Below, piece after piece: positions 1 through 64,000 of a stretch of DNA of 64,000 bases (the stretch's first letter is position 1; each line of letters begins with the position of its first letter). The translations under genes were made by a program, and so were the position numbers. The notes below the pieces were generated by a model. The model was given only the letters and a program-made list of their open reading frames with translations, was not told the DNA's origin and made no database searches. The DNA comes from an uncultured Gammaproteobacteria bacterium. Lineage in GTDB: Bacteria > Patescibacteriota > Patescibacteriia > Magasanikbacterales > GWA2-37-8. The stretch covers positions 174,335 through 238,334 of the forward strand of contig CAYHBZ010000001.1 in assembly GCA_964355175.1 (NCBI GenBank). Direction: 5' to 3'.

Positions 1-137
1 TAAGCTTTTCCGGTATTCTTATCAAAAAAACTGACAAAACCGTTCAGCCAAATAGTGGAAAAGAAAAGATCGGCGTTGGGAATATCTTCGCCCAGCATCC
101 ACGGATCATTATTATTCAAATTTTTTAGCTTCATAGA

Positions 138-1598
138 TTATGAAGAAAGTTTTTTAACAATACCATTTTCTGCATCTACTTCTACCATATCTCCATCTTT
201 CAATACCAGTGTAGCAACCTTGGTACCAATCACGCAAGGAGTTTTTAATTCACGGGCTACGATAGCTGCGTGGCAGGTCAAACCTCCCTGATTTGTTATA
301 AAAGCTGCGGCTTTTTTCATGATAGGCAAAAGCGAAGGATCAGTGACTACTGAAACCAAAATCTGCCCTTCTTTAAATTTAGACATTTCTTTGACACTGT
401 TTACTATACATACCTCTCCTTTTACTTTACCAGGAAAACCACATTGGCCTTTGAGTTCATTTACTTCTTTTATTTTTGGTAAAACTAATTGACTGAATAA
501 TTTTTTAGCTTTTTCACCGGTCAACAGATAAATACTATCAGAATCAAAATAACCGACCGAATATTTAATTAAATTATTTATATATTCGGTATTCGCTTTG
601 TCTGTTTTTAAAATTTTAACCAAATCATCATAATATAGATTATATACTTGAGAAAGAGAAAGATGATAATCGCGGGCAATTTTAGATAGCAGCGGCTGAG
701 AAGCTTCATAACTTCTAAATAGCGCATCCATGCGATGAGCTTTAATAAACAGGATTTCTTCTAACAAACGAAACAATTTTTGATTTACATCTTCTATCTT
801 TAATTTCTTTATCCAAAATCTTTTATTTTTTAATAAGAACTGACTTTCATTTTTTAATTTGTTTAGAGTCTCGCCTACTATACCTTGTTTATTCAAACCA
901 GCGCAAACATCTATAAAATACTCTTTTGATAAACTCGGACCAGTCCAGCCAAAATGCAGCCAACTGTATTTTTTCCAATGATTTAAAATAGCTCTATCAT
1001 GCGTTTTTGATCCAAAATTATTTTTAGCCGCCAAAGCCAGCATTCCCCGCTCTTCTTGCTGAGCTTCAGATAACTCACGCGGTGTTATTAATATTTGAAA
1101 AACTTCTGTTTGTTCTTTTGAATTTAATGTAGTTTTGGAAAGATAATTTTTTAGATAGTCAGTTAAAAACGAATTCTCAAATTCTAAAACATTGGGCACC
1201 TGGCCATAAGCCCACAGATTATGATGCAGGTCATGAAATTTTTTAAGATGGATTAACTGTTGTTTTGATGAAAGTTTAGAAAAATCTACTTTTTTAAACT
1301 GAGCTGCTAAAATTTTTAATTTATCGGATAGACGGCGTAAATCCAAAAGTAGTTTCTCTAATAATTTTGGATTTTTAATTACATCTTTTAAATATCTTTC
1401 TCCGATATTATTCCATTCTGATTGAGAAATAAAAATTTTCTGAATATTTTTTTCTTGAATAGCTACCACTTGACTAAGTCCATAACCAAGACGTTTTTTT
1501 ATAGCATAAGACAGTCCACGCAAATAACAGCCGTGAAACCAACTAATACCCATATATTCACCATACAGAAACCAATCTTTAACCTTTAAATTTTTCAT
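138..1598 (-). CDS. Protein with a C-terminal PEP-utilizing-enzyme mobile (swivel phosphohistidine) domain and an unrecognised helical N-terminal region
   Basis: C-terminal ~100 aa match the PEP-utilisers swivel domain (ITNQGGLTCHAAIVARELKTPCVIGT with the conserved phospho-His). The N-terminal ~380 aa has no recognisable ATP-grasp or PPDK nucleotide-binding motifs. Confidence 0.5.
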   Translation of the reverse strand: MKNLKVKDWFLYGEYMGISWFHGCYLRGLSYAIKKRLGYGLSQVVAIQEKNIQKIFISQSEWNNIGERYLKDVIKNPKLLEKLLLDLRRLSDKLKILAAQFKKVDFSKLSSKQQLIHLKKFHDLHHNLWAYGQVPNVLEFENSFLTDYLKNYLSKTTLNSKEQTEVFQILITPRELSEAQQEERGMLALAAKNNFGSKTHDRAILNHWKKYSWLHFGWTGPSLSKEYFIDVCAGLNKQGIVGETLNKLKNESQFLLKNKRFWIKKLKIEDVNQKLFRLLEEILFIKAHRMDALFRSYEASQPLLSKIARDYHLSLSQVYNLYYDDLVKILKTDKANTEYINNLIKYSVGYFDSDSIYLLTGEKAKKLFSQLVLPKIKEVNELKGQCGFPGKVKGEVCIVNSVKEMSKFKEGQILVSVVTDPSLLPIMKKAAAFITNQGGLTCHAAIVARELKTPCVIGTKVATLVLKDGDMVEVDAENGIVKKLSS

Positions 1599-1647
1599 TC
1601 TTAGTACACTATAAATAAATACCCTATAATTATAGGGTATTTATGAG

Positions 1648-3822
1648 CTATTCGTCAATTTTATCCACTTGTCCGGATTTAAGTATTTTTGGCTTATGTT
1701 CGGGTGCTGGTTTTGGTTCAGAAGAATTAATTTCCGGCATTGCATATACTCGTACCGGCTTTTCTACTACCTGAGACGCGGGAGGGGTATATGATTTTTT
1801 ATCTTCATCTAGTGATAGGGGTGGTGGTGGACTGACAGGGGCTTTTGGAACTACAGGTTGTGTTGGATTCACCGGCGGTTGTGTCTGGTGGCGAGGCTCT
1901 ATGGTCGATGACTTAGATTGTTGAGGTGATTGTAAGGCGCTCAGAGATATTCCTTTTTGTTGTGTATCCACTATCGCCACTGGTGCGCTTTGATTGGGGT
2001 TGCCAAAATTTTGTCCCCCTTTATTTCTTTTTCTCTTTCTTTTACCACTACCAGACTGACCTGATTGGCCTGGCTGACCGGCGGGACGCTGCTGCATCTG
2101 ACTACCAGATGATGGCTGATTATTTGCTACCGGACGCACTACAGCGGAAGTGTGATGCGTGGTGGGCACTACTCTTGGTGCTGGATTGGACGGAGCGGGC
2201 GCAGGAATTGCCGGAAGTACATTGATATTATTTTCAATCACCACAATATTTTGCATCGGTTCGGCTACTGGAGCAGGAGCGACCGAAGCTGGGGCGGGAG
2301 CTGACTGTGGTGTTGGTTTAGGCTCTGCTGGTTTTGGAGCAGGCGGTGGAGTGCTAGGCGGTGGTGTAGGTTTGGTAGCAGCTGGCGGCGGAGTTTTGGC
2401 CACTGGTTTTTCTACTGGTTTTTTATCTTTTGGAAATTCCGCAAACATTGAATCTTCATCATCTACTTCCAGCTGAGCGGCTTCATCGCCTGGAATAATC
2501 ACCATACCGCTCCAACGCGCAATTTTATCTTCGATCTTTTCTCTGTTTACAGCGTAGCGTTCACGCGACACACGCACCACTTTTTCCATACTGCCGGTGG
2601 CCTGCGCGATAGGAGCCATAGTGAGCGCGCTAAACGGACGACTGGCCACACCATCAATCATTAATTTAAGATAGATATGAAACTTTGGCAGATTGATAAG
2701 ATCTTCTTCGACAAAAGTAGGAATAAATTCTTTGGCCAAAATTTCGGCATCACTGGATCCTACACGAAAAGTTACGATAGTACCCACGTTACCAATTACA
2801 GCCGCTAATACTTCTTCTTCGAGCTGTTCCATATATTGGTGAGCCATCGTGAGGTCCAAGCGATATTTACGGGCTTCAGATAAAATATTAGCAAAAGATT
2901 CAGTCGCAAAATTTTGAAATTCATCTACATACAAAAAGAAATCTTTACGCTCAGTTTCAGGCGTATCTACGCGCTCCATGGCGGAGAGCTGAATTTTGGT
3001 GATAAGCATACCGCCAAGCAGACGCGAATTATCTTCACCAATTCTGCCTTTACTGAGGTTCATGATGAAAATCTTTTTCTCATCCATGATCTCGCGAATA
3101 TTAATACGAGATTTTACCTGCGCTACGATATTACGAATCACCGAAGCTGATAAAAATTGACCAATTTTATTTTGGATAGGAGCTACGGCTTCTTGTTTAT
3201 ATTTATCATTGTACGAAGCAAACTCTGTCTGCCAAAAAGCTTTTATTACCGGATCCTGAGTATTATTCACTACGCGGCGGCGATATTCTTCGTCGGCGAG
3301 CAATCTATTAATACCCAAAAGAGTGGTGCCGGGAAAATCCAAAAGCGCCAAAATAGTATTATTTAAAATGTATTCCATTCTTGAGCTCCAAACATCCGGC
3401 CAAATTTTCTTGAACACACCCATCAAACCAGAAGCTACTAAATGTTTTTGATCCGGACGAATGGTTTCCAAAATATTAAAGCCGATTGGATAATCCAAAT
3501 CGGACGGATTGAAATATACCACATCATTGATGCGGTTGGCTGGAATATAATTGAGAATTTTTTCAGCGGTGTCACCATGTGGATCTACATAGCCCAAGCC
3601 ATGGCCGGCATAGATATCGTTGAGCACCATGTTTTCCAGCAAAGTAGTTTTGCCCATACCGGTTTTACCCACTACATACATATGGCGACGGCGATCGTCG
3701 AGCTTGATACCAAATTTGCGATTTTGATTGCGATAGTTGGCCAAACCAAAAAAATTAACATCGGGATTACCCAGTGGATTATTGGCAGGATCTGTACTTG
3801 GATCTAAAATTAAATCGCTCAT
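1648..3822 (-). CDS. VirD4/TraD/TraG-family P-loop ATPase (type IV coupling-protein-like) with a long Pro/Ala/Ser/Gln-rich C-terminal tail
   Basis: Walker A YVVGKTGMGKTT and Walker B LYVDEFQNF, with overall TraD/VirD4-like layout. No N-terminal TM helices. The last ~300 aa are a low-complexity PAPAP/TPPP tract containing GKRKRKRNKG. The DNA at 1800-2500 is correspondingly GC-rich and repetitive. Confidence 0.6.
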   Translation of the reverse strand: MSDLILDPSTDPANNPLGNPDVNFFGLANYRNQNRKFGIKLDDRRRHMYVVGKTGMGKTTLLENMVLNDIYAGHGLGYVDPHGDTAEKILNYIPANRINDVVYFNPSDLDYPIGFNILETIRPDQKHLVASGLMGVFKKIWPDVWSSRMEYILNNTILALLDFPGTTLLGINRLLADEEYRRRVVNNTQDPVIKAFWQTEFASYNDKYKQEAVAPIQNKIGQFLSASVIRNIVAQVKSRINIREIMDEKKIFIMNLSKGRIGEDNSRLLGGMLITKIQLSAMERVDTPETERKDFFLYVDEFQNFATESFANILSEARKYRLDLTMAHQYMEQLEEEVLAAVIGNVGTIVTFRVGSSDAEILAKEFIPTFVEEDLINLPKFHIYLKLMIDGVASRPFSALTMAPIAQATGSMEKVVRVSRERYAVNREKIEDKIARWSGMVIIPGDEAAQLEVDDEDSMFAEFPKDKKPVEKPVAKTPPPAATKPTPPPSTPPPAPKPAEPKPTPQSAPAPASVAPAPVAEPMQNIVVIENNINVLPAIPAPAPSNPAPRVVPTTHHTSAVVRPVANNQPSSGSQMQQRPAGQPGQSGQSGSGKRKRKRNKGGQNFGNPNQSAPVAIVDTQQKGISLSALQSPQQSKSSTIEPRHQTQPPVNPTQPVVPKAPVSPPPPLSLDEDKKSYTPPASQVVEKPVRVYAMPEINSSEPKPAPEHKPKILKSGQVDKIDE

Positions 3823-3861
3823 GAATATATTATAACATTTTTAGCAGAGAATGATAAGGGA

Positions 3862-4404
3862 TTAAGGCCTTTTGCCAATAAAATCTCGAACCAAACTCCA
3901 AGCGGCCAAAGCATGACCTTGCCAGATCTCTCCTCTTTTAATCATCTCGTTTATTTCTTCCGGGCGACGCAATAAAATTTCTATATCTTCCATGTCATCC
4001 AAATGAGGTGTACTAGCGTTGCCGATCTCATTGGCCAAAAATACATGACAAAGATCACGACAAACACCACCATCTGGCTCAAATTCTCCCAATTTAGAAA
4101 AATTACTAGATTCAAAACCGGTTTCTTCTTTTAATTCTCGAATTGCGGATTGTGCTGGCGTTTCATCGGCTTCGATTTTTCCTCCTGGAAATTCTACACT
4201 GTAACGGTCGCGCAAATAACGATACTGACGCACCATAACAATCCTGCCGTCATCCAGCACTGGCACTATCACGGTATTGCCCGTAATATCCACATAAAAA
4301 TATTCTGACTCTTTATCGTCTACTAAAATCTTATCACGCTTATATGACCAATAGGGATTTTTATGAATCACTTCTTCCGAAATTTTCTGAAACTTTTTTG
4401 GCAT
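3862..4404 (-). CDS. NUDIX hydrolase (ADP-ribose pyrophosphatase-like)
   Basis: Nudix box GGKIEADETPAQSAIRELKEETG. Confidence 0.8.
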   Translation of the reverse strand: MPKKFQKISEEVIHKNPYWSYKRDKILVDDKESEYFYVDITGNTVIVPVLDDGRIVMVRQYRYLRDRYSVEFPGGKIEADETPAQSAIRELKEETGFESSNFSKLGEFEPDGGVCRDLCHVFLANEIGNASTPHLDDMEDIEILLRRPEEINEMIKRGEIWQGHALAAWSLVRDFIGKRP

Positions 4405-4406
4405 AA

Positions 4407-4811
4407 TTACTTATTAAATAATTCAAACAACTCCGCCGGTGTTTTGTCGCCTGGATTTTTGATAATCGAATGCATATTACCACCACCGTCACCCTCGTAG
4501 CGTGGAATAATATGCCAATGGACATGCGGTACTGCTTGACCGGCAACTGGACCGTTATTTATTCCGATATTCATCCCGTCTGGTTTGAGTTTGGATTGCA
4601 CTCGCCCGGCCGCGGCGCGCAACCCCGCGGTTACATCTTGGAATGTTTCTGTATTCATTTCCCAGATTGTTTCAAAATGTTTTTTTGGTATCACCACCGT
4701 ATGACCTTTGGCTACGGGAAAAATATCTAAAAAGGCCAAAACATTTTCATCTTCATATACGGTATAATTTGGCACTTCCTTATTTATAATTTTACAAAAA
4801 ATACAATTCAT
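4407..4811 (-). CDS. HIT-family nucleotide hydrolase/transferase
   Basis: Histidine-triad motif HVHWHIIPR; size ~134 aa typical of HIT/Hint proteins. Confidence 0.85.
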   Translation of the reverse strand: MNCIFCKIINKEVPNYTVYEDENVLAFLDIFPVAKGHTVVIPKKHFETIWEMNTETFQDVTAGLRAAAGRVQSKLKPDGMNIGINNGPVAGQAVPHVHWHIIPRYEGDGGGNMHSIIKNPGDKTPAELFELFNK

Positions 4812-4816
4812 ATATT

Positions 4817-6943
4817 TTAAAAATTAAATACTTTAATATTTCCAAACTTGGCCAATGGCGTGTTTAGATTATAATCCCCTACTAAATAACAACTATCTGA
4901 CCCTACCCACCCGCGGGCTTCCTTGGTGGCGCGTTCGGGATTGGCAGAGGACAGCGCGAGTAATTGCATTCTCTCAGGCTGACCAAAACTAGAGTCAATC
5001 GGAAAACCGCCGCCCACTACTCTGCGGCCGGAAATCTGTTCCAGCGCCAACAGCGGATAGGTATCGGCCAACACACAAATTTTCTGTCTGCCCTCTTCCC
5101 TATTCCAAACATATTGCATAGCCTCATACTCATTTTTGGAAACCACGCGCGTATCCGGACCAAGCGTATATGAAGCCGCGATAGCGAAAGAGAAAATAAA
5201 AACTGTTAAAAAGATTATTATTTTATTTTTCAAAAAATTATATCCAAAATAAACTGCCGGTAAAATAATTAAAATAGCCAAAGTAGCATCCAACCGACGA
5301 GTGAGTATATTGTCCCCGCTCAAAAAATAGCGCGATATAATATAACCACCAAATACACTGGACGAAAAAATTATCCAAAAATTATTTATTCGACTGTGGA
5401 TCTGCAGCATTTTTTTCAGGCCCAAAATCCAAATGAGCCAAAATGCCAACATGACCAAAACCATCCAGCCGCGCCAGGCGATAAATCCATTGGTAGTAAG
5501 AGCGCTAAGCGGCGGCTGATTGAAAAAAATATTTCCAGTACTGATATCACTAGCACGCAAACCAAACCCTGCGTACCAGCCGCTTAAATTTCCAACCACC
5601 GCTTTGATCTGCGCCCACCAATTTAATTGGTCCTTGAAGGTGGAAAAACCAGATATTAATTCAATAGCCGGTATTGAAAGCATTGTAAAAATACCAACCA
5701 CGAACAAATGATTTTTTGAAAATTTTAATCTTAACAAATTTATTAAAACAAAAGCCAGCCAAAATAAAACAAAAAATACCGTATGAGTAAAGATGGACAA
5801 GACACCGAGGATAATTAAAAATACCGCACCCCCATCCGTGGGTTTCTGACTATTTTTAATAATTAACCACAAACTAAACAACCAAAATAATATTCCCAAA
5901 TTCGCCGGCAAACTAAAACTTCCGCTCACTTGCAGAGCAAACGGCCAAGCCGCTAGCCATACCAAAAATAGAGCGGCTCTTTTTTCTAAATTATAGGCCC
6001 TGGCAATCTCAAATAAAATTATCGGCAAAATTAGTGACCAGATTATCGGCAAAAAATATTTTATAAAAACAATCGGATCCACTTGGCATAATTTCTGAAA
6101 TAGCAAAGACAGCGAATTAAACTGCGCGTAGGCCAGAGAACCAAAATCAAGTTTCTGCCAAAAACCAAGCGGCGCGGAGCTTAAAGATGGAGACACAATC
6201 GCGCCGGACTGCCACCAGCTACTTTCTGTGGCCAGATGACGCCAGCCATCGGCGCCATAAAATAATTCATGACTCAAGGGTAAATAGGCGTGCAATAAAA
6301 ACGCGTGAATAATTAACAAAAATAAAATCGTGCCGGCTTTTAAACGAGAAAAGATCAATAGTCCCAAAATTAAAGTCGCGGCAAAAAATGCCAAAATAAA
6401 TTCTGGCGATATTGTCTGCCACGGCGTCATTAAAACAGCGCTACTTTTACTTTTATACAATAAATAAAAAGCAACCGCCACAATTGCCAAATACAATATT
6501 ACTCCCGCTTTGCTGGTTGGCAATTCTTCTATCACTTCTTTGTTTTGATCTTCAATCTCGGCCGCTTCTTCCACCCTATGACTATATTGTTTTAAATATC
6601 CAAAAAATAATCCTGTGATAAAAGTGCCGATAGCCAAAGCAAATCCAGACATTGTGTAAATTAAAGCGACCGCTCCGACCACGCTTCCCCAGACACACAA
6701 TACCAAAAAAATAGCGACTACTCGAATTCGGAAACTTGCCGACACACCAAAATATTGTCGCAAAAATTTATGGGCAGACGAAGCAAAATATAGACAAAAG
6801 CTCACCAAAACAAGCCAGCCGACAGTGGCGCTGTGCCAAAAAAGTATATTTATTAGAGTAAAAAATGACCAAGTCAGGGCAAGCGTAGCCTCCTTAAATA
6901 AAGACAGTTTGTTCATATGGTCTCTATTATAACAAAATACCAA
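4817..6943 (-). CDS. Large polytopic membrane protein (>12 predicted TM helices), possibly GT-C-fold glycosyltransferase-like
   Basis: Long hydrophobic segments run throughout the ORF, with a ~120-aa soluble C-terminus. No definitive catalytic motif recognised (WWQSG only loosely resembles the oligosaccharyltransferase WWDYG motif). Start may be at the internal MNKLS (6916). Confidence 0.5.
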   Translation of the reverse strand: MVFCYNRDHMNKLSLFKEATLALTWSFFTLINILFWHSATVGWLVLVSFCLYFASSAHKFLRQYFGVSASFRIRVVAIFLVLCVWGSVVGAVALIYTMSGFALAIGTFITGLFFGYLKQYSHRVEEAAEIEDQNKEVIEELPTSKAGVILYLAIVAVAFYLLYKSKSSAVLMTPWQTISPEFILAFFAATLILGLLIFSRLKAGTILFLLIIHAFLLHAYLPLSHELFYGADGWRHLATESSWWQSGAIVSPSLSSAPLGFWQKLDFGSLAYAQFNSLSLLFQKLCQVDPIVFIKYFLPIIWSLILPIILFEIARAYNLEKRAALFLVWLAAWPFALQVSGSFSLPANLGILFWLFSLWLIIKNSQKPTDGGAVFLIILGVLSIFTHTVFFVLFWLAFVLINLLRLKFSKNHLFVVGIFTMLSIPAIELISGFSTFKDQLNWWAQIKAVVGNLSGWYAGFGLRASDISTGNIFFNQPPLSALTTNGFIAWRGWMVLVMLAFWLIWILGLKKMLQIHSRINNFWIIFSSSVFGGYIISRYFLSGDNILTRRLDATLAILIILPAVYFGYNFLKNKIIIFLTVFIFSFAIAASYTLGPDTRVVSKNEYEAMQYVWNREEGRQKICVLADTYPLLALEQISGRRVVGGGFPIDSSFGQPERMQLLALSSANPERATKEARGWVGSDSCYLVGDYNLNTPLAKFGNIKVFNF

Positions 6944-7044
6944 AAAAGCGCAAAAATTAGCGAATTAAATATACACACTTTAGTCACATACCATCCCCAA
7001 AATGACTTGCCCAAATAATTGGTTTAAGATACCATATACGAACT

Positions 7045-8502
7045 ATGAGCAACGAACGAGAGCTGGACAAAATACCACCGCAAAGTTTGGAAGCTGAAAT
7101 GTCGCTTCTGGGCTCTTTGCTTTTGGATAAAGACGCGATGTTAAAAATCGCTGACCTTATCCGTGAAGAAGATTTCTACAAAGATGCCAACGCGCGTATC
7201 TTTGAAGTGATTAGTGAATTATATTCCCGAAACGAACCGGCGGATTTATTGACTCTGAGCACTCGTTTGGAAGAAAAAGGCACTTTGGAAATGTGTGGAG
7301 GCCGTACTTATCTGGCTACTTTGGTAAATGCCGTACCAACTGCTTCCAATGTCGCGAACTATGCCAACATTGTGCATCGCAAAGCGGTGCGTCGTCGTTT
7401 GCTTAGCGCTTCTCATGAAATTTCGCGCCTAGGCTATGAAGAAGAAAATGAAATTGAAAAAGTATTGGACGAAGCCCAACAAAGTTTATTTGCGGTTTCT
7501 CAGATCCATTTTAAACAAACCTTTACTCCAATTCGTAATGTTTTGACAGATGCTTTTGATCGCATTGATGATCTGCACAAAAATAAAGGTCAGCTACGCG
7601 GTGTCGCCACCGGCTTTACCCAACTCGATAATCTCTTGGCTGGTTTACAAAAATCCGATCTTATTATCTTGGCGGCACGTCCGAGTGTGGGAAAAACTTC
7701 CTTGGCTCTGGATATGGTTCGCCATGTTGCCACCAAACTAAAAACTCCAGTCGGAATGTTTTCTCTGGAAATGAGTAAGGAACAGCTGGTAGACCGTATG
7801 CTTTGTTCCCAAGCGGGCATTGACTTATGGCGCATGCGTACCGGTCGTCTTTCGGACAAACCAGAAGATGATGATTTTCCGCGTATTGGACACGCGATCG
7901 GTGTACTGTCGGAAGCACCTATCTATATTGATGATTCCGGTAGTTTAAATATTTTACAACTACGTACCAAAGCCCGTCGTTTGCAGAGCGAACATGGTTT
8001 GGGTTTATTGGTAATTGATTATTTACAACTGATGGATTCTACCAGTGGTAAAACTGACAACCGTGTGCAAGAAGTGGCCGAGATCAGTCGTGGTCTCAAA
8101 GCCCTAGCCCGTGAATTGAACGTACCAATCTTGGCACTATCCCAGTTATCTCGTACTGTAGAACAAAGCAAGCCAGCTATTCCAAAACTTTCTCACTTGC
8201 GTGAATCCGGATCTATTGAACAGGATGCGGATGTGGTATTATTTATCTATCGCAAAACAGCGGATCGTAACTATCGCCTGGAAGATATTCCGCCCGACGA
8301 ACGCAATATGGCCGAAATTCATATCGCCAAACACAGAAACGGTCCGACCGGTTTGGTGAAGACGGCTTTCGTGGAACACCTCGCCTCTTTCCGCAATATG
8401 GATACCAGCCACACTCCACCGTCCTCCGCCAGCACCGCTTCACAACCGCTCAAACCAAAATCCGCTTTTGTTCGACAAAGCAACAGCGAACCAGAATACT
8501 AA
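7045..8502 (+). CDS. dnaB: Replicative DNA helicase DnaB
   Basis: N-terminal DnaB domain (LEAEMSLLGSLLLD), Walker A ARPSVGKTSLALD, RecA-like C-terminal domain with SQLSR motif; 485 aa, no intein. Confidence 0.9.
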   Translation: MSNERELDKIPPQSLEAEMSLLGSLLLDKDAMLKIADLIREEDFYKDANARIFEVISELYSRNEPADLLTLSTRLEEKGTLEMCGGRTYLATLVNAVPTASNVANYANIVHRKAVRRRLLSASHEISRLGYEEENEIEKVLDEAQQSLFAVSQIHFKQTFTPIRNVLTDAFDRIDDLHKNKGQLRGVATGFTQLDNLLAGLQKSDLIILAARPSVGKTSLALDMVRHVATKLKTPVGMFSLEMSKEQLVDRMLCSQAGIDLWRMRTGRLSDKPEDDDFPRIGHAIGVLSEAPIYIDDSGSLNILQLRTKARRLQSEHGLGLLVIDYLQLMDSTSGKTDNRVQEVAEISRGLKALARELNVPILALSQLSRTVEQSKPAIPKLSHLRESGSIEQDADVVLFIYRKTADRNYRLEDIPPDERNMAEIHIAKHRNGPTGLVKTAFVEHLASFRNMDTSHTPPSSASTASQPLKPKSAFVRQSNSEPEY

Positions 8503-8518
8503 TTTTAAATAAAAATAT

Positions 8519-8824
8519 ATGTCAATGCTCGGCAAACTAAAACAGTTCAAAGATTTGCGTGATCAAGGAAAAAAATTACAGGATTTAATCGGCGACGAAT
8601 CCGTCACTGTCGATAAATTTGGCGGCAAAGTGGTACTTACCATGAATGGAAATTTAGCCATCACCGGCCTCGCTATTGACCCAGGCGTGATGACACCTGA
8701 CAACAAACAAAAATTGGAAGAAGCTATCAAAGACGCTCATGCTGAAGCATTCAAAAAAATGCAGCGCACCATCGCGATGAAAATGCAAAAATCCGGTGAC
8801 TTTAACATGCCGGGCCTAAACTAA
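8519..8824 (+). CDS. ybaB: YbaB/EbfC nucleoid-associated DNA-binding protein
   Basis: ~100 aa with YbaB-like pattern (MNGNLAITGLAIDP..., KDAHAEAFKKMQ). Sits in the conserved ybaB-recR pair. Confidence 0.85.
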   Translation: MSMLGKLKQFKDLRDQGKKLQDLIGDESVTVDKFGGKVVLTMNGNLAITGLAIDPGVMTPDNKQKLEEAIKDAHAEAFKKMQRTIAMKMQKSGDFNMPGLN

Positions 8825-9421
8825 ATGTTTTCACCCAGCATCAACCAACTTATAGAATCATTAAAAAAACTACCGTCGGTAGGACAACATACCGCAGAAC
8901 GGTATGTTTTTCATTGGCTACATTCCGGCAAAGGTGAAGTGAACGAGCTCAAAGACGCACTGGATAATCTGCTCAAAAATACCAAGAGCTGTAGTGTGTG
9001 CTGGAATTTTTCTGATACTAATCCCTGTACTATTTGTGTCAACGACAAGCGCGACCACAATCAGATCTGCGTGGTGGCCGAGGTACCGGATATTATCGCT
9101 TTAGAAAAAACTTCAGCCTACAGCGGCGTATACCATGTGTTACGCGGCAGTATTGATGGCGGAGATTTGGATCATGTGGCCGATCTGAAAATTCAACAAC
9201 TGCTCAAACGGGTAAAAGAAAATATAGATTTAAAAGAAGTAGTGCTGGCATTGAGCCCGGATATGAGCGGTGAAACCACCATGTTGTATCTAAAAAAAGA
9301 AATAACCAATATTAATCCAAAAATAAAAATTACTCGCCTCGCGCGGGGATTGCCAATGGGGAGTGACTTGCAGTATGCGGATGAGATTACTCTTGGGAGT
9401 GCAATGAATAATAGAGTTTAA
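8825..9421 (+). CDS. recR: Recombination protein RecR
   Basis: HhH N-terminus (LKKLPSVGQHTAERYVFH), C4 zinc finger (CSVCWNFSDTNPCTIC), Toprim domain. Confidence 0.9.
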   Translation: MFSPSINQLIESLKKLPSVGQHTAERYVFHWLHSGKGEVNELKDALDNLLKNTKSCSVCWNFSDTNPCTICVNDKRDHNQICVVAEVPDIIALEKTSAYSGVYHVLRGSIDGGDLDHVADLKIQQLLKRVKENIDLKEVVLALSPDMSGETTMLYLKKEITNINPKIKITRLARGLPMGSDLQYADEITLGSAMNNRV

Positions 9422-9438
9422 ATTCTATAAACCAACCT

Positions 9439-9792
9439 ATGAAAAAAGAATTAGACATGGTAAAAGAATTCCATAAAAAATTTAACGCTCTAGTTTCAGA
9501 AACCCCATCTTTAATACCGGAAGACAGATCAAATAATCGATACCGCCTAATGCACGATGAAGTTGAGGAATACTTACTTGGTGCCAAAAATAAAGATCTA
9601 GAAAATATAGCCAAAGAATTGGCCGATATACTCTACACTGTCTATGGAACAATAGCAGAACATGGATTGCAGGATAAAATGGAAAGGATATTTGAAGAAG
9701 TACACAAATCAAATATGAGTAAAGATTATCATGAATATAAAATGATTAAGGGACCAGATTATTTCAAAGCAGATGTTAAAAAATTTTTATAA
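9439..9792 (+). CDS. MazG-like / HisE-like nucleotide pyrophosphohydrolase domain protein
   Basis: Small all-helical protein with E-x-x-E-type motifs (HDEVEEY ... KELADIL) typical of the MazG/NTP-PPase superfamily. Confidence 0.5.
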   Translation: MKKELDMVKEFHKKFNALVSETPSLIPEDRSNNRYRLMHDEVEEYLLGAKNKDLENIAKELADILYTVYGTIAEHGLQDKMERIFEEVHKSNMSKDYHEYKMIKGPDYFKADVKKFL

Positions 9793-9795
9793 ACA

Positions 9796-9830
9796 AAAAA
9801 TCCCTCGAATAATCGAGGGATTTTAATTTT
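9796..9830. terminator. Bidirectional rho-independent terminator (hairpin ATCCCTCGA-ataa-TCGAGGGAT, flanked by A-run and T-run)
   Basis: Perfect 9-bp stem at 9800-9821. T-run on plus strand (ends the MazG-like gene), A-run upstream (ends rplU on the minus strand). Confidence 0.75.
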
Positions 9831-9836
9831 TGAGTA

Positions 9837-10157
9837 TTAAGCGATTTCTACTTCAGTAAATCTCTGTCTCTGACCATGTACTTTGTGGAAACGAACTTTG
9901 TTCTTGAATTTTTCTACGCGTAGAGTTGGGTATTTACCTTGTTTGAGCACTTTACCCACTACTGCGGCGCCTTCCAAATAAGGTTTTCCAAGTTCTACCA
10001 AATTTCCTTCTTCGTCAGCTTTCAAAAGTACTTTATCGAATTTGTATTCTGTGCCTTCGGCTACAGCTACATTTTCTTTATTCAATTTTTCAATTTTTAA
10101 TTTATCACCGGATGTTACAATATATTGTTTGCCGCCGGTAGCGATAATCGAGATCAT
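9837..10157 (-). CDS. rplU: 50S ribosomal protein L21
   Basis: MISIIATGGKQYIVTSGDKLKIEKL... and the C-terminal FHKVHGQRQRFTEV are canonical L21. Confidence 0.9.
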   Translation of the reverse strand: MISIIATGGKQYIVTSGDKLKIEKLNKENVAVAEGTEYKFDKVLLKADEEGNLVELGKPYLEGAAVVGKVLKQGKYPTLRVEKFKNKVRFHKVHGQRQRFTEVEIA

Positions 10158-10267
10158 AATTTTAAATTATTGGCCCATTTTTTAAAGTTCAGCGAAGATG
10201 AACTGCGGGCTTCTTCTTATATAAACAGGGTTAATTATAGCAAATACAAGCTGAAATGTCAATACTA

Positions 10268-10720
10268 GGCTGTTTAGATTGACAAAAAGCTAATTTCTAT
10301 ATACTATGAGTGCGCAACGCAGCCAAACTGCGCAGGAAAAAAACGATGTTTCTGACCTGTGATGAAACCAATCACTCCCTGGAAGAAACCTGGCCGCTCT
10401 GGGCCGGAACACGGTCGGATGTCCCTACCCATTCCGCTTTGAGCCACAATGTGATCCAGAAGATCCCTGAGGACCAGAGGCGTTCGACTCCTTGTCAGCC
10501 TAGCGTCGGCGATGATGGTGTAGACATCCACGAAGCGGAGAGTACGACCCATCGTGGTTTCTACCACATGACCGGGTTTAAGCTCGGACGCTTCGCGTTT
10601 TCCATTTCTGGCGAGACGGCCCGCAAGTACCTGCCTCGCCACTACAGCCGTTACCCGGCAGTTGCAAACTGACAGGAGGAATATTGGAGGGGTGTGCCGG
10701 CGGACCACACTAAACGTCCG
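10268..10720. ncRNA. GC-rich structured-RNA candidate (unassigned; tmRNA-like features at 10268-10501)
   Basis: A ~450-nt island of much higher GC than its surroundings. Overlapping ORFs on both strands (10304..10723 and 10310..10672) are typical GC-island artefacts. Many hairpins. 5' GGCUG-uuua-GAUUGAC (10268-10284) resembles the tmRNA 5' end. GGACCAGAGGCGUUCGACUCCUUGUCAGCC (10471-10500) resembles a tmRNA T-arm plus acceptor 3' strand. UAGGCUG at 10266 pairs perfectly with CAGCCUA at 10496. A possible tag frame (gct aat ttc tat ata cta tga) is followed by a stable hairpin. However, the tag is atypical and 10502-10720 is unexplained, so family and strand are uncertain. Confidence 0.35.
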
Positions 10721-10728
10721 CACATCTC

Positions 10729-10766
10729 AAAAACCACTTTCTTCCGAAAGTGGTTTTTGTTTTTTA
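10729..10766. terminator. Bidirectional rho-independent terminator (AAAACCACTTT-cttccg-AAAGTGGTTTTT)
   Basis: 11-bp stem flanked by an A-run and a T-run. It lies between the GC-rich RNA island and the stop of the minus-strand DUF192 gene. Confidence 0.7.
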
Positions 10767-11234
10767 TTATTTTATCACCTCCACTTTATCCCCTATTTTT
10801 AAATGTAAACTATTGGCCATACCAGCTTTAAGCTCCAACACCTTATCCGAAATATCGCGCGCGGCGTATGGGATAAGATCACTCTCGGTTGTGGCCGGAT
10901 CTATAGGCACACCAGGAGCATAGTCCACCACCATACCGTTTTTTATCCAAATAATATCTATTGGAAACTGCATATCGCGCATTACAAACACATGTTGTTC
11001 GGTAATAGGAAACAAAAATAACATACCGTCATATTCTCCCAAATTTTTACGACCACCTAGTCCTTTGGTCCAATGTTTAATGTTATCAGCCACCAAAACA
11101 TTTAGTGTTTGATTATTTATACGCACCTGCGCGTTGGGCCAATAATAATCGTAATACATCTTTAGAGAAAAAGAGAATAAAATTATCAATCCTAAAACTA
11201 CCAACTGCCAACTACTACTTTTATTTTTTGCCAT
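10767..11234 (-). CDS. DUF192-family protein (signal-anchored)
   Basis: N-terminal TM/signal segment, then the DUF192-like core (FPIDIIWIKNGMVVDY ... pattern). Confidence 0.55.
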   Translation of the reverse strand: MAKNKSSSWQLVVLGLIILFSFSLKMYYDYYWPNAQVRINNQTLNVLVADNIKHWTKGLGGRKNLGEYDGMLFLFPITEQHVFVMRDMQFPIDIIWIKNGMVVDYAPGVPIDPATTESDLIPYAARDISDKVLELKAGMANSLHLKIGDKVEVIK

Positions 11235-12279
11235 ATAATTGCTTTTTGGAAACCACGGCTTCTAAAATCATAACAATAAATATCAGGCAAAGCAAGGTAA
11301 CTAATTTCCAGCCACTGGTCATAAATAAAGCCGACGCACCAAATAGGGCCGCGAAAAGATAAAAAATCATAACCGCTTGCCACTGCTTGAACCCACTGTC
11401 TACTAAACGAAAATGAAGATGACGGCGATCACCCTCAGATACTGACTGGTGATTTTTTAGACGACCAATAATAACATAAACCAAATCTATGATTGGCACC
11501 GCCATCACCAAAAGCGCAGTCGCGATTTTACTGCCGGCAATGATAGCAATGGTGCCAAGCATCAGACCTAAAAATTGTCCGCCGCCCTCACCCAGAAATA
11601 TTTTTGCGGGGCTGAAATTTAAAAATAAAAAACCCAGACAACTGCCGGCTAAAGTAAAAGCGACCAAGGCCACATCCGGCTGAAAAAATTTGGTAGTGCC
11701 GCCAGCCAGTGCCGCTACCGACAGTGCGCCAATCATCACTACCCCGGTCGCCAATCCATCTAAACCATCTAAAATTTTCACAGTGTAAATCATACCCATC
11801 AGCCATAAAAAGGCCAGGATTTCTACACCAATCAAAATCGTACCAAAAGCTTGGGTCTGAATTTTCCAAAAATCCAATCCAATCGTACCGCCAAAAGGAT
11901 TGGTAATACCATCAAAATTTAATCCGCCGGCCAACACCATAAGCACAGCCACAGCGGAAAATAACAAACGATAGTGATAAGCAATTTTAAATTTATCATC
12001 AAAATACCCCACCACCATCAAAATCAACCCAGCCAAAAAAAATAAAATCAACTGACGGGCGCTGAGATTCCTAAAAATAATTCCACCATAATTATACAAA
12101 TAAAAAACTACCGCCCAAAAAGAAACAAAAATTGCCACACCACCCAAAAGCGGCACAGATTTTTTATGCTGTTTACGCGGTTCATTCGGAACATCTACAA
12201 CCTGAAATTTTTTAGCAAATTTTTTGACTGCCAATGTTAATACAAAACTCAGTCCAGCCGCTATAAGAAAATAAATCAT
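11221..12279 (-). CDS. mraY: Polyprenyl-phosphate N-acetylhexosamine/MurNAc-pentapeptide 1-phosphate transferase (GT4 MraY/WecA family); MraY favoured
   Basis: ~10 TM helices. DDxxK motif (GYFDDKFKI). ILDGLDGLA matches the MraY NLTDGLDGLA motif. FLGEGGGQFLG matches FMGDVGSLALG. His-rich RHLHF matches MraY HHH. Lies in a dcw neighbourhood (mraZ-rsmH-ftsL upstream). Confidence 0.6.
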   Translation of the reverse strand: MIYFLIAAGLSFVLTLAVKKFAKKFQVVDVPNEPRKQHKKSVPLLGGVAIFVSFWAVVFYLYNYGGIIFRNLSARQLILFFLAGLILMVVGYFDDKFKIAYHYRLLFSAVAVLMVLAGGLNFDGITNPFGGTIGLDFWKIQTQAFGTILIGVEILAFLWLMGMIYTVKILDGLDGLATGVVMIGALSVAALAGGTTKFFQPDVALVAFTLAGSCLGFLFLNFSPAKIFLGEGGGQFLGLMLGTIAIIAGSKIATALLVMAVPIIDLVYVIIGRLKNHQSVSEGDRRHLHFRLVDSGFKQWQAVMIFYLFAALFGASALFMTSGWKLVTLLCLIFIVMILEAVVSKKQLYGKK

Positions 12280-12296
12280 AATTAATAGATTTGAAG

Positions 12297-12326
12297 GGAT
12301 CCTTCGCTTCGCTCAGGATGACAGGC
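12297..12326. repeat. Short REP-like repeat unit GGGATCCTTCGCTTCGCTCAGGATGACAGG (reverse complement of TGTCATCCTGAGCGAAGCGAAGGATCCC)
   Basis: Near-identical sequence recurs at 47833-47863 in the opposite orientation. It contains an ATCCT...AGGAT inverted repeat. The unit explains the spurious ORF 12282..12497. Confidence 0.6.
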
Positions 12327-12327
12327 C

Positions 12328-15114
12328 CTAGACGACTCGAATATCCCCACCCGCCCCGATGACAACTTTATCCCGGCGTTTAATCTTACCACCAAGCAGT
12401 AATTCCGCCAAACGATTTTCCACTTTTTCTTGCAAAGCGCGGCGCATTGGACGAGCCCCAAATTCCGGATCAAATCCGACATCCGCCAAAAATTCATAAG
12501 CGGCCGGTTCAGCTTCTAATTCGATACCTTTGACTTCGAGATCCTTGGACACGCGTTTGAACATTAATTTCGCTACCTCAATAATATCCGGTCTATCAAG
12601 CGCTTTGAACAATACGATACCATCAAAACGATTCAAAAATTCCGGACGAAAATTTTCTTTAAGTTCACCGTGTAATAGTTTCTCTTTTATCTTTTCGGAA
12701 GTTTCACCCGCACGCATCTGCTCCTGCACAAAAGAAGTGCCGGCATTGGAGGTGGCTATTAAAATAACATTAGTAAAATCTACCACATGTCCGACACTAT
12801 CGGTAAGACGGCCATCATCCATGACTTGCAAAAATAAATTTAAAATATCTTTGTCGGCTTTTTCCATTTCATCCAGCAATAGTAGAGAGAACGGATGGCG
12901 ACGAATCGCTTCGGTCAGCACACCACTTCCCTTTTCACCCGGAGCTCCAAGCAAACGATAGATGCTACTTTTATCCTGGTATTCACTCATATCCAGACGC
13001 ACCATACGATCTTCTCCACCAAAATAAACTTCCGCAATAGTTTTAGCCAGTTCAGTTTTACCCACACCGGTTGGACCCAAGAATAAAAAGTTTGCAATTG
13101 GACGCTTGGTGGAACGGATTTCTGCGCGCGCGCGACGCAAAGCATTGGCCACCAGATTTACCGCTTCACTCTGACCAACTACGCGTTTATGCATCTCATC
13201 TTCAAGATGTAATAATTTGGAAGTTTCGTCAGCGGATACAGTAGTGACCGGCACACCAGTCTTTTGCGATACCACAGTCGCCACATCTTCACCGGTCACA
13301 AATGAATTTACGCCTTTTTTATTATGAGCGAAAGCCGCGGACTCAGTCATAATTTGAATAGCACTTCCAGGCAAACAAATTTCATGCAAAAATCTAGAAG
13401 ATAATTGCACCGCTTTGGAGACAGCGTCATAAGAAAAAAATACATGTTGACGATATTCAGCATTGCCTACTTTGGATTCAAGCACTTGAATTGATTGATC
13501 TTCGCTCATTTCTTGAATTTCAACTTTTGCAAATAGTGTACCAATCGGTGAACTGACAATATGACGAGAATAATTATCCGGCTCGGTGGTAGCCAAAGTG
13601 AGAAATCGTCCACTGCCCAAATAATCATTTAGTGTTCCGGCCACATCCAAACTACCTTCCTTTTCACCAGCGGAAACACCGGTAATTTCGTGAATATTTG
13701 GAATATACAAAATAACATTACCGGCCCGACCAATATCCTGCATAATACCAATTAACCTCTCCACCGCGCCCGATGGCGTAGTACCGGCCAAAAGTTTGGG
13801 AATACTAAGACGCACCAAGCGTTTATCTTTGAGGCGAACCGGCACATCGTCTTCTACCATTTTTTGGGCCAAACCTTCGATGATACTACTTTTGCCCACA
13901 CCGGTTTCACCAACCAAAATCGCATTTTGTCCACCACCGTCAATAATACGAAAAATTTCTTCAATTTCTTTTTCGCGTGCCACACAGGTATCGAGGTGTC
14001 CAAACTGCGCCGAAATAGTAAGGTCATCACTAAAACCATTCAAGAATGGTGTCTGCACCGCAGTCATAGCTTTATCCATGCCTTTGGTAGAACGGTGCGA
14101 AGCAGAAGCGCGGAATTTCATATACTGTCTGTACAATCGCTCGCGGATTCTGGCCCATTCCACCACATTGAGCAACTTGGCTTTATCCACTGTAAGATCA
14201 AACAAAATATCCTGAATTTTTTCAGACTGTTTGATGGCGGATAATAATAATTCAGTCACGCTGACATATTCCTGATGCGCTTCATATGCTTCCTCATAAG
14301 CCAAAAATAACGCCTGCTGGAATTCACCGGAAATCAGCGGCATAGTAAGCGTATCTACTTTGGTATTTTGCAAAGGCACTGCTCCCAAAACATTTTCCAA
14401 AGTTTTTTGTAGTGATCCCGACGACATTCCCAAACGCACAAAGACATTACTAATACGATTGGATGACAAAAGCGCGTAAAAAAGATGCTCCGGAGTCACA
14501 ACACCTTTGCCACTTCTGTCGGCTACTAAATACGCTTCGCCGAGCACCGCCAAAGCCTCATCGGTAAAGGTATCGGCAATATTTAATCTTTTTTTGGATT
14601 TTATTTTTTTGGCTTGAGCCCAATCGGATACCTCTATATCTTTTTCCTGTTCACTGTCTTTCTGATTATAATGAAAATGCTCTACCTGATCTTTTTTAAT
14701 ACGCTCTACTATTACGCGATACCAGAGGTAAAGCAAAATTAAAGCGCCGATATAAATCAAGAAACCAACTATCCCTTTTAAATTAGAAAAAAATGAAATC
14801 CAAAAAGTAGGATTAAATAAATTGGCCAAAAAACTTTTGTCTCTGGCTAAAACATAGGCGGCCCAGCCCCAGGCGTTGAGCCATAAAATTAATGAAGTAA
14901 AAAATCTAACCTTATTAAAAATTCGACGTCCTTTGGCCAAGTTCAAATGATAACGCGTCAAAGGATAACTCCAAAACAGCCAATGCCCACGGGCAAAATG
15001 CCCAGACGACATTCCGTGGCATTTATTGCATTTGCTCATCCCAACATAGCCAATTGATTTACAATCATCGCAAGTGAGAATTTTAATTGGCTCTTGTTTT
15101 GGAAATAACAACAT
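12328..15114 (-). CDS. ClpC/ClpB-type double AAA+ chaperone-ATPase with N-terminal zinc-ribbon and transmembrane anchor
   Basis: Two Walker A boxes (ILVGETGVGKSS; FLFLGPTGVGKTELAKT). Clp_N repeat (DTFTDEALAVLGEAYLVADRSGKGVVTPEHLFYALLS). Sensor/arginine finger regions. The N-terminal ~190 aa hold CxxC..CxxC (CDDCKS...CNKCHG) and two hydrophobic helices (FFTSLILWLNAWGWAAYVLA, IVGFLIYIGALILLYLWY). Start taken at MLLFPKQ (15114), directly after the upstream stop; the alternative start at 15153 overlaps the upstream ORF. Confidence 0.75.
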   Translation of the reverse strand: MLLFPKQEPIKILTCDDCKSIGYVGMSKCNKCHGMSSGHFARGHWLFWSYPLTRYHLNLAKGRRIFNKVRFFTSLILWLNAWGWAAYVLARDKSFLANLFNPTFWISFFSNLKGIVGFLIYIGALILLYLWYRVIVERIKKDQVEHFHYNQKDSEQEKDIEVSDWAQAKKIKSKKRLNIADTFTDEALAVLGEAYLVADRSGKGVVTPEHLFYALLSSNRISNVFVRLGMSSGSLQKTLENVLGAVPLQNTKVDTLTMPLISGEFQQALFLAYEEAYEAHQEYVSVTELLLSAIKQSEKIQDILFDLTVDKAKLLNVVEWARIRERLYRQYMKFRASASHRSTKGMDKAMTAVQTPFLNGFSDDLTISAQFGHLDTCVAREKEIEEIFRIIDGGGQNAILVGETGVGKSSIIEGLAQKMVEDDVPVRLKDKRLVRLSIPKLLAGTTPSGAVERLIGIMQDIGRAGNVILYIPNIHEITGVSAGEKEGSLDVAGTLNDYLGSGRFLTLATTEPDNYSRHIVSSPIGTLFAKVEIQEMSEDQSIQVLESKVGNAEYRQHVFFSYDAVSKAVQLSSRFLHEICLPGSAIQIMTESAAFAHNKKGVNSFVTGEDVATVVSQKTGVPVTTVSADETSKLLHLEDEMHKRVVGQSEAVNLVANALRRARAEIRSTKRPIANFLFLGPTGVGKTELAKTIAEVYFGGEDRMVRLDMSEYQDKSSIYRLLGAPGEKGSGVLTEAIRRHPFSLLLLDEMEKADKDILNLFLQVMDDGRLTDSVGHVVDFTNVILIATSNAGTSFVQEQMRAGETSEKIKEKLLHGELKENFRPEFLNRFDGIVLFKALDRPDIIEVAKLMFKRVSKDLEVKGIELEAEPAAYEFLADVGFDPEFGARPMRRALQEKVENRLAELLLGGKIKRRDKVVIGAGGDIRVV

Positions 15115-15115
15115 A

Positions 15116-15472
15116 TTATCTCGTAAAAGACATAAATAATCCGCCAAAAACAATTATCGGCAAAATCAGCCAGACACAAAACAAAGCCAGACAAACCACA
15201 AACCAAATCAACAGCGCCAAACTGCGGAAGAAAAACTGCGCCAAACGCATGAAGAAGCTAATTATCCTCCCCTGCCAATCATACTGACCAAACATCGGCA
15301 CAAATAAATTTTGTATCCACAAAACCGGCGCCAACGTCTTGTTGCCTTCCATAAAAAATTGGCCACACCATTTGGCTGAATGCACTACTCCACCGGTATA
15401 CCACCAGAGCGGAAAATAAAAAAGATCCAGCAGAGCATCAAAAAAAATACGTTGAAATACTAATAGCCACAT
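15116..15472 (-). CDS. Hypothetical small membrane protein (3-4 TM)
   Basis: 118-aa hydrophobic ORF whose stop abuts the ATG of the ClpC-like gene (TAA-T-ATG). No family recognised. Confidence 0.4.
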   Translation of the reverse strand: MWLLVFQRIFFDALLDLFYFPLWWYTGGVVHSAKWCGQFFMEGNKTLAPVLWIQNLFVPMFGQYDWQGRIISFFMRLAQFFFRSLALLIWFVVCLALFCVWLILPIIVFGGLFMSFTR

Positions 15473-15555
15473 AAAAATTGTTTGGATTTATTATAGCATA
15501 AAAACCTTGAAACAAAAAATCCTCGACTAGATCGAAGATTTAAAATTAACAAGTA

Positions 15556-15915
15556 TTATCGTGCCATGGCCACCGCTGGAGAGGTATTGAGACGCTGCAC
15601 CTTGGCCACAGCCACCAAATTCAATTCCGGCAAACGCTTTTCAATATTGTTCATGGAGCCAGCATCAGCAATTTTGATTTGTAGATTCTGGACTTGATTA
15701 TCCATTTCACTCACTTGCTTTTCCAGGTTATGAATTTCATATCCAGTAGCCGAAACGGCGTTTATGCGCACCATATAAGCGGCCGATAAAAACATTACGC
15801 TAATCAAAAGGGTGGAACGCATCCCGCGACCAGTGAGCCACTCTGGCATAGCCATAGTACCTACGGCTTCTATAAAATTATGATAGTGAGCTTGAAGTTG
15901 GCGTTTATAAGACAT
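15556..15915 (-). CDS. ftsL: Cell-division protein FtsL-like (single TM plus coiled coil)
   Basis: Lies immediately downstream of rsmH as in dcw clusters. TM segment LLISVMFLSAAYMV followed by a heptad-rich periplasmic region. Confidence 0.5.
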   Translation of the reverse strand: MSYKRQLQAHYHNFIEAVGTMAMPEWLTGRGMRSTLLISVMFLSAAYMVRINAVSATGYEIHNLEKQVSEMDNQVQNLQIKIADAGSMNNIEKRLPELNLVAVAKVQRLNTSPAVAMAR

Positions 15916-15918
15916 ATT

Positions 15919-16821
15919 TTAAATTTTTTCTACTATTCTTAATTTGGCACTGCGACTACTTGGATTATTTTTTAATTCTTCGTCGGTCGCGACCAAAGGT
16001 TTTTTAGTTATTATTTTTAAAATTCTATTATTATTTTTGACAAAGTATTGTTTCACGATTCGGTCTTCCAAGGAATGAAAAGTGATGACTGCCAATCGCC
16101 CGCCCGGTTTCAACACACTGAGGGCTTGAGGCAATGCTTGTCGTACTACCTCAAGCTCTTTATTTACCGCGATACGCAAAGCTTGAAATATCTGCGTAGC
16201 CGGATGGGCACCACCTACCCAAGGAACTTCTTTGTCAGTTTTTAATTTTTTTCTATAAACTTGTAAAATTATTTCGGTCAGTTGTTTACTGGTCACCAAA
16301 GGTTTTTTACCGCGTTCATCCACAATGCTTTTGGCAATCTCGGCGCTCAATTTTTCTTCACCGTAAAACTTGAAAATATTTATCAGCTCGGCCAGGGTGT
16401 ATTGATTCAGAATATCAGCGGCGGTTTCTCCCATATCAGTGCTGTAGCGCATATCCAGCGGCTCGTCGCCATCGAAGCTAAATCCGCGATTGCGTTCTTT
16501 GAATTGCGGCGTGGACCAGCCTAGATCCATGAGGATCGCATCTATTGGACCAAAATCATTGTCAGAGATAATTTTTTCTAAGTTGGAAAAATTGTCTCTA
16601 ACAAAAATTATTTGCTTTTCAAATTTGTACAGATTATTTTTGGCGCGCAATAGTGATTCGGGATCAGCATCAATGCCAAGCAATTTTCCTTTTGGACCAA
16701 TCTTGGCCAAGATCGCTTCACTATGACCAGCATCACCCAAAGTACAATCAATTACTAAACTATTATTTTTAAGGTTCAGGCCTTCTACTACTTCATTTAG
16801 CAATACAGGAATGTGTCTCAT
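15919..16821 (-). CDS. rsmH: 16S rRNA (cytosine1402-N4)-methyltransferase RsmH
   Basis: MRHIPVLLNEVVEGL..., DCTLGDAGHS, and the LKPGGRLAVITFHSLEDRIVK signature of RsmH/MraW. Confidence 0.9.
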   Translation of the reverse strand: MRHIPVLLNEVVEGLNLKNNSLVIDCTLGDAGHSEAILAKIGPKGKLLGIDADPESLLRAKNNLYKFEKQIIFVRDNFSNLEKIISDNDFGPIDAILMDLGWSTPQFKERNRGFSFDGDEPLDMRYSTDMGETAADILNQYTLAELINIFKFYGEEKLSAEIAKSIVDERGKKPLVTSKQLTEIILQVYRKKLKTDKEVPWVGGAHPATQIFQALRIAVNKELEVVRQALPQALSVLKPGGRLAVITFHSLEDRIVKQYFVKNNNRILKIITKKPLVATDEELKNNPSSRSAKLRIVEKI

Positions 16822-16823
16822 AT

Positions 16824-17255
16824 TTATACTCCTAATTCAGCCATCTTTTCGGCAATGTCATTGCTGTTGGATTCGGTTTGGGTTTTGTATGTCTTCCATT
16901 TCTCTTCATCCCAAATTTCCGCGCGACTATACAAACCGGCCAACACCACATTCTTTTTTAAACCGGCAAACTCGCGTAAATATTCCGGCAAAACTACACG
17001 GCCTTGTTTGTCGATTTCTACTTCCATCGCTCCGGCCAACATGAGACGCGCAAAGGCACGACTGTTGGATTGAGAAAATGGCAGAGCGGCTAATTTTTCA
17101 GCTAGCTTGGCCCATTCGGTTTTGGTGTAGAGAAATAAACAATTGTCCAAACCACGAGTGACTACGGCACCCTTATTTAAGGCAGCACGAAATTTGACCG
17201 GTATGGCCAACCGTCCTTTTTCATCCAAATTGTGACCGTACTCGCCAATGAACAT
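16824..17255 (-). CDS. mraZ: Transcriptional regulator MraZ
   Basis: MFIGEYGHNLDEKGRLAIPVKFR and a second SpoVT/AbrB-like repeat (DKQGRVVLPEYLR). Start chosen at MFIGEY; the ORF is open to 17312. Confidence 0.85.
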   Translation of the reverse strand: MFIGEYGHNLDEKGRLAIPVKFRAALNKGAVVTRGLDNCLFLYTKTEWAKLAEKLAALPFSQSNSRAFARLMLAGAMEVEIDKQGRVVLPEYLREFAGLKKNVVLAGLYSRAEIWDEEKWKTYKTQTESNSNDIAEKMAELGV

Positions 17256-17357
17256 AAATTTTAAATCACCATTTCTCTCCACTACTATCCATTTTACACC
17301 ACTTTGAAACATTGGTCAACACTTTTTACCAAAATAATCATGCCATTTTTTAGCTAA

Positions 17358-17392
17358 TATAAAACAAAAATCCCTCCTAAAAGGAGGGATGT
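17358..17392 (-). terminator. Rho-independent terminator (ATCCCTCCT-aaa-AGGAGGGAT) for the minus-strand gene ending at 17419
   Basis: 9-bp stem. A-run on the plus strand at 17361-17370 gives the U-run on the minus-strand transcript. Confidence 0.65.
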
Positions 17393-17418
17393 GGATAATT
17401 TTTTTTAAAACCTCATTA

Positions 17419-19035
17419 TTATTTTTCTATAGGCCTACTTATTTGTATTATTGCTTCTTTTCCTAATTTTTTAGTTCCAACTCTTATAAAATTACCTGCG
17501 TCTCCCATTTGCACCCAGGCTATATGTTCAACCGGATCTTTCCATCCTAAAAATAGAGCCGAATGTGTTCCTGGACAATATGAGTTCCAATTAACAATCA
17601 TATAATAATCTCCTGGCTGTAATTCATTTATCCAATTTGGATCCCATTTGCCTGTATCCTTTAATATACTAACTAATTTTTCTGTAGCTAAGTCAGGATT
17701 TATAAAACATGCTTCTGGCCATATTTTTTTTGTGCATTTTGCATCGCAAGACATCCCTCTTGTAAGTTGCGTTACAGCCAACCCTCCTCCGTAATTTGTT
17801 TTGAGGTTAGTTACATCATGCAATATTTTCTTTGGAGCATATTTTGTGTTGTTTCCGACCGAATTGCACGCTATGCTAGTTTTAGTATTTTTAGCATGTT
17901 GTAGACATTTAGCACTATCTCCATAAGAACCGCCGGTTGCGGAGACTAAAGCATATACGTTCGTTGTACCGACTCCGCAGTTTTCGTATTGAATTTGACA
18001 TTGGGCAGCGGCTTCAGATGCCATAGCCACTCTCTGACTCACCGAACCTTTTAAAATTTGTTGAGTTACCATTTTTTCATGAAATTCCAATCTTCTCGGA
18101 ATGTTTTTTGAGATTTGGTTAACTCTTGGCTTTTTTTTCAAATCAGGTATCAAACTAATCGTATCATCTGCAAAATTAATAGGTTGAGTAAGATCGACCG
18201 GACATTTAGTAAAATACTTAAATTGGCCAGGGGAACCTTCCCCAGCGGCAGCGTCTGCTAAATCGCTAGCAGTCAGACTCTCTGTTTGGGGAATTTCTTC
18301 AAAATATTCTACTTTCAGCGCTTGAAAATTTACCAAAGTAGGATTCACAATACTAAGTATGGTGAAAGACCCCCAACCTATAAAAAGACCAACAACAATC
18401 TGACCTATACGTTTAAAACCTTCTGCTTTTGCTTCACCACCACCAACTATAATCTTGACACCTGTGGTAATAATCATGACAACCGCAATAATACTAATCA
18501 CAACTAAACCAACTTTATAAGCGGCCGCAATATATTCACCAATATAGGGAATATTAAGATAAGTTTTACCATTTTCCTGGGTAACCGTACTGCTCGAAAG
18601 TTTGCTAAAATTTAAACCAGGAATATTGATCATCAACTTCGGCTCTTTTATACGCAAATCTATTTTTATATCCGTAAAACCAACCGTACCACCCTTATCA
18701 AAATTTTCTTTACCTACCGCATCAAGATAACAACGGTTGTTCAAACAAGCCTGACCACCTTCTTGGGTACTATATCCGGTACAATCTTCGGCCACATTGC
18801 ATTTTTTATCTACAAAGACACAATCATCACCGTTTTCACATTCTGTAGAAAGACAATAATAACTACCATCTGAGTCTTTGACACCTCCACCCTGAAAAGC
18901 ACTGCAAGCGTCCAATCCAAGACAGCCGAGCTTGGAACAGCCACTTACTTTTTCAGAATCAATAATCGCGTTAGCCTGTTTTGGGAGAATAAAAAAACTT
19001 AATAATAAAATAATAAAAATTTTTCTCCAAAACAT
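17419..19035 (-). CDS. Secreted/membrane-anchored Cys-rich protein with a possible C-terminal cysteine-peptidase-like (NlpC/P60 or CHAP-like) domain
   Basis: Signal peptide (IFIILLLSFFILPKQANA). Cys-rich N-terminal module (CSKLGCLGLDAC...CLSTECENGDDC). Internal TM (LVVISIIAVVMIITTGV). C-terminal PGDYYMIV...THSALFLGW loosely resembles the His-containing half of papain-like amidases. Function not established. Confidence 0.45.
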   Translation of the reverse strand: MFWRKIFIILLLSFFILPKQANAIIDSEKVSGCSKLGCLGLDACSAFQGGGVKDSDGSYYCLSTECENGDDCVFVDKKCNVAEDCTGYSTQEGGQACLNNRCYLDAVGKENFDKGGTVGFTDIKIDLRIKEPKLMINIPGLNFSKLSSSTVTQENGKTYLNIPYIGEYIAAAYKVGLVVISIIAVVMIITTGVKIIVGGGEAKAEGFKRIGQIVVGLFIGWGSFTILSIVNPTLVNFQALKVEYFEEIPQTESLTASDLADAAAGEGSPGQFKYFTKCPVDLTQPINFADDTISLIPDLKKKPRVNQISKNIPRRLEFHEKMVTQQILKGSVSQRVAMASEAAAQCQIQYENCGVGTTNVYALVSATGGSYGDSAKCLQHAKNTKTSIACNSVGNNTKYAPKKILHDVTNLKTNYGGGLAVTQLTRGMSCDAKCTKKIWPEACFINPDLATEKLVSILKDTGKWDPNWINELQPGDYYMIVNWNSYCPGTHSALFLGWKDPVEHIAWVQMGDAGNFIRVGTKKLGKEAIIQISRPIEK

Positions 19036-19038
19036 ATT

Positions 19039-20400
19039 TTAAACTTCAATTATTAAACTTTTTTCCGCTATAAGTGTATTTATACCCAATTTTTCTTTTA
19101 TTTTTTTCATAAATGATTCGCGAGCACCATTTTCACCATGATTCAGACAAACTTTTTTTGGCAAACTTTTGGCACTGCTCATCCAATCCAATAATTTACG
19201 CTGATCACCGTGCGCGGAAAAAGCACCGAGGGTTTTCACTTCACATTTTACCGCCACCCTTTCGCCCATTATATTTACACTGGAAGCACCTTCCTGAATT
19301 TGCCGGCCAAGTGTGCCGTGAGCTTGATAACCAATGATAAGCAAAGTGCTCTGCGGATCAGAAAGATAACGTAGAGCGTGGTACAAAATACGCCCGCCGT
19401 TCATCATGCCGGCGCCAGCGATAATAATTTTTGGATTGTGGGTGTTATTAATACGCTTGGAATCTTCGCGGGTTTCCGATAACACCAATCCTGGAAAATC
19501 AAACATATCATCCCCACTCTTCATCAGTTTTACCGCTGCTTCATCATAATACTGAGTATATTTGCGATAAACCCGAGTAGCGCCAATTGCCAAAGGGCTG
19601 TCCAAAAATATTGGCATGGCTGTCAGACGATTTTCCTGTTCAATTAATTTGTCCAATTCATAGAGCAATTCCTGCGTACGCTCTAGAGAAAAAGACGGAA
19701 TCATTAGCACACCACCGCGCTTCACTGCGGCGAGCACAGCTTGCTCCAGAATATCACGACGAGACTGCTCGGACTCATGAAGCCTGTCCCCATAAGTGGA
19801 TTCACATACCAACAAATCAATATCTTCCGGTAAATTATCCGTATCACGCAAAATTGGCACATGGACACTGCCAACATCTCCGGAAAATACTATTCTTTTG
19901 CCTTCAGCCATTACCTCAATGAAGGCCGAACCAAAAATATGGCCAGCATCACGCAGAAGAATCTTCACACTGCCGTCTCCAAACAAATCTTGTTCATGAT
20001 AATAATCTATCGGTTTGAACTGTTCCATTACACCAGCAATATCTTGTTCGCTATATAGAACTTCCCGACCAAATTTTATATGGTCATGCTCCATTACCGA
20101 CAAAGCGTCACGCAGTACCAATTCGGCCAGCTCCATGGTAGCTGGGGTAGCGTAAAAAAATCCAGTAAAACCTTCTTTTACTAAAATAGGTAGACGGCCG
20201 GTGTGGTCCAAATGAGCATGGGTAATAACTACCGCCGAAATCTCACTAGCATCATATGGCAAAGGATCGTGATTTTTGGCTTCATTAAAATCCCCGCCCT
20301 GAAACATACCACAATCCACAATAATTTTTTTATTCCCGGTTTCAATCAGACTATTTGATCCGGTGACTTCTCCTGCCGCGCCAAAAAAATGTACTTTCAT
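19039..20400 (-). CDS. MBL-fold beta-CASP ribonuclease (RNase J / CPSF73-like)
   Basis: HAHLDHTG metallo-beta-lactamase motif, beta-CASP region, C-terminal RNA-metabolising MBL domain; 453 aa. Confidence 0.7.
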   Translation of the reverse strand: MKVHFFGAAGEVTGSNSLIETGNKKIIVDCGMFQGGDFNEAKNHDPLPYDASEISAVVITHAHLDHTGRLPILVKEGFTGFFYATPATMELAELVLRDALSVMEHDHIKFGREVLYSEQDIAGVMEQFKPIDYYHEQDLFGDGSVKILLRDAGHIFGSAFIEVMAEGKRIVFSGDVGSVHVPILRDTDNLPEDIDLLVCESTYGDRLHESEQSRRDILEQAVLAAVKRGGVLMIPSFSLERTQELLYELDKLIEQENRLTAMPIFLDSPLAIGATRVYRKYTQYYDEAAVKLMKSGDDMFDFPGLVLSETREDSKRINNTHNPKIIIAGAGMMNGGRILYHALRYLSDPQSTLLIIGYQAHGTLGRQIQEGASSVNIMGERVAVKCEVKTLGAFSAHGDQRKLLDWMSSAKSLPKKVCLNHGENGARESFMKKIKEKLGINTLIAEKSLIIEV

Positions 20401-20499
20401 AGACCTAATTTACTGAATATTAAAGTATATTTTACCAAAATACAGAACTATATACAAGCTATTTTTTTTATGATAAAATATTTGATATAAAAAGACCTT

Positions 20500-21141
20500 A
20501 TGCGTCGCAATCTGGATAACATCGAAATCGTCGAACCGCCTATAGAAGAACTAACCAAAAAAAGATCGTGGAAAGGTGCCTGCTTTACTAGCTGTGCGCT
20601 TTTATTGGTTTTAATAGTGGCTGTAGGCATAGGAATAAAATTTTATGTAGGCCCAGGCCCGCAAACTCTCAAAGCCGTACCGGCTAATTTCCCAACCGGC
20701 ATACCGGTCTACGATAAAAATAATGTCGAAGTTATTACCTATATATCCGCCCGCTACAAACAGCGAGGCTTGGGCATAGCCACTCTATTGCCCAAATTAA
20801 TCCTAGCACCGGTTTTTTATAACTCTCAAAATAACGACAACGGCGGCACTCTTAAAAATATCTGGAATGCTGTTTCTACTCCAAGTAGCGACAACAAAGA
20901 CAGCATCCAAATAGAATGGAAAAACGTGGATGCTGATCCGGATTTTATAATTTCCTACTACAAAAAAGAATTACGCAAGAAAAATTTCAAAGTTGAAGTA
21001 CAATCTCAAGGAGACAATGTGCAACAATTTTCCTTTACTCGCGAAGACGGTGTGAGCGGCTCGGTATATGCCAGCAACACCAATGAAAAAAAATCCAGCA
21101 CCGAGCATCTCATGCTCACCGTGAATATTCCTACGAATTAA
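20500..21141 (+). CDS. Hypothetical membrane-anchored protein
   Basis: Single N-terminal TM (ACFTSCALLLVLIVAVGIGI) then a hydrophilic domain; no family recognised. Confidence 0.4.
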   Translation: MRRNLDNIEIVEPPIEELTKKRSWKGACFTSCALLLVLIVAVGIGIKFYVGPGPQTLKAVPANFPTGIPVYDKNNVEVITYISARYKQRGLGIATLLPKLILAPVFYNSQNNDNGGTLKNIWNAVSTPSSDNKDSIQIEWKNVDADPDFIISYYKKELRKKNFKVEVQSQGDNVQQFSFTREDGVSGSVYASNTNEKKSSTEHLMLTVNIPTN

Positions 21142-22758
21142 ATGCTCAAAATATTAAATTCTCAATCCAAGACCATTACCGGAGCGGCTATTATTTTATC
21201 GGGCGCTACTTTGCTGTCTCGTTTTGTGGGCGTGGCGCGCGATCGTGTATTGGCTCATTATTATGGAGCGGGACCAGTGATGGATGCCTATTATGCCGCT
21301 TTCAAAATTCCGGACATAATTTATAATTTATTAATTGTAGGAGCACTTACCGCTGGATTTATCCCTACTTTTACAAAATTGCTCAACAATAGAAATGAGA
21401 ATAAAGAAGCGTGGCAACTGACCAATAATATTTTGAATATTTTGGGCATATCCTTAATTGTATTGTGCGGACTAGGAATAATTTTTACTCCGATTCTAAA
21501 TAAAATCTTGGCTCCAGGATTTGATGCTGAAAATTTGAGGCGCGTGACGGCTTTTACCAGAATAATGTTTTTGTCTCCCTTGTTTCTGGGCATATCCATG
21601 CTAATGGGCGGCGCTCTACAATCTCTGCGTCGTTTTGTACTATACGCTATTGCGCCAATTTTTTATAATTTCGGTATTATTTTTGGCGCCACGGTATTGG
21701 TGCGCATGATGGGAGAAAATGGCCTGGCCTACGGCGTGGTGCTAGGCGCTTTTATACACTGTGCTATACAGGCCTATGGCACCTACCACTCTGGTTGGCG
21801 CTATGCTTTTTCTTTTAATACCAAAGATATCGACACCAAAATGGTATTTAAATTAATGGTGCCGCGTACCATGGGGCTAGCAATTACCCAACTAAATCAA
21901 GTGGTGGTGACAATGATGGCTTCATTTTTACCAATCGGCAGTATTGCGGTTTATAACTACGCCAACAATTTGCAGGCTGTGCCAATTGGGGTGCTGGCTA
22001 TTCCTTTCGCGCTGGCAATCTTCCCACTCTTCTCCGAAGCTGCCGCCCAAAAAGATATAGATTTATTTGTGAATCATTTTAGTTCGGTAGTGCGACAAAT
22101 TTTATTTTTGATTATCCCGTCCACTATTTTAATTTTACTTTTACGCGCCCAAATAGTACGCGTAATTTTGGGTAGTGGAGAATTTGATTGGAATGCCACG
22201 GTTAGCACTGCTGACGCGCTCGCCTGTTTCGCCCTGGGATTAGTGGCTCAGTCTCTGATTCCAGTTTTATCACGCGCCTTTTTTGCTTTTTCCAACACCA
22301 AAACTCCATTTGTAATCGGAGTGATATCCGAATTAATTAGCATCATCGCCGCTTTGCTCCTGATGCGTCCTTTGGGAGCGGCCGGATTGGCACTAGCCAG
22401 CTCAATTGGTGTGACCATAAATTTAATTCTACTTTGGATAAATTTACGCACTGAAACAAAAACTTTGGGAGAACGCCAAATTTTACCAATGGTACTACAA
22501 GTAACGGCCGCCAGCTTTGTAATGGGTCTGATTGTTCAGCTACTGAAATATCCTTTGGCAAAATTATTTAATCAACAATTTTTTTGGGGTATCTTTGGCC
22601 AAGGATTATTTGCCGGCGGATTTGGTCTTTTGTTTTACGGACTGGCCTGCTACTTTTTGCAAGTACCGGAATTTATGCAATTAAAAAATAGTTTTCAACG
22701 ACGCTGGCTAAAGATACAGAACCTAAACGCCACTGAAATTATCCAGAATAAAGAATAA
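21142..22758 (+). CDS. murJ: Lipid II flippase MurJ (MviN)
   Basis: 14-TM MOP-superfamily protein with MurJ hallmarks (SRFVGVARDRVLAHYYGAG, DAYYAAFKIPD). Confidence 0.85.
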   Translation: MLKILNSQSKTITGAAIILSGATLLSRFVGVARDRVLAHYYGAGPVMDAYYAAFKIPDIIYNLLIVGALTAGFIPTFTKLLNNRNENKEAWQLTNNILNILGISLIVLCGLGIIFTPILNKILAPGFDAENLRRVTAFTRIMFLSPLFLGISMLMGGALQSLRRFVLYAIAPIFYNFGIIFGATVLVRMMGENGLAYGVVLGAFIHCAIQAYGTYHSGWRYAFSFNTKDIDTKMVFKLMVPRTMGLAITQLNQVVVTMMASFLPIGSIAVYNYANNLQAVPIGVLAIPFALAIFPLFSEAAAQKDIDLFVNHFSSVVRQILFLIIPSTILILLLRAQIVRVILGSGEFDWNATVSTADALACFALGLVAQSLIPVLSRAFFAFSNTKTPFVIGVISELISIIAALLLMRPLGAAGLALASSIGVTINLILLWINLRTETKTLGERQILPMVLQVTAASFVMGLIVQLLKYPLAKLFNQQFFWGIFGQGLFAGGFGLLFYGLACYFLQVPEFMQLKNSFQRRWLKIQNLNATEIIQNKE

Positions 22759-22764
22759 AAAGAT

Positions 22765-24585
22765 ATGAAAGAAAATATGAATGAACACTTAAGAAATTTT
22801 TGTATTATCGCCCACATTGATCACGGTAAATCCACCTTGGCCGACAGATTTTTGGAAGTCACCGGCACGGTTTCCAAACGCGATATGAAAAATCAGTTGC
22901 TTGATTCCATGGATCTAGAACGCGAACGCGGTATTACTATCAAGCTGACACCAGTACGCATGCCATACACCCTTGATGGAGAAAAATATATTCTTGATTT
23001 GATTGATACTCCGGGACATGTGGACTTTAATTACGAAGTATCCCGCTCACTAGCCGCGGTAGAAGGCGCGGTATTGCTCGTGGATGCCACTCAGGGTGTG
23101 CAGGCACAAACTATCGGCAATCTATACCTGGCTATTGATCAAAACCTTACTATTATTCCGGTAATCAATAAGATCGACTCCCCGGCCGCCAATATTGAAA
23201 AAACTCAGGCGGAAATTATTCATTTGCTTGGCTGTGCCCCGGAAGATATTATTTTGGCTTCCGGCAAAACCGGCCAAGGTGTTGAAGAAATCCTCAAAGC
23301 GATTGTCAAAAAAATTCCTGCTCCACAAGATAACAATAGTGCCGCTCCCCGCGCCTTGATTTTTGATTCTTCTTATAACGAATTCAAAGGTGTAGTGGCC
23401 TCGGTGCGTATCACCGATGGTGAAATAAAAAAAGGAGATAAGATTTATCTCATGACGACTCAGACTCCGGCCGAAGTTTTGGAGCTGGGATATTATACTC
23501 CCAAATTTCATCCGGCCACTATTTTAAAAAATGGCGAAATTGGATATATTGTTACCGGTCTAAAAGAAGTGCGCGACTGTCGTGTGGGTGACACTATCAC
23601 TGCTCTAAATTCTGAAAAAACCGGCGTAGCGAAAGAATCTTTACCAGGCTATAAAGAAGTAAAGCCAATGGTATACGCCGGTATTTTCCCAAACGAAGGT
23701 GACGGATATGAACAGCTACGCGATGCGATCGACCGTCTGAAACTCAGTGACTCGGCTTTGATCTATGAACCGGAACATTCTCAGGCTCTGGGTTTTGGTT
23801 TCCGCTGTGGATTTTTGGGCATGTTGCATCTGGATATTTTCCAAGAACGCTTGAAGCGTGAATTTAATTTGGAAGTGGTGATCACCGTCCCAAGCGTGGC
23901 CTACAAAATAGAAAAAACCAACGGTGAAAAATTTACTATTCACAGCCCACAAGAGATGCCCGAACCAAATCACGTCACCGAAGTAGCCGAACCTTGGATG
24001 ACTCTCGATATTATTACTCCACAAGATTATGTCGGTAATGTGATGGGCCTAATCTCCGAACGCCGCGGACGCTATGTGAATACCGAGTATTTGAGTACCG
24101 GCAGTGATCAGCGCGCGCTTTTGCATTATCAAATTCCTTTGGCCGCTTTGGTCACGGATTTTTATGATAAATTAAAAACCGTTACTTCCGGATATGCTTC
24201 CATGAATTACGAGCTAATCGGCTATGAAAAAACCGATGTGGTAAAAATAGAAATTTTGGTTGGCGAAGAACCAGTAGAAGCTTTGGCCACTCTAGTATGG
24301 CGCGAAGACGCTTATCATATTGGCAAAAAAATCTGCGAATCACTCAAAGACAGTCTGCCTCGCCAACAATTTGAATTAAAAATTCAAGCGGCTATTGGCG
24401 GCAAAGTGATTGCTTCCGAACGCCTAGGCGCTCTACGCAAGGATGTTATTGCCAAATTATACGGTGGTGATGTCACTCGCAAAATGAAACTGCTTGAAAA
24501 ACAAAAGAAAGGTAAAAAACGCATGATGGCCCACAGCAAAGTGGATATTCCACCGGAGGCTTATTTGGCCGTATTAAAAAGATAA
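22765..24585 (+). CDS. lepA: Elongation factor 4 (LepA)
   Basis: G-domain motifs AHIDHGKST, DTPGH, NKID and the unique LepA C-terminal domain. Confidence 0.95.
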   Translation: MKENMNEHLRNFCIIAHIDHGKSTLADRFLEVTGTVSKRDMKNQLLDSMDLERERGITIKLTPVRMPYTLDGEKYILDLIDTPGHVDFNYEVSRSLAAVEGAVLLVDATQGVQAQTIGNLYLAIDQNLTIIPVINKIDSPAANIEKTQAEIIHLLGCAPEDIILASGKTGQGVEEILKAIVKKIPAPQDNNSAAPRALIFDSSYNEFKGVVASVRITDGEIKKGDKIYLMTTQTPAEVLELGYYTPKFHPATILKNGEIGYIVTGLKEVRDCRVGDTITALNSEKTGVAKESLPGYKEVKPMVYAGIFPNEGDGYEQLRDAIDRLKLSDSALIYEPEHSQALGFGFRCGFLGMLHLDIFQERLKREFNLEVVITVPSVAYKIEKTNGEKFTIHSPQEMPEPNHVTEVAEPWMTLDIITPQDYVGNVMGLISERRGRYVNTEYLSTGSDQRALLHYQIPLAALVTDFYDKLKTVTSGYASMNYELIGYEKTDVVKIEILVGEEPVEALATLVWREDAYHIGKKICESLKDSLPRQQFELKIQAAIGGKVIASERLGALRKDVIAKLYGGDVTRKMKLLEKQKKGKKRMMAHSKVDIPPEAYLAVLKR

Positions 24586-24603
24586 AAAATAAAATATAAT
24601 AAT

Positions 24604-24699
24604 ATGAAACATAAGACAATAAAAAATCTCTGGACTGTAGTAGCTATAATCGGCATTATTGCCATGATTATGTTTACAATTTTGCCATTATTTCAATAA
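24604..24699 (+). CDS. Possible 31-aa single-TM micropeptide (MKHKTIKNLWTVVAIIGIIAMIMFTILPLFQ)
   Basis: ATG-initiated small ORF in the lepA-downstream spacer encoding one hydrophobic helix. Below the ORF-track length cutoff; no homology evidence. Confidence 0.25.
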   Translation: MKHKTIKNLWTVVAIIGIIAMIMFTILPLFQ

Positions 24700-24709
24700 T
24701 CAAAAATTT

Positions 24710-25099
24710 GTGAAAGTTCTTCGCCAATATCAGCTGGATATTATTTTTCTATTTTTAGCTATCCTATTTATTCTGTGGGCATTTTTTTACGCGCTCAAAT
24801 ATCTGGGTGTGGACGCGCACGAATATGAATGGTTTGCGGCTTTACCCCTGATCGCTTTCTATTTGATATATATGCTCAAAATGCGCGACCGAATTTCTAT
24901 TTCCGATCGCCGCGCGATGACCACCAAATCAATGATTTATTGGATAGTGCTCGGCATTTCACTTTTTACTTCCTACGCCACCCCTATCGCCGCCCGAGAT
25001 TACTGGTCACTAAACGCGCTGTATTTAATATTTACCCTGCTATTGGCCGATTCATATTGGGATTTCAAAAAGATGACACTCAAAGATTTAAAAAAATAA
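24710..25099 (+). CDS. Hypothetical 4-TM membrane protein
   Basis: GTG-initiated hydrophobic ORF; no family recognised. Confidence 0.4.
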   Translation: MKVLRQYQLDIIFLFLAILFILWAFFYALKYLGVDAHEYEWFAALPLIAFYLIYMLKMRDRISISDRRAMTTKSMIYWIVLGISLFTSYATPIAARDYWSLNALYLIFTLLLADSYWDFKKMTLKDLKK

Positions 25100-25100
25100 T

Positions 25101-26306
25101 ATGTCTGAAACACCACGCCACTTATCATTTGAAAAAATCGACCACTCCACGGATCGTGGCACCCAGGAAATCCAGGGCTTTTTTCAAGACGCTGATTCCG
25201 TGCCGGCCAAAATGGTAAAAAATTATGCTAAAGAAATTGCGGACAGAATTAATACAGCACAATCCCCGGATGAGCAAAAAATATTTTTAATAGATTTGCT
25301 CAGAGAAGATGCTTTGGAAAAAATAATTCAAACCAAGGGTAAAGCGGAAGGATTTTCGCAAGAAGATCTGGAAGATGTGAAAAAAATGACCAAATCTTCT
25401 GTCAAACAAATTAGACAAGCAGTGGCTGAAGAACTGAAAAAATATTTGCCGGAAGATTTATATTTTTTTATTAAAAAATATGTATCGCCAGAACTGGAAA
25501 GCCACAACCAAAGACTCTCTATAGAAAATACCCGCGGTGAACTATTTCTAAAAACTAACGACCGCTATTCCCATGATATTAGCGATAATTTAAAAATAGG
25601 TTTAGAGATGCTAAAAACTGCCATGGACGGTCTAGATGATCCGGACAAAGAAATGCCTTTCATCCCCCATCTCCTTATCACCAACCGCCCAAAAAACTTG
25701 GATCGGCAGGTGGCGTTTGGCGTGGCTCCAAAAAATATTCTTACGATCCAAGAAATTTTTGAAGATAAAGGCAATAATTTTTCTGATAGAGAAAAAATAC
25801 AGGCAGTAGTGGATTGCGTAAAAGGAGCTAAATTTTTAGCTGACAATGGACTCACTCTTACTGACCTGGATACCAAAGATCCTGGTCGTAATATTGGTAT
25901 TGATATAGATACAAAAAAAGGGATTCTATTTGATTTGGATGGTTTAATGCCTGCTAATACTCAGATATCGGCTATGTTAGCCGCCATGGACCAAGGAAAA
26001 CCAATGAAAGAACTTATTGCGCCGGAATATCAAGGACTATCTACCGGTCAAAATATTATTTCACGCAAAGAATCCATGATCTGGGAATTGGGCGACACTA
26101 TTTATCGCTTGGCCAAAAATCAAGAAGATGAGTTGTACAAATCACCAAATTTCTTTTCTCAGCAAAACCTAGTTTCAATGTGGGAAAAATTAAGAGAATT
26201 TAGCGAAAAAATGAGGGCTCAAAAACCGGAAGATCGCCCATCTTTTGATGTTTGTATTACAAAATTAGAAGGTATTATAAATAAATATTTACCGGAAAAC
26301 AAATAA
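25101..26306 (+). CDS. Eukaryotic-like protein-kinase-like domain protein (atypical, divergent)
   Basis: C-terminal half has kinase-like ordered motifs. LTLTDLDTKDPGRNIGID resembles the HRDLKPxNI catalytic loop. LFDLDGL resembles DFG. APEYQG resembles the APE motif. RPSFDVC resembles the kinase C-lobe RPSF. No clear glycine loop seen. Confidence 0.4.
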   Translation: MSETPRHLSFEKIDHSTDRGTQEIQGFFQDADSVPAKMVKNYAKEIADRINTAQSPDEQKIFLIDLLREDALEKIIQTKGKAEGFSQEDLEDVKKMTKSSVKQIRQAVAEELKKYLPEDLYFFIKKYVSPELESHNQRLSIENTRGELFLKTNDRYSHDISDNLKIGLEMLKTAMDGLDDPDKEMPFIPHLLITNRPKNLDRQVAFGVAPKNILTIQEIFEDKGNNFSDREKIQAVVDCVKGAKFLADNGLTLTDLDTKDPGRNIGIDIDTKKGILFDLDGLMPANTQISAMLAAMDQGKPMKELIAPEYQGLSTGQNIISRKESMIWELGDTIYRLAKNQEDELYKSPNFFSQQNLVSMWEKLREFSEKMRAQKPEDRPSFDVCITKLEGIINKYLPENK

Positions 26307-26310
26307 ACTT

Positions 26311-28092
26311 ATGTCAAAAAAATGGATAGTCGCTCCGGCCGTACCAGAAGAATTTTTTACCGAGCATCCTGAATTGCCACCAATAGTGGCCCGCCTGATG
26401 TACAATCGCAATTTGCGCACCCAAAAACAAATTGATGAATTTTTGAATCCGGATTATTCACAAGATATTCACGATCCGTTTTTGTTTGTGGATATGGAAA
26501 AAGCGGTCAAAATTATTTTTGATTGCATTGCCGCTAATAAAAATATTGTAGTACACGGCGACTACGATGCCGACGGTGTCTGCGCTTCTACTATTATTAT
26601 CAGCTGTTTGAAAAAAATGGGCGCGCAAAATGTGTCGGTATTTCTCCCCCATCGTGAAACCGATGGTTATGGACTAAATCTCAATACCGTCCGCGCGCTC
26701 AAAGAAAAAAATACTGATCTCATTATTACTTGTGACTGCGGTGTCAGCAATACGGCCGAAGTAAAATTGGCCAAAGAGCTTGGCATGCAGGTAATTATTA
26801 CGGACCACCACTCTATCCCCGCTCAGACTCCACCGGCTGATGCCATTATCCATCCGAAAATGCCAAATGAAAAATATCCAGATAAAACTTTATGCGGTGG
26901 TGCCGTCGCTTTCAAACTCATCCAAGCCCTTTTAAAAACTCACAAAAAAACCAACGCTCTACTCTCTGACGGACAAACCCACGAAGCCTTTGAAAAATGG
27001 CAATTGGATTTGGCCGCAATTGCCAGTATTGGCGACATGGTGCCGCTACTAGGAGAATCTCGCACTATCACCCGCTATGGTCTCACCGTGCTAAACAAAA
27101 CAAAAAATTTAGGTCTAAAAAAACTAATGTTTGTTTCCGGTATTATCGATGAAAACGGACAACAGAAACGCGGCGAGATCACTGCCGGCACAGTGGGCTT
27201 TCAAATTGTACCGCGCATCAACGCCGCCGGACGCATGGATCATGCCAATGTCGCCTTTGCCCTATTGATGAGCGAAGATGAACACGAAGCGGAAAATCTA
27301 GCCTGGGCACTAAACCAAAACAATCTTGATCGCCAAAAATTAACCGAAAATTTAGTGGCGCAAGCGATAAAACAAGTAAAAGAAAGTGAACAAGAAAAAA
27401 ATAGCGCCATCTTTGTATTGGGCGAAGGCTGGCCTACCGGAATTTTGGGTCTTATTGCCGGACGCCTCAAAGATATGTACTACAAACCGGCGATAGTAAT
27501 GGGATTAAACCATGGCGAAATTACGGCCTCTGGACGCAGTATTTCCGAATTCAATATGGTCGCCGCCATTCAAAATAATTCCGAATTTTTTGCGAAATTC
27601 GGCGGTCATCCTCAGGCTTGTGGCTTCACTCTGAAATCACTGGATGTACTTGAAGCTTTTAAAAAGAGATTCAACGAGGTGACGGCTGAGCAAACCAAGG
27701 AAGTAGAACTGGTACCACAGATAAATATTGACGCCGAAGTTGATCTCGCTGATATCAGCTGGACCCTTTATGATCTACTACAAAAATTCGCCCCCTTTGG
27801 CATGAACAACGAAGAGCCAAAATATGTCGCGCGCGGACTGACCATTACTGGTATTACTCCTGTCGGCCAAGATGGCAAACACCTCAAGCTAATGCTCAAA
27901 CACAATTCCCACGTTGTCCACAAAACTATCGGCTTTGGACTTGGTGACATTAATCGCCACAAAGACGATTGGAAAAATAATCTGCACGTGGGTGATAAAA
28001 TTGATATGGCTTTCTGTGTAGAAGCCAATGAATGGAATGGCAACCGTGAATTGCAAATGACTATCTCGGATATAAAAAAGAGCGATCAATAG
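26311..28092 (+). CDS. recJ: Single-stranded-DNA-specific exonuclease RecJ
   Basis: DHH motifs (VVHGDYDADGV, DHH at ITDHHS), DHHA1 region and C-terminal OB-like domain; 593 aa. Confidence 0.9.
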   Translation: MSKKWIVAPAVPEEFFTEHPELPPIVARLMYNRNLRTQKQIDEFLNPDYSQDIHDPFLFVDMEKAVKIIFDCIAANKNIVVHGDYDADGVCASTIIISCLKKMGAQNVSVFLPHRETDGYGLNLNTVRALKEKNTDLIITCDCGVSNTAEVKLAKELGMQVIITDHHSIPAQTPPADAIIHPKMPNEKYPDKTLCGGAVAFKLIQALLKTHKKTNALLSDGQTHEAFEKWQLDLAAIASIGDMVPLLGESRTITRYGLTVLNKTKNLGLKKLMFVSGIIDENGQQKRGEITAGTVGFQIVPRINAAGRMDHANVAFALLMSEDEHEAENLAWALNQNNLDRQKLTENLVAQAIKQVKESEQEKNSAIFVLGEGWPTGILGLIAGRLKDMYYKPAIVMGLNHGEITASGRSISEFNMVAAIQNNSEFFAKFGGHPQACGFTLKSLDVLEAFKKRFNEVTAEQTKEVELVPQINIDAEVDLADISWTLYDLLQKFAPFGMNNEEPKYVARGLTITGITPVGQDGKHLKLMLKHNSHVVHKTIGFGLGDINRHKDDWKNNLHVGDKIDMAFCVEANEWNGNRELQMTISDIKKSDQ

Positions 28093-28108
28093 ATCGCTCT
28101 TTTCTTTT
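28079..28108. terminator. Rho-independent terminator (AGAGCGATC-aata-GATCGCTCT, then TTTCTTTT) overlapping the recJ stop
   Basis: 9-bp stem plus T-run; also adjacent to the end of the minus-strand YtxH-like gene. Confidence 0.65.
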
Positions 28109-28418
28109 AGGAATTTTTTAAATCTTTTTCAACTTCTTTCCAACGCTTTTTTAATTGACGAATCAAACTATTTTTTACTTCTATCGCCAATTCTTTTTTA
28201 GCGGCGTATTCTTCTACCGCCCGCTCTACCAGAGCGTCATACATTTCTTGAGTTGGACCTTCAAGTTGTTTGAGGCTAGATTTTAATTCATTAAACAGAG
28301 GTTCCAAATGACTCATGATCTGGGAGCGCATTTCTTTACCTTTAGGAGAACAGTTAAGCCAAGTCAAAAACGTTGCCACCGCCCCACCGACCAATAAGCC
28401 TTTTTTAAAGTTACCCAT
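28107..28418 (-). CDS. YtxH-like small membrane-associated protein
   Basis: MGNFKKGLLVGGAVATFLTW start typical of YtxH, followed by a coiled-coil region. Start chosen at MGNFKK; the ORF is open to 28472. Confidence 0.5.
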   Translation of the reverse strand: MGNFKKGLLVGGAVATFLTWLNCSPKGKEMRSQIMSHLEPLFNELKSSLKQLEGPTQEMYDALVERAVEEYAAKKELAIEVKNSLIRQLKKRWKEVEKDLKNS

Positions 28419-28459
28419 ATATAACAAATTAATTATATCCTTATTATACCACTTCAGTC

Positions 28460-29305
28460 TTAAGTCCCACAAGCGGCGGCGTCAGCACCACCATTGGCAC
28501 TGACAGTATAGCCAAAGCTTGGCTGGTAAGAAGTGTTAGGTAGAGTCTGCTGACATTCAGCTGGAGCATTGTTGAAAGCGGCGCAAATAGCCTGTTTTAC
28601 AGCTTCAGCGGTGCGTCCTACTCCTTCAGCCTGTACGCCGTTGATTACCAAAGTTGGAGAACCTTGTACACCGTATTTATCATTTAAATCAGCATTAACT
28701 GGGTAAAGAGGATAGCGACCGGACAACCAAGTAGTTTGGTCATTAAATTTGTCTAGGATGCCGAATTTCTTGTTGGTAGCATTGACACAAGAGGTCAAAG
28801 AACCGGCCGATATTCCAGTGCTGGCCAAACAACCGGCGGAATCATCTTTTCCGGTAAAACATTTCAAATAATCACGATATTTGGCAGGCTGTTGCTGTTG
28901 AATACAATATTGACGAGTATTCTCTTCTATTTCTTTCATGCCATGCATAGCATAAGAAACAAATTTCATATCAATGTCGGCTTTGTCTTTGAGCAATTCC
29001 CAAGCTGGCAAATAGGCTTTTTGCATTTGCAAACCAAAAGGACAGTATGACATCACAAATAATTCTACTTTTGGTTTGTCATTTTTTGGTACTGTTGGTG
29101 GAGGAGTTTGTTCCTGGTTATCAGCCAATTGCTGATCAACAACCGGAGTCACTGCCACATTTTTGCCAGCAGAACCGCCTTTAAAATAAACGGCCAGCAT
29201 CACCACAAAACCAATCGTACAGATCACCAATACGCCAGCAACCAGACCTACCAGCAAAGCGCTTTTGGAATCCAGACTAGCAAAGAAAGACTTTTTTTCT
29301 TCCAT
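28460..29305 (-). CDS. Membrane-anchored thioredoxin-fold thiol-disulfide oxidoreductase (DsbA-like)
   Basis: N-terminal TM then a Pro-rich linker. CxxC active site within FVMSYCPFGLQ. C-terminal SPTLVINGV typical of DsbA-like proteins. Confidence 0.65.
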   Translation of the reverse strand: MEEKKSFFASLDSKSALLVGLVAGVLVICTIGFVVMLAVYFKGGSAGKNVAVTPVVDQQLADNQEQTPPPTVPKNDKPKVELFVMSYCPFGLQMQKAYLPAWELLKDKADIDMKFVSYAMHGMKEIEENTRQYCIQQQQPAKYRDYLKCFTGKDDSAGCLASTGISAGSLTSCVNATNKKFGILDKFNDQTTWLSGRYPLYPVNADLNDKYGVQGSPTLVINGVQAEGVGRTAEAVKQAICAAFNNAPAECQQTLPNTSYQPSFGYTVSANGGADAAACGT

Positions 29306-29321
29306 ATATTTAAATTAAAAG

Positions 29322-29918
29322 TTAGTTAGTATTAGTTAAAGTTATATTATTATAAACCAAAACAAGATCAGATACAATGTCTGTCTTGTGTATATCTAGC
29401 TCATTACTAATTTGTCCCAAAATAAAGGCCTTTTTGTCATTTTTAAGGATTCTTATACCACCACTGGACTGCCGGCGCCTACTGACCAAAAAACAGACGG
29501 CTTTGGCAACGGAAAAAACTTTTGGTAAATAATAGAGATTGTAAAATTTAATAATCAGACTAAAAAAATCCGGTGTTCTGAAATCATTATGATAAGTGAC
29601 CACAAGATTCTTATTTTCCTGCTGAGCCCATTTTATAATTTGATTCGCCGCTCCAAAAAAAGGGCAATGCAAATTGATAATATCGTACTGATCCCAAGAT
29701 TGAGCATTCTGGGATATTGGTTGTTGGCCGATGAATTTATGACCGAGCGCAACCGCTCCCACCTGTTCCTTTTCTTTTCTGGTGGTTTGGCCAAATTCCA
29801 AGGTCATGGCCTCGGACTCTAAGCCCAAACTATTTTCTACTTCCAGCCAGGCAAACGCCTCGGACCGGATGTCGTCAAAATAATTAAAAGCTGATGGAAT
29901 AATGTGTAATACTTTCAT
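29322..29918 (-). CDS. Stand-alone GT4-like N-terminal-domain protein (possible truncated or remnant glycosyltransferase)
   Basis: MKVLHIIPSAFNYFDD... resembles the GT4 N-terminal Rossmann domain. No C-terminal sugar-donor domain follows. The in-frame upstream extension to 30011 overlaps the methyltransferase gene. Confidence 0.35.
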   Translation of the reverse strand: MKVLHIIPSAFNYFDDIRSEAFAWLEVENSLGLESEAMTLEFGQTTRKEKEQVGAVALGHKFIGQQPISQNAQSWDQYDIINLHCPFFGAANQIIKWAQQENKNLVVTYHNDFRTPDFFSLIIKFYNLYYLPKVFSVAKAVCFLVSRRRQSSGGIRILKNDKKAFILGQISNELDIHKTDIVSDLVLVYNNITLTNTN

Positions 29919-29941
29919 ATAATACAAACTGATGCCTAGAT

Positions 29942-30769
29942 TTATTTCATTTTTTTGGCTATCAAATGCAAATTCGGTGAAGGAATATTTTGTAAAACCA
30001 CCGACTCCCAATACACCAAGCTATTTACGGCCGCTTTCAACCAATTAAATATTTTCTTAAACATCCCTTGCTGGGCAAGGCTACCAAAATATTCTTCATT
30101 GTTTAATTGAACTAAATTATTATTTTTAGCACGCCTATCCATGAGATAAAAAGCCAAAACACCGAGCAACTGGCCAAAAAAATGTTCACTGTATTTTTTA
30201 CTATCTATTTTAAAACCAGACTGGATAAAAATATTATACCATTTGGAACGGGAAAAACGATTAATGTGACCGGCGTATTTATTGGTTAGACCATCAAATC
30301 TTTTGCTGAAGCGCAGGCAATGCCACATCGATAAATAATCACCCTCACATGGTATAAAGGAGTAAAATAATCCTTCTGATTTTAAAACTCGTCGTACTTC
30401 GGCCATAGTTTGCTCTACCGATTCTACATGCTCAAGCACATCATAAATTACCACGACATCAAAAAAATTATCCTCAAACGGCCAGCGGCTACTTGGACCA
30501 AATAAATAATTTACACCGTCACCAGTTTCTTTGGCTTTATTTATTGCCACCTCACTAATATCAAAACCATAACACTCGCTAGCGGGCAGCCGCTGTTTGA
30601 TAGCTCGGATAAATTGTCCGGCACCACAGCCAACTTCCAAAATTTTGGCATTGGTTGGAAGACTATTTAAAACTTTTAAAGATTGCGACAAACGAATCGC
30701 GGTAGGGTGTGATGGATTTAAACTAGCCGTATCCTGGCCCCAGATAGATTGATTATAGTCAAAGCTCAT
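29942..30769 (-). CDS. Class I SAM-dependent methyltransferase
   Basis: Motif I ILEVGCGAGQF, motif II FDVVVIYDVLEHV. Confidence 0.8.
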   Translation of the reverse strand: MSFDYNQSIWGQDTASLNPSHPTAIRLSQSLKVLNSLPTNAKILEVGCGAGQFIRAIKQRLPASECYGFDISEVAINKAKETGDGVNYLFGPSSRWPFEDNFFDVVVIYDVLEHVESVEQTMAEVRRVLKSEGLFYSFIPCEGDYLSMWHCLRFSKRFDGLTNKYAGHINRFSRSKWYNIFIQSGFKIDSKKYSEHFFGQLLGVLAFYLMDRRAKNNNLVQLNNEEYFGSLAQQGMFKKIFNWLKAAVNSLVYWESVVLQNIPSPNLHLIAKKMK

Positions 30770-31881
30770 AAGATGGATTTATAAACATTTACCAATTCTT
30801 CCAAATTTTTTTCCATACTAAATTTTTTTATCACTTGTTCGCGACCATTGTGACCAAATTTTTCTCTTTGCTCTGGTGAGAAATCAAAAAATTCTTTAAT
30901 TTTTTTGGCCAGATCATCACTGCTACCGGCAGTAAATAAAAGCCCATTTATCTCTGATTCAATTTTATTTTGCAAAGCGCTAATGCGAGTGGCTATTACC
31001 GGTCTGGAGCAAGCCAGCGACTCCAGTGCCACCAAAGAAAAAGATTCATAATCCGAAGCTATAACCGTAGCCTGAGCCAACGAATAATACTTGGCCAAAG
31101 TTTTTTGGTCATTGATCTGGCCGATAAAATAGACACTTTGCTCCAAATTGAGCTGTTTGGCAATGACCCGATAATCAGTTTCTTCATATCCCCCACCTAC
31201 TACTATTAGCACCAATTCCGGATCAGATAAATTCGCCATAGCTTCCAGTACCAAATCCAAACGCTTCACCGGCATTAAATTGGCCACAAATAATAAAATC
31301 TTTTTACCATTTAATTCCGGCACACCCAAATCAGTGGCTAAAACAATTTTTTTAGAAAAAATTTCCGTATCAATAGCATTATTTATTGTCACCACCTTCT
31401 CCACTGCCACATTTTCTATCAAAGAAAATTGATCAATACTCTGGTCCACCAAAATAACTTTTTTAGCTTTTTTTAATAGAAAAACTCCAACTATTTTATC
31501 ACTAAAAAATTTTATAATATTTTTTACTAATCCTCTTGGCTGAGCGTCCATATGATAAGTCACCACATAAGGCACGCGATAAAAAATACTGGCCAAAAAA
31601 ACCATTGCACCACCGCCATAAAACGGAAAATGTAGGTGCAGCAAATTAAAACCGCGCAGTTTGGTAAATAATTGCGGTACCAAGCCAGCGTCTCCCAGAC
31701 GGAAAAACGAAGATAAATAAACTATTTTTATATCATTACTTGATAATCTTAGATTGTAATCAAGTGTAAAAACCGTCACTTCATGACCCAAACGCACCAA
31801 ACCCAGTGCCTGATTCAAAGCCACTTGCCCCATGCCCCCAATACGCGGCGGAAAGGTAGAAATAACAAAAGCAATTTTCAT
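30766..31881 (-). CDS. GT4-family glycosyltransferase
   Basis: GT-B two-domain layout, MKIAFVISTFPPRIGGMGQV N-terminus, and the C-terminal E-x7-E region typical of GT4. Confidence 0.85.
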   Translation of the reverse strand: MKIAFVISTFPPRIGGMGQVALNQALGLVRLGHEVTVFTLDYNLRLSSNDIKIVYLSSFFRLGDAGLVPQLFTKLRGFNLLHLHFPFYGGGAMVFLASIFYRVPYVVTYHMDAQPRGLVKNIIKFFSDKIVGVFLLKKAKKVILVDQSIDQFSLIENVAVEKVVTINNAIDTEIFSKKIVLATDLGVPELNGKKILLFVANLMPVKRLDLVLEAMANLSDPELVLIVVGGGYEETDYRVIAKQLNLEQSVYFIGQINDQKTLAKYYSLAQATVIASDYESFSLVALESLACSRPVIATRISALQNKIESEINGLLFTAGSSDDLAKKIKEFFDFSPEQREKFGHNGREQVIKKFSMEKNLEELVNVYKSIL

Positions 31882-32211
31882 TTATTTATTTTTATCCTCC
31901 AAAGCATTTTGACGAACCAAGCGGGTGAGGTGTTTTTCGAGCTTTTCCAGCCTGATCCACAATCTAAAGACAAAAAAGGCCAAACCGGCAATCGTGAGAT
32001 ATATCACCGCGTCCACTCCACGACCCACTCCCAAAAATTGGGCCAGCCATACGGCCAAACCCGGACGCAATACTACGATGATAGCACTCAGCCAAAACCC
32101 AAACCAGACCGCGGCATTAAAAAATTTAATTTCCTTGTCTCTAAAACGAAAGGCTACTTTAAAAAGCGCGAAAAAGAAAATTAAAATTAAAAAAAATTGA
32201 ATGGCTGTCAT
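31882..32211 (-). CDS. Small 3-TM membrane protein, DUF2304-like (commonly partnered with GT2 Dpm1-like enzymes)
   Basis: ~109 aa with three hydrophobic helices and a basic C-terminus; lies immediately upstream of a Dpm1-like GT2. Assignment from memory of the family architecture. Confidence 0.45.
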   Translation of the reverse strand: MTAIQFFLILIFFFALFKVAFRFRDKEIKFFNAAVWFGFWLSAIIVVLRPGLAVWLAQFLGVGRGVDAVIYLTIAGLAFFVFRLWIRLEKLEKHLTRLVRQNALEDKNK

Positions 32212-32214
32212 AAA

Positions 32215-32877
32215 TTATTGGCTAATTTTATCTATCAATAAATCGTACAAAATTTTAAAACCGCCGCCTATCCCCTGTCCATTTTCTTCGTAAAATACTT
32301 CCACCGGATATTCCGCGTATTTGAGATTATGCTGTTTTATTAATTTTGGTATTTGCGAATTGTGGGCCATACCATCCTGAGTAATTTTGATTGTGCGCGC
32401 GGCGCGATCATTTAAAACTCGAAAACCATTGTGCACATCAGACAATTTCAAGCCGGTGACAAAATTATTAATCAGTCGACTGACAGGTAAAATAAAGAAA
32501 TTTTTAAAAAAAGGAATGTTGGAACGCTTACCCAAAAACCTTGATCCGAGTACGGCATCCAACTGATTGGAATTGAGTAAATCTACGGCACCAGCAATAT
32601 CTTTGGGATTAAATTGTCCGTCGGCATCAAAATGCACTATCACCTTGGCGCCGGCGCGCAAAGCAAACTCATTGCCGGTTTGCAAAGCGGCACCCTGACC
32701 ACGATTTAATTGATGACACAACACTGTAGCCCCGGCCAGCTCAGCGCCGACAGCAGTGTCATCGGATGATCCATCGTCCACTACCACCACATTATTATAA
32801 CCATGTTCAAAAAGGTCGCGAATGACGCGACCAATTTTTTTCTCTTCATTAAAGGCTGGCACTATGACAAAAATCAT
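32215..32877 (-). CDS. GT2-family glycosyltransferase (dolichyl/polyprenyl-phosphate hexosyltransferase-like)
   Basis: MIFVIVPAFNEE, VVVVDDGSSDDT, DADGQ (DxD) motifs. Confidence 0.85.
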   Translation of the reverse strand: MIFVIVPAFNEEKKIGRVIRDLFEHGYNNVVVVDDGSSDDTAVGAELAGATVLCHQLNRGQGAALQTGNEFALRAGAKVIVHFDADGQFNPKDIAGAVDLLNSNQLDAVLGSRFLGKRSNIPFFKNFFILPVSRLINNFVTGLKLSDVHNGFRVLNDRAARTIKITQDGMAHNSQIPKLIKQHNLKYAEYPVEVFYEENGQGIGGGFKILYDLLIDKISQ

Positions 32878-32895
32878 AACTCAACACTCGCTTGA

Positions 32896-33912
32896 TTATT
32901 TACTACGAAAAAGGAGAGCTTCTTTGTTGGCCACAGTATAATCAATGGTCTTTTGCAGACCATCCTGAGTTCGGGTAAGCGGCAACCAGCCGAGTACATC
33001 TTTGACATAAGTCAGATCAGGTAAACCTTTTTTGGTCAAAAATTCCAACGGCTTTTCAAAAACAATTCTAGAAGTGGAATTGGTAAGCTCAATAATTTTT
33101 TGAGCTATCTGCGCATAGCTGACACTTTCATCTCCTCCCAAATTTACCGCTTTGACATCGGGATCAGCGCTCATTAGGCGCACCAAACCATCCACCATAT
33201 CATTTATATAACAAAGGGTAGTCACCAAAGTTTCATCCCCGTTGATTACCAAATCTTTTCCTTCAATCGCACTAATAATGAAATCAGGAATAAGTTGGCC
33301 TTCAAACAGCTTCATACGCGGACCATAGGTAGTAAAAATTCTGGCGGTCTTGGCATCAATGCCGTAAACTTCGCGATAAGTTTCAATACAGGTCTCGGCA
33401 AAACGCTTTCCTTCGTCATAGCAGGCGCGTGGCGTGAGATGATTTACTACACCCTGATAATTTTCTTTAAATTTTTCACCATCTTTTGGATTGCCATACA
33501 CTACCGAGCTGGAAGCAAAAACATATTTAGCGCGATAGCGAGCCGCCAAATCCAAAGTACTAATCATCGCCGCCGAATTGGACAACAATGATTTCATCTT
33601 GAGTTTTTCAAAATATTTTGGACTAGTAGGACAAGCCAAGTGATAAATTTCCTGAATACCCTGAAATTTTACTTTGAATTTATCCAACTCATCAAACTGA
33701 CTAAGGTCAATTGGTTTATCAACATCATAATTGATAAATTCAAAATCAGGATACTGTAAAAGATGTTCAATGTTGGCCGGAGAAGAATTGGAAAAATCAT
33801 CCAAACAAATCACCTTACCTTCTTTGAGCAACCGTTCGCATAAATGTGATCCGATAAAGCCGGCACCACCTGTAACCAAAATATTTTTCTTCTCAAATAC
33901 CGTGTTAACCAT
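32896..33912 (-). CDS. UDP-glucuronate decarboxylase / UDP-xylose-synthase-like SDR epimerase/dehydratase
   Basis: GGAGFIGSHL Rossmann motif and the catalytic YDEGKRFAE (UXS-type YxxxK). Confidence 0.75.
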   Translation of the reverse strand: MVNTVFEKKNILVTGGAGFIGSHLCERLLKEGKVICLDDFSNSSPANIEHLLQYPDFEFINYDVDKPIDLSQFDELDKFKVKFQGIQEIYHLACPTSPKYFEKLKMKSLLSNSAAMISTLDLAARYRAKYVFASSSVVYGNPKDGEKFKENYQGVVNHLTPRACYDEGKRFAETCIETYREVYGIDAKTARIFTTYGPRMKLFEGQLIPDFIISAIEGKDLVINGDETLVTTLCYINDMVDGLVRLMSADPDVKAVNLGGDESVSYAQIAQKIIELTNSTSRIVFEKPLEFLTKKGLPDLTYVKDVLGWLPLTRTQDGLQKTIDYTVANKEALLFRSK

Positions 33913-33974
33913 ACGTAAAAACGTTAATTTTTATTGGTTCTATTATAACATTTTGGCTAAGTTGTGGCAACAGA

Positions 33975-35525
33975 TTAATATGTCAGCCAATCGTAAGATT
34001 TTGAGGTGTTTTTGTAGGTGGTTTGGGATACTATTTTTTTACCTTTTTTTACCTTTTTCACCATTTTTTGAGCAAAATTAATTTGAATTTTTCTGTCTTC
34101 TTGAGTGTTTACTACTGTAATCTTGGTTGGGACATTAGAAACTGAGTAATCTGAAACAGGTAAAGCCTTTTCCTGCCATTTGCGACCGGTGTCGGTAAAA
34201 AACTGTACAAAATAATGTTTACCACGCCTAACCAAAGCAAATACTTCATCGCGTTTACCATCAAATGACCGTGTAAACCCGATGGTCACAATTGGCGCCT
34301 CGGCAGTGCTGGCAAAAAAATACTTATCTCCATTTTCTATAGTATAGATGGTATTATCTTTAAAATAATACTGTCCCCAAGAAGCGTAGTTAATTGGAAA
34401 TTTTAAAGCAGATGAATTCGCCATTGCTTGACCAATATTCAAACGACCAAAACCCAATTTATTTTTAAATAATGGATTTTTATAATCGATTTTATCAGCA
34501 TTACTTAATAGAGCATTGATAATTTGTTTGGCCGACCAATCCGGATGGTCGGCTTTGAGCAAAGCGGCTGCACCCGCCACGAGCGGAGCGGCAAAGGAAG
34601 TGCCTTGCCAAGGACCGCCAAATTCGTCATTGTATCCATAGATCGGAGCATATCTTTGCAAACTAAAAATTTTTTGTCCAGGTGCCACAATATCCACACA
34701 CTGCCCATAATCGGCAAACGGACTAAGATTATCTTCCTTATCTACCGATGAAACCGACAAGATCCAATTTTCGAGATCGTTGGTATCAAAACAAGCTGGG
34801 TAATTAGGCTTGATATCCAAATTTCCGTCATAATTAAAATCTCGGTCATTTCCCGCGGCCGCCACTATCACCACTCCCTTTTTATAGGCTTCGTATAAAA
34901 CTTGTTTTAAACCACTATCGGACTCATTGCCAATAATACTCATACTTATCACATCAGCCCCATGATAAACGGCATACTGCACAGCTTTGGCTACTTTTAT
35001 ATAAGATCCATTACCATCACTATCTACTGCTCGAAGAGGCATTAAGCTTACTTTCCAATTCAAACCGGACGCACTTTTGTTATTGTTGCCCACCGCCCCC
35101 ACCAGTCCGGCAATAACCGTACCATGATTAATTGCTTCTGGATCACCCACATTATCGAGCACACTTGGACGTACTTGATTGTTATCTTCAATAAAATTCC
35201 AACCGTTCACATCATCTACATACCCATCACTATCATCATCGTAATTATTGTCCGGAATTTCATAAGGATTTATCCAAGCATTAGCCTGTAGGTCATCATG
35301 CCAAATATCAGCACCGGTATCGATAGTAGCTATCACCACCCGGCGGCTACCGGTATTAAAATCCCAGGCTCTGGGAGCCCCTATTTGCTCCCACATTATT
35401 TGTTGCTGAAGATAGGAAGGGTCATTTGGAGCCAAAGCTAGCACATTATCCGTCCAAAGGAAAAAAACAGCTAAAGTAGCTGCTAGGATTGATTTTTTGG
35501 CTAAATTATGATAGAATTCAAACAT
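33975..35525 (-). CDS. Secreted subtilisin-like serine peptidase (S8)
   Basis: Signal peptide. Catalytic triad motifs IDTGAD (Asp), HGTVIAG (His), GTSFAAPLVAG (Ser). Confidence 0.85.
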   Translation of the reverse strand: MFEFYHNLAKKSILAATLAVFFLWTDNVLALAPNDPSYLQQQIMWEQIGAPRAWDFNTGSRRVVIATIDTGADIWHDDLQANAWINPYEIPDNNYDDDSDGYVDDVNGWNFIEDNNQVRPSVLDNVGDPEAINHGTVIAGLVGAVGNNNKSASGLNWKVSLMPLRAVDSDGNGSYIKVAKAVQYAVYHGADVISMSIIGNESDSGLKQVLYEAYKKGVVIVAAAGNDRDFNYDGNLDIKPNYPACFDTNDLENWILSVSSVDKEDNLSPFADYGQCVDIVAPGQKIFSLQRYAPIYGYNDEFGGPWQGTSFAAPLVAGAAALLKADHPDWSAKQIINALLSNADKIDYKNPLFKNKLGFGRLNIGQAMANSSALKFPINYASWGQYYFKDNTIYTIENGDKYFFASTAEAPIVTIGFTRSFDGKRDEVFALVRRGKHYFVQFFTDTGRKWQEKALPVSDYSVSNVPTKITVVNTQEDRKIQINFAQKMVKKVKKGKKIVSQTTYKNTSKSYDWLTY

Positions 35526-35566
35526 AAGCTTATATTTTATTATACACTATAAAAAAAATTTGTTCC

Positions 35567-36919
35567 ATGTATAGGCTCAAACAACTTACAATTTTGCTGG
35601 GTGATTTATTACTGTTATTTGTCGGTCTATACCTAGGCATTTTTTTTCGCTATTTAAAAGCGCCAACCGCACAAGAAATATCGAATTTTTTGAATCCTTT
35701 TACAATATTGTTCTTGCTGGCTACTACTATTATCTTTATTGCCGGCTTATACGATTTGGGCCGGGCAAAAAATAATTTAGGATTTTTCAAAAAAATAATC
35801 TTCGCCGCTATTGTCTGGACAGTAATCGGCGTATTTTACTTTTATATTTTTGGCGACAACCAGATTAATCCTAAAACAATTTTGGTGTTGGCGGCTTTTT
35901 TTGGGTTTGGACTGATTGCACTGTGGCGCTATTTTTACAATCGTTTTATTTCCTTTACTATTCTAAAGACCACTGTGGCCTTTATTGGATACTCAACAGA
36001 GATCAAACGACTCATAGAGGTTATTACCAACAAACCACAGATTGGCTATGAGGTAGTTGGTCTTGTCGGAAAGACTAGTGACACCTCCAACATTCCGGTC
36101 GTATCCAGCTTAGAGAAATTATCACCAAAACCTGATTTGATAGTCCTAGACTTCAATTACGAAAAAGATGACTCGCTGACCAAAGAGCTCTATCAAAATA
36201 TCTTCAGACAGACGAGTATCATTGAACTAGCGGACTTTTATGAAATGATTTTTCATCGTCTGCCACCTTTTACTTTTTCAGAAAGTTGGTTTCTGACAAA
36301 ATTTCAAGAGCAATCAAAAAAAATATACGACCGTTTCCGATTAATTATCGACTATATTGCCGCCACAATTATCGCGATTTTTTTTGCAATTACTTTTCCA
36401 CTGGTCGGGTTGGCTATAAAGTTAAATTCCAGGGGCCCAATTTTTTTCCGTCAAGCGCGAGTGGGTAGACATGGTCAGATATTTTTTATCTACAAATACC
36501 GCACCATGAAGGCGCTTCGGGCCGATGGTAGTGCTGAAATTAACGGACCACAATATGCCAGCGAAAAAGATGACCGCATTACTGGTGTGGGCAAATTCTT
36601 GCGCGCCACCCGAATTGATGAAATACCTCAATTTATCAATATTTTTAAAAATGAAATGGGCTTGATTGGTCCACGCCCCGAACGTCCTGAATTTGTTTCT
36701 CAGCTTACAGAATTGATGCCGTTTTATCCCCTACGACACTTGATAAAACCGGGCTGTACCGGCTGGGCTCAGCTTCAGCGTGGATATTATGGCACCTTGG
36801 ATGAAAATCTAGGCAAGCTGGAATACGATTTATTTTATATAAAAAATCGCGGTCCAGCTTTGGATATCGCGATTGTTTTAAAAACTTTTAGTGTAATATT
36901 TGGAATGATCGGTCGCTAA
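35567..36919 (+). CDS. Polyprenyl-phosphate glycosyl-1-phosphate transferase (bacterial sugar transferase, WbaP/PglC-like initiating enzyme)
   Basis: N-terminal TM domain. C-terminal catalytic domain (RFRLIIDYIAA..., PGCTGWAQ..., KLEYDLFYIKNRGPALD). Confidence 0.85.
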   Translation: MYRLKQLTILLGDLLLLFVGLYLGIFFRYLKAPTAQEISNFLNPFTILFLLATTIIFIAGLYDLGRAKNNLGFFKKIIFAAIVWTVIGVFYFYIFGDNQINPKTILVLAAFFGFGLIALWRYFYNRFISFTILKTTVAFIGYSTEIKRLIEVITNKPQIGYEVVGLVGKTSDTSNIPVVSSLEKLSPKPDLIVLDFNYEKDDSLTKELYQNIFRQTSIIELADFYEMIFHRLPPFTFSESWFLTKFQEQSKKIYDRFRLIIDYIAATIIAIFFAITFPLVGLAIKLNSRGPIFFRQARVGRHGQIFFIYKYRTMKALRADGSAEINGPQYASEKDDRITGVGKFLRATRIDEIPQFINIFKNEMGLIGPRPERPEFVSQLTELMPFYPLRHLIKPGCTGWAQLQRGYYGTLDENLGKLEYDLFYIKNRGPALDIAIVLKTFSVIFGMIGR

Positions 36920-38008
36920 TTAAAAATCGATCACGGTTTGTTCTCCCAAAATTAAACGATGCGTGCCATCGTTATTTTTTTTGGCTATGCGTACATTTCC
37001 ACCGATGATACTTTCTTTAATATTTAGATCACAATCAAAATGACAATTGGATAAAATGATAGAATTAGCGACAATCGCCCCTTTTATTAAACTACCGGAT
37101 CCAATAGTAGTATGCGGACCAATGACGCAATTTTCCAAAATACAATTTTCTCCTATAATTACCGGCCCACTAATTTTTACATCACTAGAGATAGTTGTGC
37201 CTACACCCACCTTTACCTTGCCGTTTAGCTGAGCACCATCTTTGATATCTCCAAAATTTTTAAACTCAGATTCTGGCATTTCGTCCAGTAGCAAACGATT
37301 GGCAATTATCAAGTCTACGGCCGCCCCAGTATCTTTCCACCAACCGGTGATTTCTTTATGACCAACTCTATAATTATTTTTGAGGAAATAAGAATGGATA
37401 TCAGAAATCTCATATTCGCCGCGCGCACTCTTTTTTATTTTAGAAAAACCATCAAAAAATACTTTTGGCCCATAAAAATAAATACCGGTTTGAGCAAAAT
37501 TATTCGGCGGATTGGTTGGCTTTTCAAGCATGTCTATCAATTTGCCGCTATCGTCAAAGACCGGCACACCAAAACGCTCTGGGTCTGGCACTTTGGCAAA
37601 GGCCAACATACAATCATAATTATTATCATGGAATTCTTTCATCAGATCACCCAGATCGGCCAACACTACATTATCAGACAGATAAAACATAAAAGGGTCG
37701 TCACCTATAAATCTTTCAGCTTCTTTCACCACATGAGCGATGCCCTGAGGACCACCGGTTTGTTCAAAATATTTAATCTTTATACCCCAATGTCCACCAT
37801 CACCAATATGATTAGGCAAATCATCTTCACCCGGATTGGTGTTGATAAAAATCTCTTCAATGCCGGCGTCTACCGCTTTTTGGATAGCATGAAAAATCAT
37901 TGGCTTATTGGCCAACGGGATCAGATGTTTGTTCATGGTAGAAGTCACCGGGCGCAATCTGGTAGCTCGTCCTCCGCCGGTTAAAATGGCTTTTCTAATT
38001 TTTTTCAT
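36920..38008 (-). CDS. Sugar-1-phosphate nucleotidyltransferase (RmlA-like, long form with C-terminal left-handed beta-helix)
   Basis: ILTGGGRATRLRPVT nucleotidyltransferase signature, followed by hexapeptide repeats in the C-terminus. Confidence 0.8.
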   Translation of the reverse strand: MKKIRKAILTGGGRATRLRPVTSTMNKHLIPLANKPMIFHAIQKAVDAGIEEIFINTNPGEDDLPNHIGDGGHWGIKIKYFEQTGGPQGIAHVVKEAERFIGDDPFMFYLSDNVVLADLGDLMKEFHDNNYDCMLAFAKVPDPERFGVPVFDDSGKLIDMLEKPTNPPNNFAQTGIYFYGPKVFFDGFSKIKKSARGEYEISDIHSYFLKNNYRVGHKEITGWWKDTGAAVDLIIANRLLLDEMPESEFKNFGDIKDGAQLNGKVKVGVGTTISSDVKISGPVIIGENCILENCVIGPHTTIGSGSLIKGAIVANSIILSNCHFDCDLNIKESIIGGNVRIAKKNNDGTHRLILGEQTVIDF

Positions 38009-38026
38009 AATTTCTAAGTCTGAAAA

Positions 38027-39124
38027 CTACCACACTATCAATTTTTTTACAACCTTCCAATAAACATTCATCAACGGATTGGCCACTTGGTCAAGTATAG
38101 GATTCTTGATACTTTTTTCATCAAAGACGACTGCCCCTACAAAAGTTTTCATCATCTCCCTATCAGTTATCTTGCGAATACTCTGCACATAAGCGCGTTT
38201 TTTCAACCACAGTTTCCAACTGTCGGCTTTGAGCCAATAAGCATAGCTTTTTAATTTTTCTACCAACCAGCCTTGTTTAAGAGAGAACAACAGCAAACCA
38301 GCTTCAAATATCAAAGCCATCGGCAACAACACCAACAAAGTAGGCCATTTAAAAAACATCAACATTACACCCAAACGATTGCGTTCAATATAATAAAATT
38401 TTTCCTGATTACGACTAAAAGAATACTTGTGATAAAAAAGAGAGTCGCTGGCTACCATAATTTTATAGCCGGCAATTTTTAAACGAAAACAATATTCAAT
38501 ATCTTCGTGGTATAAAAAGAAATCATTGTCCCAAAGTCCGTACTGGCGCAACAAATCAGCCCGCATCAATACCGCGGCGCCACTAGCATAAGATGTTTCG
38601 TATAATTTGGCAAAATTTAAATTAGCAGCTTTAACGCGCAGATTATTACAAAAACCAATACCCAAATAATGAAAAGAATTACCGGAACTGTTTATCAAAT
38701 CTGTTTCTGGATACAGCATCATAAACGATTGGGTCGCGCCGATGGTTTTGTCCTGCTCCATAGCGTCTAACAAAGGCTCCAAGAAATTTGCGGCTACAAA
38801 ACCATCATTATTATGAAAATAAACATAATCAAATCCATTATCTAGCGCCCACTGAATACCAACATTGTTACCACCGGCAAAACCTAGATTGGAGGTTTGA
38901 GGCAAAAGAGTAATGTGCGGTAGATCATTGCCAGAAAGCGGCAAGACCATTTCAGAGAGATGACGCATTGAGGATCCATATTTTGGATGCGGATTATCTA
39001 CCACCACAAATTCTACCTTATCTTTTGGGTAGGTCATTTTTTTCAAAGCGGAAACTACATCATCAATATAAGGCTCACAATGAAAAGACAGATAAACGAT
39101 AGCAACTTTTGGAAAATTTTGCAT
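38027..39124 (-). CDS. GT2-family glycosyltransferase
   Basis: VVVDNPH, NLGFAGGNNVG, HEDIEYCFR motifs. Confidence 0.8.
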   Translation of the reverse strand: MQNFPKVAIVYLSFHCEPYIDDVVSALKKMTYPKDKVEFVVVDNPHPKYGSSMRHLSEMVLPLSGNDLPHITLLPQTSNLGFAGGNNVGIQWALDNGFDYVYFHNNDGFVAANFLEPLLDAMEQDKTIGATQSFMMLYPETDLINSSGNSFHYLGIGFCNNLRVKAANLNFAKLYETSYASGAAVLMRADLLRQYGLWDNDFFLYHEDIEYCFRLKIAGYKIMVASDSLFYHKYSFSRNQEKFYYIERNRLGVMLMFFKWPTLLVLLPMALIFEAGLLLFSLKQGWLVEKLKSYAYWLKADSWKLWLKKRAYVQSIRKITDREMMKTFVGAVVFDEKSIKNPILDQVANPLMNVYWKVVKKLIVW

Positions 39125-39125
39125 A

Positions 39126-39968
39126 CTATACGGAATAATATTTATTATTGCCTTTCCACTTCCACAAATATTTAAGCCAGCTTACGAAATGAATGCGAGC
39201 TAATTTATTTTTGAAAAATGCTCTAAAAGCACCCGGCACTTGCGCGGACGCGCGCGCATGCATATGCATAATTACTATATCATGAACATAATATACCGGC
39301 CAATTGGCCTCCCACATTCGACGACACCAGTCAGCATCTTCCAAATACATAAAATAACGATCATCAAACCAACCAACTTCGTCTACCACTTCCTGGCGTA
39401 CCACCATGGCGGCGCCAAGCACCCAATCCACCGGTCTGGTTTCGTTGTGATCAAAATCTTTCATCTCCAACTTATCGGCATGTTTTTTTACCCACGAATA
39501 TTTTTTATCAAAATTAATTTGTTTGAGCGGCTTGATAAGAATAGATGGTAAATCAAAACGGTAACAAGAATATTGCAGAGTGCCGTCCATGTTTAAAAGC
39601 TTCGGACCAATACAACCGATCTTTGGATGTTCATCCATGAATTTTATTATTCTTTCTACTACTTTGGAATTTTCTGGAATTATAGTATCGCGATTGATAG
39701 CGAAATAATAACGAGCAGGCGTTGCTTTGAATCCGATAGTGTTGCCGGCACCAAATCCAATATTACCACCACAATCGATATATTTTACTTTATCACCAAA
39801 TTTTTCACCGAGAGCTTCTTTGATCTTATCTTTATTTTCGGAATTATCCGCCACCGTGACTTGAATATCATACTGACAGCTGGCAATATCTTTAAAAACC
39901 GAATCAGCGGCACGAATGATATCGTCCTTCATTAAAAAATTTAGAAATACTATATTGATGTCTTTCAT
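39126..39968 (-). CDS. GT2-family glycosyltransferase
   Basis: VADNSENKD, NIGFGAGN, YLEDADWCRR motifs. Confidence 0.75.
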   Translation of the reverse strand: MKDINIVFLNFLMKDDIIRAADSVFKDIASCQYDIQVTVADNSENKDKIKEALGEKFGDKVKYIDCGGNIGFGAGNTIGFKATPARYYFAINRDTIIPENSKVVERIIKFMDEHPKIGCIGPKLLNMDGTLQYSCYRFDLPSILIKPLKQINFDKKYSWVKKHADKLEMKDFDHNETRPVDWVLGAAMVVRQEVVDEVGWFDDRYFMYLEDADWCRRMWEANWPVYYVHDIVIMHMHARASAQVPGAFRAFFKNKLARIHFVSWLKYLWKWKGNNKYYSV

Positions 39969-39969
39969 A

Positions 39970-41022
39970 TTAGTTCCACCATTTTCTTAAATATTGCCAA
40001 CCAACCTTTTTTATTTTATTTATCTGCTCGCGTTTATTTTTTAGATCCGCCCTCCCCTGCCAGACTTCTTTTAGACCAGATAAAACTTTGCGATCAAAGA
40101 GAGAAAAATAAATAAACTTCTTTAATTCATACCACAAAATCCAAGGAAAATCAAGGATGAGGTTCTGCCAGTATTCATTTTTATACAGTGTACGAATGTG
40201 ATTTTTGTAGCTGTGATACTGCACCCAAGGAGACTGTTTTTTCTTATTTTCTGCGGCAGCAGTGTCGGCCATGTCTTTTGGACCAGCACCAGTACGGTCG
40301 TGATAAGCTACGGTATCAAGTAATATATAGGATTTAAAGCCTGCTTCCTGCAAACGATATGACAAGTCCACGTCTTCTTTATAAGCGTGATAGCTTTCAT
40401 CCAAGAATTGTTTACCGTCAAAAGCAACCTGATCAATAATACTACGACGAAACATAGGGAAAGCACCAGAAGCTCCAAAAACCTCAAGACTGTCATTCCC
40501 GTGAAAACGAGAATCCATTTTTATTTCATTCCAATCATACTGAGTATATTGTTCTATGACTCGGCGATTACGAAATATTTTTAAACCAAGTGCGTCGATC
40601 TGATTACCAAGACTAGACTGCAAGCCCTCAGCGGCCACTTTTGGAAAATCCCATTTCATCAGACGTGGTGACACTGCCCCCACTTCCTTATGACCATCCA
40701 AAAAATTTACCATATTCTCTAGGCAATCGGGTTGGAGATACATATCCTGATTGAGCAGTAAAAAATACTCACTATCCGTATCGCGATATACTTGATTGTG
40801 CCCGCCGGCAAAACCTTCATTTTTTGAATTAATTACCAATTTATGCGGTACAACAAAATTTTCCAATTCTTTTTTTATGAGCTCTGCTGTATTATCTTTG
40901 GAATCATTATCAACAATATATAAAAACCAATCTTTACAGGTTTGTTTGCGTAAAGATTCAAATAAATATGGAATATATTTTCCGCCGTTCCAGGCGACCA
41001 GATGCACGGATAGTTTCTGCAT
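39970..41022 (-). CDS. GT2-family glycosyltransferase
   Basis: IVDNDSKDNT, NEGFAGGHN, YKEDVDLSYR motifs. Confidence 0.8.
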   Translation of the reverse strand: MQKLSVHLVAWNGGKYIPYLFESLRKQTCKDWFLYIVDNDSKDNTAELIKKELENFVVPHKLVINSKNEGFAGGHNQVYRDTDSEYFLLLNQDMYLQPDCLENMVNFLDGHKEVGAVSPRLMKWDFPKVAAEGLQSSLGNQIDALGLKIFRNRRVIEQYTQYDWNEIKMDSRFHGNDSLEVFGASGAFPMFRRSIIDQVAFDGKQFLDESYHAYKEDVDLSYRLQEAGFKSYILLDTVAYHDRTGAGPKDMADTAAAENKKKQSPWVQYHSYKNHIRTLYKNEYWQNLILDFPWILWYELKKFIYFSLFDRKVLSGLKEVWQGRADLKNKREQINKIKKVGWQYLRKWWN

Positions 41023-41023
41023 A

Positions 41024-41875
41024 TTATTTATTTATTTTATCATTTACCCAAGCCATCGCGATACCAACTGGACGAAAAATAGCAATCCAAATCCAGGTAT
41101 AAAGCGGTGTCCATTTTTGAAAATATGTAAGCATACTTTTGGTAAAATTTTTCTGTTTCCAAAGCGTGGTACGCTGTTTAAAGCTTTGACCAATATAATC
41201 CACACAGGAAATTATTGGAGTATGCACTACTTTATATCCAAGTCGTTGTACTTCCCGACAAGTGTCCACATCTTCAAACCAAATAAAGTATCTAGGATCA
41301 AAGGCAAAACCTAATTTTTCAAAAACTTCACGACGCATAATCATAAATGATCCGCGAATTGAATCTACTTCCTGTTCTTTATTAGCATCAAAACCTTTGA
41401 ACATATACCTGTTCAAAATATTTGGAAATAGATGTGGTAATTTCAAAATAATTGCCAATTGATCAAATAATTCCGGAAAACGACGGGGTTGAGCATCGGC
41501 GTTTAATATACCTTTTTCATCTACGAGCTTACAGCTGGCCAAACCCACATCTACGTGGACGCGCATCCATTCTACCATTTTATCTAGACTCTCCGCCTGC
41601 ACGCGCATATCCGGATTTAAAAACAATAAAAATTCACCGGTACTAATTTTGGCCGCCATATTATTGGGCGCGCCAAATCCTAAATTTTGTTTATTATCTA
41701 TTAATTTTACCCAAGGATATTTTTCTCTCACTATTTTTACCGTTTCATCATTCGAACCATTATCCACCACAATTTCTTCAAACGAAATATTTTGACAGCC
41801 TCTTTTAACGGAGTCAATTTGTTCGCCAATAAGTTTGGCGGAATTCCAGGTAACAGTAATAACGGATAAGTTCAT
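41024..41875 (-). CDS. GT2-family glycosyltransferase
   Basis: VVDNGSNDET, NLGFGAPNN, FEDVDTCRE motifs. Confidence 0.8.
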   Translation of the reverse strand: MNLSVITVTWNSAKLIGEQIDSVKRGCQNISFEEIVVDNGSNDETVKIVREKYPWVKLIDNKQNLGFGAPNNMAAKISTGEFLLFLNPDMRVQAESLDKMVEWMRVHVDVGLASCKLVDEKGILNADAQPRRFPELFDQLAIILKLPHLFPNILNRYMFKGFDANKEQEVDSIRGSFMIMRREVFEKLGFAFDPRYFIWFEDVDTCREVQRLGYKVVHTPIISCVDYIGQSFKQRTTLWKQKNFTKSMLTYFQKWTPLYTWIWIAIFRPVGIAMAWVNDKINK

Positions 41876-41950
41876 AATTAAGATTTCTATGGTCGAGCCA
41901 AATAAATTTATTTATTTGCGAGGCCCGAAGTAATCGCAAGCGCGTAGCGC

Positions 41951-43021
41951 TTATTTTTTGAGTTGTTCCTTAAAAAAATCCACAAATGGAATAGCGGTAG
42001 GGTCTATCCCCTGTAACAAAGCTCCATAGTAACTAACATAGCTCCCAAAAACCAAAAGTTCACAAGCTTGCGAGACTTTATCTTTTTCTTGTGCGCTGTA
42101 GGAAAAATATTTTATCTCATTTTTATCCAAAACTTTTTTGGTGATATCAAAGCGCTTTTGAATGCGAGTGTCGTATAGAGCGGATTCTACCAACACAAAC
42201 CCTAGACTATTTTTATTACTCTCTGGATAAAACATTCCTTCCATTAAATGGTGATTCAGCTCAGGGATAATAAAATATCCGGCAAAACGCTTGGCATTCT
42301 CATTGGTTTGGTTGGCGGCCGCATGCGCATTGCCAGCAAGATGTTCGGCGCCTATATACCAGACACTTTTATCAAATAAATTTTTGGCCATTTGTTTGGC
42401 TAAATTTTTATCTAGATTGGAAGTGCCAAATTCAGTATCATATTTTTTCAAAACCATCATGATATTTTTAACATCTTTTGGTAATAAATTTATTAATCCC
42501 GCTTTGGAAAATAAAATCATCTGACCTACTATGGAGTAGCCAAGACCCATGCGAGGAGAACCACAAGGATTATTGTTGGTAGAAAAAATTAGTCCTGGAA
42601 TTTTGGCAGCCACGGAAACTTTGGCCAGATCACCGCCAGAAGTAATTATCGCCAATTTTGCTTTTCTTTTTTGCGCTTCTTTCATAGCCAATATCGGCTC
42701 TTCGGTAGTGCCGGAATAACTGGAAATAACAACAAGGCTATCTTTACTTACATATTCTGGCACATGATAACCATTTATAATTTCAAGAGGTGCCTTTAAT
42801 TTATTAAAATAAACCGATTTCAAAATGTGCGCGCCCAAAGTAGAGCCGCCCATACCAAGCACCACAATATTTTTTACCTTTTTATAATTAGAGGGAATTT
42901 TTAAATTTTTAGCGCACCCAAAAACTTCTTCCACCTGCGCGGATAACAACTCCAAACTGCCAAGCATGCTTTTGGAATCCAACTTTTTTATCTCATCAAT
43001 ATTATTTAAAATATCTTGCAT
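41951..43021 (-). CDS. Bifunctional phosphoglucose/phosphomannose isomerase (SIS-domain)
   Basis: Two SIS subdomains (VVLGMGGSTLGAHI, ISSYSGTTEEP), PGI/PMI-family size. Confidence 0.7.
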   Translation of the reverse strand: MQDILNNIDEIKKLDSKSMLGSLELLSAQVEEVFGCAKNLKIPSNYKKVKNIVVLGMGGSTLGAHILKSVYFNKLKAPLEIINGYHVPEYVSKDSLVVISSYSGTTEEPILAMKEAQKRKAKLAIITSGGDLAKVSVAAKIPGLIFSTNNNPCGSPRMGLGYSIVGQMILFSKAGLINLLPKDVKNIMMVLKKYDTEFGTSNLDKNLAKQMAKNLFDKSVWYIGAEHLAGNAHAAANQTNENAKRFAGYFIIPELNHHLMEGMFYPESNKNSLGFVLVESALYDTRIQKRFDITKKVLDKNEIKYFSYSAQEKDKVSQACELLVFGSYVSYYGALLQGIDPTAIPFVDFFKEQLKK

Positions 43022-43025
43022 AATT

Positions 43026-43883
43026 TTAACTTAAATATTCTTTTAAAGCCTCTTCCCAACTTCTTTGTTTTGGTAATTTAGTATTCAATAACTCCGAATA
43101 CATCGGACGCTTAGCGGGGCGAGGAAACTTTTCACCCGATACCGGAGTGGTATCAATATTAATATTTTTTATTTTGAAAATTTCTTTGGCCCATTCGTAC
43201 CAGCTACATACGCCGCTATTGCTACCGTGATATATTCCAAATGGTTTTTGATCAGCAATAATACTGCGGGTTAGTTTGGCCAAATCAGGTGCATAGGTAA
43301 TACACCCAACTTCTTCATCCACCAAATCCAAGTGTGTTTTTCCACCTTCAGTAGCGAGCCAAATCATAGTATCTACAAAACTTTTTTTAGCCCCAACACT
43401 AGCGGCTGGTTTGCCAAATAATTTGGACAAGCGAATGATATAAAACTTTCCCCCAATATTTAAAAGTTGATTCTCCCCTACGGCTTTAGTTTCTCCATAT
43501 TTATTTATCGGATCAAGTTTGTCATCTTCTTTATAGCCATCACGACTATCGCCTTTAAAAACATAATCCGAAGAATAATGAACAAAAGTAATATTATTTT
43601 CTTTACAAATTCTAGTCAAATTTCCTACGGCTTCACCATTAATATTTTTAGCCAGTTCAAAAATATTAGAATCTTCTTCAATCTTATCCACCATATTATA
43701 CGCCACAGCGTTAATCAAAATATCCGGCATGACATTTTTTATTTTTTCTCGTGTGGCAGAAAAATCCGTAATATCCAAATCTTCTTTATCCCATCCAACA
43801 ACTTCAAAATTTTGTGCGCTAAATTCTCTGACCAATTCCTGTCCCAACATTCCTTTTGCTCCCAATATTAAAACTTTTTGCAT
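43026..43883 (-). CDS. rmlD: dTDP-4-dehydrorhamnose reductase
   Basis: ILGAKGMLG Rossmann start, YGETK catalytic YxxxK, and RmlD-like C-terminus. Confidence 0.85.
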   Translation of the reverse strand: MQKVLILGAKGMLGQELVREFSAQNFEVVGWDKEDLDITDFSATREKIKNVMPDILINAVAYNMVDKIEEDSNIFELAKNINGEAVGNLTRICKENNITFVHYSSDYVFKGDSRDGYKEDDKLDPINKYGETKAVGENQLLNIGGKFYIIRLSKLFGKPAASVGAKKSFVDTMIWLATEGGKTHLDLVDEEVGCITYAPDLAKLTRSIIADQKPFGIYHGSNSGVCSWYEWAKEIFKIKNINIDTTPVSGEKFPRPAKRPMYSELLNTKLPKQRSWEEALKEYLS

Positions 43884-44027
43884 AGAATATAACTAGGCCT
43901 ATTAGATATTAATTTTCGCCGCGAGAACTGTTTGAAGTGGCGAGAACCAAAATTGCTGTCTGCAGTGAGAATAATTCGCCACAAGTTTTCGAGCAAGAAA
44001 ATTCATATCTATGAGGCCGTAAACTAC

Positions 44028-44432
44028 TTAATTAGCAGAAATTAATTTTTGATATTCGTCATAATCAGTAAGATAATCACTACGATCCGGAGTATAATTA
44101 GTAGACGACAAAGCAAGTAACACGCCCTCTGACGAAACATCCTTAAACCCGTGCCACACGTGATCGCCCACATACATGGCATCACCAGCGGCCATAGAGA
44201 TCTCCTCTTTTCCGTTTCCACGATCAATCACGGCTATCATCGTGCCGCGCTGACAGATGAAAAATTCTATTTCTTTGTAGTGACAGTGCTGACCGGTTGG
44301 CACAGTAAAATCGGTGACATAATAAATACGCTTCACTTCAAAATCAATAAAATCTTTTAATTCTACTGGAGTCAAAGCCACACCCGTGTTGGTAAAAGTT
44401 TTAAATTTAAATTGTTCAAATTTTAAATTCAT
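44028..44432 (-). CDS. WxcM/FdtA-like cupin, putative dTDP-4-keto-6-deoxyhexose 3,4-ketoisomerase
   Basis: KRIYYVTD...GQHCHYK...FFICQRG matches the RxYYxxD...RGxHAHK pattern of the FdtA/QdtA/WxcM-C family. Start chosen at MNLKFE (44432); the longer ORF to 44636 runs into the GC-rich island. Confidence 0.6.
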   Translation of the reverse strand: MNLKFEQFKFKTFTNTGVALTPVELKDFIDFEVKRIYYVTDFTVPTGQHCHYKEIEFFICQRGTMIAVIDRGNGKEEISMAAGDAMYVGDHVWHGFKDVSSEGVLLALSSTNYTPDRSDYLTDYDEYQKLISAN

Positions 44433-44439
44433 ATAATAA

Positions 44440-44900
44440 AATATTTTTTTATAACGGAGGGGATTGGGCGTTTTGAACAGACGCCCAAACTGTATATCGC
44501 CGCTGTGATCAGCCGGCCCGACCGCGATTCTTTGCGGCAGCCTGGCGATCTTTTTTTCTCTGCTGGGCGGTACGGCGATCTTGTTGTCCGTCGTCATGAT
44601 TTGGCAATCTGAGATGGACAACATTGTCGTCTGCATCTTCTGCTGGTTTGTGCGCTGTATCTGAGGGTTTCACCTCTACAAAATGGGGGCTCAAGGAATA
44701 GAGCCCGCCATTGCTGAGACACAGCTCGCACTCTCCAGCAAAATCTACATTCCTACCATCGCCGTTTTCATCCTGAATCACCAGAGAACACCCACACACG
44801 ATCCGCATGCACACCTCGCAGAATTAAGGTCTACTAGCCATTTACTGTGAACTTCCACCCTCCTTTGAAAAAACCAACGACCCGGTCATTAATTTTTTCA
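44440..44900. other. GC-rich compositional island between rmlB and the cupin gene; contains a 101-aa Cys-containing minus-strand ORF (44509..44814) or a structured RNA
   Basis: GC content is clearly above the flanking genes. It holds hairpins (TTGGGCG-ttttgaacaga-CGCCCAA; ATCGCCG...CGGCGAT). The only ORF is MCMRIVCGCSLV...CELC...RRTAQQRKKDRQAAAKNRGRAG, with GC-rich codons unlike the host. Its nature is unresolved. Confidence 0.4.
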
Positions 44901-44918
44901 AAAGAGGATCAATTTTTA

Positions 44919-45932
44919 TTATTTAATATGATTATTAATATCATCTTTCTTGGCCCAAATTTTTTCCACCCAAGCGGTATTGTTCAAATACCAATCCACT
45001 GTTTCTTTTAGACCTTGCTCAAACTTGTCGGCAGAATATACCGGCTTCCAACCAAGATCAGTAATTTTGGTAGCATCGATGGCATAGCGACGATCATGGC
45101 CCGGACGATCCTGCACATATTCAATACTGCTTTCATCTTTGCCCATCATTTTGAGCAACATGTGAGTAATTTCCATATTACTGCGTTCATTATCGACACC
45201 AATATTATACACTCCCCCATTTTCACCTTTTTCCAAAAGTAAATCCAAGGCACGAGCATGGTCTTCCACATGAATCCAATCACGCACATACAATCCATCA
45301 CCATACATCGGCACTTTTTCACCTTTCATGAGTTTCATCACAAAAAATGGAATCAATTTTTCTGGGAATTGATAAGCACCGTAATTATTAGAACAATGAG
45401 TCACCACTACCGGCACTTTGTGTGTGACAAAATAAGCGTGACACATTAGATCACCACCGGCTTTGGCCGCGGCATATGGCATGTTTGGGTTTATTGGAGT
45501 ACTTTCAGAAAATTTATCCGGGCTGTCCAATCGCAGAGCGCCATACACTTCATCCGTAGAAACATTTACCATTTTCTGTAAATTATTAGCGCGCACCGCA
45601 TCCAGCAACATCTGCACGCCCAAAGTATTGGTCAACACAAAATCACGCAAACCGCCATGGATAGATTTGTCGACATGAGTTTCAGCAGCAAAATTTATCA
45701 AATGAGTGATCCCGAATTTTTTAATAGTTTCATTTATTTTTTCCAAATCAATAATATCCCCTTGCACAAAATGATATCTTGGATTATTTTCCAAATCACG
45801 CAAATTATCTAAATTGCCGGCGTAAGTGAGTTTATCAAAATTCACCACTTCCGCTTCCGGATGCGCTTTTAAATAATAATGGATAAAATTTGAACCAATA
45901 AATCCGGCTCCTCCACAGACTAGTAATTTCAT
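44919..45932 (-). CDS. rmlB: dTDP-glucose 4,6-dehydratase
   Basis: CGGAGFIGSNF, catalytic STDEVYG and YAAAK (YxxxK), RmlB-length extended SDR. Confidence 0.9.
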   Translation of the reverse strand: MKLLVCGGAGFIGSNFIHYYLKAHPEAEVVNFDKLTYAGNLDNLRDLENNPRYHFVQGDIIDLEKINETIKKFGITHLINFAAETHVDKSIHGGLRDFVLTNTLGVQMLLDAVRANNLQKMVNVSTDEVYGALRLDSPDKFSESTPINPNMPYAAAKAGGDLMCHAYFVTHKVPVVVTHCSNNYGAYQFPEKLIPFFVMKLMKGEKVPMYGDGLYVRDWIHVEDHARALDLLLEKGENGGVYNIGVDNERSNMEITHMLLKMMGKDESSIEYVQDRPGHDRRYAIDATKITDLGWKPVYSADKFEQGLKETVDWYLNNTAWVEKIWAKKDDINNHIK

Positions 45933-45944
45933 ATTTCTAAATTC

Positions 45945-47045
45945 TTAAATTTCTTTTTTACTAATATTTAAAATTAATCCTACGGCCGCTAATTCCGACA
46001 TCAGCGCCGAGCCACCCTGACTGACAAATGGTAATGGCACACCCGTAAGTGGCAGTACCCCTACTGTAGCTCCAATATTGAGAAACGACTGCCACGCTAT
46101 CCATACCACCAGACCAACCGTAAGCAACCTACCAAATTCATTATCTGCTTCCTTGGCAATTTTAAAACCGCGTAACACTATAAGCACCACTAGCACCACC
46201 ACTGCCGATGAAATCAAAAATCCGGTTTCTTCCGCTACCACCGCAAAAATAGAATCCGAATTTACTTCCGGCAAATATTGATATTTTTGTACCGACTGTC
46301 CCACCCCTCTACCCCAAAAACCACCGGAACCAATTGCCAAAAATGCCTGATTCACCTGATACCCAATCCCTTGCGGATCCAACTCCGGATGCATAAACAC
46401 AGTAAGACGCTGAAGACGATACGGTTTTAAAAATATCAAAAAGGCAAAAGTGACCAACGCCAATACTCCCAAAACAAATAAATATTTTTTGGGAACCTGG
46501 GCTTCAAACAACATGAACAACAAAATAACCAACATAATGGAAAGTGTGCCCACATCCGGTTGAACCAAAACCAAAAGTATAGCCGGACAAAGTAAAGTAA
46601 GAACCGGCAATAAACCCATCTGCCAATCATGCAAATTGCGCTTTTTATCCGTAAGCAAATAAGCGGCAAAAAAAATCAACGCAAATTTCGCTATTTCCGA
46701 GGGCTGAAAATTGAAACCAAAAACATTTATCCAACTGCGCGCGCCATTGATAGTGGCCCCTACTCCCGGTACAAACACCATGGCCAACAATAGCAATGAT
46801 CCAGCATATACCAGCCAACTAATTTTTCGCCATTTATTCAAATTAATATTCAAGAAAAAATAAAATAATACTAAACCAGGCAACAACCCGAACAAGATTT
46901 GACGCTTAACAAAAAAATAAGAGTCATGAAACTTATCATAACCCAAAGGCCCGCTAGCCGACAAAAGCGCCGCCAAACCAAAAACCGTAAAAATGACTAT
47001 ATAAATTAAAAAAACTTTATCAAATTTGGTTTGGGTGTTTTCCAT
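45945..47045 (-). CDS. SEDS-family peptidoglycan glycosyltransferase (FtsW/RodA)
   Basis: 10-TM protein with SEDS signatures (QPSEIAKFALIFFAAYLL, VPLPFVSQGGSALM). Confidence 0.85.
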   Translation of the reverse strand: MENTQTKFDKVFLIYIVIFTVFGLAALLSASGPLGYDKFHDSYFFVKRQILFGLLPGLVLFYFFLNINLNKWRKISWLVYAGSLLLLAMVFVPGVGATINGARSWINVFGFNFQPSEIAKFALIFFAAYLLTDKKRNLHDWQMGLLPVLTLLCPAILLVLVQPDVGTLSIMLVILLFMLFEAQVPKKYLFVLGVLALVTFAFLIFLKPYRLQRLTVFMHPELDPQGIGYQVNQAFLAIGSGGFWGRGVGQSVQKYQYLPEVNSDSIFAVVAEETGFLISSAVVVLVVLIVLRGFKIAKEADNEFGRLLTVGLVVWIAWQSFLNIGATVGVLPLTGVPLPFVSQGGSALMSELAAVGLILNISKKEI

Positions 47046-47046
47046 A

Positions 47047-47400
47047 CTAGATATTGAGACCCACTGCTAGATAAAAAGCCAAACTCAAAAACATGCTCAA
47101 AAAAGCCGCTATAAAGGTAAGAAACCTCCCCAAGATCTTGTCCTGGCCATATATCCACCAGGATAGTCCAAAATTCACCACAAAGATCGCCAAGCCACTC
47201 AGAGGGATATAAAAGACCTTCCACCACTCCCCAATCAAATCTACGCCAAAAACCACGTTGTAATGCAAAAATACGGCATCGGTGGTGGCTCGGACATAGA
47301 TTGCCCCATAAACCATCATTAAAGCCTCAAAAAACAGCACTCCAGCGGCTGGAACCCATATCCACTTATCTTTCCAATAAACCTTAGGGGAATAGAACAT
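47047..47400 (-). CDS. Hypothetical small membrane protein
   Basis: 117-aa hydrophobic ORF directly upstream of, and co-oriented with, the SEDS gene; no family recognised. Confidence 0.35.
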   Translation of the reverse strand: MFYSPKVYWKDKWIWVPAAGVLFFEALMMVYGAIYVRATTDAVFLHYNVVFGVDLIGEWWKVFYIPLSGLAIFVVNFGLSWWIYGQDKILGRFLTFIAAFLSMFLSLAFYLAVGLNI

Positions 47401-47504
47401 AAAACAGCCTTATTTTACCACCTTTTTGCCACTCTTGACAAGTTGATAAAAATACCCTATAATAACCCCACTTTTGTTCGTAATACCTTTTAAATTTTCA
47501 CAAT

Positions 47505-47780
47505 ATGTCACATAAGAAAGCCGGTGGCTCAACCCACCTAGGCCGAGACTCTATAGCAAAACGTCTCGGTGTCAAAGTTCATGACGGCCAAGCTATCAAA
47601 GCCGGTATGATCATTGTCAAACAGCGCGGTACCAAAATCCACGCTGGTAAAAATGTTTTACGCGGCGGAGACGATACCTTGTTCGCTCATGTAGCTGGCA
47701 AAGTAAAATTCGCTACTCGTAAACGCCGTCGCTTTGACGGAGCTCTGAAAGCCACTCAGTTTGTGAGTGTAAATGTCTAA
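47505..47780 (+). CDS. rpmA: 50S ribosomal protein L27
   Basis: [24 protein letters not shown]... canonical L27. Confidence 0.95.
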
Positions 47781-47784
47781 CAAA

Positions 47785-47822
47785 AAACAAATCCCTCGAT
47801 TAAGTCGAGGGATTTTTTGTTG
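47785..47822 (+). terminator. Rho-independent terminator (ATCCCTCGA-ttaag-TCGAGGGAT, then TTTTTTG)
   Basis: 9-bp stem plus T-run immediately after the rpmA stop. The stem sequence is nearly identical to the 9800-9821 terminator next to rplU. Confidence 0.8.
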
Positions 47823-47898
47823 TCATCCCATACATTGTCATCCTGAGTGAAACGAAGGATCCCTACCATTGTCATCCCGAACAAAGTGAGGGATCTTT
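47819..47898. repeat. Tandem array of ~2.5 REP-like units (ATTGTCATCC-N-GAGTGAAACGAAGGATCCC / ATTGTCATCCCGAACAAAGTGAGGGATC)
   Basis: Direct repeats of a ~30-nt unit, each with a small inverted repeat (ATCC..GGAT). Unit 2 (47833-47863) is nearly identical to the reverse complement of 12297-12326. Confidence 0.6.
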
Positions 47899-47906
47899 CA
47901 CTCTAC

Positions 47907-50900
47907 TCAAAATGACTGTGAAAACCATCCTGGCGGACTCCAATAAGTATTAACGTTGATAAAATTACGGGTATCCATATTAGTCAGATTTAATTGTGGA
48001 AATGGATTAGCCGATCCGGCCATAATACCTTCGGTAAGATTGTAGAAGAAACTATTATCCACTGACAGTGCCCCGGTATTCACCTGGACTCCTTTTATAG
48101 TTGGGAAAAAAGTATTTTTAGAAGTATAACCAAGCGAAGTATTATTTAAATTAACTGTAGAACTATTTATTTGAATTATTTCTACCGGCAAACGATTGTC
48201 TATTAGCTGGCAATTTTCCAAAGTAACCTGCGAATTATTATTGACAGAAATTACACCCTTGTAACTATCTCCGGGAGAATTATAACCACCACCGGAAAAA
48301 TTGACTGAATTTAAATTTCCTACACCACCATCAAAAACTAAATGACCCCAATATTTATTTAAACCTGTCGGGCCTACAAATTTTATAGGCTCATCAACCG
48401 TGCCGTTTAAAGTGAGAGTACCTTTGATGAAAATATTAGAAAATTGTGGCAGATAAAAAGATGCCCCTTTGTCCGCTGCCAAACTACCTCCGGCTTCAAT
48501 AGTAACATTTTCCAAATTAATAGGGATACTAGTTCCCACAACGACTGAAGAAGTGATAGTCGCCATGGCGATATTTACCGCACCATTGGCACTATTGGAA
48601 AAACTAATAACATCAAGAAGGCGTGGCCAAATATTTTTAACGTAAATAGCGCCGGTAGGGTTAGAAAAATTATCTACTGTAATATTTTCTAAACTTAATT
48701 GTCCGCCGTAATGCTCGATAGCGGTAATGCCATTTTTAAAATTAGTACTATTAATAGAAGATTTGGAATTAATTTCATAAATAATTGTATCGCCGTCATC
48801 AACAAAATCTGAGCCACTAATATTTAAGCTAGCGCTATCGGCATATATTGCTTCAGAAACAGGCAGCTGTGATGAATTAAGATTCGGGGCGCGGAATTTG
48901 GCTCCGGCGTAACTCATTTCCAAACCCTTTAAATCCCCTTTTGATCCGGGATAAAACATCAATCCTTGCCAGGACTTGGACAATTTATTATCTGACGTCA
49001 TGATAACTTTTTGAGAGGGCGAACCAGAGGTATTTAAAGTGCCTTTGATCTCAATTTTTGAATTAGGATAATAGGCTTTTACAACAGCACCTTCTTCTAT
49101 GCTAAGAATTTTGCCGGCCGGCACTTCATAGTAAGTTAAGATATATGGATAATCACTCTTTTTCAGAGTGCGCTCGACATCTACCTGAGTCGCGCGTAAC
49201 ACAATTGATCCAAAATTAGATTGTTTTGGTGAACCATTTAAGGGTAAAGCATCGCCACCACCATCTACCTTACCGGCGAGGCGCGGACCCTGGTTGGTTT
49301 GCCAATTATTTGAAAGATTGCCAGATAAAGTAGAGTTAATCTTTTCCATGGATGAATATGTTGTCGCCGATCCGGCAAACCATCCGGCTGAAGAATTTAA
49401 TTCATCCACCAAATTATTTTGACTATCAAATAATTCCAGACGCGTTCCACTATTGGACAAACTGCCAGAATAAATAAGGTCGCCGTCAATTTCATTGACC
49501 GTACGATTATCAGGATTTTCCAGCAGGTAATAACCGTGCGCCGGTATGGTGGAATTATTTATTTTATTTATATTTATTTCTTGACCGGCAATTTTTAGTT
49601 TCCATCTTTTCTGAATGTTGGTAGTGGAAAATAATTCTATATCTTGATTAGTATTGTTATAAAGCTCAATATACTCATCTTCAGAAGTGAATTGTGAGGT
49701 GCCAGCCCAAGCGACTTCATTTATGACAACGTCAGGAACTACGACAGGCGCAGTTTCAACAGTGGAAGTGACAACTGTGGTAGTGTTGGATACAGTGGTA
49801 GTGACTACTTCGGTAGTGGAGGTGACAACAGTAGAGGTGGTAGAAGTAGTAAATGAATCTAAATTTTCTATCTGGTCTGGAATAGTGGATGTGCTGAAAA
49901 TAGTAGACGTAGTATCAATTTCAGGTTCGGTTGAAGTTGTGGAAGTTGGAGATATTATTAAATCTGATGGATCTGGAGTAGTCGAGGTTGAAGTGGTGGT
50001 AGAAGTGGTGGTATCTGGAACATCAGAATTCGTCGATGTGGTTGAGGTGTCACTAGAGGATGATTCACTGGTTGTGGTAGGAGCAGAGACATTACTGTCT
50101 TCGGTAGAGGTAGTGCTGACAGGAATAGTGACAGTAGGAAAAGCACTAGAAGTATTTTCTGAATTAGATAAATTTGTATTAACCACAGGGCTGGCCGAAC
50201 CACCACCTCCGCCACTTGTTGCTGGGAAGTTCGAGGTAGCACGAGGAGTAGTAATTATTTCATTGGTTGTTATAGGTCTGTCATTTGGCAATTCTGGCAC
50301 GAAACTGACAGGATTAGATTGGTCTGAATTTTTCAGTGTAGATGGGGTTTGGGAAGCAACATTCTGAGATATTGGAATTTTTTTATTTATACTCTTGCCG
50401 ATATTTTCTATCTTACTCACTATAGCATCGGTGGTTTTATTTAATGACTGCGTTACAGTTTGAGTCAGCACTCCACTGCTGGTATCGGCTTGAGACGCAT
50501 TACCTTTATAAATATTCTCAGCGACATTAATTACGGCACCACCGAGACTATTTACCAGACCACCAAGATTACTTCTAAAAAAAGGCAGTTTTTCTGTTTG
50601 ATTTTTCTGAGTTTCGTCGAGGAATAATTTTATGGTACCGGCGCTGTAGGCGACTGCTTTGGGGAGGAGGTGGTGAGCATAGTCGGACAACACAAGGTCC
50701 TCATTCAATATTTTATGATTACTTTTTTTCCAATCAGATCCGTCCGTTGCATAAAGACTAAAAAATTCTTGATCTATCTTACTCTGAATTAAAAACATCT
50801 TATCATATTTTGTTTTTATTTCTAACACCTTATCTACGCTGTTAATTTTATAATTTTTATCTTCAATAGTATCATCACTATAAAAATTATTATTAGAATA

Positions 50901-51503
50901 ATTAGCAGCTCCATCAAATATATTCTCTAATTTATCTTTATAAATTGGCTGAACATTTATATCCTTACTTATGGCATTCCAATTATTTTTAACATATTCT
51001 TCATATGAATCTGGCTTGGGCGCGTGAATATCATCACGAGTATGTGCTGGCACCAGTGCATCAGAAACCAAATGAATATTGTGGCCTAGCTTCTTAAATG
51101 CAGACTCCTGATCGCCGCTGCGATAATCGCTTATGGCTCTCTGCCAACTATTATCACCTTTGGAATAACTTTTTTGCTCTACCGGATCCTTGGCCCACAC
51201 TTTTGAACTTTCATGCTGAGTTATAAACCATAAACCGCGATTATATATAGGATCATAAAAATGATTAAGCCACCTAGTGGGGTTATCTTCTTCTACTGCC
51301 CCTTGTTTAATCCACTCATACTGCTCAACGGTAATTTTTTTGCTATTATTTTTATTATAAACTTTGACCGCCAGACCAGCTATTCCGGGATGGGCAATAT
51401 TGGTATCATAACAAAAAACCTGGTCAACAAAAACCAAGTTTAAAACAGCTCCTAAAGTAAATAGAAAAACAAAAAACAAAATTTTGCCCCCTCCCTTTTC
51501 CAT
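47907..51503 (-). CDS. Giant secreted protein: zinc-dependent phospholipase-C-like domain, Ser/Thr-rich linker, lamin-tail domain and C-terminal beta-helix-like repeats
   Basis: Signal peptide. NHFYDP and HLVSDALVPAHTRD match the Zn-PLC / S1-P1 nuclease signatures (HFYDP; HYxxDxxxPxH). Long T/S-rich tract (TTSTTTSTSTTPDPS...). LTD core VVINEVAWAGTSQFTSEDEYIELYNNT. C-terminal G/N-rich repeats. Confidence 0.7.
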   Translation of the reverse strand: MEKGGGKILFFVFLFTLGAVLNLVFVDQVFCYDTNIAHPGIAGLAVKVYNKNNSKKITVEQYEWIKQGAVEEDNPTRWLNHFYDPIYNRGLWFITQHESSKVWAKDPVEQKSYSKGDNSWQRAISDYRSGDQESAFKKLGHNIHLVSDALVPAHTRDDIHAPKPDSYEEYVKNNWNAISKDINVQPIYKDKLENIFDGAANYSNNNFYSDDTIEDKNYKINSVDKVLEIKTKYDKMFLIQSKIDQEFFSLYATDGSDWKKSNHKILNEDLVLSDYAHHLLPKAVAYSAGTIKLFLDETQKNQTEKLPFFRSNLGGLVNSLGGAVINVAENIYKGNASQADTSSGVLTQTVTQSLNKTTDAIVSKIENIGKSINKKIPISQNVASQTPSTLKNSDQSNPVSFVPELPNDRPITTNEIITTPRATSNFPATSGGGGGSASPVVNTNLSNSENTSSAFPTVTIPVSTTSTEDSNVSAPTTTSESSSSDTSTTSTNSDVPDTTTSTTTSTSTTPDPSDLIISPTSTTSTEPEIDTTSTIFSTSTIPDQIENLDSFTTSTTSTVVTSTTEVVTTTVSNTTTVVTSTVETAPVVVPDVVINEVAWAGTSQFTSEDEYIELYNNTNQDIELFSTTNIQKRWKLKIAGQEININKINNSTIPAHGYYLLENPDNRTVNEIDGDLIYSGSLSNSGTRLELFDSQNNLVDELNSSAGWFAGSATTYSSMEKINSTLSGNLSNNWQTNQGPRLAGKVDGGGDALPLNGSPKQSNFGSIVLRATQVDVERTLKKSDYPYILTYYEVPAGKILSIEEGAVVKAYYPNSKIEIKGTLNTSGSPSQKVIMTSDNKLSKSWQGLMFYPGSKGDLKGLEMSYAGAKFRAPNLNSSQLPVSEAIYADSASLNISGSDFVDDGDTIIYEINSKSSINSTNFKNGITAIEHYGGQLSLENITVDNFSNPTGAIYVKNIWPRLLDVISFSNSANGAVNIAMATITSSVVVGTSIPINLENVTIEAGGSLAADKGASFYLPQFSNIFIKGTLTLNGTVDEPIKFVGPTGLNKYWGHLVFDGGVGNLNSVNFSGGGYNSPGDSYKGVISVNNNSQVTLENCQLIDNRLPVEIIQINSSTVNLNNTSLGYTSKNTFFPTIKGVQVNTGALSVDNSFFYNLTEGIMAGSANPFPQLNLTNMDTRNFINVNTYWSPPGWFSQSF

Positions 51504-51514
51504 ACTAATAAATT

Positions 51515-52015
51515 TTATAATGACTCAATATACCAATATCCATTACTAGTTTTAATAAATGTCATAAAATTTGCCACCTTTTCACCTTTATATGTGCCGC
51601 TATAGATATAGGTGGCTGTCATATTACCCATAACATCTTTGCGCATATCCTTTATATCACTCATCATCAAATTCAATTGCCCTTTTGTTTTTAAACCCAT
51701 CAAAAATTCTTTCATCGAAGCTCTATCCCCTTCCCTAAAACAACAATTCACCGCTTCATCAAAATTTTCTTCTTTTAAAGCAATCAGAAATTTGCGATGT
51801 GTCTCTTCCGGAGACTGTACAGTAGGGGCGGTGTTTTCAGCATCGTGCGGGTACAGCTTTTCCAATTCATTATCACTATAATCGCTATATGGAAAATCCG
51901 GACGAGCCGTACCATTCAGAACTCTTTTCTGTTTTTGCAAAAACCAATTATAAGAAATAAATATTACCACAACTCCCAAAACTAATATTACAAACCATAG
52001 AAAAACCTTTTTCAT
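51515..52015 (-). CDS. Hypothetical membrane-anchored protein
   Basis: N-terminal TM (VFLWFVILVLGVVVIFISYNWF), then a soluble domain; no family recognised. Confidence 0.4.
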   Translation of the reverse strand: MKKVFLWFVILVLGVVVIFISYNWFLQKQKRVLNGTARPDFPYSDYSDNELEKLYPHDAENTAPTVQSPEETHRKFLIALKEENFDEAVNCCFREGDRASMKEFLMGLKTKGQLNLMMSDIKDMRKDVMGNMTATYIYSGTYKGEKVANFMTFIKTSNGYWYIESL

Positions 52016-52241
52016 ACTACCCTGTAAAAAATTAAGGTCCTATATCCCGCCGAAAAATATCGGCGGGATAAGGACGCGATGACAGGTGGCTAGCGTGCTA
52101 GCCTAAAAGCTTCCAAAAAAAATTCGACAAGAGGTTACTCGTTGCCGAAATCTTTTTGGGTCCCCCTCCCCTATTCATTGCACATTTATTATAGCACATT
52201 TTTTGAGAGGCTCCCCTTTTATCCCCTGTGGATAACTTTTT
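52016..52241 (-). promoter_or_regulatory. Structured 5' leader region: extended -10 promoter (TGcTATAAT on minus strand, complement of 52188-52196), attenuator-like hairpin plus U-run (52112-52158), then two GC-rich hairpins before the start codon at 52015
   Basis: Minus-strand TGCTATAAT. Hairpin AATTCGACAAG...CGTTGCCGAAAT is flanked by A8 and T5 (bidirectional terminator geometry). Perfect hairpins ATCCCGCCGA-aaaat-TCGGCGGGAT (52046-52072) and GGCTAGC-gt-GCTAGCC (52091-52106). G-rich GGGGAGGGGGACCC. A plus-strand hairpin plus T7 at 52211-52241 abuts the upstream gene's stop. Confidence 0.45.
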
Positions 52242-53159
52242 TTATTCAATGTTCCAGGCATCTTTGAGCTGTCTAATACCATCTTCCAATTTTATAGTCG
52301 GTTGCCATCCAAGCAATTCTTTTGCTTTGATAATATCAGCTTCAAAGTAGCGCCCATCACCCGCTCGTGGGGGCACAAACACACTTTCCCCACCAATTAA
52401 TTTTACCAGATCATTTACCGAATGAGGATTGTTGTTACCAATATTTATGGTCTCACCATGGCCAACTTTATCTCCCTGCATGGCCAAAATATTAGCCCTA
52501 ACCACATCGCTGACATGCGTATAATCGCGATAATATTCACCATCACCACACACGGTCATTGGTTCGTTATTCTTTTTTTGTTTTAAAAATTTACCTACGA
52601 CCAAAGCATAAGCGCCATCTGGATCAAAATATGGTCCGTACACATTAAAATAAATCAAGCTCACGGTTTGTAATCCAAATAATTCGGAAAAAATACGACA
52701 ATAATGTTCGCCAATAAACTTATGTAAAGCGTACGGACTGATAGGGTTTTTTATCACTTCATCTTCCTTGAAAGCTTCGTGTTTTTCCTGAGAACCATAA
52801 GTAGAAGAAGACGAAGAAAAAACTATACGCTTTACTTTATTTCTCACGGCTGCCATTAATACCTGTAAAGTACCGTTAACATTTACATCGTGAGTAAGCT
52901 CCGGATTCTCTACTGAAAAACTCACACGCGGTAAAGCGGCCATATGAAAAATACCTTCGACACCAATACAAGCTTTATCCAAATCAGCCGCATTACGAAT
53001 ATCTCCTTCAATATATTGAGCTCCAGATTGGATTCTTTCTTCTTTTTTACCGCCAGCATAATTATCCAGCACGACCACCTCATGACCTTCGTTCAAAAGT
53101 TGCTTGGTCAAGTTGGTACCAATAAATCCCGCGCCTCCGGTAATTAAATATTTTGACAT
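52242..53159 (-). CDS. NAD-dependent epimerase/dehydratase (UDP-hexose/UDP-HexNAc(A) 4-epimerase-like)
   Basis: ITGGAGFIGTNL, catalytic S...YxxxK (SPYALHK), extended SDR length. Confidence 0.8.
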   Translation of the reverse strand: MSKYLITGGAGFIGTNLTKQLLNEGHEVVVLDNYAGGKKEERIQSGAQYIEGDIRNAADLDKACIGVEGIFHMAALPRVSFSVENPELTHDVNVNGTLQVLMAAVRNKVKRIVFSSSSSTYGSQEKHEAFKEDEVIKNPISPYALHKFIGEHYCRIFSELFGLQTVSLIYFNVYGPYFDPDGAYALVVGKFLKQKKNNEPMTVCGDGEYYRDYTHVSDVVRANILAMQGDKVGHGETINIGNNNPHSVNDLVKLIGGESVFVPPRAGDGRYFEADIIKAKELLGWQPTIKLEDGIRQLKDAWNIE

Positions 53160-53163
53160 ACTA

Positions 53164-54462
53164 TTATAGAGTCCAATAGTTAAATCCTTGTGAAATTATT
53201 TCACCTTTGTTTAAAATATTTTTAATGTCCACCACCAAACCGCCTGGCTTCAAAAAATTATTTATATCTTTTAAATCATCCTTAAAATTATCGTGTGCTA
53301 CTACAACAAATAAAATATCCGCCAACCCCAAATCTTCTTTTTTACTTAATTTTAAATTATATTCATGTTGCACTTCATCTTCATAAGCCAAGGGGTCGTA
53401 TACCTGTACTTGCGCGCCTCTATTTTTTAATTCTTTTAAAATATCTACGGCTTTGGAATTTCTGGAATCCGGCACATTTTCTTTAAAGGTGATTCCAAAT
53501 AACGAAACCTGCAGACTATTTAATGTTTTATTTTCTTTATTCAATTTTCTTTCCACTTCATCTACTACAAATTTTGCCATACTGTCATTAATTTGTCTAC
53601 CGGATAAAATTACCTTTGAATCATAGCCGATCTGTTGAGCTTTGTATGTAAGATAATATGGATCCACTCCAATACAATGTCCGCCTACCAACCCAGGAGT
53701 AAATTTTAAAAAATTCCATTTAGTGCCAGCGGCTTCTAACACATCGTAGGTGCTGATATCCAACTTGCTGAAAATAACGGCCAATTCATTCATTAAAGCG
53801 ATATTTACATCGCGCTGAGTATTTTCAATCACTTTGGCGGCTTCCGCCACTTTTATGGATTTCGCTTTAAAAACCTGCGTTATGGATGAATAAACACCAG
53901 CTACCACTTCCAAAGCCGCTTCGTCAGAAGCGGAAACTATTTTTACCACTCGATTTATAGTATGTTCCTTATCACCCGGATTAATTCTTTCGGGGGAATA
54001 GGCTAATTTGAAGTCATCTCCAAATTTCAAACCAGATTCTTTTTCTAAAATAGGCAGACAGATATCCTCAGTAACTCCCGGATATACGGTAGATTCATAA
54101 GCCACAATACTGTCTTTGGCTAAATTTTTACCTACCATTTCTGTAGCCTTTTCAATCAAAAACAGATCCGGCAAATTATTGGCATCAACCGGGGTCGGAA
54201 CAGCAACAATAATAAATTTACAATCTTTAATATCTTGTGGTTCAAAAGTATACCTCAAAGAAGAACTCAATAATTTTTCTTTTTCCACTTCTTTGGTGCG
54301 ATCAAAACCGCTTTTCAATTCCTCGATTCTATCCTTTTTGATATCAAAACCCAAAACAAAAAAATGTTTGGCCAGCTCTACCGCTAAGGGCAATCCCACA
54401 TAGCCTAAACCAACTACACAGATTTTTTCTTGTTTATTTTTTAAAGACTCGATAGATACCAT
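53164..54462 (-). CDS. Nucleotide-sugar dehydrogenase of the UDP-GlcNAc/UDP-ManNAc 6-dehydrogenase type (TviB/WbpA/WecC-like)
   Basis: CVVGLGYVGLPLA N-terminus, SPERINPGD motif, catalytic GGHCIGVDP. Confidence 0.75.
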   Translation of the reverse strand: MVSIESLKNKQEKICVVGLGYVGLPLAVELAKHFFVLGFDIKKDRIEELKSGFDRTKEVEKEKLLSSSLRYTFEPQDIKDCKFIIVAVPTPVDANNLPDLFLIEKATEMVGKNLAKDSIVAYESTVYPGVTEDICLPILEKESGLKFGDDFKLAYSPERINPGDKEHTINRVVKIVSASDEAALEVVAGVYSSITQVFKAKSIKVAEAAKVIENTQRDVNIALMNELAVIFSKLDISTYDVLEAAGTKWNFLKFTPGLVGGHCIGVDPYYLTYKAQQIGYDSKVILSGRQINDSMAKFVVDEVERKLNKENKTLNSLQVSLFGITFKENVPDSRNSKAVDILKELKNRGAQVQVYDPLAYEDEVQHEYNLKLSKKEDLGLADILFVVVAHDNFKDDLKDINNFLKPGGLVVDIKNILNKGEIISQGFNYWTL

Positions 54463-54463
54463 A

Positions 54464-55852
54464 TTATTTATTACCTTTCATAAAAGGACTACCCACAGCA
54501 ATAATATTAAAACCGTTTTTCTGTAAATCTTCATAGCGATGCTGTAACATGCGGCGACCGTCCATTATTAATGGCTTGTTCTTTTTTTCTGATATTAACA
54601 TATCGGCCAATCCGCGAAACTGCGGCCAATCGGTAGCAATTATTACCACATCCACACCTGTAGTGGCTTCAAATTCATGACTAAAATATTTTATAATACC
54701 TTTTTCTGGAAAATCGTGTTTAAAATTAGCACTGGCCGAAGGATCATATAGACGCACTTCATTCACAGATTTTTCCAATAAAAACTTAACTATCTCGATA
54801 CTTGGTGAATTACGAGTATCGTTGGTATCGCGCTTAAAAGCCAACCCCAAAATAGCTACTTTTTTACCAGCCCAGTCAAATTGAGAATCTTTTTCGGCTC
54901 TGGCTAAAAATAACTCCAACTGACGTTTATTGGATAAATAAGTTTCATCCACCATGGCGGCATTTACTCCGGAAGTTTGCAATTGATGAGAAAGAGAACG
55001 GGCGTCTTTTATAAAACAACTGCCGCCGGAATACAAACTATTATAAAATCCCCACTCTCCAATACGATTATCAGTAGTCAAAATTTTTCTAATATTTTCA
55101 AACTTTAAATCACTAAAAGTTTCACAGGTACGGCCAATCACATCAAAACAAACTGTCAATTTATTAAATAAGTAAAAATTGGCCAATAATTTTCCAGCCG
55201 CGGCCTCTTTGGGATTTACTTCAATATACTGAACGGTCGGCGCATCATAGAAACGCTGATAGATCTGACGCATTATTGCAAACTCTTTGGCTTCCCACGC
55301 TCCTACTACCACTCTGTCCGGACGCATCGAACCTTGAATCGCCTTGCCCTCTACCAAAAATTCAGGATTGGAGACTACTCCATAGTTCTCTACTCCTTCT
55401 TTGTCCATAATTTGCTTGGTTCTGTCTACCATATCTATAGGCACAGTGCTCTTATTTACAATCACGATATAATTTTTTTGACTGCCTTCATTTCTTTTAA
55501 CCAATATTTGAGCCAAATCTTTGGCGGCGTTAAAATAATAACTTAGATCGCTCTCACCGGTTTCACCAATTTCCGGCGTTGGCAAGCACATAAATACGGC
55601 TTGCGCCTGCTCTAAAAACTCTTCCATTTTGGCTTTATCTGTGGTAAAATTGATTCGTTGTTTGTTACGAATTAAAAGATCGCCTAACCCTTCTTCAAAG
55701 AGGCAGGACTCGATAGTTTCGCGGTCTTCAGAACCGATCATTTTTATTCTACTAACATCAATATCATACACTAACACATCATGTCCACTAGCAGCAGAAA
55801 CCGCAGCTGAACATGCTCCCACAAAACCGGCACCAATATATAGAATCTTCAT
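54464..55852 (-). CDS. UDP-glucose 6-dehydrogenase family
   Basis: ILYIGAGFVG, NPEFLVEGKAI, catalytic GGSCFIKD; 462 aa. Confidence 0.8.
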   Translation of the reverse strand: MKILYIGAGFVGACSAAVSAASGHDVLVYDIDVSRIKMIGSEDRETIESCLFEEGLGDLLIRNKQRINFTTDKAKMEEFLEQAQAVFMCLPTPEIGETGESDLSYYFNAAKDLAQILVKRNEGSQKNYIVIVNKSTVPIDMVDRTKQIMDKEGVENYGVVSNPEFLVEGKAIQGSMRPDRVVVGAWEAKEFAIMRQIYQRFYDAPTVQYIEVNPKEAAAGKLLANFYLFNKLTVCFDVIGRTCETFSDLKFENIRKILTTDNRIGEWGFYNSLYSGGSCFIKDARSLSHQLQTSGVNAAMVDETYLSNKRQLELFLARAEKDSQFDWAGKKVAILGLAFKRDTNDTRNSPSIEIVKFLLEKSVNEVRLYDPSASANFKHDFPEKGIIKYFSHEFEATTGVDVVIIATDWPQFRGLADMLISEKKNKPLIMDGRRMLQHRYEDLQKNGFNIIAVGSPFMKGNK

Positions 55853-55921
55853 AACCTAATTATTTTTCTTAAAAGATACACTAATTATAGCGCCAAAATT
55901 GCCTCAAGTCAACCACCCATT

Positions 55922-57046
55922 ATGAACAAAAATATATTGATTATCGTAACCAAAGGAGATACCGGCGGCGCTCAACAGTCGGTGTTTAATCTCTCTAAAG
56001 GCCTAAAGGACAGCGGTCAAAGGGTAACAGTCGGCTTTGGCGAAGGTGATTTTTTAAAAAATAAACTACAGGCTGAAAATATTCCATTTCATCAGTTTGA
56101 ATATTTAAAAAGAACAAAAAACCCTTTCATTAACCTTCTCTTTATTTGGGAAATGAAAAAATACCTAGAAAAAAATCGATTTACTACCGTTCATTTTAAC
56201 AGCTCCAACGCCTTACTCGGCGCTATTGGCGCTAAACTAACAAAAGACAGACCAAAAACCGTCTTTACCTTTAGAGGCTTATCTTTGATAGATAAAAATT
56301 ATACTTCCAAATTTTTATACAAATCACTATTTTATCTATACTTTAAAATATTACTGAATTTCGTGGACAGCCAAATTTATGTAAGTAGAGAAAACCAAAA
56401 ATACTGCCAAAAAATTGGTCTAGCCAAGAACGATTCAACGATTTACAATGGCCTGCCGACTTTAAAATTTCTTACAAAGGAAACCGCCCGTCAATACCTT
56501 TCCAAAATTTCTGAGCAGGATTTATCCAGTGATTTTATTATCGGCTCAGTCGGACGTCTGGCCTATCAAAAAAATTATGAATTTTTGATTGAAGCTGCAC
56601 TAGAAATTATAAAAACCAATCCTGCTGTAAAAATAGTAATCATCGGCGAAGGTACGGAAAGAAAAAAATACAACGAATTGATTAAAAGTCTTGGCCTTGA
56701 AAATAAAATACTGCTAATTGGCGACCAACCTGATGCTTACCGATTTTTAAAGGCCTTTGACCTATTTGTTCTCACTTCTCGATACGAAGGCATGTCTATA
56801 ACCTTAATCGAAGCGATGCAAGCCGGTCTACCAATATTAACTACCGACGTAGGTGGGGCCAAAGAAATGTTAAATAACGAACAGATGATTTATGAGCTTG
56901 ATAATAAACCAGAATTTTTGGATAAATTAAATATTTTAACACTAAATCAACCGACGCGGGAGGCGGCTTCCTTACAGACTAAAACCGAATCACAAAAATT
57001 TTATATCAAAAATACTGTCGACTCTTATTTAAAAATATATCAATAA
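55922..57046 (+). CDS. GT4-family glycosyltransferase
   Basis: GT-B layout with the C-terminal SRYEGMSITLIEAMQAGLPILTTDVGG E-x7-E region. Confidence 0.85.
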   Translation: MNKNILIIVTKGDTGGAQQSVFNLSKGLKDSGQRVTVGFGEGDFLKNKLQAENIPFHQFEYLKRTKNPFINLLFIWEMKKYLEKNRFTTVHFNSSNALLGAIGAKLTKDRPKTVFTFRGLSLIDKNYTSKFLYKSLFYLYFKILLNFVDSQIYVSRENQKYCQKIGLAKNDSTIYNGLPTLKFLTKETARQYLSKISEQDLSSDFIIGSVGRLAYQKNYEFLIEAALEIIKTNPAVKIVIIGEGTERKKYNELIKSLGLENKILLIGDQPDAYRFLKAFDLFVLTSRYEGMSITLIEAMQAGLPILTTDVGGAKEMLNNEQMIYELDNKPEFLDKLNILTLNQPTREAASLQTKTESQKFYIKNTVDSYLKIYQ

Positions 57047-57048
57047 AT

Positions 57049-58908
57049 ATGTGCGGGATTGCTGGAAAATTATATTTTAAACAAAATCGCGGCATAGCCA
57101 AAGAAGAAATTCGCGCAATGACTGACGCGATACACCATCGCGGGCCAGATGACACCGGAATTTTTATTGACCAAAATCTAGGATTAGGACACTGCCGTTT
57201 ATCAATTATTGATCTATCCAGCGCCGGACACCAGCCTATGGGTTCGAGTGACGAAAAAACTTGGATTACTTTTAACGGCGAGATATATAACTTTTTGGAT
57301 CTAAAAAAAGAACTCGAAGCGGACGGTATCCAATTCCACTCCAATACTGATACGGAAATCATAATTTACTTATACCGTAAATACGGAGTTGATTGTCTAA
57401 AAAAATTACGCGGCATGTTTGCTTTTGCTATTTGGGACAAAGATAAAAGAGAATTATTTGTGGCCCGCGACCGAGTGGGTAAAAAACCGATAAAATACTA
57501 CTACGACAAAAACATATTTATATTTGCTTCTGAATTAAAAGCGATTTTAAAAAATAAAGAAGTCAAAAAAGAAATTGACTATTCGGCGATCGATCAATAC
57601 CTTACTTTTGGCTATGTCCCAACACCAAAAACCGGTTATAAAAATATTTATAAATTAGAACCGGCCAACTACATGATAGTAAACGAATCCGGCAAAGTTA
57701 TCAAAAAACAGTATTGGGATATAGATTTTTCACAAAAATTAAACCTGGATGAGACGGAATGGGAAAATAAAATTTTAAATAAACTTCAAGAATCAATAAA
57801 AATAAGACTGATGGCCGATGTGCCGCTGGGGGCTCATTTGTCTGGCGGCGTTGATTCTAGTTTGATAGTAGCCTTGATGTCTGAACAAATGTCACAAAGG
57901 GTGAAAACATTTTCGATTGGCTTTGAAGAAAAGAGTTACGACGAAACAAAATATGCCCGTCTGGTAGCTAAAAAATATAATACTGAACACACAGAGGTAT
58001 TTATCAAACCAGATGTCGCCACAATAATTCCTGCACTTGCCAATCAATACGAAGAACCATTTGCTGACAATTCTGCTTTGCCCACCTGGTATCTATGCCA
58101 AGCGACCAAACAAAAATTGACTGTGGCGCTAAATGGGGACGGTGGTGATGAAAATTTCGCCGGCTACAAACGCTACGAAATGATGAAATTTTATAATGCT
58201 CTAAAATATTTACCAGCAAAAAATATCAACGGCAAAATTTCGGAAATAATTTATAAGACTACCGGCATAAAAAATTTCTTACGCCTGAAACAGGTGCTGA
58301 TAAATCTAAATTTAGATCCTATAAATTTTTATACCAATAATACCGCTCATTTTAGCGACGAAGATAAAATTGTTTTATACAGTGATGATTTTAAAAAAAA
58401 TATTGGCCAGCACGAAATGCCTTATAAAAAAATATTCGAACAAACAACAAAATTAGAATGGTTGGATAAATTTTTATATTTAGGGATAAAATCCCACCTA
58501 CCAGATGACCTTATACCAAAAGTAGACATTTCCTCTATGGCGTTTGGCTTGGAAATCCGCTCCCCATTACTTGATCATGAATTAATGGAACTGGCCGCGC
58601 AGATGCCAAGCGCGTTAAAAATCAAAGGCTTAAACAAAAAATACTTGCTCAAAAAAATTGCCTATAAATACCTACCAAAAGAATGTATCGACAGACCAAA
58701 GCAAGGATTTGATGCCCCACTTGAATTTTGGTTTAAAAACAACTTAAAAAATTTCTTCTTGGAATCTAATATAATAAACGAACTGGTTCAAATAGGACTA
58801 AACAAAAAATATCTTGAAGACATAATTGACGATAATTCATCAAAGATGTTCAACCATTCTAAAAAGATTTGGAATTTGATAATGTTGGCTAATTGGTTAA
58901 AAATATGA
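57049..58908 (+). CDS. asnB: Asparagine synthase (glutamine-hydrolysing), polysaccharide-locus type (WbpS-like amidotransferase)
   Basis: MCGIAG N-terminal nucleophile, PP-loop SGGVDSS, and overall AsnB length. Confidence 0.9.
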   Translation: MCGIAGKLYFKQNRGIAKEEIRAMTDAIHHRGPDDTGIFIDQNLGLGHCRLSIIDLSSAGHQPMGSSDEKTWITFNGEIYNFLDLKKELEADGIQFHSNTDTEIIIYLYRKYGVDCLKKLRGMFAFAIWDKDKRELFVARDRVGKKPIKYYYDKNIFIFASELKAILKNKEVKKEIDYSAIDQYLTFGYVPTPKTGYKNIYKLEPANYMIVNESGKVIKKQYWDIDFSQKLNLDETEWENKILNKLQESIKIRLMADVPLGAHLSGGVDSSLIVALMSEQMSQRVKTFSIGFEEKSYDETKYARLVAKKYNTEHTEVFIKPDVATIIPALANQYEEPFADNSALPTWYLCQATKQKLTVALNGDGGDENFAGYKRYEMMKFYNALKYLPAKNINGKISEIIYKTTGIKNFLRLKQVLINLNLDPINFYTNNTAHFSDEDKIVLYSDDFKKNIGQHEMPYKKIFEQTTKLEWLDKFLYLGIKSHLPDDLIPKVDISSMAFGLEIRSPLLDHELMELAAQMPSALKIKGLNKKYLLKKIAYKYLPKECIDRPKQGFDAPLEFWFKNNLKNFFLESNIINELVQIGLNKKYLEDIIDDNSSKMFNHSKKIWNLIMLANWLKI

Positions 58909-60179
58909 TAAAAAAAATAAAAGATACTATATATAGGGCACTGAAGTGGTCGGAAAAATATACTAAGACCGACATGAAATACCTGGCGCGAGGAGGATTC
59001 TGGCTAACGGCTTCTCAATTTATGACTAGCACAAGCGCCTTTGTTTTATCACTAGCCTTTACAAATTTAATTTCGCCTGAAAAATACGGCTTATATAAAT
59101 ACATCCTTTCCTTAGGAGCATTATTTGGAGCATTTACACTAACCGGGTTAGACCTAGCTTTAATCCGAGCTTCATCATCAAAAGGATTGAAAATTTTAAA
59201 GTCAGCCTTCAAATTGAATTACAAATGGAGCATACCTTTCATACTTGGAATGATTTCGTTGAGCGTATACTATTTTTTTCAAAGAAACTACACTATCGCT
59301 TCAGCTATTTTATTAATTGCATTATTTCAACCATTACAAGACAGCTCCTTTGTATATGATTCAATTTTAAGAGGATTGAAAGATTTTAAAAATAGCGCTA
59401 GATACTCTGCGATTAAAACTTTCGCTATAACATTATTATTGTTCTTAACATTATTGATTACCAAAAATATTTCAATTATAATATTGATATATTATGCTGG
59501 CGGCAGTCTGATCACATATCTATTTTATGTGATTTTAAACAAAAAAAATGCACAAAATATAGAAGAGAAAGAGGTGGACGCTAGCACAATTAAACTTAGC
59601 AAACATTTGAGTTTATTAAATCTAGCAAATATATTAATTGAACAAATTGACAAGGTTGTTGTTTTCCATTTTTTTGGTGCCGTCCAACTAGCCACATACA
59701 GCTTAGCGATTGCATTACCAGGACAAATAACAACTCTACTTAAAAAAATACCGGAATTAGCATTACCAAAATTTAGCACGAAAACGACAAAGGAAGTAGG
59801 CGAATCTTTTTTTAAACATAGCAAAACAATAATATTTTTTATGATTCCGGTTGTAATAATTTATATAATAGCCTCTCCATTTTTATTTAAACTTCTTTTC
59901 CCGCAATATATTGGTGCCATATTTCTCTCTCAAATTTATGCCCCGATACTTTTAGTATCAGGCAACTTATTAACACCAGCTCTCACCGCCAACCAGGCAA
60001 TAAGAGAGCAATACTTTCTAAGTATCGTTTCTTCAATAATTCGATTAGTATTGCTTTCTTCTCTTACTTATTTTTTTGGGATAATCGGTCTAATTTTATC
60101 CCGAGTAATCACAAAATACATATCCTACTTCTTGGGACTATGGCTAATAAATAAAAAAGTAGAAAGAGCCGCTGATTAA
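58893..60179 (+). CDS. Polysaccharide/O-unit flippase (Wzx, MOP superfamily)
   Basis: ~12 TM helices and a Wzx-like N-terminus (ARGGFWLTASQFMTSTSAFVLSLAF). Confidence 0.7.
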   Translation: MVKNMIKKIKDTIYRALKWSEKYTKTDMKYLARGGFWLTASQFMTSTSAFVLSLAFTNLISPEKYGLYKYILSLGALFGAFTLTGLDLALIRASSSKGLKILKSAFKLNYKWSIPFILGMISLSVYYFFQRNYTIASAILLIALFQPLQDSSFVYDSILRGLKDFKNSARYSAIKTFAITLLLFLTLLITKNISIIILIYYAGGSLITYLFYVILNKKNAQNIEEKEVDASTIKLSKHLSLLNLANILIEQIDKVVVFHFFGAVQLATYSLAIALPGQITTLLKKIPELALPKFSTKTTKEVGESFFKHSKTIIFFMIPVVIIYIIASPFLFKLLFPQYIGAIFLSQIYAPILLVSGNLLTPALTANQAIREQYFLSIVSSIIRLVLLSSLTYFFGIIGLILSRVITKYISYFLGLWLINKKVERAAD

Positions 60180-60913
60180 TGGTTATTCAATTTAATATAA
60201 ATTAAAATTCCTTGAGAAAATAGCTTAGGGAAAACCTTATTTAGGATTGGCAAACCTTCATAAAGAACCATCTTTTCAATTTCAAGATCCATGGACTGAA
60301 CCCAAAAATTCATATCTGTCACTGTCCAAAAACGCAAATGTTCGGCTGGATGCACAACCCACTGGAGAGGAAAGCGCCCAAATAACAAACGCAAACGGTG
60401 AGCATAATAACCGCTATTAGGGACCGACATTATCAAGCCATAGCGCGCTTTCTTGCGAATATTATAAAGAAATGTCTCCGAGTTGGCCATATGTTCAATA
60501 ATTTCAAATGCAGTAATATAATCTACCTCTGGCAAAAGATTATAATTATTGAGATTATTTGCATCGGTACAAACAACATTTATACCAAGATTCTGTGCTG
60601 TATCAAAGATCTTATCATCTATATCTATTCCAACTACCGGACCCATACCTCTTTCTTTTAGATACTCTAATAACGCGCTGTCACCGTATCCAATATCCAA
60701 AATAGAAGATCCCGGCTTAATTATTTTCAAGGCAATGTCGGCTCTCTGTTTTTGCCAAGAGCTTAAAACCTGATGTCCACCCCCTCTTCTACGAAGCCAA
60801 TACTTCTCATAATCAACAGAAAATTCATTTCCATAATCACATTTTGGATAACCAGATATCTGTTTAAAATCTCGATGCAATATCCCTAAAAAATTTTTGA
60901 CTGTTTTTAGCAT
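60176..60913 (-). CDS. Class I SAM-dependent methyltransferase (MetW-like)
   Basis: ILDIGYGDSALLEYLKERG motif I and MetW-like overall pattern. Confidence 0.6.
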   Translation of the reverse strand: MLKTVKNFLGILHRDFKQISGYPKCDYGNEFSVDYEKYWLRRRGGGHQVLSSWQKQRADIALKIIKPGSSILDIGYGDSALLEYLKERGMGPVVGIDIDDKIFDTAQNLGINVVCTDANNLNNYNLLPEVDYITAFEIIEHMANSETFLYNIRKKARYGLIMSVPNSGYYAHRLRLLFGRFPLQWVVHPAEHLRFWTVTDMNFWVQSMDLEIEKMVLYEGLPILNKVFPKLFSQGILIYIKLNNH

Positions 60914-62511
60914 AATATTCTATCAAATAATAAATTTATGTCAGGGGTGACCGGCCAAACAATATCTTTTTTGGAACTATATTTTTTTAGAGCGGCCAGC
61001 AACTTCTCCTCGCTGAAATCTTTTTCCAATTGAATAGCTAGATTATCATCTTTTAAGTAGTGCCCCAAATCAAACGAGCTCTGGATCTGTATTATTGGTA
61101 TTTCATAATAAATCATTTCGCTTAAAAATGTACTATATTCACCCATGATCGCATCGATTTTCTCTAATACCCCAGAATTTATATTATCTACCACTGTTAT
61201 ATTATCAACTGGAGAAAACCCATAGTCGTTCAGCTGTTTTTCTTTGCTAATATCTGGTCTAATTTTAAAAAATAAATTAATTCCCATTTTTAGTAATCGT
61301 CTCACATATTTCTTATTTTCATCGCCAGACAATGCTATCTCATATGGAATAAGGATATTTAGATCGCCGACCGACGTTGGAATCGGCCTTCTAATATAAC
61401 TAATTTGCGGCAATCGACGTAACCAACCTCCGACAGATACGTTATCTGCACCATACTGTGTACTGAAATTTAATAAAATTTTTTTCCAATAATCATTCCA
61501 AACAAATAATTTATCAAAAGTTACTGATCCTTTTTTTGACAACCCATAATTCATCCACCCTACGTGATATTTAGTATATTGTCCATGTTGAAGCCCAAAT
61601 GATTTTACTCCATTTTTATGGCAGGCTATAATCAATTCGTTAGTATAACGCACATCATCTAAAGCCACCAGAGTTTTTAAACTGGAATTCCTAATAATCC
61701 AATCCAATTTTTTAAACAAATTAAAACTTATAGAAATTCTCTTGGCTATATTTTTTACTAGACTTCTAAAAAAAATTTTTACATATAGCTCTTCGGTTAT
61801 ATCTAGGTCTACTTCACCAATCTTTATCGGAGATACAAACCATGAAAAAGAGTCCAAATAAATTACAGTTTTTTTTCTTTTTATTAAATTTAATAAAAAA
61901 TTTTTTCCTAAATCAGTATGCATCACCTCTATAAAATCTTTTTGTTTATCCCTTAAATAACTATAGAGCGGATATATTCTAAAATCACAACCTAAACTAG
62001 AAAGTATATCGGGGCTATAAACTATGATTGGTACTTTCTTTAAAAATAATTTAATTACTGCCAATAACGAAATGATCATGGCTAAAAACTTGGTGCCAGT
62101 GAATATAAAATATCGAAAAAAATTAGCGACCATGGATCGACCTTCAATTAAAACCACTTCTCCGGCAAAAATATTTTCAATAATTCTGTTCAAATCAGCA
62201 CTAGCTTTTTGAATAATTAACCTATCAAATTTGGCATTATTTAAATATTTTATTAATTCTTCGTATTTTGAAAAATATCGAAAGAACGACCAAAATAATA
62301 TTTCTTGATTAAATGACCACGCCTCATATCCTTCAATTTTAAAAATTTTAGACAGGTAATTACCATCCTTAGTTTTTAATTCATTGAATTTTTTTAAAAG
62401 AGTTAACGCTCTAGGAAGATCATCCTTTGTATTAAATTCCGCCACTACTTTATTTTCAGCACTCATTACTACAACAACGCCTTCTCTTTCATTTATTGAA
62501 TAGGCGCTCAT
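60907..62511 (-). CDS. Hypothetical 534-aa protein, possibly a capsule/surface-carbohydrate biosynthesis glycosyl- or ulosonic-acid transferase
   Basis: No canonical GT2/GT4 motifs. One internal hydrophobic helix. Co-oriented and overlapping with the KdsB-like gene. Function inferred only from context. Confidence 0.3.
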   Translation of the reverse strand: MSAYSINEREGVVVVMSAENKVVAEFNTKDDLPRALTLLKKFNELKTKDGNYLSKIFKIEGYEAWSFNQEILFWSFFRYFSKYEELIKYLNNAKFDRLIIQKASADLNRIIENIFAGEVVLIEGRSMVANFFRYFIFTGTKFLAMIISLLAVIKLFLKKVPIIVYSPDILSSLGCDFRIYPLYSYLRDKQKDFIEVMHTDLGKNFLLNLIKRKKTVIYLDSFSWFVSPIKIGEVDLDITEELYVKIFFRSLVKNIAKRISISFNLFKKLDWIIRNSSLKTLVALDDVRYTNELIIACHKNGVKSFGLQHGQYTKYHVGWMNYGLSKKGSVTFDKLFVWNDYWKKILLNFSTQYGADNVSVGGWLRRLPQISYIRRPIPTSVGDLNILIPYEIALSGDENKKYVRRLLKMGINLFFKIRPDISKEKQLNDYGFSPVDNITVVDNINSGVLEKIDAIMGEYSTFLSEMIYYEIPIIQIQSSFDLGHYLKDDNLAIQLEKDFSEEKLLAALKKYSSKKDIVWPVTPDINLLFDRILC

Positions 62512-63281
62512 ATGTTTAAATAGCTCGGCAACAAATCATCAGTTGACAAAAAATTTTCCACTATATCGAAATCTTTTTGATTATCTACGCTATATAAATG
62601 AACGTCAGAATTTAAAATATTAATTTTTTGTCCATGTTCGATTAATCTGAACATGTCTACTGAATTGGCTTTTTCCAACGGGGTAGATTCAAATTGAATA
62701 TATTGTTTTAAATTTTCTAAACGAAAACCAATAATTCCTGTCTGTATATATATCGGCAAGCTGTGAATATTTTTTTCCAAAAATGGATCGGGTAAACGAA
62801 AAAACCAAATTGCTTGACTATTATTATTAGTAATAATTTTTACAGTGTCTTTGTCGTGGTATACATCCTCATTGGTGATATTATTTATAACATTCAATAC
62901 TCCAACGGAAGAATCAATTTCAAAAATATCTACCATTTTATCTAAAACTTCAGGACGCACAGTTGGTTCATCACCTTGTATCATTATGACAGCGTCCACT
63001 TTTTTTCCTTGTATGGATTCGATCTTCATGATTGCCTCGGCAACCCTCTCGGTAGGTCTTTCGTGCACATTGCTAGTCATTATAGCTTTACCGCCAATTG
63101 AAATAATATAATCAAAGATCTCTTTGTCACATGTTGCTACATATAAATCGTCAATTTTTTTAGATTTTTGACTGCGATAATAAACGTGACCAACCATTGG
63201 TATGCCGTGAATTTTTTTTAATGGTTTTCCAGGAAAACGCGAAGCCCCCATTCTTGCTGGAATAATTCCGACAATATACAT
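62508..63281 (-). CDS. CMP-sugar synthetase of the KdsB family (3-deoxy-manno-octulosonate cytidylyltransferase-like)
   Basis: IIPARMGASRFPGKPL, GTER-like PTERVAEA, QGDEPTV, and the C-terminal VDT-like region all align by eye with E. coli KdsB. Confidence 0.75.
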   Translation of the reverse strand: MYIVGIIPARMGASRFPGKPLKKIHGIPMVGHVYYRSQKSKKIDDLYVATCDKEIFDYIISIGGKAIMTSNVHERPTERVAEAIMKIESIQGKKVDAVIMIQGDEPTVRPEVLDKMVDIFEIDSSVGVLNVINNITNEDVYHDKDTVKIITNNNSQAIWFFRLPDPFLEKNIHSLPIYIQTGIIGFRLENLKQYIQFESTPLEKANSVDMFRLIEHGQKINILNSDVHLYSVDNQKDFDIVENFLSTDDLLPSYLNI

Positions 63282-63292
63282 ATAAGAATTTA

Positions 63293-64000
63293 TTAATTAC
63301 CAAATAAATTTAACAAAAATTCCTCAGTATCTTCCCAACTCAAACAGGGATCTGTTATGGATAAACCGGACATGTCCATTGAGGACGTTATTTCCTGTTT
63401 TCCTCCCTTCAGAAAACTTTCTAACATAAAACCACGAACAATTTCTCTAGCGATAGGATTGCTTTTACGAAATTCAACTATTTGACTAACCACCTCAATC
63501 TGTCTTCTTACATCCTTTACTCCATTTACCAAACAATTATCGTGACTAGCATCTATAACTATGGCTGAATTATTTATCAAATTTTTTTTCATTAATTCTT
63601 GAGCCTTTAAAATATTTTCTATACCAAAATTTGGACCAGTATAATTACCTCCCCTCAACACTAAATGTGTGTAATGGTTACCACTAGTAATAACCTGATA
63701 ACCACCAAATATAGTTGTATGTGAGTTCTGAGCTGCTATCACACTATTAACGCCTATCTCAATAGATCCGCTCGTAGGATTTTTCATACCCACAGGACAA
63801 TCAACCGATGATGCGTATATTCTATGTTCTTGGTCTTCAGAACTACGGGCTCCAATAGCCATCCATGATAAAAGATTAGGGAAAAATTTCATACTATCAT
63901 GGGTAAACAGCGCCTCATTTGCAATCGGCAAACCAATTTTCAGAACATCTAACATTAGAGATCTGGTATAGCGAATCCCATCCGCTACATCAGGTTCATC
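63293..64000 (-). CDS. Class I-alpha (AroG-type) 3-deoxy-7-phosphoheptulonate (DAHP) synthase-family enzyme; partial, N-terminus beyond the window
   Basis: IGARSSEDQEHRIYASSVDCPVGMKNPTSG aligns with AroG [48 protein letters not shown] and GLSITDPCLSWEDTEEF align with AroG ILRGG, IDFSHAN, VMVESHL and GKSITDACIGWEDTD. The reading frame stays open upstream of M63955 to the window edge. Confidence 0.75.
   Translation of the reverse strand, partial: DEPDVADGIRYTRSLMLDVLKIGLPIANEALFTHDSMKFFPNLLSWMAIGARSSEDQEHRIYASSVDCPVGMKNPTSGSIEIGVNSVIAAQNSHTTIFGGYQVITSGNHYTHLVLRGGNYTGPNFGIENILKAQELMKKNLINNSAIVIDASHDNCLVNGVKDVRRQIEVVSQIVEFRKSNPIAREIVRGFMLESFLKGGKQEITSSMDMSGLSITDPCLSWEDTEEFLLNLFGN

What the first reader, a model, noticed from the sequence alone, without database searches (positions are those of the whole stretch)
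12328..15472. Membrane-anchored ClpC-type double-AAA+ unfoldase inside the dcw cluster at the position normally held by ftsI
The gene order on the minus strand is mraZ, rsmH, ftsL-like, small membrane ORF, ClpC-like, MraY-like. In canonical dcw clusters ftsI (PBP3) and the Mur ligases follow ftsL. Here a 928-aa Clp ATPase sits there instead, with an N-terminal CxxC-CxxC zinc ribbon and two TM helices fused to Clp_N repeats and two AAA+ modules. Clp unfoldases are normally soluble. A membrane-tethered ClpC co-transcribed with divisome genes suggests division-site-localised protein remodelling. No IGF/LGF ClpP-docking loop is evident, so it may act as a ClpP-independent disaggregase or extractase.
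Basis: partly seen in the sequence, partly recalled or inferred. Interest (0 to 1): 0.65.

Follow-up and report, generated by a model that had tools for sequence, protein, structure and literature searches.

The report
Membrane-anchored, pore-loop-less Clp ATPase relative
A real, strongly conserved gene of tiny "candidate phyla radiation" bacteria encodes a membrane-anchored relative of the Clp/Hsp100 protein-unfolding motors that has lost the parts such motors use to grip proteins and to dock a protease. It always travels with a small membrane protein, and usually with a cell-envelope sugar-transferase gene, so it more likely acts as an ATP-driven switch or scaffold for envelope synthesis than as an unfoldase.

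Summary
A 928-aa Clp/Hsp100 homologue (12328-15114, minus strand) carries an N-terminal CxxC..CxxC zinc ribbon and a two-helix membrane hairpin. It follows mraZ, rsmH, an FtsL-like gene and a 118-aa membrane ORF, and precedes a GT4 transferase. But there is also no M-domain. D1 is catalytically dead: Walker B DE is PN/HN, the arginine fingers are gone and the pore loop has no tyrosine. The intact D2 ATPase has lost its GYVG pore loop. These losses hold in 120 close and 34 distant relatives. Some lineages keep forms with a dead D2 or no D2 at all. The GT4 is WecA-like, not MraY. Across divergent lineages the constant neighbours are the small ORF and this GT4. The mraZ-rsmH-ftsL link is lineage-specific, and here a hairpin plus an extended -10 box separates the two gene groups. 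Purifying selection is strong (dN/dS 0.03-0.05). My best reading is a Torsin-like, non-threading AAA+ switch or scaffold for envelope-precursor machinery in Patescibacteria. The family is uncharacterised and is labelled "Clp protease ATP-binding subunit" in public databases.

The parts
15116..15472 (-). 118-aa conserved small membrane protein; its stop codon lies 1 nt before the Clp ATG (translational coupling likely)
   Evidence: The ORF is seen. It has 336 homologues, all about 118 aa and without a Pfam family. Conserved motifs are YFPlWWY..G, GN..laPglW and FVPMfGQyDwqGRiiSFfMR. It sits directly upstream of the Clp gene in every locus with upstream sequence. A homologue is also present in distant loci L045, L046, L048 and L049, with hmmsearch E-values of 1e-21 to 1e-36. 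dN/dS is 0.10.
12328..15114 (-). 928-aa membrane-anchored Clp/Hsp100-like double-AAA+ protein (stop codon included)
   Evidence: Pfam and NCBIfam hits are; the protein is below the cut-offs of ClpA, ClpB, ClpG, ClpK and ClpV. The residue-level alignment to B. subtilis ClpC is. More than 120 full-length homologues have 57-96% identity. The AlphaFold2 model has pLDDT 81. Foldseek best matches are ClpC and ClpB. dN/dS is 0.03.
14971..15078 (-). N-terminal zinc ribbon (residues 13-48; C15, C18, C29, C32), DnaJ-like CxxCxGxG type, followed by the conserved PLTRY motif (residues 51-55)
   Evidence: The four Cys are invariant. There is a weak Pfam DnaJ_CXXCXGXG hit at E 0.04. AlphaFold2 predicts beta strands at 13-48.
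14842..14904 (-). TM helix 1 (about residues 71-91), the end of a long helix 54-91 whose first part is a basic juxtamembrane segment
   Evidence: Hydropathy and charge analysis and the AlphaFold2 models.
14704..14781 (-). TM helix 2 (about residues 112-137), followed by the conserved VE..Y segment
   Evidence: Hydropathy analysis, AlphaFold2 models and the list of invariant residues.
14197..14571 (-). Clp N-domain (residues 182-306, two helical repeats)
   Evidence: Pfam Clp_N matches residues 197-244. The alignment to the ClpC N-domain starts at residue 182. Motifs HLFYALLS.NRISNIFIRLG and AYEEAY.AHQEYVSVTELL are highly conserved.
14047..14184 (-). Family-specific linker: a long helix (311-339), then an invariant but low-confidence segment S-K-x-GMDKAMTA (340-356) just before D1
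   Evidence: Invariant residues are G345, D347, A349, T351 and A352. pLDDT is below 50 at residues 344-352. The segment has no counterpart in ClpC.
13315..14046 (-). D1 AAA+ module (residues 357-600), catalytically degenerate
   Evidence: Walker A is GETGVGKS. Walker B is ILYIPN rather than hhhhDE. The pore loop is TTPSGAVE rather than KYRGEFE. The arginine fingers read TLF rather than RRF. In the family, 0 of 120 have DE and 0 of 120 have an aromatic pore-loop residue; most have GK[RK] in Walker A. There is no M-domain after D1.
12331..13227 (-). D2 AAA+ module plus D2-small domain (residues 630-928): an intact ATPase site, no aromatic pore loop, no ClpP loop
   Evidence: GPTGVGKTE, LLLLDE, TSN, the NRFD arginine finger and GARPMRR are all conserved in 120 of 120 sequences. 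The pore loop is GAPGEKGSG rather than GSPPGYVGYDEGG, and ClpC KYVGF has no counterpart.
11221..12279 (-). WecA-like polyprenyl-phosphate HexNAc-1-phosphate transferase (GT4/PNPT family), 48 nt downstream of the Clp gene
   Evidence: Pfam Glycos_transf_4. NCBIfam scores are WecA 109 bits against MraY 72 bits, both below cut-off. The MraY HHH motif is not kept. Orthologues next to the Clp-like gene in distant lineages share G..DD, YT.K.LDGLDGL, IFLGE.GS and HLH[FH]RL. JGI names a cluster member 'UDP-GlcNAc:undecaprenyl-phosphate GlcNAc-1-phosphate transferase'.
10767..11234 (-). DUF192 (UPF0127) protein with an N-terminal membrane anchor; overlaps the GT4 stop by 14 nt
   Evidence: Pfam DUF192 and a TM segment at residues 6-30. 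It is downstream of the GT4 in most related loci.
15473..15555 (-). 83-nt spacer between the FtsL-like gene and the small ORF. It holds a terminator-like hairpin (15541-15517, followed by a T-run) and an extended -10 box TGCTATAAT (15498-15490), 17 nt before the ATG.
   Evidence: The hairpin comes from the terminator scan; the number of such sites in the region is not above chance. The -10 box was read directly from the sequence. This is a consensus match only, with no transcript data.
15556..17312 (-). Context: mraZ (16824-17312), rsmH (15919-16821) and an FtsL-like gene (15556-15915)
   Evidence: Pfam MraZ and Methyltransf_5. NCBIfam FtsL_Actino scores 26 bits, below its cut-off of 55. The FtsL-like protein has a TM segment at residues 34-56.

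Best explanation
This is a membrane-embedded derivative of the class-I Clp/Hsp100 ATPases found in Patescibacteria (CPR). It probably no longer threads proteins.

Shown:
- A zinc ribbon and a two-helix hairpin hold the N-domain/D1 face of the presumed hexamer against the cytoplasmic side of the membrane.
- D1 is a hydrolysis-dead ring.
- D2 is the only competent ATPase.
- Neither ring has the aromatic pore loop that grips polypeptides.
- There is no M-domain for Hsp70 coupling and no ClpP-docking loop.

Inferred:
- D1 may serve mainly as an assembly ring.
- The protein forms a membrane complex with the co-translated 118-aa membrane protein.
- It acts as an ATP-dependent conformational switch or scaffold, following Torsin-like logic, for envelope-precursor machinery.
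- The first target is the adjacent WecA-like transferase, which starts a lipid-linked glycan. The effect could be on its assembly, activity or stability, and it may be coordinated with division and cell-wall genes in some lineages.
For: 1. Motif states come from the residue-level alignment to ClpC and family counts. D1 Walker B is DE in 0 of 120 close and 0 of 35 distant sequences. The D1 pore loop is aromatic in 0 of 120. D1 arginine fingers are lost. D2 Walker A/B, sensor 1, arginine finger and sensor 2 are kept in 120 of 120. The D2 pore loop is aromatic in 0 of 120 and varies between 6 and 12 residues in the wide set. No ClpP loop occurs.
2. The ATPase is dispensable in some lineages. P0340 and P0354 have a dead D2. 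A class of about 600 aa has no D2 at all, yet it sits next to the same GT4 in two of the three loci examined.
3. Neighbourhood: the small ORF is always directly upstream of two-ring forms, including distant loci L045, L046, L048 and L049. An orthologous WecA-like GT4 lies downstream in most Magasanikbacteria loci and in 6 of 7 distant loci, while the outer neighbours change.
4. Where the GT4 is missing, a SEDS (FtsW/RodA) gene and GT2 genes follow. Other neighbours are YceG, DUF218 and DUF192. The context is therefore envelope biogenesis throughout.
5. Strong purifying selection covers the membrane module too.
6. Many family-specific invariant residues cluster in the juxtamembrane region and the N-domain-D1 linker. 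This fits a partner-binding surface.
7. There is a precedent. Torsins are Clp/Hsp100-related and membrane-associated, lack aromatic pore loops and work with membrane cofactors (PMC5425593).
Against: - No physical interaction was tested. Gene adjacency inside a slowly rearranging CPR block (GT4-L21-recR-ybaB-dnaB) may partly reflect inherited gene order.
- One Magasanikbacteria clade lacks the GT4 next to the gene (L009, L011, L013, L014, L027, L032).
- The D2 catalytic site and the N-domain are conserved as tightly as in working unfoldases. Non-aromatic pore loops do not strictly exclude pulling on a substrate.
- Hexamer formation is assumed from homology.
- I could not check whether the same genomes also encode canonical ClpB, ClpC, ClpX, ClpP and MraY.
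Confidence: 0.45

Rival explanations
1. It is still a protein remodeller or extractase. A membrane-tethered Hsp100 pulls on the cytoplasmic tails of membrane proteins, possibly the GT4 or division proteins. It would use its N-domain and non-canonical pore loops, and then release them or hand them to FtsH or Lon. It would not need ClpP or DnaK.
For: The overall Clp fold and the intact D2 motor are present. The N-domain is conserved. The anchor places the ring entrance at the membrane, as in FtsH or Msp1. The Magasanikbacteria D2 loop GEKG[ST]G is itself conserved.
Against: Both pore-1 loops lack an aromatic residue in all 120 close members. The D2 loop is variable in length and sequence across the wider family, which is unlike a substrate-gripping element. 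D1 is dead. Forms that are D2-less or D2-dead keep the same genomic partner.
Confidence: 0.25
2. One reading: a divisome-specific ClpC occupies the ftsI slot of the dcw operon and remodels proteins at the division site.
For: The order mraZ-rsmH-ftsL-small ORF-Clp recurs in most Magasanikbacteria loci and in the more distant L045. In one clade a SEDS FtsW/RodA gene follows.
Against: The link is interrupted in L002 by a 6-kb gene and in L003 by three opposite-strand genes. It is absent within 8 kb in L018, L031 and L043. In distant lineages the upstream genes are ATP synthase, DUF218 or signal peptidase. A terminator-like hairpin and a -10 box separate the two gene groups here. The defining ClpC features are missing. 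No localisation data exist.
Confidence: 0.1
3. It is an ordinary housekeeping chaperone of these reduced genomes that happens to carry a membrane anchor. The neighbourhood would be inherited gene order without functional meaning.
For: The whole block from the beta-CASP gene to dnaB is collinear across Magasanikbacteria. Public annotations call the protein a Clp ATP-binding subunit or chaperone ATPase.
Against: Every feature that general Hsp100 function needs has been lost: M-domain, ClpP loop, pore-loop tyrosines and D1 hydrolysis. The small ORF-Clp-GT4 core survives when the flanks change completely. The start and stop codons are tightly coupled.
Confidence: 0.1

Closest known systems
ClpC (B. 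subtilis / S. aureus / M. tuberculosis ClpC1), class-I Clp/Hsp100
   Same: It is the best sequence and fold match in the PDB (451 bits; Foldseek E 1e-57). Both have an N-domain of two Clp_N repeats, D1, D2 and a D2-small domain. The D2 catalytic motifs are identical.
   Different: The query has an N-terminal zinc ribbon and TM hairpin and no M-domain. Its D1 Walker B, arginine fingers and pore loop are degenerate. It has no GYVG in D2 and no VGF ClpP loop. No NCBIfam Clp model reaches its cut-off.
ClpA / ClpB
   Same: Like ClpA, it has no M-domain: a single continuous match to TIGR02639. Like ClpB, it has no ClpP loop.
   Different: ClpA has the IGL loop and tyrosine pore loops. ClpB has the long M-domain for DnaK coupling and two active rings. 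Both are soluble.
Torsin ATPases (eukaryotic ER and nuclear envelope)
   Same: Torsins are Clp/Hsp100-related and membrane-associated, lack aromatic pore loops and work with membrane-protein cofactors. They are thought to act as switches rather than threading motors (PMC5425593).
   Different: Torsins have a single AAA+ module, lack their own arginine finger and are luminal. Here there are two rings, the D2 arginine finger is present and the protein is cytoplasmic. This is an analogy, not shown homology beyond the shared Clp clade.
ClpX / ClpE N-terminal zinc-binding domains
   Same: These are also Clp ATPases with an N-terminal C4 zinc module (own knowledge).
   Different: They are soluble, have aromatic pore loops and dock ClpP. 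The zinc ribbon here has DnaJ-like CxxCxGxG spacing and is followed by a TM hairpin.
FtsH, Msp1/ATAD1, archaeal LonB (membrane-anchored AAA+ machines)
   Same: The AAA+ ring is tethered to the membrane by N-terminal or internal TM helices.
   Different: They belong to other AAA+ clades, have aromatic pore loops, and carry a protease domain (FtsH, LonB) or have proven extractase activity (Msp1; PMC7018516 was listed but not read).

Membership tests
ClpC | N-domain with two Clp_N repeats | tested here: met
   Pfam Clp_N matches residues 197-244. The alignment to the ClpC N-domain covers residues 182 to about 300. AlphaFold2 predicts eight helices in residues 185-339.
ClpC | Catalytically active D1 (Walker B hhhhDE, arginine fingers, KYR pore loop) | tested here: not met
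   The query has ILYIPN, TLF and TTPSGAVE. None of 120 family members has DE or an aromatic pore-loop residue.
ClpC | Short coiled-coil M-domain (docking site for MecA/McsB) | tested here: not met
   ClpC residues about 408-464 have no counterpart: the two aligned segments meet at query residues 600-605. The match to the ClpA model is a single continuous stretch.
ClpC | ClpP-docking loop ([IVL]-G-[FL]) in D2 | tested here: not met
   ClpC KYVGFNVQDETQ aligns to RAG-----ETS. The loop is absent from all 35 distant members, and 2 of 120 close members have what look like chance matches.
ClpC | GYVG aromatic pore loop in D2 | tested here: not met
   GSPPGYVGYDEGG aligns to GAP-GEKG---SG. None of 120 close members has an aromatic residue there.
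ClpC | Active D2 ATPase site | tested here: met
   GPTGVGKTE, LLLLDE, TSN, NRFD and GARPMRR are kept in 120 of 120 sequences.
ClpB | Long M-domain and a score above the TIGR03346 cut-off | tested here: not met
   The score is 570 bits against a cut-off of 1232. The match falls in two stretches that skip the profile's M-domain region.
ClpA | IGL ClpP loop, tyrosine pore loops, and a score above the TIGR02639 cut-off | tested here: not met
   The score is 508 bits against a cut-off of 993. The loop and tyrosines are absent.
Torsin-like non-threading AAA+ | No aromatic pore loop; membrane association | tested here: met
   The literature basis is PMC5425593.
Torsin-like non-threading AAA+ | Single AAA+ module that lacks its own arginine finger, which a cofactor supplies | tested here: not met
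   There are two modules, and the D2 arginine finger R829 is present in 120 of 120 sequences.
MraY (for the downstream GT4) | TIGR00445 score above cut-off; HHH motif; FMGD catalytic Asp | tested here: not met
   The score is 72 bits against a cut-off of 192. HHH is replaced by HFR and MGD by LGE.
WecA/TagO-type PNPT (for the downstream GT4) | GT4 fold, DDxxK, DGxDGL, an HIHH-like motif, and a TIGR02380 score above cut-off | tested here: inconclusive
   WecA is the best-scoring model, but at 109 bits against a cut-off of 326. G..DD, LDGLDGL and HLH[FH]RL are present. The comparison with the WecA HIHH motif rests on my own recollection. Substrate specificity cannot be tested with these tools.
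dcw operon member | Conserved co-location and co-transcription with mraZ-rsmH-ftsL | tested here: inconclusive
   Co-location is conserved in most Magasanikbacteria loci and in L045. It is lost in L018, L031, L043, L046, L048 and L051. A hairpin and a -10 box lie in the spacer. There are no transcript data.

The most novel reading that the evidence does not exclude
A bacterial counterpart of the Torsin principle. An Hsp100 descendant has given up polypeptide threading and become a membrane-embedded, ATP-gated regulator or assembly platform. Together with a dedicated 118-aa membrane subunit, it would control the first, lipid-carrier-consuming step of an envelope glycopolymer pathway (the WecA-like PNPT) in CPR bacteria. 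That would link cellular energy state or the division cycle to the use of scarce polyprenyl-phosphate.
Probability: 0.3. Interest if true: 0.8.

Novelty: new variant of a known kind. Interest (0 to 1): 0.6.

Why it matters
Clp/Hsp100 proteins are textbook soluble threading motors. This family is conserved and under strong selection, yet it is membrane-anchored and has a dead D1. It has no pore-loop tyrosines, no M-domain and no ClpP loop. Some relatives even lack or inactivate D2. That shows the scaffold can be put to a use other than unfolding, which so far is discussed mainly for eukaryotic Torsins.

Its fixed pairing with an uncharacterised small membrane protein, and its frequent pairing with a distinct WecA-like transferase (Glu in place of the catalytic-motif Asp), point to an unknown control layer of envelope synthesis in Patescibacteria. 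These organisms cannot make their own lipids, and their cell-surface biology underlies their life attached to host cells.

The finding also flags a systematic mis-annotation ("ATP-dependent Clp protease ATP-binding subunit") in hundreds of metagenome-derived genomes.

Tried and rejected
- **N-terminal word search.** Searching the first 188 aa alone with the word-indexed search found only 2 fragments. The full-length search and the profile search were needed.
- **Pfam at E up to 10.** The N-terminus gave only a weak DnaJ_CXXCXGXG hit, and the small ORF gave nothing credible.
- **ftsI, mur and mraY elsewhere in the window.** None were found. The window holds MurJ, one SEDS gene and a 35-kb glycan-synthesis island.
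- **Recent insertion.** Rejected: base composition is unremarkable and gene order is conserved.
- **Decaying pseudogene.** Rejected: dN/dS is 0.03-0.05.
- **True start downstream of the TM region.** Rejected: the N-terminus is conserved, and the identical 928-aa sequence is called independently in other assemblies.
- **Literature.** Six full-text searches found no description of this family. The library covers open-access papers only.
- **Candidate ncRNA at 10.3-10.7 kb.** No Rfam match, and the folding z-score is -1.4.
- **Not possible with these tools.** I could not check whether the same genomes also encode canonical ClpB, ClpC, ClpX, ClpP or MraY.


Full report
**What is there.** The minus strand between 10.7 and 17.3 kb carries seven genes in this order:
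- mraZ (16824-17312)
- rsmH (15919-16821)
- a 119-aa FtsL-like protein with one TM helix and a coiled coil (15556-15915; NCBIfam FtsL 26 bits, below cut-off)
- a 118-aa hydrophobic ORF (15116-15472)
- a 928-aa Clp/Hsp100 homologue (12328-15114)
- a GT4 polyprenyl-phosphate sugar-phosphate transferase (11221-12279)
- a membrane-anchored DUF192 protein (10767-11234)

The Clp ATG lies one base after the stop of the small ORF. The organism is a Patescibacteria (CPR) bacterium of the Magasanikbacteria group. The rest of the window holds MurJ, one SEDS gene and a large surface-glycan island. It holds no ftsI, mur ligase or mraY gene.

Pfam finds Clp_N, a first AAA module, AAA_lid_9, AAA_2 and ClpB_D2-small. 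More than 120 public proteins of 915-935 aa align over 100% of the length at 57-96% identity. The exact 928-aa sequence is an independently called protein.

The N-terminal 180 residues are conserved. The four Cys of CxxC..CxxC are invariant, with DnaJ-like CxxCxGxG spacing and a weak Pfam hit. They are followed by a PLTRY motif, a basic stretch and two hydrophobic helices.

Family-averaged hydropathy shows two peaks, near residues 80 and 122. Mean K+R counts are 4.5, 1.2 and 4.2 before, between and after the helices. This fits a hairpin with both the zinc ribbon and the ATPase in the cytoplasm. AlphaFold2 models the region with pLDDT about 85-95: strands 13-48, helices 54-91 and 115-139. dN/dS against close relatives is 0.05 for the N-terminal 383 codons and 0.03 for the rest. 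The membrane module is therefore translated and under selection, and the start is not downstream of it.

**What kind of Clp protein it is.** The residue-level alignment to B. subtilis ClpC and the family statistics show six departures from every characterised class-I Clp ATPase:
1. D1 keeps a P-loop, but Walker B hhhhDE is ILYIPN. In the family it is HN, NN, QN or PN and never DE, in 0 of 120 close and 0 of 35 distant sequences. In most members the Ser/Thr after the P-loop Lys is Arg or Lys.
2. The D1 arginine fingers (RRF) read TLF.
3. The D1 pore loop KYRGEFE reads TTPSGAVE, with no aromatic residue in 120 of 120.
4. There is no M-domain. ClpC residues about 408-464 have no counterpart, and the ClpA model matches in one continuous piece.
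5. D2 has canonical Walker A and B, sensor 1, arginine finger and sensor 2 in 120 of 120. Its pore loop GSPPGYVGYDEGG is shortened to GAPGEKGSG, with no aromatic residue in 120 of 120.
6. The ClpP-docking loop (KYVGF in ClpC) is absent.

No NCBIfam Clp model (ClpA, ClpB, ClpG, ClpK, ClpV) reaches its cut-off. The overall fold is still that of ClpC or ClpB.

**How wide the family is.** I searched a profile of the N-terminal module against 1.84 billion cluster representatives. It found only 153 proteins. Thirty-four are full-length two-ring proteins of 888-963 aa. They have the same invariant zinc ribbon, a dead D1, no ClpP loop, and a D2 pore loop that varies between 6 and 12 residues. Only P0342 (PPGF) clearly keeps an aromatic residue at the GYVG position.

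Two of the 34 (P0340, P0354) have also lost the D2 catalytic motifs. A second class of about 583-631 aa ends exactly at the D1/D2 junction and has no D2 at all. The ATPase motor is therefore not required for whatever the conserved N-terminal two-thirds does in those lineages.

**Genomic partners.** In 41 species-level genomes, nearly all labelled Magasanikbacteria or Patescibacteria, the order is beta-CASP ... mraZ-rsmH-ftsL-small ORF-Clp-GT4-DUF192-rplU-recR-dnaB. A few MAG titles read 'Gammaproteobacteria' or 'Udaeobacter' but carry the same CPR gene order.

The small ORF is directly upstream of the Clp gene in every locus with upstream sequence. The mraZ-rsmH-ftsL group is less constant:
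- It is separated by a 6-kb gene in L002.
- It is separated by three opposite-strand genes in L003.
- It is not found within 8 kb in L018, L031 and L043.

Six loci of one clade lack the GT4. In the one examined (L011), a 117-aa ORF, a SEDS FtsW/RodA gene and GT2 genes follow instead.

In more distant family members the flanks change completely, but the core persists:
- L045: mraZ-rsmH-ftsL-small-Clp-GT4-DUF192
- L046: DUF218-small-Clp-GT4-YceG-ribosomal genes
- L048: ATP synthase-small-Clp-(274 aa)-GT4-DUF192
- L049: small-Clp (dead D2)-GT4
- L047 and L051: the 600-aa form directly followed by the GT4

The small ORFs are homologous, with E-values of 1e-21 to 1e-36. The GT4s are orthologous, with the signature G..DD, YT.K.LDGLDGL, IFLGE.GS and HLH[FH]RL. 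They score higher to WecA than to MraY in every case.

The conserved module is therefore small membrane protein + Clp-like protein + WecA-like transferase, in an envelope-biogenesis setting. The dcw association is real but lineage-limited. In this window the 83-nt spacer after the FtsL-like gene contains an 11-bp hairpin followed by a T-run, and then TGCTATAAT 17 nt before the small ORF's ATG. This suggests, but does not prove, a separate transcription unit.

**How it most likely works.** The following are shown: the membrane hairpin, an intact D2 site, the loss of D1 catalysis, the loss of both aromatic pore loops, the absence of an M-domain and a ClpP loop, the constant partners, and purifying selection.

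The rest is inferred. The protein probably forms a ring under the membrane, with its N-domain/D1 face towards the bilayer. D1 would serve mainly for assembly and D2 as a nucleotide-dependent switch. The ring would bind the small membrane protein and the WecA-like enzyme through the invariant juxtamembrane surface, the N-domain and the invariant GMDKAMTA linker. It would control their assembly, activity or stability, rather than thread polypeptides.

Torsins offer a precedent: Clp-related, membrane-associated ATPases without aromatic pore loops that act with membrane cofactors (PMC5425593). I give this reading about 0.45. The rivals are:
- a non-canonical extractase: 0.25
- a division-site remodeller, as first proposed: 0.1
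- a generic anchored chaperone with meaningless gene order: 0.1

**Comparison with known families, and novelty.** The protein belongs to the Clp/Hsp100 superfamily and is closest to ClpC. It fails five of the seven ClpC features tested (active D1, M-domain, ClpP loop and D2 GYVG pore loop among them), as well as the curated NCBIfam score thresholds for ClpA and ClpB. It should not be filed as ClpC, ClpA or ClpB. It resembles Torsin in logic but not in architecture.

Six full-text searches found no description of the family. Public records call it 'ATP-dependent Clp protease ATP-binding subunit' or 'chaperone ATPase'. They call the small ORF 'hypothetical'.

I rate it a new variant of a known kind, with interest 0.6. 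It would surprise AAA+ specialists and is directly testable, but the functional model rests on sequence and gene context only.

**Limits.**
- Hexamer formation, zinc binding, topology and all interactions are inferred.
- dS is near saturation (about 1.1), so the dN/dS values are approximate.
- Terminator-like sites in the region are not more frequent than chance.
- The genome-collection scan was pattern-limited and under-samples divergent members.
- I could not verify canonical Clp or MraY genes elsewhere in these genomes.

Noticed in passing
window 10160-10766: A gap of about 600 nt lies between rplU and the DUF192 gene, with overlapping ORFs on both strands that look non-coding. On the + strand there is a promoter-like TTGACA-17-TACTAT (10279-10307) and a strong bidirectional terminator hairpin (10728-10759). 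A perfect TTGACA-17(TG)-TATAAT at 10262-10234 (-) precedes rplU. There is no Rfam match, and the folding z-score is only -1.4. The content of the gap is unexplained.
   Followed up: partly
P0279, P0285, P0337 etc.; loci L047, L050, L051: A sister class of about 583-631 aa has the same zinc ribbon, TM hairpin, Clp_N and degenerate D1 but no D2 module. It lies next to the same WecA-like GT4 in L047 and L051, and after a signal peptidase S26 gene in L050 and L051. No small-ORF homologue was found in the available flanks.
   Followed up: partly
P0340 (L049) and P0354: These are two-ring family members in which D2 is also inactivated. Walker A reads GHQGSGKTE. Walker B reads FDNFEN in one and LLNEFE in the other. 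Sensor 2 is lost. L049 still has the order small ORF-Clp-like-GT4.
   Followed up: partly
window 11221-12279 and orthologues in L001-L051: The WecA-like GT4 subfamily linked to this Clp-like gene has a conserved Glu (IFLGE.GS) where MraY and WecA have the catalytic-motif Asp (FMGD). It also lacks the two Asn of NxxNxxDGxDGL (YT.K.LDGLDGL). This suggests altered chemistry or specificity.
   Followed up: partly
window 28000-64000: A cell-surface glycan biosynthesis island of about 35 kb. It holds a WbaP-like Bac_transf (35567-36919), many GT2 and GT1 genes, RmlD- and RmlB-like enzymes, FdtA, two UDP-sugar dehydrogenases, a Wzx-like flippase (58893-60179), an asparagine-synthase-like amidotransferase and a cytidylyltransferase. 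A lone SEDS FtsW/RodA gene (45945-47045) sits inside it. In a sister clade (L011) this SEDS+GT2 block lies directly after the Clp-like gene.
   Followed up: partly
window 16824-17312: The listed mraZ ORF starts 19 codons before the conserved MraZ N-terminus (MFIGEY...). A promoter-like TTGACC-17-TAAAAT at 17319-17291 (-) overlaps that extension. The true start is therefore probably the internal Met near 17255.
   Followed up: no
window 17419-19035: A 538-aa Cys-rich protein with a signal or anchor sequence and two or three TM segments has no Pfam family. It lies between the beta-CASP ribonuclease gene and mraZ. It was detected only in the closest relative (L004), so it is a variable insert at this position.
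   Followed up: no
window 1648-3822 and 4817-6943: A 724-aa protein resembles a type IV secretion coupling protein (TrwB/TraG). A 708-aa protein without any Pfam family lies next to dnaB. An ORF of about 700 aa without Pfam hits occupies the same position beside dnaB in L001, L002 and L003.
   Followed up: no
loci L006, L008, L014-L017, L020, L022-L026, L029, L039, L040, L043: Many public MAG records titled 'uncultured Gammaproteobacteria bacterium', and one titled 'Candidatus Udaeobacter sp.', carry this CPR-specific gene and the Magasanikbacteria gene order. Their taxonomic labels are probably wrong.
   Followed up: no
L002 (P0112, 889 aa): One otherwise typical family member lacks the zinc ribbon: its N-terminus reads MDFQKSPPLNILTNNKRAETRMGVYLR with no Cys. 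It keeps the PLTRY motif and the TM hairpin. The zinc module is therefore dispensable in at least one lineage.
   Followed up: no

Follow-up and report, generated by a model that had tools for sequence, protein, structure and literature searches.

Does an unannotated gene of a CPR bacterium encode a protein kinase, and could such a kinase still carry out phosphotransfer? CPR bacteria have minimal genomes, most of their signaling and conflict biology has yet to be worked out, and literature searches on Hanks-type kinases in CPR/Patescibacteria returned nothing relevant to the topic. The gene under study lies in a 64,000-nucleotide stretch of patescibacterial DNA (the window), and a preliminary description had read it as a divergent, eukaryotic-like kinase from four short motifs.

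Here we describe an unannotated family of eukaryotic-type kinases in CPR bacteria, the close clade of which has been missed by standard annotation. The family is new and well supported; its fold is a very familiar one, and it does not amount to a new kind of system. The explanation that we favor, to which we give roughly two chances in three, is that the gene is an accessory, fast-diversifying one that encodes a divergent, active Hanks-type kinase with an N-terminal module. The family shows, as an experiment of nature, to what extent a kinase active site can be remodeled while its Asp/Asn/Asp core stays in place.

A tightly packed gene in a housekeeping array

The kinase-like gene (25101..26306, + strand) is a complete ATG-to-TAA reading frame of 401 aa in the ORF list. 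As the preliminary description had it, the gene stands between membrane genes and recJ, all on the + strand: murJ (21142-22758), lepA (22765-24585), and an ORF for a hydrophobic protein of 129 aa that apparently crosses the membrane several times (TM129; 24710..25099) lie upstream, and recJ (26311..28092) begins 4 nt past the kinase stop codon. TM129, which has one window above the Kyte-Doolittle threshold of 1.6 and more hydrophobic stretches by eye, ends 1 nt before the kinase ATG. The neighborhood of the kinase comprises murJ, lepA, recJ, ytxH, and glycosyltransferases. Neither a second family member nor a dnaG-rpoD-murG array was found within the window. At a distance of 21 kb from the kinase gene, and with no link to it, lies the gene for a VirD4/TrwB-like coupling protein.

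An identical protein is already on record, on a contig of 953,736 bp, and there are 25 close homologs; the family as a whole comprises about 190 clusters at 50% identity, 191 representatives being found at E<=1e-3. Members of the close clade carry no precomputed Pfam domain and are called 'hypothetical protein' in every source that gives a name. This missing annotation, together with missing direct profile matches, is all that favors a chance ORF or decaying pseudogene over a functional gene, a reading that is effectively refuted by full-length homologs with invariant motifs (25 close clusters, about 190 distant ones), by a confident structure prediction for the 401-aa protein, by a dN/dS for the gene that is well below 1, and by conservation of the 1-nt upstream junction in 6/6 loci where gene or ORF calls show it. 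The gene is real and looks expressed, with both of its ends fitted closely against same-strand neighbors.

We asked whether TM129 serves the kinase specifically, as its partner or anchor, and rejected the idea: homologs of the ORF form at least 121 clusters, with identity of 50% or more, so that it is far more widely distributed and better conserved than the kinase, and it is also found in murJ-lepA-TM-recJ arrays that contain no kinase at all (L014-L016). Given this wider distribution and these arrays, TM129 is a neighbor rather than a dedicated partner.

Domain organization and homology to Hanks-type kinases

The protein divides into two modules. Residues 118-397 (25452..26291, +; about 280 residues) form a Hanks-type (ePK-fold) kinase domain, for which the predicted model is bilobal, with a five-stranded N-lobe plus alphaC and a helical C-lobe. 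From alphaF onward the model has three helices (324-347, 351-371, and 382-396) where four are expected, and 48 residues separate the alphaF Gly from the subdomain XI Arg, against 55 in PKA. The GHI subdomain (alphaG, alphaH, and alphaI) may accordingly be remodeled. Ahead of the domain stands a family-specific module of a beta-hairpin and four helices (residues 1-117; 25101..25451, +), which was absent from the preliminary description and for which no known counterpart was found. The maximum 19-residue hydropathy is 0.89, with no TM segment, and the protein is predicted to be soluble and cytoplasmic.

Direct searches fell short of a kinase match. The 401-aa protein alone produced only noise against Pfam, NCBIfam, and PDB sequences (UPF0172, E=0.003; ribosomal uS15, about 0.3); it matched no Pfam kinase family even at E<=10, nor did it reach the gathering score of PF00069 or PF07714. 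The close-clade profile (A1) had nothing significant among PDB sequences (natterin-like, 0.009; JAK2, 0.48), and the best close-clade member scored 22.4 bits on PK_Tyr_Ser-Thr, for which the cut-off is 23.1. Pfam Pkinase was matched by 36 of 104 relatives. Three sister-clade (A4) members, P0037 (42.9 bits), P0030 (41.7), and P0039 (40.3), as well as another distant member, P0032 (35.0), score above its gathering score of 31.7. Profile A1 retrieves P0030 at E=9e-31, and hhalign of A1 against A4 gives 99.95% probability (E=5.6e-38, 340 columns). Because the close clade aligns to a sister clade whose members exceed the Pkinase gathering score, homology to Hanks-type kinases is supported transitively. 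The hhalign comparison of A1 with a single PknB sequence was weak (E=0.029, probability 1.7%) and was used for register only. A metagenome scan with profile A4 recovered only four loci.

The kinase fold, the homology to Pfam Pkinase via intermediates, and the near-invariant phosphotransfer residues are all in evidence, and the 401-aa protein is almost certainly a kinase-fold homolog. The kinase reading of the preliminary description is thus upheld for residues 118-397. That description had named two outcomes that would speak against a kinase, and they diverged: the bilobal fold is predicted, but the 401-aa protein itself matches no kinase profile. Its four motifs, placed in the 'C-terminal ~200 aa', do occur in the order given, but they occupy the last ~150 residues of a domain of about 280.

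A conserved catalytic core

Conservation was assessed in 24 close homologs and in 104 relatives that share about 20% identity; outside the catalytic residues, identity per column across the family is only about 13%. The catalytic loop, LTDLDTKDPGRNIGID (25857..25904, +), contains the counterparts of the HRD Asp (Asp255, 25863-25865) and of the catalytic-loop Asn (Asn264, 25890-25892), each present in 103/104 relatives and corresponding to PKA D166 and N171, respectively. Its register was set from the 'QDLKPEN' of L009, from hhalign against PknB, and from hhalign of A1 against A4, which has a 4-residue gap. Relatives carry canonical 'DLKPEN' or 'DIKPEN' loops, with the Asn at D+5 in most of the family; the D+9 spacing of the close clade results from a clade-specific 4-residue insertion in the loop.

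The DFG surrogate, D278-L-D280-G (25932..25943, +), aligns to the DFG of PknB. Its Mg-binding D278, the counterpart of PKA D184, is found in 104/104 relatives, while the Phe position varies among L, F, Y, and I, and the Gly position (280) is acidic in 95/104 (D in 65, E in 30). The APE motif, APEYQG (26019..26036, +), closes a 32-residue activation segment (D278-E309) with Glu309, present in 90/104 relatives. Within a model helix (324-347) lies the alphaF motif ESMIWELG (26070..26093, +), corresponding to W-[SA]-x-G of ePKs; its Gly331 is kept in 102/104 relatives, and its position 328 is W, Y, or F in 103/104. The subdomain XI motif RPSFDVC (26235..26255, +), which the model places between its final two helices, supplies Arg379 (96/104). 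Both residues that would form the ePK-hallmark Glu-Arg ion pair, as defined previously (PMC3415842), are present as Glu309 and Arg379; the APE-Arg pair and the alphaF W-[SA]-x-G separate ePK/PknB kinases from ELKs (PMC1821047, PMC3415842). Among the 24 close homologs, D255, N264, D278-L279-D280, P308-E309-Y310, R379-P380, and F382 are invariant.

The putative beta3 ('VAIK') lysine is Lys151 (25551..25553, +), within a predicted strand (146-153); its likely equivalence to PKA K72 depends on an inferred register, on which the edge of the Pfam match is ambiguous. Lys occupies this position in 24/24 close homologs, and the 104 relatives have either Lys (79) or Arg (25).

The motifs quoted in the preliminary description (LTDLDTKDPGRNIGID, DLDG, APEYQG, and RPSFDVC) all lie at the coordinates checked here, and their conservation in 24 close homologs and in 104 relatives distinguishes them from chance strings. 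Of the catalytic Asp and Lys, whose conservation it had proposed to examine, Asp255 proved highly conserved, and the Lys is replaced by nothing but Arg at position 151. Column entropy is 1.0 from alphaE through the catalytic loop to DFG and 2.5 in the activation loop; the catalytic core is under purifying selection, as seen in this entropy and in a dN/dS of 0.11-0.19, a range of rough values.

A remodeled nucleotide-binding site

Around this core, several standard features are altered or missing. No conserved Gly of a Gly-rich loop GxGxxG (PKA G50/G52/G55) was found between predicted beta1 and beta2 in either close or distant members, where the region is gap-rich and polar. Predicted alphaC (158-176) has no conserved acidic position equivalent to PKA E91; among distant members, those that come nearest have E at position 166 (32/91) and E/D at position 169 (30/91). 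The His and Arg of HRD are absent, the sequence being L253-T254-D255 here and L-[QTE]-D across the family, so that the catalytic loop is of the non-RD configuration. The alterations to HRD and to the glycine loop that had been noted earlier are both borne out. Of ten residues that unify kinase-like families (Kannan et al., PMC1821047), five are missing or unconserved (the equivalents of G52, E91, H158, H164, and D220).

Predicted activity

The residues retained point to an enzyme that is most likely an active non-RD phosphotransferase, not a pseudokinase. ATP-Mg would be bound between the kinase lobes, and the gamma-phosphate would be transferred, most probably to Ser/Thr of protein substrates. 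With neither an HRD Arg nor a conserved activation-loop acceptor, the kinase may be constitutively competent. Its ATP site would be remodeled, lacking the Gly-rich loop and a conserved alphaC Glu and having four extra residues in the catalytic loop and Asp280 at DFG+2; this acidic residue, together with the N-terminal module, possibly makes up for the absent elements. Judged from its sequence, the 401-aa protein is probably catalytically active, and the chances that its substrate is protein Ser/Thr are about even.

Two alternatives bear on this proposal. The fold might be kept for binding or allostery in a pseudokinase or scaffold that carries out no phosphotransfer, as the absence of the Gly-rich loop and of a conserved alphaC Glu, the replacement of the HRD His and Arg by L-T-D, and the position of the 401-aa protein below every kinase profile threshold would all allow. 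The same may be said of the beta3 Arg in place of Lys in 25/104 members, since Lys-to-Arg at beta3 is the classical kinase-dead mutation of canonical kinases. However, the catalytic Asp, the DFG Asp, the catalytic Asn, and position 151 (K or R) are 99-100% conserved, and the block from the catalytic loop through DFG is the best conserved of the protein; such invariance of the catalytic site would be hard to account for if no chemistry took place there, which makes a pseudokinase unlikely. Pseudokinases are usually recognized by loss of the beta3 Lys, the catalytic Asp, or the DFG Asp, and all three are kept in the 24-member clade, the sole departure being the Arg at position 151 in those 25 distant members. 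The protein might instead be active on a small-molecule or lipid-linked substrate, or in another nucleotide-dependent transfer such as AMPylation. A D-[LF]-[DE]-G motif in place of DFG, the lack of the Gly-rich loop, the alphaC Glu, and the H158/H164/D220 network, and the position of family members next to murG or near murJ would be compatible with such chemistry; choline and aminoglycoside kinases have motifs of the D-F-E / D-L-G type, which serve here as a lead only. The elements that set the family apart from these enzymes are described below, and we consider alternative chemistry quite improbable.

Comparison with known kinases

Among the closest known kinases are the bacterial Hanks-type Ser/Thr kinases, for example Mycobacterium tuberculosis PknB (kinase domain, 1mru), Xanthomonas PknS (9eed), and Corynebacterium PknG (7mxk). 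In contrast to these, the 401-aa protein lacks GxGxxG and a conserved alphaC Glu, has L-T-D for H-R-D and D-L-D-G for D-F-G, and possesses a 4-residue insertion between Asp and Asn as well as its own 117-residue N-terminal module. Unlike PASTA/PknB-type sensor kinases, it ends four residues past the kinase domain, with no TM and no Pfam PASTA match. The top structural matches of the model are IRAK1 (6bfn), IRAK4 (8dks), ScRIPK (8ho6), and an FLS2-like kinase (8jup), at 10-13% identity, but the protein has neither the death nor the LRR domains of IRAK/RIPK/plant receptor-like kinases. What is shared with them is the generic ePK fold, with no evidence for a specific evolutionary link. Compared with the Legionella Dot/Icm effector kinases LegK1 and LegK4, the protein has no specific sequence relationship to them and no evidence of secretion.

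With the ELKs (choline/aminoglycoside kinases), the family shares a degenerate nucleotide-binding loop and a D-x-[DE] acidic residue. ELKs, however, are described as devoid of the APE motif, of the Glu-Arg pair, and of an activation segment of this length (PMC3415842, PMC1821047), having instead a short, unregulated activation segment and non-conserved helices after alphaF (PMC3415842), whereas the family has the 32-residue D278-E309 segment, the APE motif, and the pair. No ELK is among the listed structural matches of the model.

Patchy presence and rapid divergence

The kinase gene is absent from the murJ-lepA-TM129-recJ array in three sister genomes. Where present, it has the highest dN among 14 shared genes, and kinase identity is 38% where LepA is 97% and RecJ 93% identical. 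The kinase sequence types are deeply divergent and incongruent with the phylogeny of the flanking genes. One clade stands two to three genes downstream of murJ (6/6 loci) and another immediately upstream of murG (8/8 loci); kinases of the latter, rpoD-murG clade likewise show the excess of rate, and overall the kinase diverges several-fold faster than murG, murJ, rpoD, and recJ. Even between the most closely related sequences available, dS is saturated, which makes dN/dS a rough estimate here and leaves positive selection not demonstrable. The absence from sister genomes, the highest dN, and the incongruence with the flanks argue for an accessory, fast-diversifying gene rather than a core regulator, and the gene looks like a rapidly diversifying occupant of one set position among conserved housekeeping genes. 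The encoded kinase varies at its substrate-facing surfaces and conserves its catalytic core. Fast evolution, patchy presence, and flank incongruence together suggest that it acts at an interface where there is pressure to diversify.

A phage origin was considered and rejected: two scans of viral contigs gave only L023, a false positive that arose from an unrelated ORF of 450 aa with a HAD-phosphatase-like N-terminus ('MKGILFDLDGVLV').

Possible biological roles

The preliminary description had suggested that, in reduced genomes, kinases of this kind often regulate cell-envelope processes or serve as effectors. PknB-type kinases regulate peptidoglycan synthesis, and a core regulator of envelope synthesis or growth, akin to PknB/StkP, would be in keeping with the proximity of murJ in 6/6 loci and the adjacency of murG in 8/8. 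Adjacency is weak evidence, though, because CPR genomes pack unrelated housekeeping genes together, and such a role is improbable for a gene that is missing from the array of three sister genomes, that diverges several-fold faster than murG, murJ, rpoD, and recJ, and whose product has no transmembrane segment or PASTA-type sensor. A role in conflict, as opposed to housekeeping regulation, is possible but less likely than not; the kinase would act either as a single-gene anti-phage system of the abortive-infection type, like Stk2 or PD-T4-6, or as a host-directed effector of an episymbiont. It would fit the varying presence of the gene among closely syntenic genomes, the highest dN of the array, deeply divergent types at odds with the flank phylogeny, variable substrate-facing surfaces around a conserved catalytic core, and a neighboring gap, between lepA and the mini-ORF, that is a variable slot as well. 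A precedent is Stk2 of Staphylococcus, a stand-alone eukaryote-like kinase described in abortive infection (PMC6532042). Like the anti-phage kinases (Stk2; PADLOC PD-T4-6, MkoA, and MAD6), the family combines a eukaryote-like kinase domain with strain-level presence/absence and fast diversification.

Set against a conflict role are the packing of the gene into housekeeping operons rather than a defense island, the lack of a signal peptide or recognizable secretion signal in the 401-aa protein, the absence of family members from the viral contigs scanned, and a dN/dS below 1 with saturated dS, by which positive selection is not shown. Distant family members match anti-phage PADLOC models weakly (E of 2e-10 to 1e-3), less well than they match generic Pkinase models. 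The 401-aa protein itself matches none of the PD-T4-6, MkoA, MAD6, and PglW models and has murJ, lepA, recJ, ytxH, and glycosyltransferases as neighbors; with 0 PADLOC matches at E<=0.01, membership in a known defense system was rejected.

A more specific proposal, which we regard as unlikely, is that these are Patescibacteria-specific, stand-alone conflict kinases, which would either detect infection by phages or target the cell that hosts the episymbiont. They would combine an invariant, re-engineered catalytic centre (no Gly-rich loop or alphaC Glu, interchange of beta3 Lys and Arg, and an acidic DFG+2) with a new N-terminal module that may supply nucleotide contacts and with diversifying substrate surfaces, and their alleles would be exchanged as cassettes by recombination in the flanks (TM129/recJ; rpoD/murG). 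If activity and substrates are established, the family would add a distinct branch to the kinome of bacteria and offer a way into the interactions of CPR bacteria with phages or hosts.

The Kinase Gene and Its Genomic Slot

The kinase gene is an ORF of 401 codons on the + strand (25101-26306), with an ATG start and a TAA stop. Its neighbours, named from precomputed Pfam matches on identical or orthologous contigs, are all on the + strand too and are tightly packed: murJ (21142-22758) and lepA (22765-24585) lie upstream, the TAA (25097-25099) of the ORF for TM129, a 129-aa membrane protein, falls 1 base ahead of the kinase ATG, and recJ, by the ORF calls, starts 4 bases past the kinase stop. 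The placement between membrane genes and recJ in the preliminary description is thus borne out. An identical protein, with no name assigned to it, is already recorded on a contig of 953,736 bp, and the named close homologs, all from Candidatus Magasanikbacteria (CPR/Patescibacteria), are all entered as 'hypothetical protein' and lack precomputed Pfam domains.

The order TM129-kinase-recJ recurs in all eight sampled loci of the window clade (the window, L004-L008, L021 and L022; L010 and L011, exact matches in every comparison, are counted with L008 and L006), and murJ and lepA are also present in those extending far enough upstream, in some with an accessory gene inserted after lepA. Three sister genomes (L014-L016) carry the array murJ-lepA-TM-recJ with 62-165 nt at the kinase position, so the kinase gene fills a position in this conserved array in a clade-specific manner.

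TM129 itself is hydrophobic, apparently multi-pass, and found between lepA and recJ in every examined locus (at 5001-5411 in L014-L016); it has no Pfam or NCBIfam match. Its homologs form at least 121 clusters (identity of 50% or more) across Patescibacteria, which marks it as a CPR membrane protein that is widely distributed and under strong constraint. This breadth and its presence in the three kinase-less arrays rule it out as a dedicated kinase partner. Between lepA and TM129 lies a 31-aa hydrophobic mini-ORF, MKHKTIKNLWTVVAIIGIIAMIMFTILPLFQ (24604-24699, + strand), which gene callers call as a gene. Of 11 syntenic loci, 10, the three kinase-less ones included, preserve it with 61-90% identity (the L005 sequence ends before reaching it), and it likely encodes a genuine small membrane peptide. 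The stretch from lepA to this mini-ORF, with no inserted gene in the window, is a variable slot whose content differs by genome (L007:3652-5500; L010:5005-5511; L016:2414-4767): a NUDIX hydrolase, or a 279-aa membrane protein with a 334-aa ORF, or two small ORFs alongside a cell-wall hydrolase of the Hydrolase_2 type.

Membership in the Hanks-Type Superfamily

Compared alone with Pfam, NCBIfam and PDB sequences, the window kinase returned only noise and matched no kinase profile, and a profile of its 24-sequence clade found nothing significant among PDB sequences; some of its relatives, however, do pass the gathering score of Pfam Pkinase. With a cut-off of E<=0.001, an exhaustive profile search yielded 191 cluster representatives, the majority 350-430 aa long, most matches beginning near the N-terminus. 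Among 104 aligned members, 36 match Pkinase and 23 match PK_Tyr_Ser-Thr, and four exceed the Pkinase gathering score of 31.7 bits (42.9, 41.7, 40.3 and 35.0 bits). Profile-profile comparison joins the window clade to the sister clade containing three of these four with 99.95% probability (E=5.6e-38, 340 columns). Distant members also give weak generic matches to the MAD6, LanL, LegK1, MkoA and PD-T4-6 kinase domains, in agreement with kinase homology. Fold and homology are established by three independent lines, the profile search and profile-profile comparison among them, and by fold and transitive sequence homology the protein is a member of the Hanks-type (ePK) superfamily. The earlier kinase-like reading, whose four motif strings were confirmed when their positions were checked, is thereby upheld and refined: the evidence supports a kinase that is atypical and probably active, from a family that evolves fast and is restricted to CPR.

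Active-Site Residues and Catalytic Competence

Mean column identity among the 104 members is only 13%. Invariant in the 24 close homologs are K151, D255, N264, D278-L279-D280, P308-E309-Y310 and R379-P380-x-F382. Of the catalytic Asp and Lys, whose conservation the preliminary description had proposed to check, the Asp holds up across the wider family, with D255 kept in 103/104 members; position 151 is Lys in 79 and Arg in 25. N264 is found in 103/104, D278 in 104/104, G331 in 102/104, R379 in 96/104 and E309 in 90/104. We assign D255 as the HRD Asp, N264 as the catalytic-loop Asn, D278 as the DFG Asp, E309 as the APE Glu and R379 as the subdomain-XI Arg, because relatives whose loops follow the textbook pattern ('QDLKPEN...LFDLDGL...PPE' in locus L009, 'DIKPEN' in others) fix the register, and hhalign alignments support it. 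Asn lies at Asp+5 in most family members, the spacing common to all kinases; the window clade has a 4-residue insertion here ('TDLDTKDPGRN' vs 'QDIKL----SN').

Three features are used to tell ePK/PknB proteins from small-molecule 'eukaryotic-like kinases': a Glu-Arg pair, the APE motif and a motif in alphaF (PMC1821047; PMC3415842). The Glu-Arg pair residues, the APE motif and the alphaF motif, [WYF]-x-x-G, are all present in the family, and distant members also keep the subdomain-IV motif '[HS]-P-N-I-V'. The glycine-rich loop is missing from close and distant members alike, as are, in this family, a conserved alphaC glutamate and equivalents of H158 and D220. The HRD His and Arg are replaced (L-T-D in the window kinase, L-[QTE]-D family-wide); alteration of both this motif and the glycine loop had been correctly noted before. 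The DFG Gly is an acidic residue in 95/104 members, five of the ten residues listed as key by Kannan et al. are kept, and in the structural model three helices instead of four follow alphaF.

Pseudokinases are defined by loss of residues that the window kinase retains. Of the two options offered earlier, pseudokinase or atypical kinase, the latter is the likelier, and by the usual criterion the protein does not count as a pseudokinase. Its conservation peaks between alphaE and DFG, catalytic loop included (mean column entropy 1.0, vs 2.5 in the activation loop), a pattern expected for an enzyme. Inactivity would fit the missing nucleotide-positioning elements and the Arg found at beta3 in one of every four family members; weighing these against the retained catalytic residues and core, we put the probability of catalytic activity at about 0.65. 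Retention of ePK-specific substrate-side features makes protein Ser/Thr an even bet as its substrate. Lacking both the HRD Arg and a conserved activation-loop acceptor (none among the 24 close homologs), it would, from general knowledge of kinases, be a non-RD enzyme independent of activation-loop phosphorylation.

Evolutionary Rate and Incongruence

Between the window and L004, a related locus, LepA is 97% identical, RecJ 93%, the mini-ORF 90% and TM129 80%; the kinases share only 38%. Kinase dN against three relatives (0.19, 0.35 and 0.53) is the highest among all shared genes (recJ, 0.035-0.072), with dN/dS of 0.11-0.19 at saturated dS. Five flanking genes group L004 with the window (its RecJ is 93% identical to the window's vs 81% to that of L008), yet its kinase is closer to that of L008 (59%) than to the window's (41% in this comparison), and the L006 kinase is a third type, 36-40% identical to every other. 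Either allele exchange between lineages or strongly episodic rates may be responsible. Most of the variability falls within regions that in protein kinases are substrate-facing surfaces: the activation loop, the P+1/alphaEF stretch, the hinge/alphaD insert and residues 341-362.

A second clade, 21-25% identical to the window kinase (L012:6001-7191, L013:4348-5541 and L017-L020), has a different, fixed context, dnaG-rpoD-kinase-murG, in 6/6 loci, in several of which the kinase start and stop abut or overlap adjacent genes. It displays the same rate excess: in one comparison DnaG is 94%, RpoD 99%, MurG 93% and a permease 96% identical, and the kinase 76%.

Biological Role and Comparison with Known Kinases

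The proximity of murJ or murG would fit the cell-envelope regulator suggested in the preliminary description, but a core regulatory role is disfavoured by the kinase's dispensability in sister genomes and its fast, incongruent evolution, and we consider an envelope regulator improbable. The same two properties are more typical of conflict or environment-facing interface genes, and a precedent exists in Stk2, an abortive-infection kinase that is eukaryote-like and stand-alone (PMC6532042). A conflict-related kinase is nevertheless unlikely, if less so than an envelope regulator: the protein matches no defence model, scans of viral contigs found no family member, its gene is embedded in housekeeping operons, and the comparisons, being saturated, could not demonstrate positive selection.

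Having neither a TM segment nor PASTA repeats, the window protein is not a PASTA kinase, and its APE-Arg pair and long activation segment set it apart from the ELK small-molecule kinases. Described Hanks kinases, unlike it, possess the Gly-rich loop and alphaC Glu, have H-R-D and D-F-G where it has L-T-D and D-L-D-G, and are without its clade's catalytic-loop insertion and unique N-terminal module. We found no such family in the searchable literature, whose coverage is incomplete. The family is of relevance to bacterial kinomes and CPR biology, and is not a new kind of system.

Additional Observations

The single match on viral contigs (L023) proved a false positive arising from a HAD-like 'GILFDLDGV' motif. 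An unrelated ORF of 450 aa there (L023:5010-6362) begins with MKGILFDLDGVLV, a string that overlaps in sequence with the kinase motif 'KGILFDLDGL' and looks like the DxDGx signature of HAD-type phosphatases; short-pattern searches with this motif therefore pull in false positives. Public MAG records titled 'uncultured Gammaproteobacteria' (L007, L009) and 'Candidatus Udaeobacter sp.' (L015) carry CPR-type arrays or family members, the L007 genes being 64-91% identical to the window's Magasanikbacteria-type array, and are probably taxonomic mislabels or mis-binned contigs.

Elsewhere in the window, three large - strand ORFs (4817-6943, 708 aa; 17419-19035, 538 aa; 60907-62511, 534 aa) have no Pfam match at E<=1e-5. 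A 724-aa ORF (1648-3822, - strand) has matches at E about 1e-7 to TrwB_AAD_bind and T4SS-DNA_transf, both domains of type IV secretion coupling proteins, suggesting an ATPase related to conjugation or DNA uptake. A 1,198-aa ORF (47907-51503, - strand), whose sole Pfam match is the Lamin Tail Domain (E=1.7e-7, slightly under the gathering score), may be a large protein of the cell surface or one involved in adhesion. G+C content is about 0.40 over most of the window, 0.34 in the first 2 kb and about 0.33 in the last 6 kb (58001-64000).

Follow-up and report, generated by a model that had tools for sequence, protein, structure and literature searches.

A glycan-gene region of Candidatus Magasanikbacteria read as a neighbourhood of three adjacent modules

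The interval 29322-64000 of the window (the whole 64-kb stretch of DNA that was analysed, from a genome of ~0.95 Mb) is best read, with a probability of about 70%, not as one operon-like locus but as three glycan-gene modules that neighbour one another on a Candidatus Magasanikbacteria (CPR) chromosome. It possesses 32 genes with a coding share of ~95%; ~26 genes are glycan-related, and six non-glycan genes are scattered among them:

29322-33912: module A, with UXS, a GacI/GacJ-like pair, a GT4, a methyltransferase and a half-length GT4
33975-35525: S8 protease (subtilase), non-glycan
35567-45932: module B, with the initiator, RmlA, RmlB, an FdtA-like cupin, RmlD, four GT2 and PGI/PMI
45945-47045: FtsW, non-glycan
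47047-47400: 3-TM protein, non-glycan
47505-47780 (+): ribosomal protein L27, non-glycan
47907-51503: LTD surface protein of 1198 aa, non-glycan
51515-52015: 166-aa protein, non-glycan
52242 to beyond 64000: module C, with genes for a UDP-HexNAc uronic acid and its amidation, UGDH, a GT4, Wzx and ulosonate genes

The initial annotation had proposed a single, exceptionally large composite locus. Most of the gene families it listed were borne out by sequence searches of Pfam, NCBIfam and the PDB, while several counts and identities had to be corrected. The single locus itself gives way to three modules of differing evolutionary behaviour, comprising seven or more likely transcription units, with housekeeping and surface-protein genes between them. 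Orientation switches at 35567, 47505 and 55922-60179. Promoter-like sites ahead of UXS (33970-33942) and UGDH (55912-55884), each scoring 11/12, and a bidirectional terminator (47789-47815) were recognised by consensus match only. Genes of module C have a GC content of 0.30-0.36, most other genes of the window 0.36-0.44. The size is not exceptional for the lineage either, because other Patescibacteria (loci L026, L027 and L028) hold comparable stretches, occupied almost exclusively by glycan genes over at least 15-21 kb. FtsW shows 89% identity to a homologue from a Magasanikbacteria MAG, with further Magasanikbacteria relatives at 72% and 54%.

Module B contains the following genes:

35567-36919 (+): large polyprenyl-phosphate phosphoglycosyl transferase (WbaP/WcaJ-type initiator); Bac_transf 180.9 bits, TIGR03025 316 (cut-off 295.6), six hydrophobic segments
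36920-38008 (-): RmlA, glucose-1-phosphate thymidylyltransferase, long form; TIGR01208 330.7 (cut-off 320.25)
38027-41875 (-): tandem of four GT2 (38027-39124, 39126-39968, 39970-41022, 41024-41875); Glycos_transf_2 matches, weak similarity to the TIGR01556 rhamnosyltransferase subfamily
41951-43021 (-): bifunctional phosphoglucose/phosphomannose isomerase (PGI/PMI); bact-PGI_C 103 bits, NF006425 246 bits, below cut-off
43026-43883 (-): RmlD-type dTDP-4-dehydro-6-deoxyhexose reductase; TIGR01214 240.5 (cut-off 224)
44028-44432 (-): FdtA/QdtA-like cupin (dTDP-sugar 3,4-ketoisomerase family), 134 aa; PF05523 77 bits, 69.7 bits to FdtA 2pa7, both His of the HxH catalytic pair retained
44919-45932 (-): RmlB, dTDP-glucose 4,6-dehydratase; TIGR01181 437.6 (cut-off 365)

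The start codon of the FdtA-like gene was read from the sequence, and the 134-aa frame replaces a 202-aa ORF. The initiator, announced as PglC/WbaP-like, and PGI/PMI are present as described, and the latter may be no more than a housekeeping isomerase of the cell; six GT2 had been counted in the interval, of which Pfam recovers five. Module B is a lineage-conserved core: together with FtsW it is collinear in L003 (80-96% amino-acid identity), L005, L006, L032, L035 and L036, and the four tandem GT2 are syntenic in all six. Because FtsW adjoins module B in every relative examined, we infer a cell-wall glycopolymer pathway rather than a variable capsule.

Module A is made up of:

29322-29918 (-): half-length GT4, ~198 aa from MKVLHIIPS, N-terminal Rossmann domain alone
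29942-30769 (-): class I SAM methyltransferase; Methyltransf_11 78.5 bits
30766-31881 (-): GT4 glycosyltransferase; Glycos_transf_1 121.7 bits, plus Glyco_transf_4
31882-32211 (-): DUF2304 small membrane protein, GacJ/Rv3632-type activator; PF10066 88.4 bits, 3-4 predicted TM segments
32215-32877 (-): GT2, polyprenyl-phosphate-HexNAc synthase-like (PpgS/GacI-like); NF058614 PpgS 176.7 bits, below the 370-bit equivalog cut-off, Glycos_transf_2 76.8 bits
32896-33912 (-): UXS-like SDR (UDP-glucuronate decarboxylase); 220 bits to human UXS1 (2b69, 4gll) vs 85 bits for the next enzyme class

Two of the three GT4 originally named for the interval are full-length. The third (29322-29918) matches Pfam Glyco_transf_4 weakly (E 1e-3, profile positions 69-133 only), lacks a C-terminal Glycos_transf_1 domain in Pfam and has 30% identity over 50 aa to the adjoining GT4; it is probably a remnant.

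Module C begins with genes for nucleotide-sugar synthesis and export:

52242-53159 (-): WbpP/WbgU/TviC-type UDP-hexose(NAc/NAcA) 4-epimerase; PDB 1sb8 WbpP 180 bits, WbgU 173 bits, TviC model 162 bits, below cut-off
53164-54462 (-): TviB/WbpO-like UDP-HexNAc 6-dehydrogenase; NF011729 TviB 421.8 bits (cut-off 592), TIGR03026 397 (cut-off 190)
54464-55852 (-): UGDH (UDP-glucose 6-dehydrogenase-like); TIGR03026 272 (cut-off 190), best equivalog models AglM and TuaD, both below cut-off
55922-57046 (+): GT4 glycosyltransferase; Glycos_transf_1 119 bits, partial TviE similarity
57049-58908 (+): AsnB-type glutamine amidotransferase, starting MCGIAG; Asn_synthase 303 bits plus GATase_7, TIGR03108 635 bits (cut-off 817)
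58893-60179 (+): Wzx/MOP-family flippase; Polysacc_synt_3 55.6 bits, Polysacc_synt 48.8 bits, at least eight hydrophobic segments

Module C is variable, with low GC and a gene content that differs from the sole comparable relative: L003 possesses at this position the epimerase, UGDH and a different SDR only. All three branches of the initial annotation are real at family level, i.e. UDP-GlcA to UDP-Xyl (UGDH and UXS), the UDP-HexNAc uronic acid with 4-epimerase and AsnB-type amidotransferase, and a dTDP branch that includes an FdtA-like enzyme and has neither RmlC nor aminotransferase nearby. Substrate calls stay at that level, as most equivalog models score below cut-off (TviB, TviC, PpgS, the XrtA-associated amidotransferase and the TIGR00466 KdsB). 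The flippase and both methyltransferases (29942-30769, 60176-60913) were likewise recovered. Neither Wzy, Wzz nor an ABC transporter was found in the 64-kb window, as had been stated before; other parts of the genome may encode Wzy, an LCP ligase or an ABC exporter.

The remainder of module C forms an ulosonate unit, continued past the window edge:

60176-60913 (-): MetW-like SAM methyltransferase; MetW 52 bits
60907-62511 (-): orphan GT-B-fold protein, predicted CMP-ulosonate transferase
62508-63281 (-): KdsB-family CMP-ulosonate synthetase; CTP_transf_3 123.7 bits, NF003952 223.5 (cut-off 193), TIGR00466 126.6 (below its cut-off of 155)
63293-64000 and beyond (-): type I-alpha DAHP synthase (DAHPS, AroFGH-type), C-terminal 235 aa in the window

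The DAHPS frame continues uninterrupted up to the window edge. The full protein has 342 aa, and a gene for a HAD hydrolase lies just past the edge; both complete genes are present in L001/L002, 100% identical to the window. The CMP-ulosonate module named initially is present, but its assumed KdsA/NeuB-like synthase is a type I-alpha DAHPS and neither KdsA nor NeuB: the full protein scores 296 with TIGR00034 (cut-off 173) and 346 with NF009395 (cut-off 343). HAD, DAHPS, CTP_transf_3, orphan GT-B and MetW genes also lie together in L027 and L028, the order varying slightly, with the methyltransferase beside the orphan GT-B in both, and in P0354 the GT-B-like protein and a cytidylyltransferase form a single fused protein. 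This conserved module, predicted to lead to CMP-3-deoxy-heptulosonate, is a new lead.

It is unlikely that the 35 kb form a single locus of O-antigen/capsule type, exceptional in size, whose parts all function together and whose three nucleotide-sugar branches feed one heteropolymer. The genes are densely packed (~26/32 glycan-related, ~95% coding), all glycosyltransferases share a single initiator and a single Wzx, and UGDH in module C and UXS in module A are sensible only in combination. However, the region is split by orientation switches into its seven or more likely units and interrupted by FtsW, L27, the S8 protease and the 1198-aa surface protein, module B is kept and module C replaced in the closest relative, GC drops in module C, and other Patescibacteria have glycan stretches of similar density. 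It is very improbable that the apparent size is an artefact of several contigs joined into a chimera, or of module C being mis-binned foreign DNA, although the lineage is metagenome-assembled, GC falls from ~0.40 to 0.30-0.35 across 56-64 kb, exact-match look-ups of two module C proteins returned no record, and confirmation by independent assemblies covers stretches other than 52-62 kb. Variable glycan genes commonly have a low GC content. Independent assemblies and synteny speak against a chimera: a Logan contig is 100% identical over 31971-37608, spanning both junctions of the S8 gene, with module A on one side and module B on the other, as are two further contigs over 62047-64000, and L003 is collinear with the window over 35362-52251, including the junction to module C (166-aa gene, then epimerase, then UGDH). 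Furthermore, records of the DAHPS and the KdsB-like protein place them on contigs 0.2-1 Mb long, and genes abut normally or overlap by 4-16 nt at 57046/57049, 58893-58908 and 60176-60179. Apart from the half-length GT4 there is no sign of pseudogenes, because profile matches of the intact enzymes span essentially whole models.

Two rival biochemical readings concern single branches of the three-module neighbourhood. The dTDP branch may yield ordinary dTDP-L-rhamnose by a canonical RmlC encoded elsewhere, the FdtA-like cupin then serving an unrelated amino-sugar pathway with its aminotransferase elsewhere; this is possible, at odds of roughly one in three. RmlA, RmlB and RmlD pass their equivalog cut-offs, several GT2 weakly resemble the rhamnosyltransferase subfamily, and the 64 kb visible, in which neither RmlC nor an aminotransferase was found, leave room for RmlC in the rest of the ~0.95-Mb genome. 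Against this, the FdtA-like gene directly follows RmlB in 17/17 metagenome loci and in L003, L004 and L005, with RmlD next wherever enough sequence is available, and neither RmlC nor a DegT-type aminotransferase was found in the fetched flanks of these loci. Their conserved adjacency therefore argues that the three genes act together, and the trio is a further new lead. It is rather doubtful that the DAHPS is an ordinary shikimate enzyme placed next to glycan genes by chance, with the KdsB-like protein activating another sugar, e.g. Kdo made elsewhere. The protein exceeds the aroFGH equivalog cut-off, its catalytic residues are all standard DAHPS, and homologues of 56-59% identity occur in complete shikimate operons, one of them in a Magasanikbacteria MAG. 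Yet the five-gene cluster is shared by three genomes, in L027 and L028 with no shikimate gene within ~10 kb, and the three glycan-context DAHPS fall within a clade of their own (9 sequences) that leaves four shikimate-operon DAHPS (L029, L030, L050, L051) outside. Catalytic, metal-binding and KPRT residues are unaltered, and the substitutions specific to this clade lie at AroG positions 142-175, the region of the Phe feedback site; they fit a release from amino-acid control rather than altered catalysis. In L026, moreover, the GT-B/cytidylyltransferase pair is accompanied instead by an HpcH/HpaI aldolase, a different 2-keto-3-deoxy-acid-forming enzyme.

From the families present we infer substrates, products, cooperation of modules and acceptor as follows, for a presumably single-membrane cell envelope. 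The WbaP-type transferase would start a polyprenyl-diphosphate-linked glycan, which the four GT2 would elongate. A dTDP-6-deoxyhexose would come from RmlA and RmlB together with the FdtA-like cupin and RmlD, and UXS would form UDP-xylose from UDP-GlcA provided by UGDH, a cooperation that is assumed between genes 20 kb apart in different modules. The TviB-like dehydrogenase and the 4-epimerase may provide a UDP-HexNAc uronic acid, then amidated by the AsnB-type enzyme in a WbpS-like role. In a predicted scheme like the Kdo pathway, the HAD phosphatase, DAHPS, KdsB-like, orphan GT-B and MetW-like unit would make, CMP-activate and transfer 3-deoxy-heptulosonic acid, perhaps methylated by the MetW-like enzyme; the module seems to borrow an enzyme of aromatic amino acid synthesis for a sugar acid so far undescribed. 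Once complete, the lipid-linked glycan would be translocated by the Wzx flippase.

GacJ belongs to DUF2304, and the GacI/GacJ logic includes the requirement for a GT-C partner (bioRxiv 10.1101/180810). The corresponding (PpgS/Rv3632-type) pair of module A may produce polyprenyl-monophosphate-HexNAc as a donor for extracytoplasmic decoration, and one further gene of the window, outside the interval, is a candidate for the acceptor-side transferase of this step:

4817-6943 (-): orphan polytopic GT-C-fold glycosyltransferase

This candidate lead lies 22 kb from the interval, and its sole link to the modules is its location in the same window.

The interval 29322-64000 is a mosaic of modules and not one locus. 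According to a six-frame ORF listing combined with Pfam, NCBIfam and PDB sequence searches, it possesses 32 genes, about 26 of them glycan-related, and is about 95% coding. The glycan genes form module A (29322-33912), module B (35567-45932) and module C (52242 to beyond 64000).

Genes of 29322-64000 (window positions, strand, product; paired values are score and cut-off)
29322-29918, -, half-length GT4, N-terminal domain only (weak match)
29942-30769, -, methyltransferase
30766-31881, -, GT4
31882-32211, -, DUF2304 membrane protein (DUF2304, 88 bits)
32215-32877, -, GT2, 220 aa (best NCBIfam model PpgS, 176.7 bits)
32896-33912, -, UXS (human UXS1 220 bits vs 85 for the next class)
33975-35525, -, S8 subtilase
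35567-36919, +, WbaP-type phosphoglycosyl transferase, the initiator (Bac_transf 181 bits; TIGR03025 316 > 296)
36920-38008, -, RmlA-long (TIGR01208 331 > 320)
38027-41875, -, four GT2
41951-43021, -, PGI/PMI
43026-43883, -, RmlD (TIGR01214 240 > 224)
44028-44432, -, FdtA-like cupin, 134 aa (PF05523 77 bits)
44919-45932, -, RmlB (TIGR01181 438 > 365)
45945-47045, -, FtsW (TIGR02614 375 > 337)
47047-47400, -, 3-TM protein
47505-47780, +, ribosomal protein L27, 91 aa
47907-51503, -, secreted LTD-domain protein, 1198 aa
51515-52015, -, 166-aa protein
52242-53159, -, WbpP/TviC-type 4-epimerase
53164-54462, -, TviB-like dehydrogenase
54464-55852, -, UGDH, three-domain family (TIGR03026 272 > 190)
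55922-57046, +, GT4
57049-58908, +, AsnB-type amidotransferase, N-terminus MCGIAG
58893-60179, +, Wzx flippase (Polysacc_synt_3 and Polysacc_synt above cut-off; at least 8 hydrophobic segments)
60176-60913, -, MetW-like methyltransferase
60907-62511, -, 534-aa orphan GT-B without family match
62508-63281, -, KdsB-family cytidylyltransferase
63293 to the window edge, -, DAHP synthase (DAHPS), reading frame open at 64000

This inventory largely agrees with the initial annotation, except that the ulosonate synthase differs, six unrelated genes intervene and two counts change: Pfam finds five GT2 instead of six, and only two of the three GT4 are intact, the third being the half-length fragment with a weak match. 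The gene of ribosomal protein L27 (91 aa) was overlooked by the ORF listing, which was set at a minimum of 100 aa; L27 accounts for the 79-95% identity to relatives of the apparent spacer 47401-47906, which was for the same reason rejected as a non-coding RNA. Rfam at gathering thresholds gives no match in the whole window. The S8 protease, FtsW and the LTD protein were rejected as members of a glycan pathway for want of supporting evidence. The LTD (lamin-tail) protein is encoded between modules B and C. Ser and Thr make up 50-70% of its segment of about residues 450-575, and the protein may plausibly be O-glycosylated by the adjoining enzymes. The closest relative, L003, has a gene at the same position, of which only the start aligns with the window.

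The single locus of about 35 kb initially proposed breaks up into at least seven likely transcription units, with six unrelated genes interspersed and with modules that evolve differently. Changes of orientation, interspersed genes and the shortness of divergent or convergent junctions define the units.

Likely transcription units (strand)
S8 gene, perhaps on one transcript with module A, then UXS to the GT4 fragment, -
Initiator by itself, +
3-TM gene, FtsW and RmlB, followed after a 24-nt hairpin and a spacer of 487 bp by the genes from the FdtA-like cupin to RmlA, -
L27, +
166-aa gene and LTD gene, -
UGDH, TviB-like dehydrogenase and epimerase, -
GT4, AsnB and Wzx, +
HAD, DAHPS, KdsB-like, 534-aa gene and methyltransferase, -

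Promoter-like sites, as consensus matches only, are located before UXS (11/12), UGDH (11/12) and L27 (12/12), and a bidirectional terminator, likewise a consensus match only, lies downstream of L27 at 47789-47815. A membrane-anchored thioredoxin/GILT-like protein is encoded at 28460-29305 (-), 16 bp downstream of module A, with which it may be co-transcribed.

Together with FtsW, module B keeps its gene order in seven related loci (L003, L004, L005, L006, L032, L035 and L036; 43-96% amino-acid identity) and is thus a conserved neighbour of cell-wall genes. Module C, judged by gene content, appears not to be conserved: its position in L003 holds only an epimerase (50% identity), a UGDH (57%) and a different SDR. 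Genes of module C have a GC content of 0.30-0.36, against 0.36-0.44 for most other genes of the window. The division into a conserved core linked to the cell wall and a variable flank shows which of the glycans probably serve structure and which probably face diversifying pressure by phages or host recognition. A life attached to host cells is generally assumed for CPR bacteria, whose surfaces are, to our knowledge, almost uncharacterised.

FtsW comes straight after the MraZ-RsmH cell-division block in two relatives (L006, L007), while in the window that block lies 30 kb off. The gene order in these relatives is MraZ, RsmH, small membrane proteins, a 941-aa AAA+ (ClpB-like) protein, then FtsW and the 3-TM gene; the window counterparts are the cell-division block at 12328-17312 and FtsW/3-TM at 45945-47400, and the cell-division cluster of this genome appears to have been split by rearrangement. 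The AAA+ protein within such a cluster is itself unusual.

The nearest relatives of FtsW (89%, 72% and 54% identity) belong to MAGs of Candidatus Magasanikbacteria, in keeping with the small-genome organism assumed initially. No evidence of a chimera was found. L049, from an independent Logan assembly, matches 31971-37608 with 100% identity and spans the junctions of module A, S8 and module B, two further contigs (L001, L002) are 100% identical over 62047-64000, and L003 (89% identity) is collinear over 35362-52251; only 52-62 kb lack independent confirmation, and exact-match contig look-ups with the 534-aa protein and AsnB returned no record. Proteins identical to the KdsB-like enzyme and the DAHPS are on record from contigs of 0.2-1 Mb. 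Widespread pseudogenisation is excluded, since the profile matches of the intact enzymes span essentially the whole models.

As an entire object, the interval is a variant of known glycan-biosynthesis gene clusters, a mosaic without a visible polymerase. Only the initiator, FtsW and Wzx possess more than four hydrophobic segments within 29322-64000. Pfam scans of the window give no match to Wzy_C, O-antigen polymerase, EpsG, Wzz or LCP, a tblastn search with Escherichia coli WbbH (Wzy) finds nothing, and neither ABC_tran nor ABC2_membrane, as expected of a Wzm/Wzt- or KpsMT-type exporter, occurs in the window, so that the initial statement on missing Wzy, Wzz and ABC transporters holds. Wzy proteins diverge fast. 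The 534-aa protein was considered as Wzy and rejected, being soluble and of GT-B fold. The Patescibacteria locus L027 carries an ABC exporter next to its orphan GT-B.

Like Wzx/Wzy O-antigen and capsule loci, the interval combines a WbaP/WcaJ-type initiator, several GT2 and GT4, a Wzx/MOP flippase, clustered nucleotide-sugar genes and a variable part of low GC; unlike them, the window shows no detectable Wzy, chain-length regulator or ligase, its modules are split by housekeeping genes, and the genes belong to a CPR bacterium, which presumably lacks an outer membrane. The 220-aa GT2 of module A lies 3 bases from the DUF2304 gene, and by its sequence the pair appears to match the experimentally studied systems GacI/GacJ and PpgS/Rv3632, which make a polyprenyl-monophosphate-HexNAc used outside the membrane by a GT-C enzyme (bioRxiv 10.1101/180810). 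PpgS (Rv3631) of the mycobacterial polyprenyl-phospho-GalNAc system is the best NCBIfam match of this GT2 and likewise adjoins its DUF2304 gene, but the score of 176.7 is below the equivalog cut-off of 370 bits, a match at family level only. With the Group A carbohydrate cluster (gacA-L) the window shares an RmlD-family gene, several GT2-type transferases, the GacI-like GT2 adjoining a GacJ-like DUF2304 protein (bioRxiv 10.1101/180810), a Wzx-like flippase (cf. GacK), a presumed need for a GT-C (cf. GacL), for which an orphan of GT-C fold in the window is a candidate, and a conserved core module tied to cell-wall genes. It differs in the lack of a GacD/GacE-type ABC exporter, in a WbaP-type instead of a GacO/WecA-type initiator, in the lack of RmlC and the presence of an FdtA-like cupin, and in a GT-C without sequence similarity to GacL-type families. 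This orphan GT-C, a polytopic protein encoded at 4817-6943 (-), is hypothetically linked to the glycan region; it is not called an oligosaccharyltransferase because the family consensus lacks the WWDYG motif.

The dTDP branch of module B possesses RmlA, RmlB and RmlD of the dTDP-L-rhamnose pathway, all above equivalog cut-offs. RmlC (PF00908) is missing among the scanned window ORFs of at least 100 aa, and tblastn with E. coli RfbC (RmlC) finds nothing, either in the window or in L001-L012 and L026-L028, 15 related loci. The start codon of the FdtA-like gene, read from the sequence, gives 134 aa, and a 202-aa ORF was rejected as this gene, as homologues and sequence show the shorter one. The cupin matches FdtA (2pa7) with 69.7 bits, and its HCH aligns with the HAH of FdtA, the pair mutated in deposited FdtA variant structures. 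RmlB is located immediately upstream of the cupin in all 17 loci of a metagenome scan (46-89% identity), RmlD follows wherever the sequence suffices, and no RmlC or DegT aminotransferase is present. This adjacency makes RmlB-FdtA-like-RmlD a conserved trio, occasionally interrupted by unrelated genes (inositol monophosphatase, NUDIX, SLT, NusG). A PLP aminotransferase (DegT_DnrJ_EryC1; FdtB/QdtB) or hexapeptide acyltransferase is found neither in the window nor adjoining the homologues in the 17 loci.

The FdtA/QdtA pathways to dTDP-3-amino-3,6-dideoxyhexoses (Aneurinibacillus, Thermoanaerobacterium) likewise use RmlA, RmlB and an FdtA-like cupin with His-x-His, but here the FdtB/QdtB aminotransferase and the acyltransferase are missing and the conserved partner is an RmlD-type reductase. 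The cupin may replace RmlC, or the RmlD-type enzyme may reduce the 3-keto intermediate to a D-configured 6-deoxyhexose; alternatively, RmlC may always be encoded elsewhere in the genome, outside the loci in which the trio recurs. The trio may constitute an RmlC-independent route to a dTDP-6-deoxyhexose, and would then predict a non-canonical 6-deoxyhexose route possibly common in CPR; the open-access literature searched describes no RmlB-FdtA-RmlD route. With neither RmlC nor an aminotransferase in the window, the product of this branch stays as ambiguous as initially stated, now across the lineage.

A 487-bp non-coding spacer (44433-44918, GC 0.47) lies between RmlB and the FdtA-like gene and begins with a 24-nt inverted repeat right after the stop codon of RmlB. 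L003 lacks this spacer, and the related locus L004 shares only 62 bp of it. Rfam contains no matching family, a permissive scan giving chance miRNA matches on the hairpin only. The ORF 44509-44814, without matches and within this spacer missing from L003, was rejected as a gene.

Both UDP-sugar branches are recognised at family level. For UDP-xylose, a predicted UGDH and UXS are present, 20 kb apart. For UDP-GalNAcA(N), the TviB model scores 422 bits (cut-off 592) and the TviC model 162 (cut-off 760), both below equivalog level, the WbpP structure scores 180, and the AsnB-type enzyme has an intact Cys2. As in the Vi antigen (TviB/TviC) and Pseudomonas aeruginosa O6 (WbpO/WbpP/WbpS) systems, the TviB-like 6-dehydrogenase adjoins a WbpP/TviC-type 4-epimerase, and the divergent unit holds the AsnB-type amidotransferase together with a GT4 partly similar to TviE; in contrast to these systems, all scores are below equivalog cut-offs, and a TviD/TviE-type polymerase set and a Vex exporter are lacking. 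By analogy, the uronic acid would be amidated by the AsnB-type enzyme.

The CMP-ulosonate module of the initial annotation is present at the right end of module C, but its synthase is a DAHPS and not of KdsA/NeuB type. The full DAHPS in L001 and L002 is 342 aa long and preceded by a HAD hydrolase gene. This DAHPS scores above the cut-offs of the aroFGH equivalog model (296 > 173) and of NF009395 (346 > 343), the PDB matches listed are all DAHP synthases (about 161-214 bits), and the KPRT motif, four metal ligands and PEP-binding residues are kept, so that the enzyme is an aroFGH-type DAHPS with KPRT and not KdsA (Kdo-8-phosphate synthase). The KdsB-like synthetase belongs to subfamily NF003952 (223.5 > 193), with scores below the cut-offs of NF009905 (238 < 255) and TIGR00466 (127 < 155). 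In two other Patescibacteria loci (L027, L028), HAD, DAHPS, CTP_transf_3, a Pfam-less protein of about 530 aa and MetW-like methyltransferases are clustered in a slightly different order.

Homologues of the DAHPS with 56-59% identity occur in complete shikimate operons (L029, L030, L050, L051). In a neighbour-joining tree the three DAHPS from glycan settings fall into a clade of nine sequences, outside of which all four shikimate-operon genes are placed. The positions separating this clade correspond to AroG residues 142, 149, 150 (plus a one-residue insertion), 152, 160 and 175; AroG region 142-175 forms the phenylalanine feedback site. The substitutions would fit a release from amino-acid regulation with catalysis kept. 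Two of these operons (L050, L051) are complete for shikimate and aromatic amino-acid synthesis in CPR, L050 being from a Magasanikbacteria MAG (GCA_016193335.1), and run against the usual picture of CPR without amino-acid biosynthesis.

The orphan GT-B has only 17 homologues in a word-indexed search, none with a Pfam domain, and the two with a source name are Patescibacteria. A full profile search yields 1,315 cluster representatives (50% identity) at E <=1e-3 and 378 at E <=1e-30; none of eight single-domain family members tested has a Pfam match. Natural fusions join its domain to a CTP_transf_3 cytidylyltransferase (P0354, 700 aa) and to a GT4 domain (P0254, 885 aa). Foldseek against the PDB gives general GT-B matches only, with WaaA among the best fold matches, while the profile matches neither PDB sequences nor one Capsule_synth protein; the family is recognisable neither as WaaA (GT30) nor as KpsC/KpsS (Capsule_synth), the known Kdo transferases sought.

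The most economical reading of the module is a Kdo-like pathway, with substrates and products predicted from the encoded families. DAHPS would make DAHP, the HAD phosphatase would take off the phosphate, the KdsB-family enzyme would CMP-activate the sugar acid, MetW-like methyltransferases may O-methylate it, and the orphan GT-B would transfer it onto the cell surface. The predicted product of this version is 3-deoxy-D-arabino-heptulosonic acid, a 7-carbon Kdo analogue. The Kdo pathway (KdsD, KdsA, KdsC, KdsB, WaaA) likewise employs a PEP-dependent aldolase-type synthase, a HAD phosphatase, a KdsB-family CMP synthetase and a GT-B transferase; here, in contrast, a type-I-alpha DAHPS with KPRT occurs without KdsA or KdsD, neither Pfam nor NCBIfam contains the transferase family, MetW-like methyltransferases (one or two) are added, and the predicted sugar has 7 carbons. 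That a CPR clade recruited a copy of the shikimate DAHPS into glycan biosynthesis, with an unrecognised GT-B family transferring the product, is a tentative reading to which we assign a probability of about 0.35. The open-access literature searched contains neither a DAHPS-KdsB glycan module nor a report of 3-deoxy-D-arabino-heptulosonic acid in a glycan. Both the nucleotide-activated ulosonic acid and the glycosyltransferase family predicted from the module would be new, and the module would exemplify a primary-metabolism enzyme recruited to surface chemistry. Together with the RmlC-less trio and the orphan GT-C family it forms three sub-findings of interest approachable with recombinant proteins.

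A third Patescibacteria locus, L026, encodes at 2407-11602 a SIS protein, GFO/IDH/MocA oxidoreductase, 2-hydroxyacid dehydrogenase, B12-radical SAM protein, HpcH/HpaI aldolase, methyltransferase, CTP_transf_3 and orphan GT-B. The pair of orphan GT-B and cytidylyltransferase is here accompanied by the HpcH/HpaI aldolase, SIS protein and redox enzymes in place of DAHPS. This module appears to be a different way to a 2-keto-3-deoxy sugar acid, and suggests that Patescibacteria have a family of differing CMP-activated keto-deoxy sugar acids.

The size of the interval, initially called exceptional, is not so for the lineage. L026, L027 and L028, fetched for other reasons, are comparably dense, with at least 15.5-21.6 kb consisting almost wholly of glycan genes, and long dense runs of such genes thus recur in Patescibacteria; in part the size reflects three modules lying side by side. 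Nothing on glycan loci in Magasanikbacteria was found in the open-access literature. If a 953,736-bp contig with an identical DAHPS is the source, the neighbourhood makes up about 3.6% of it. At the opposite end of the window lie a gene of low GC content (0.32) for a protein with a PEP-utilising mobile domain (138-1598, -) and one for a TrwB/TraG-like type IV coupling protein (1648-3822, -), and the window start (138-3822) may be a mobile or foreign segment.
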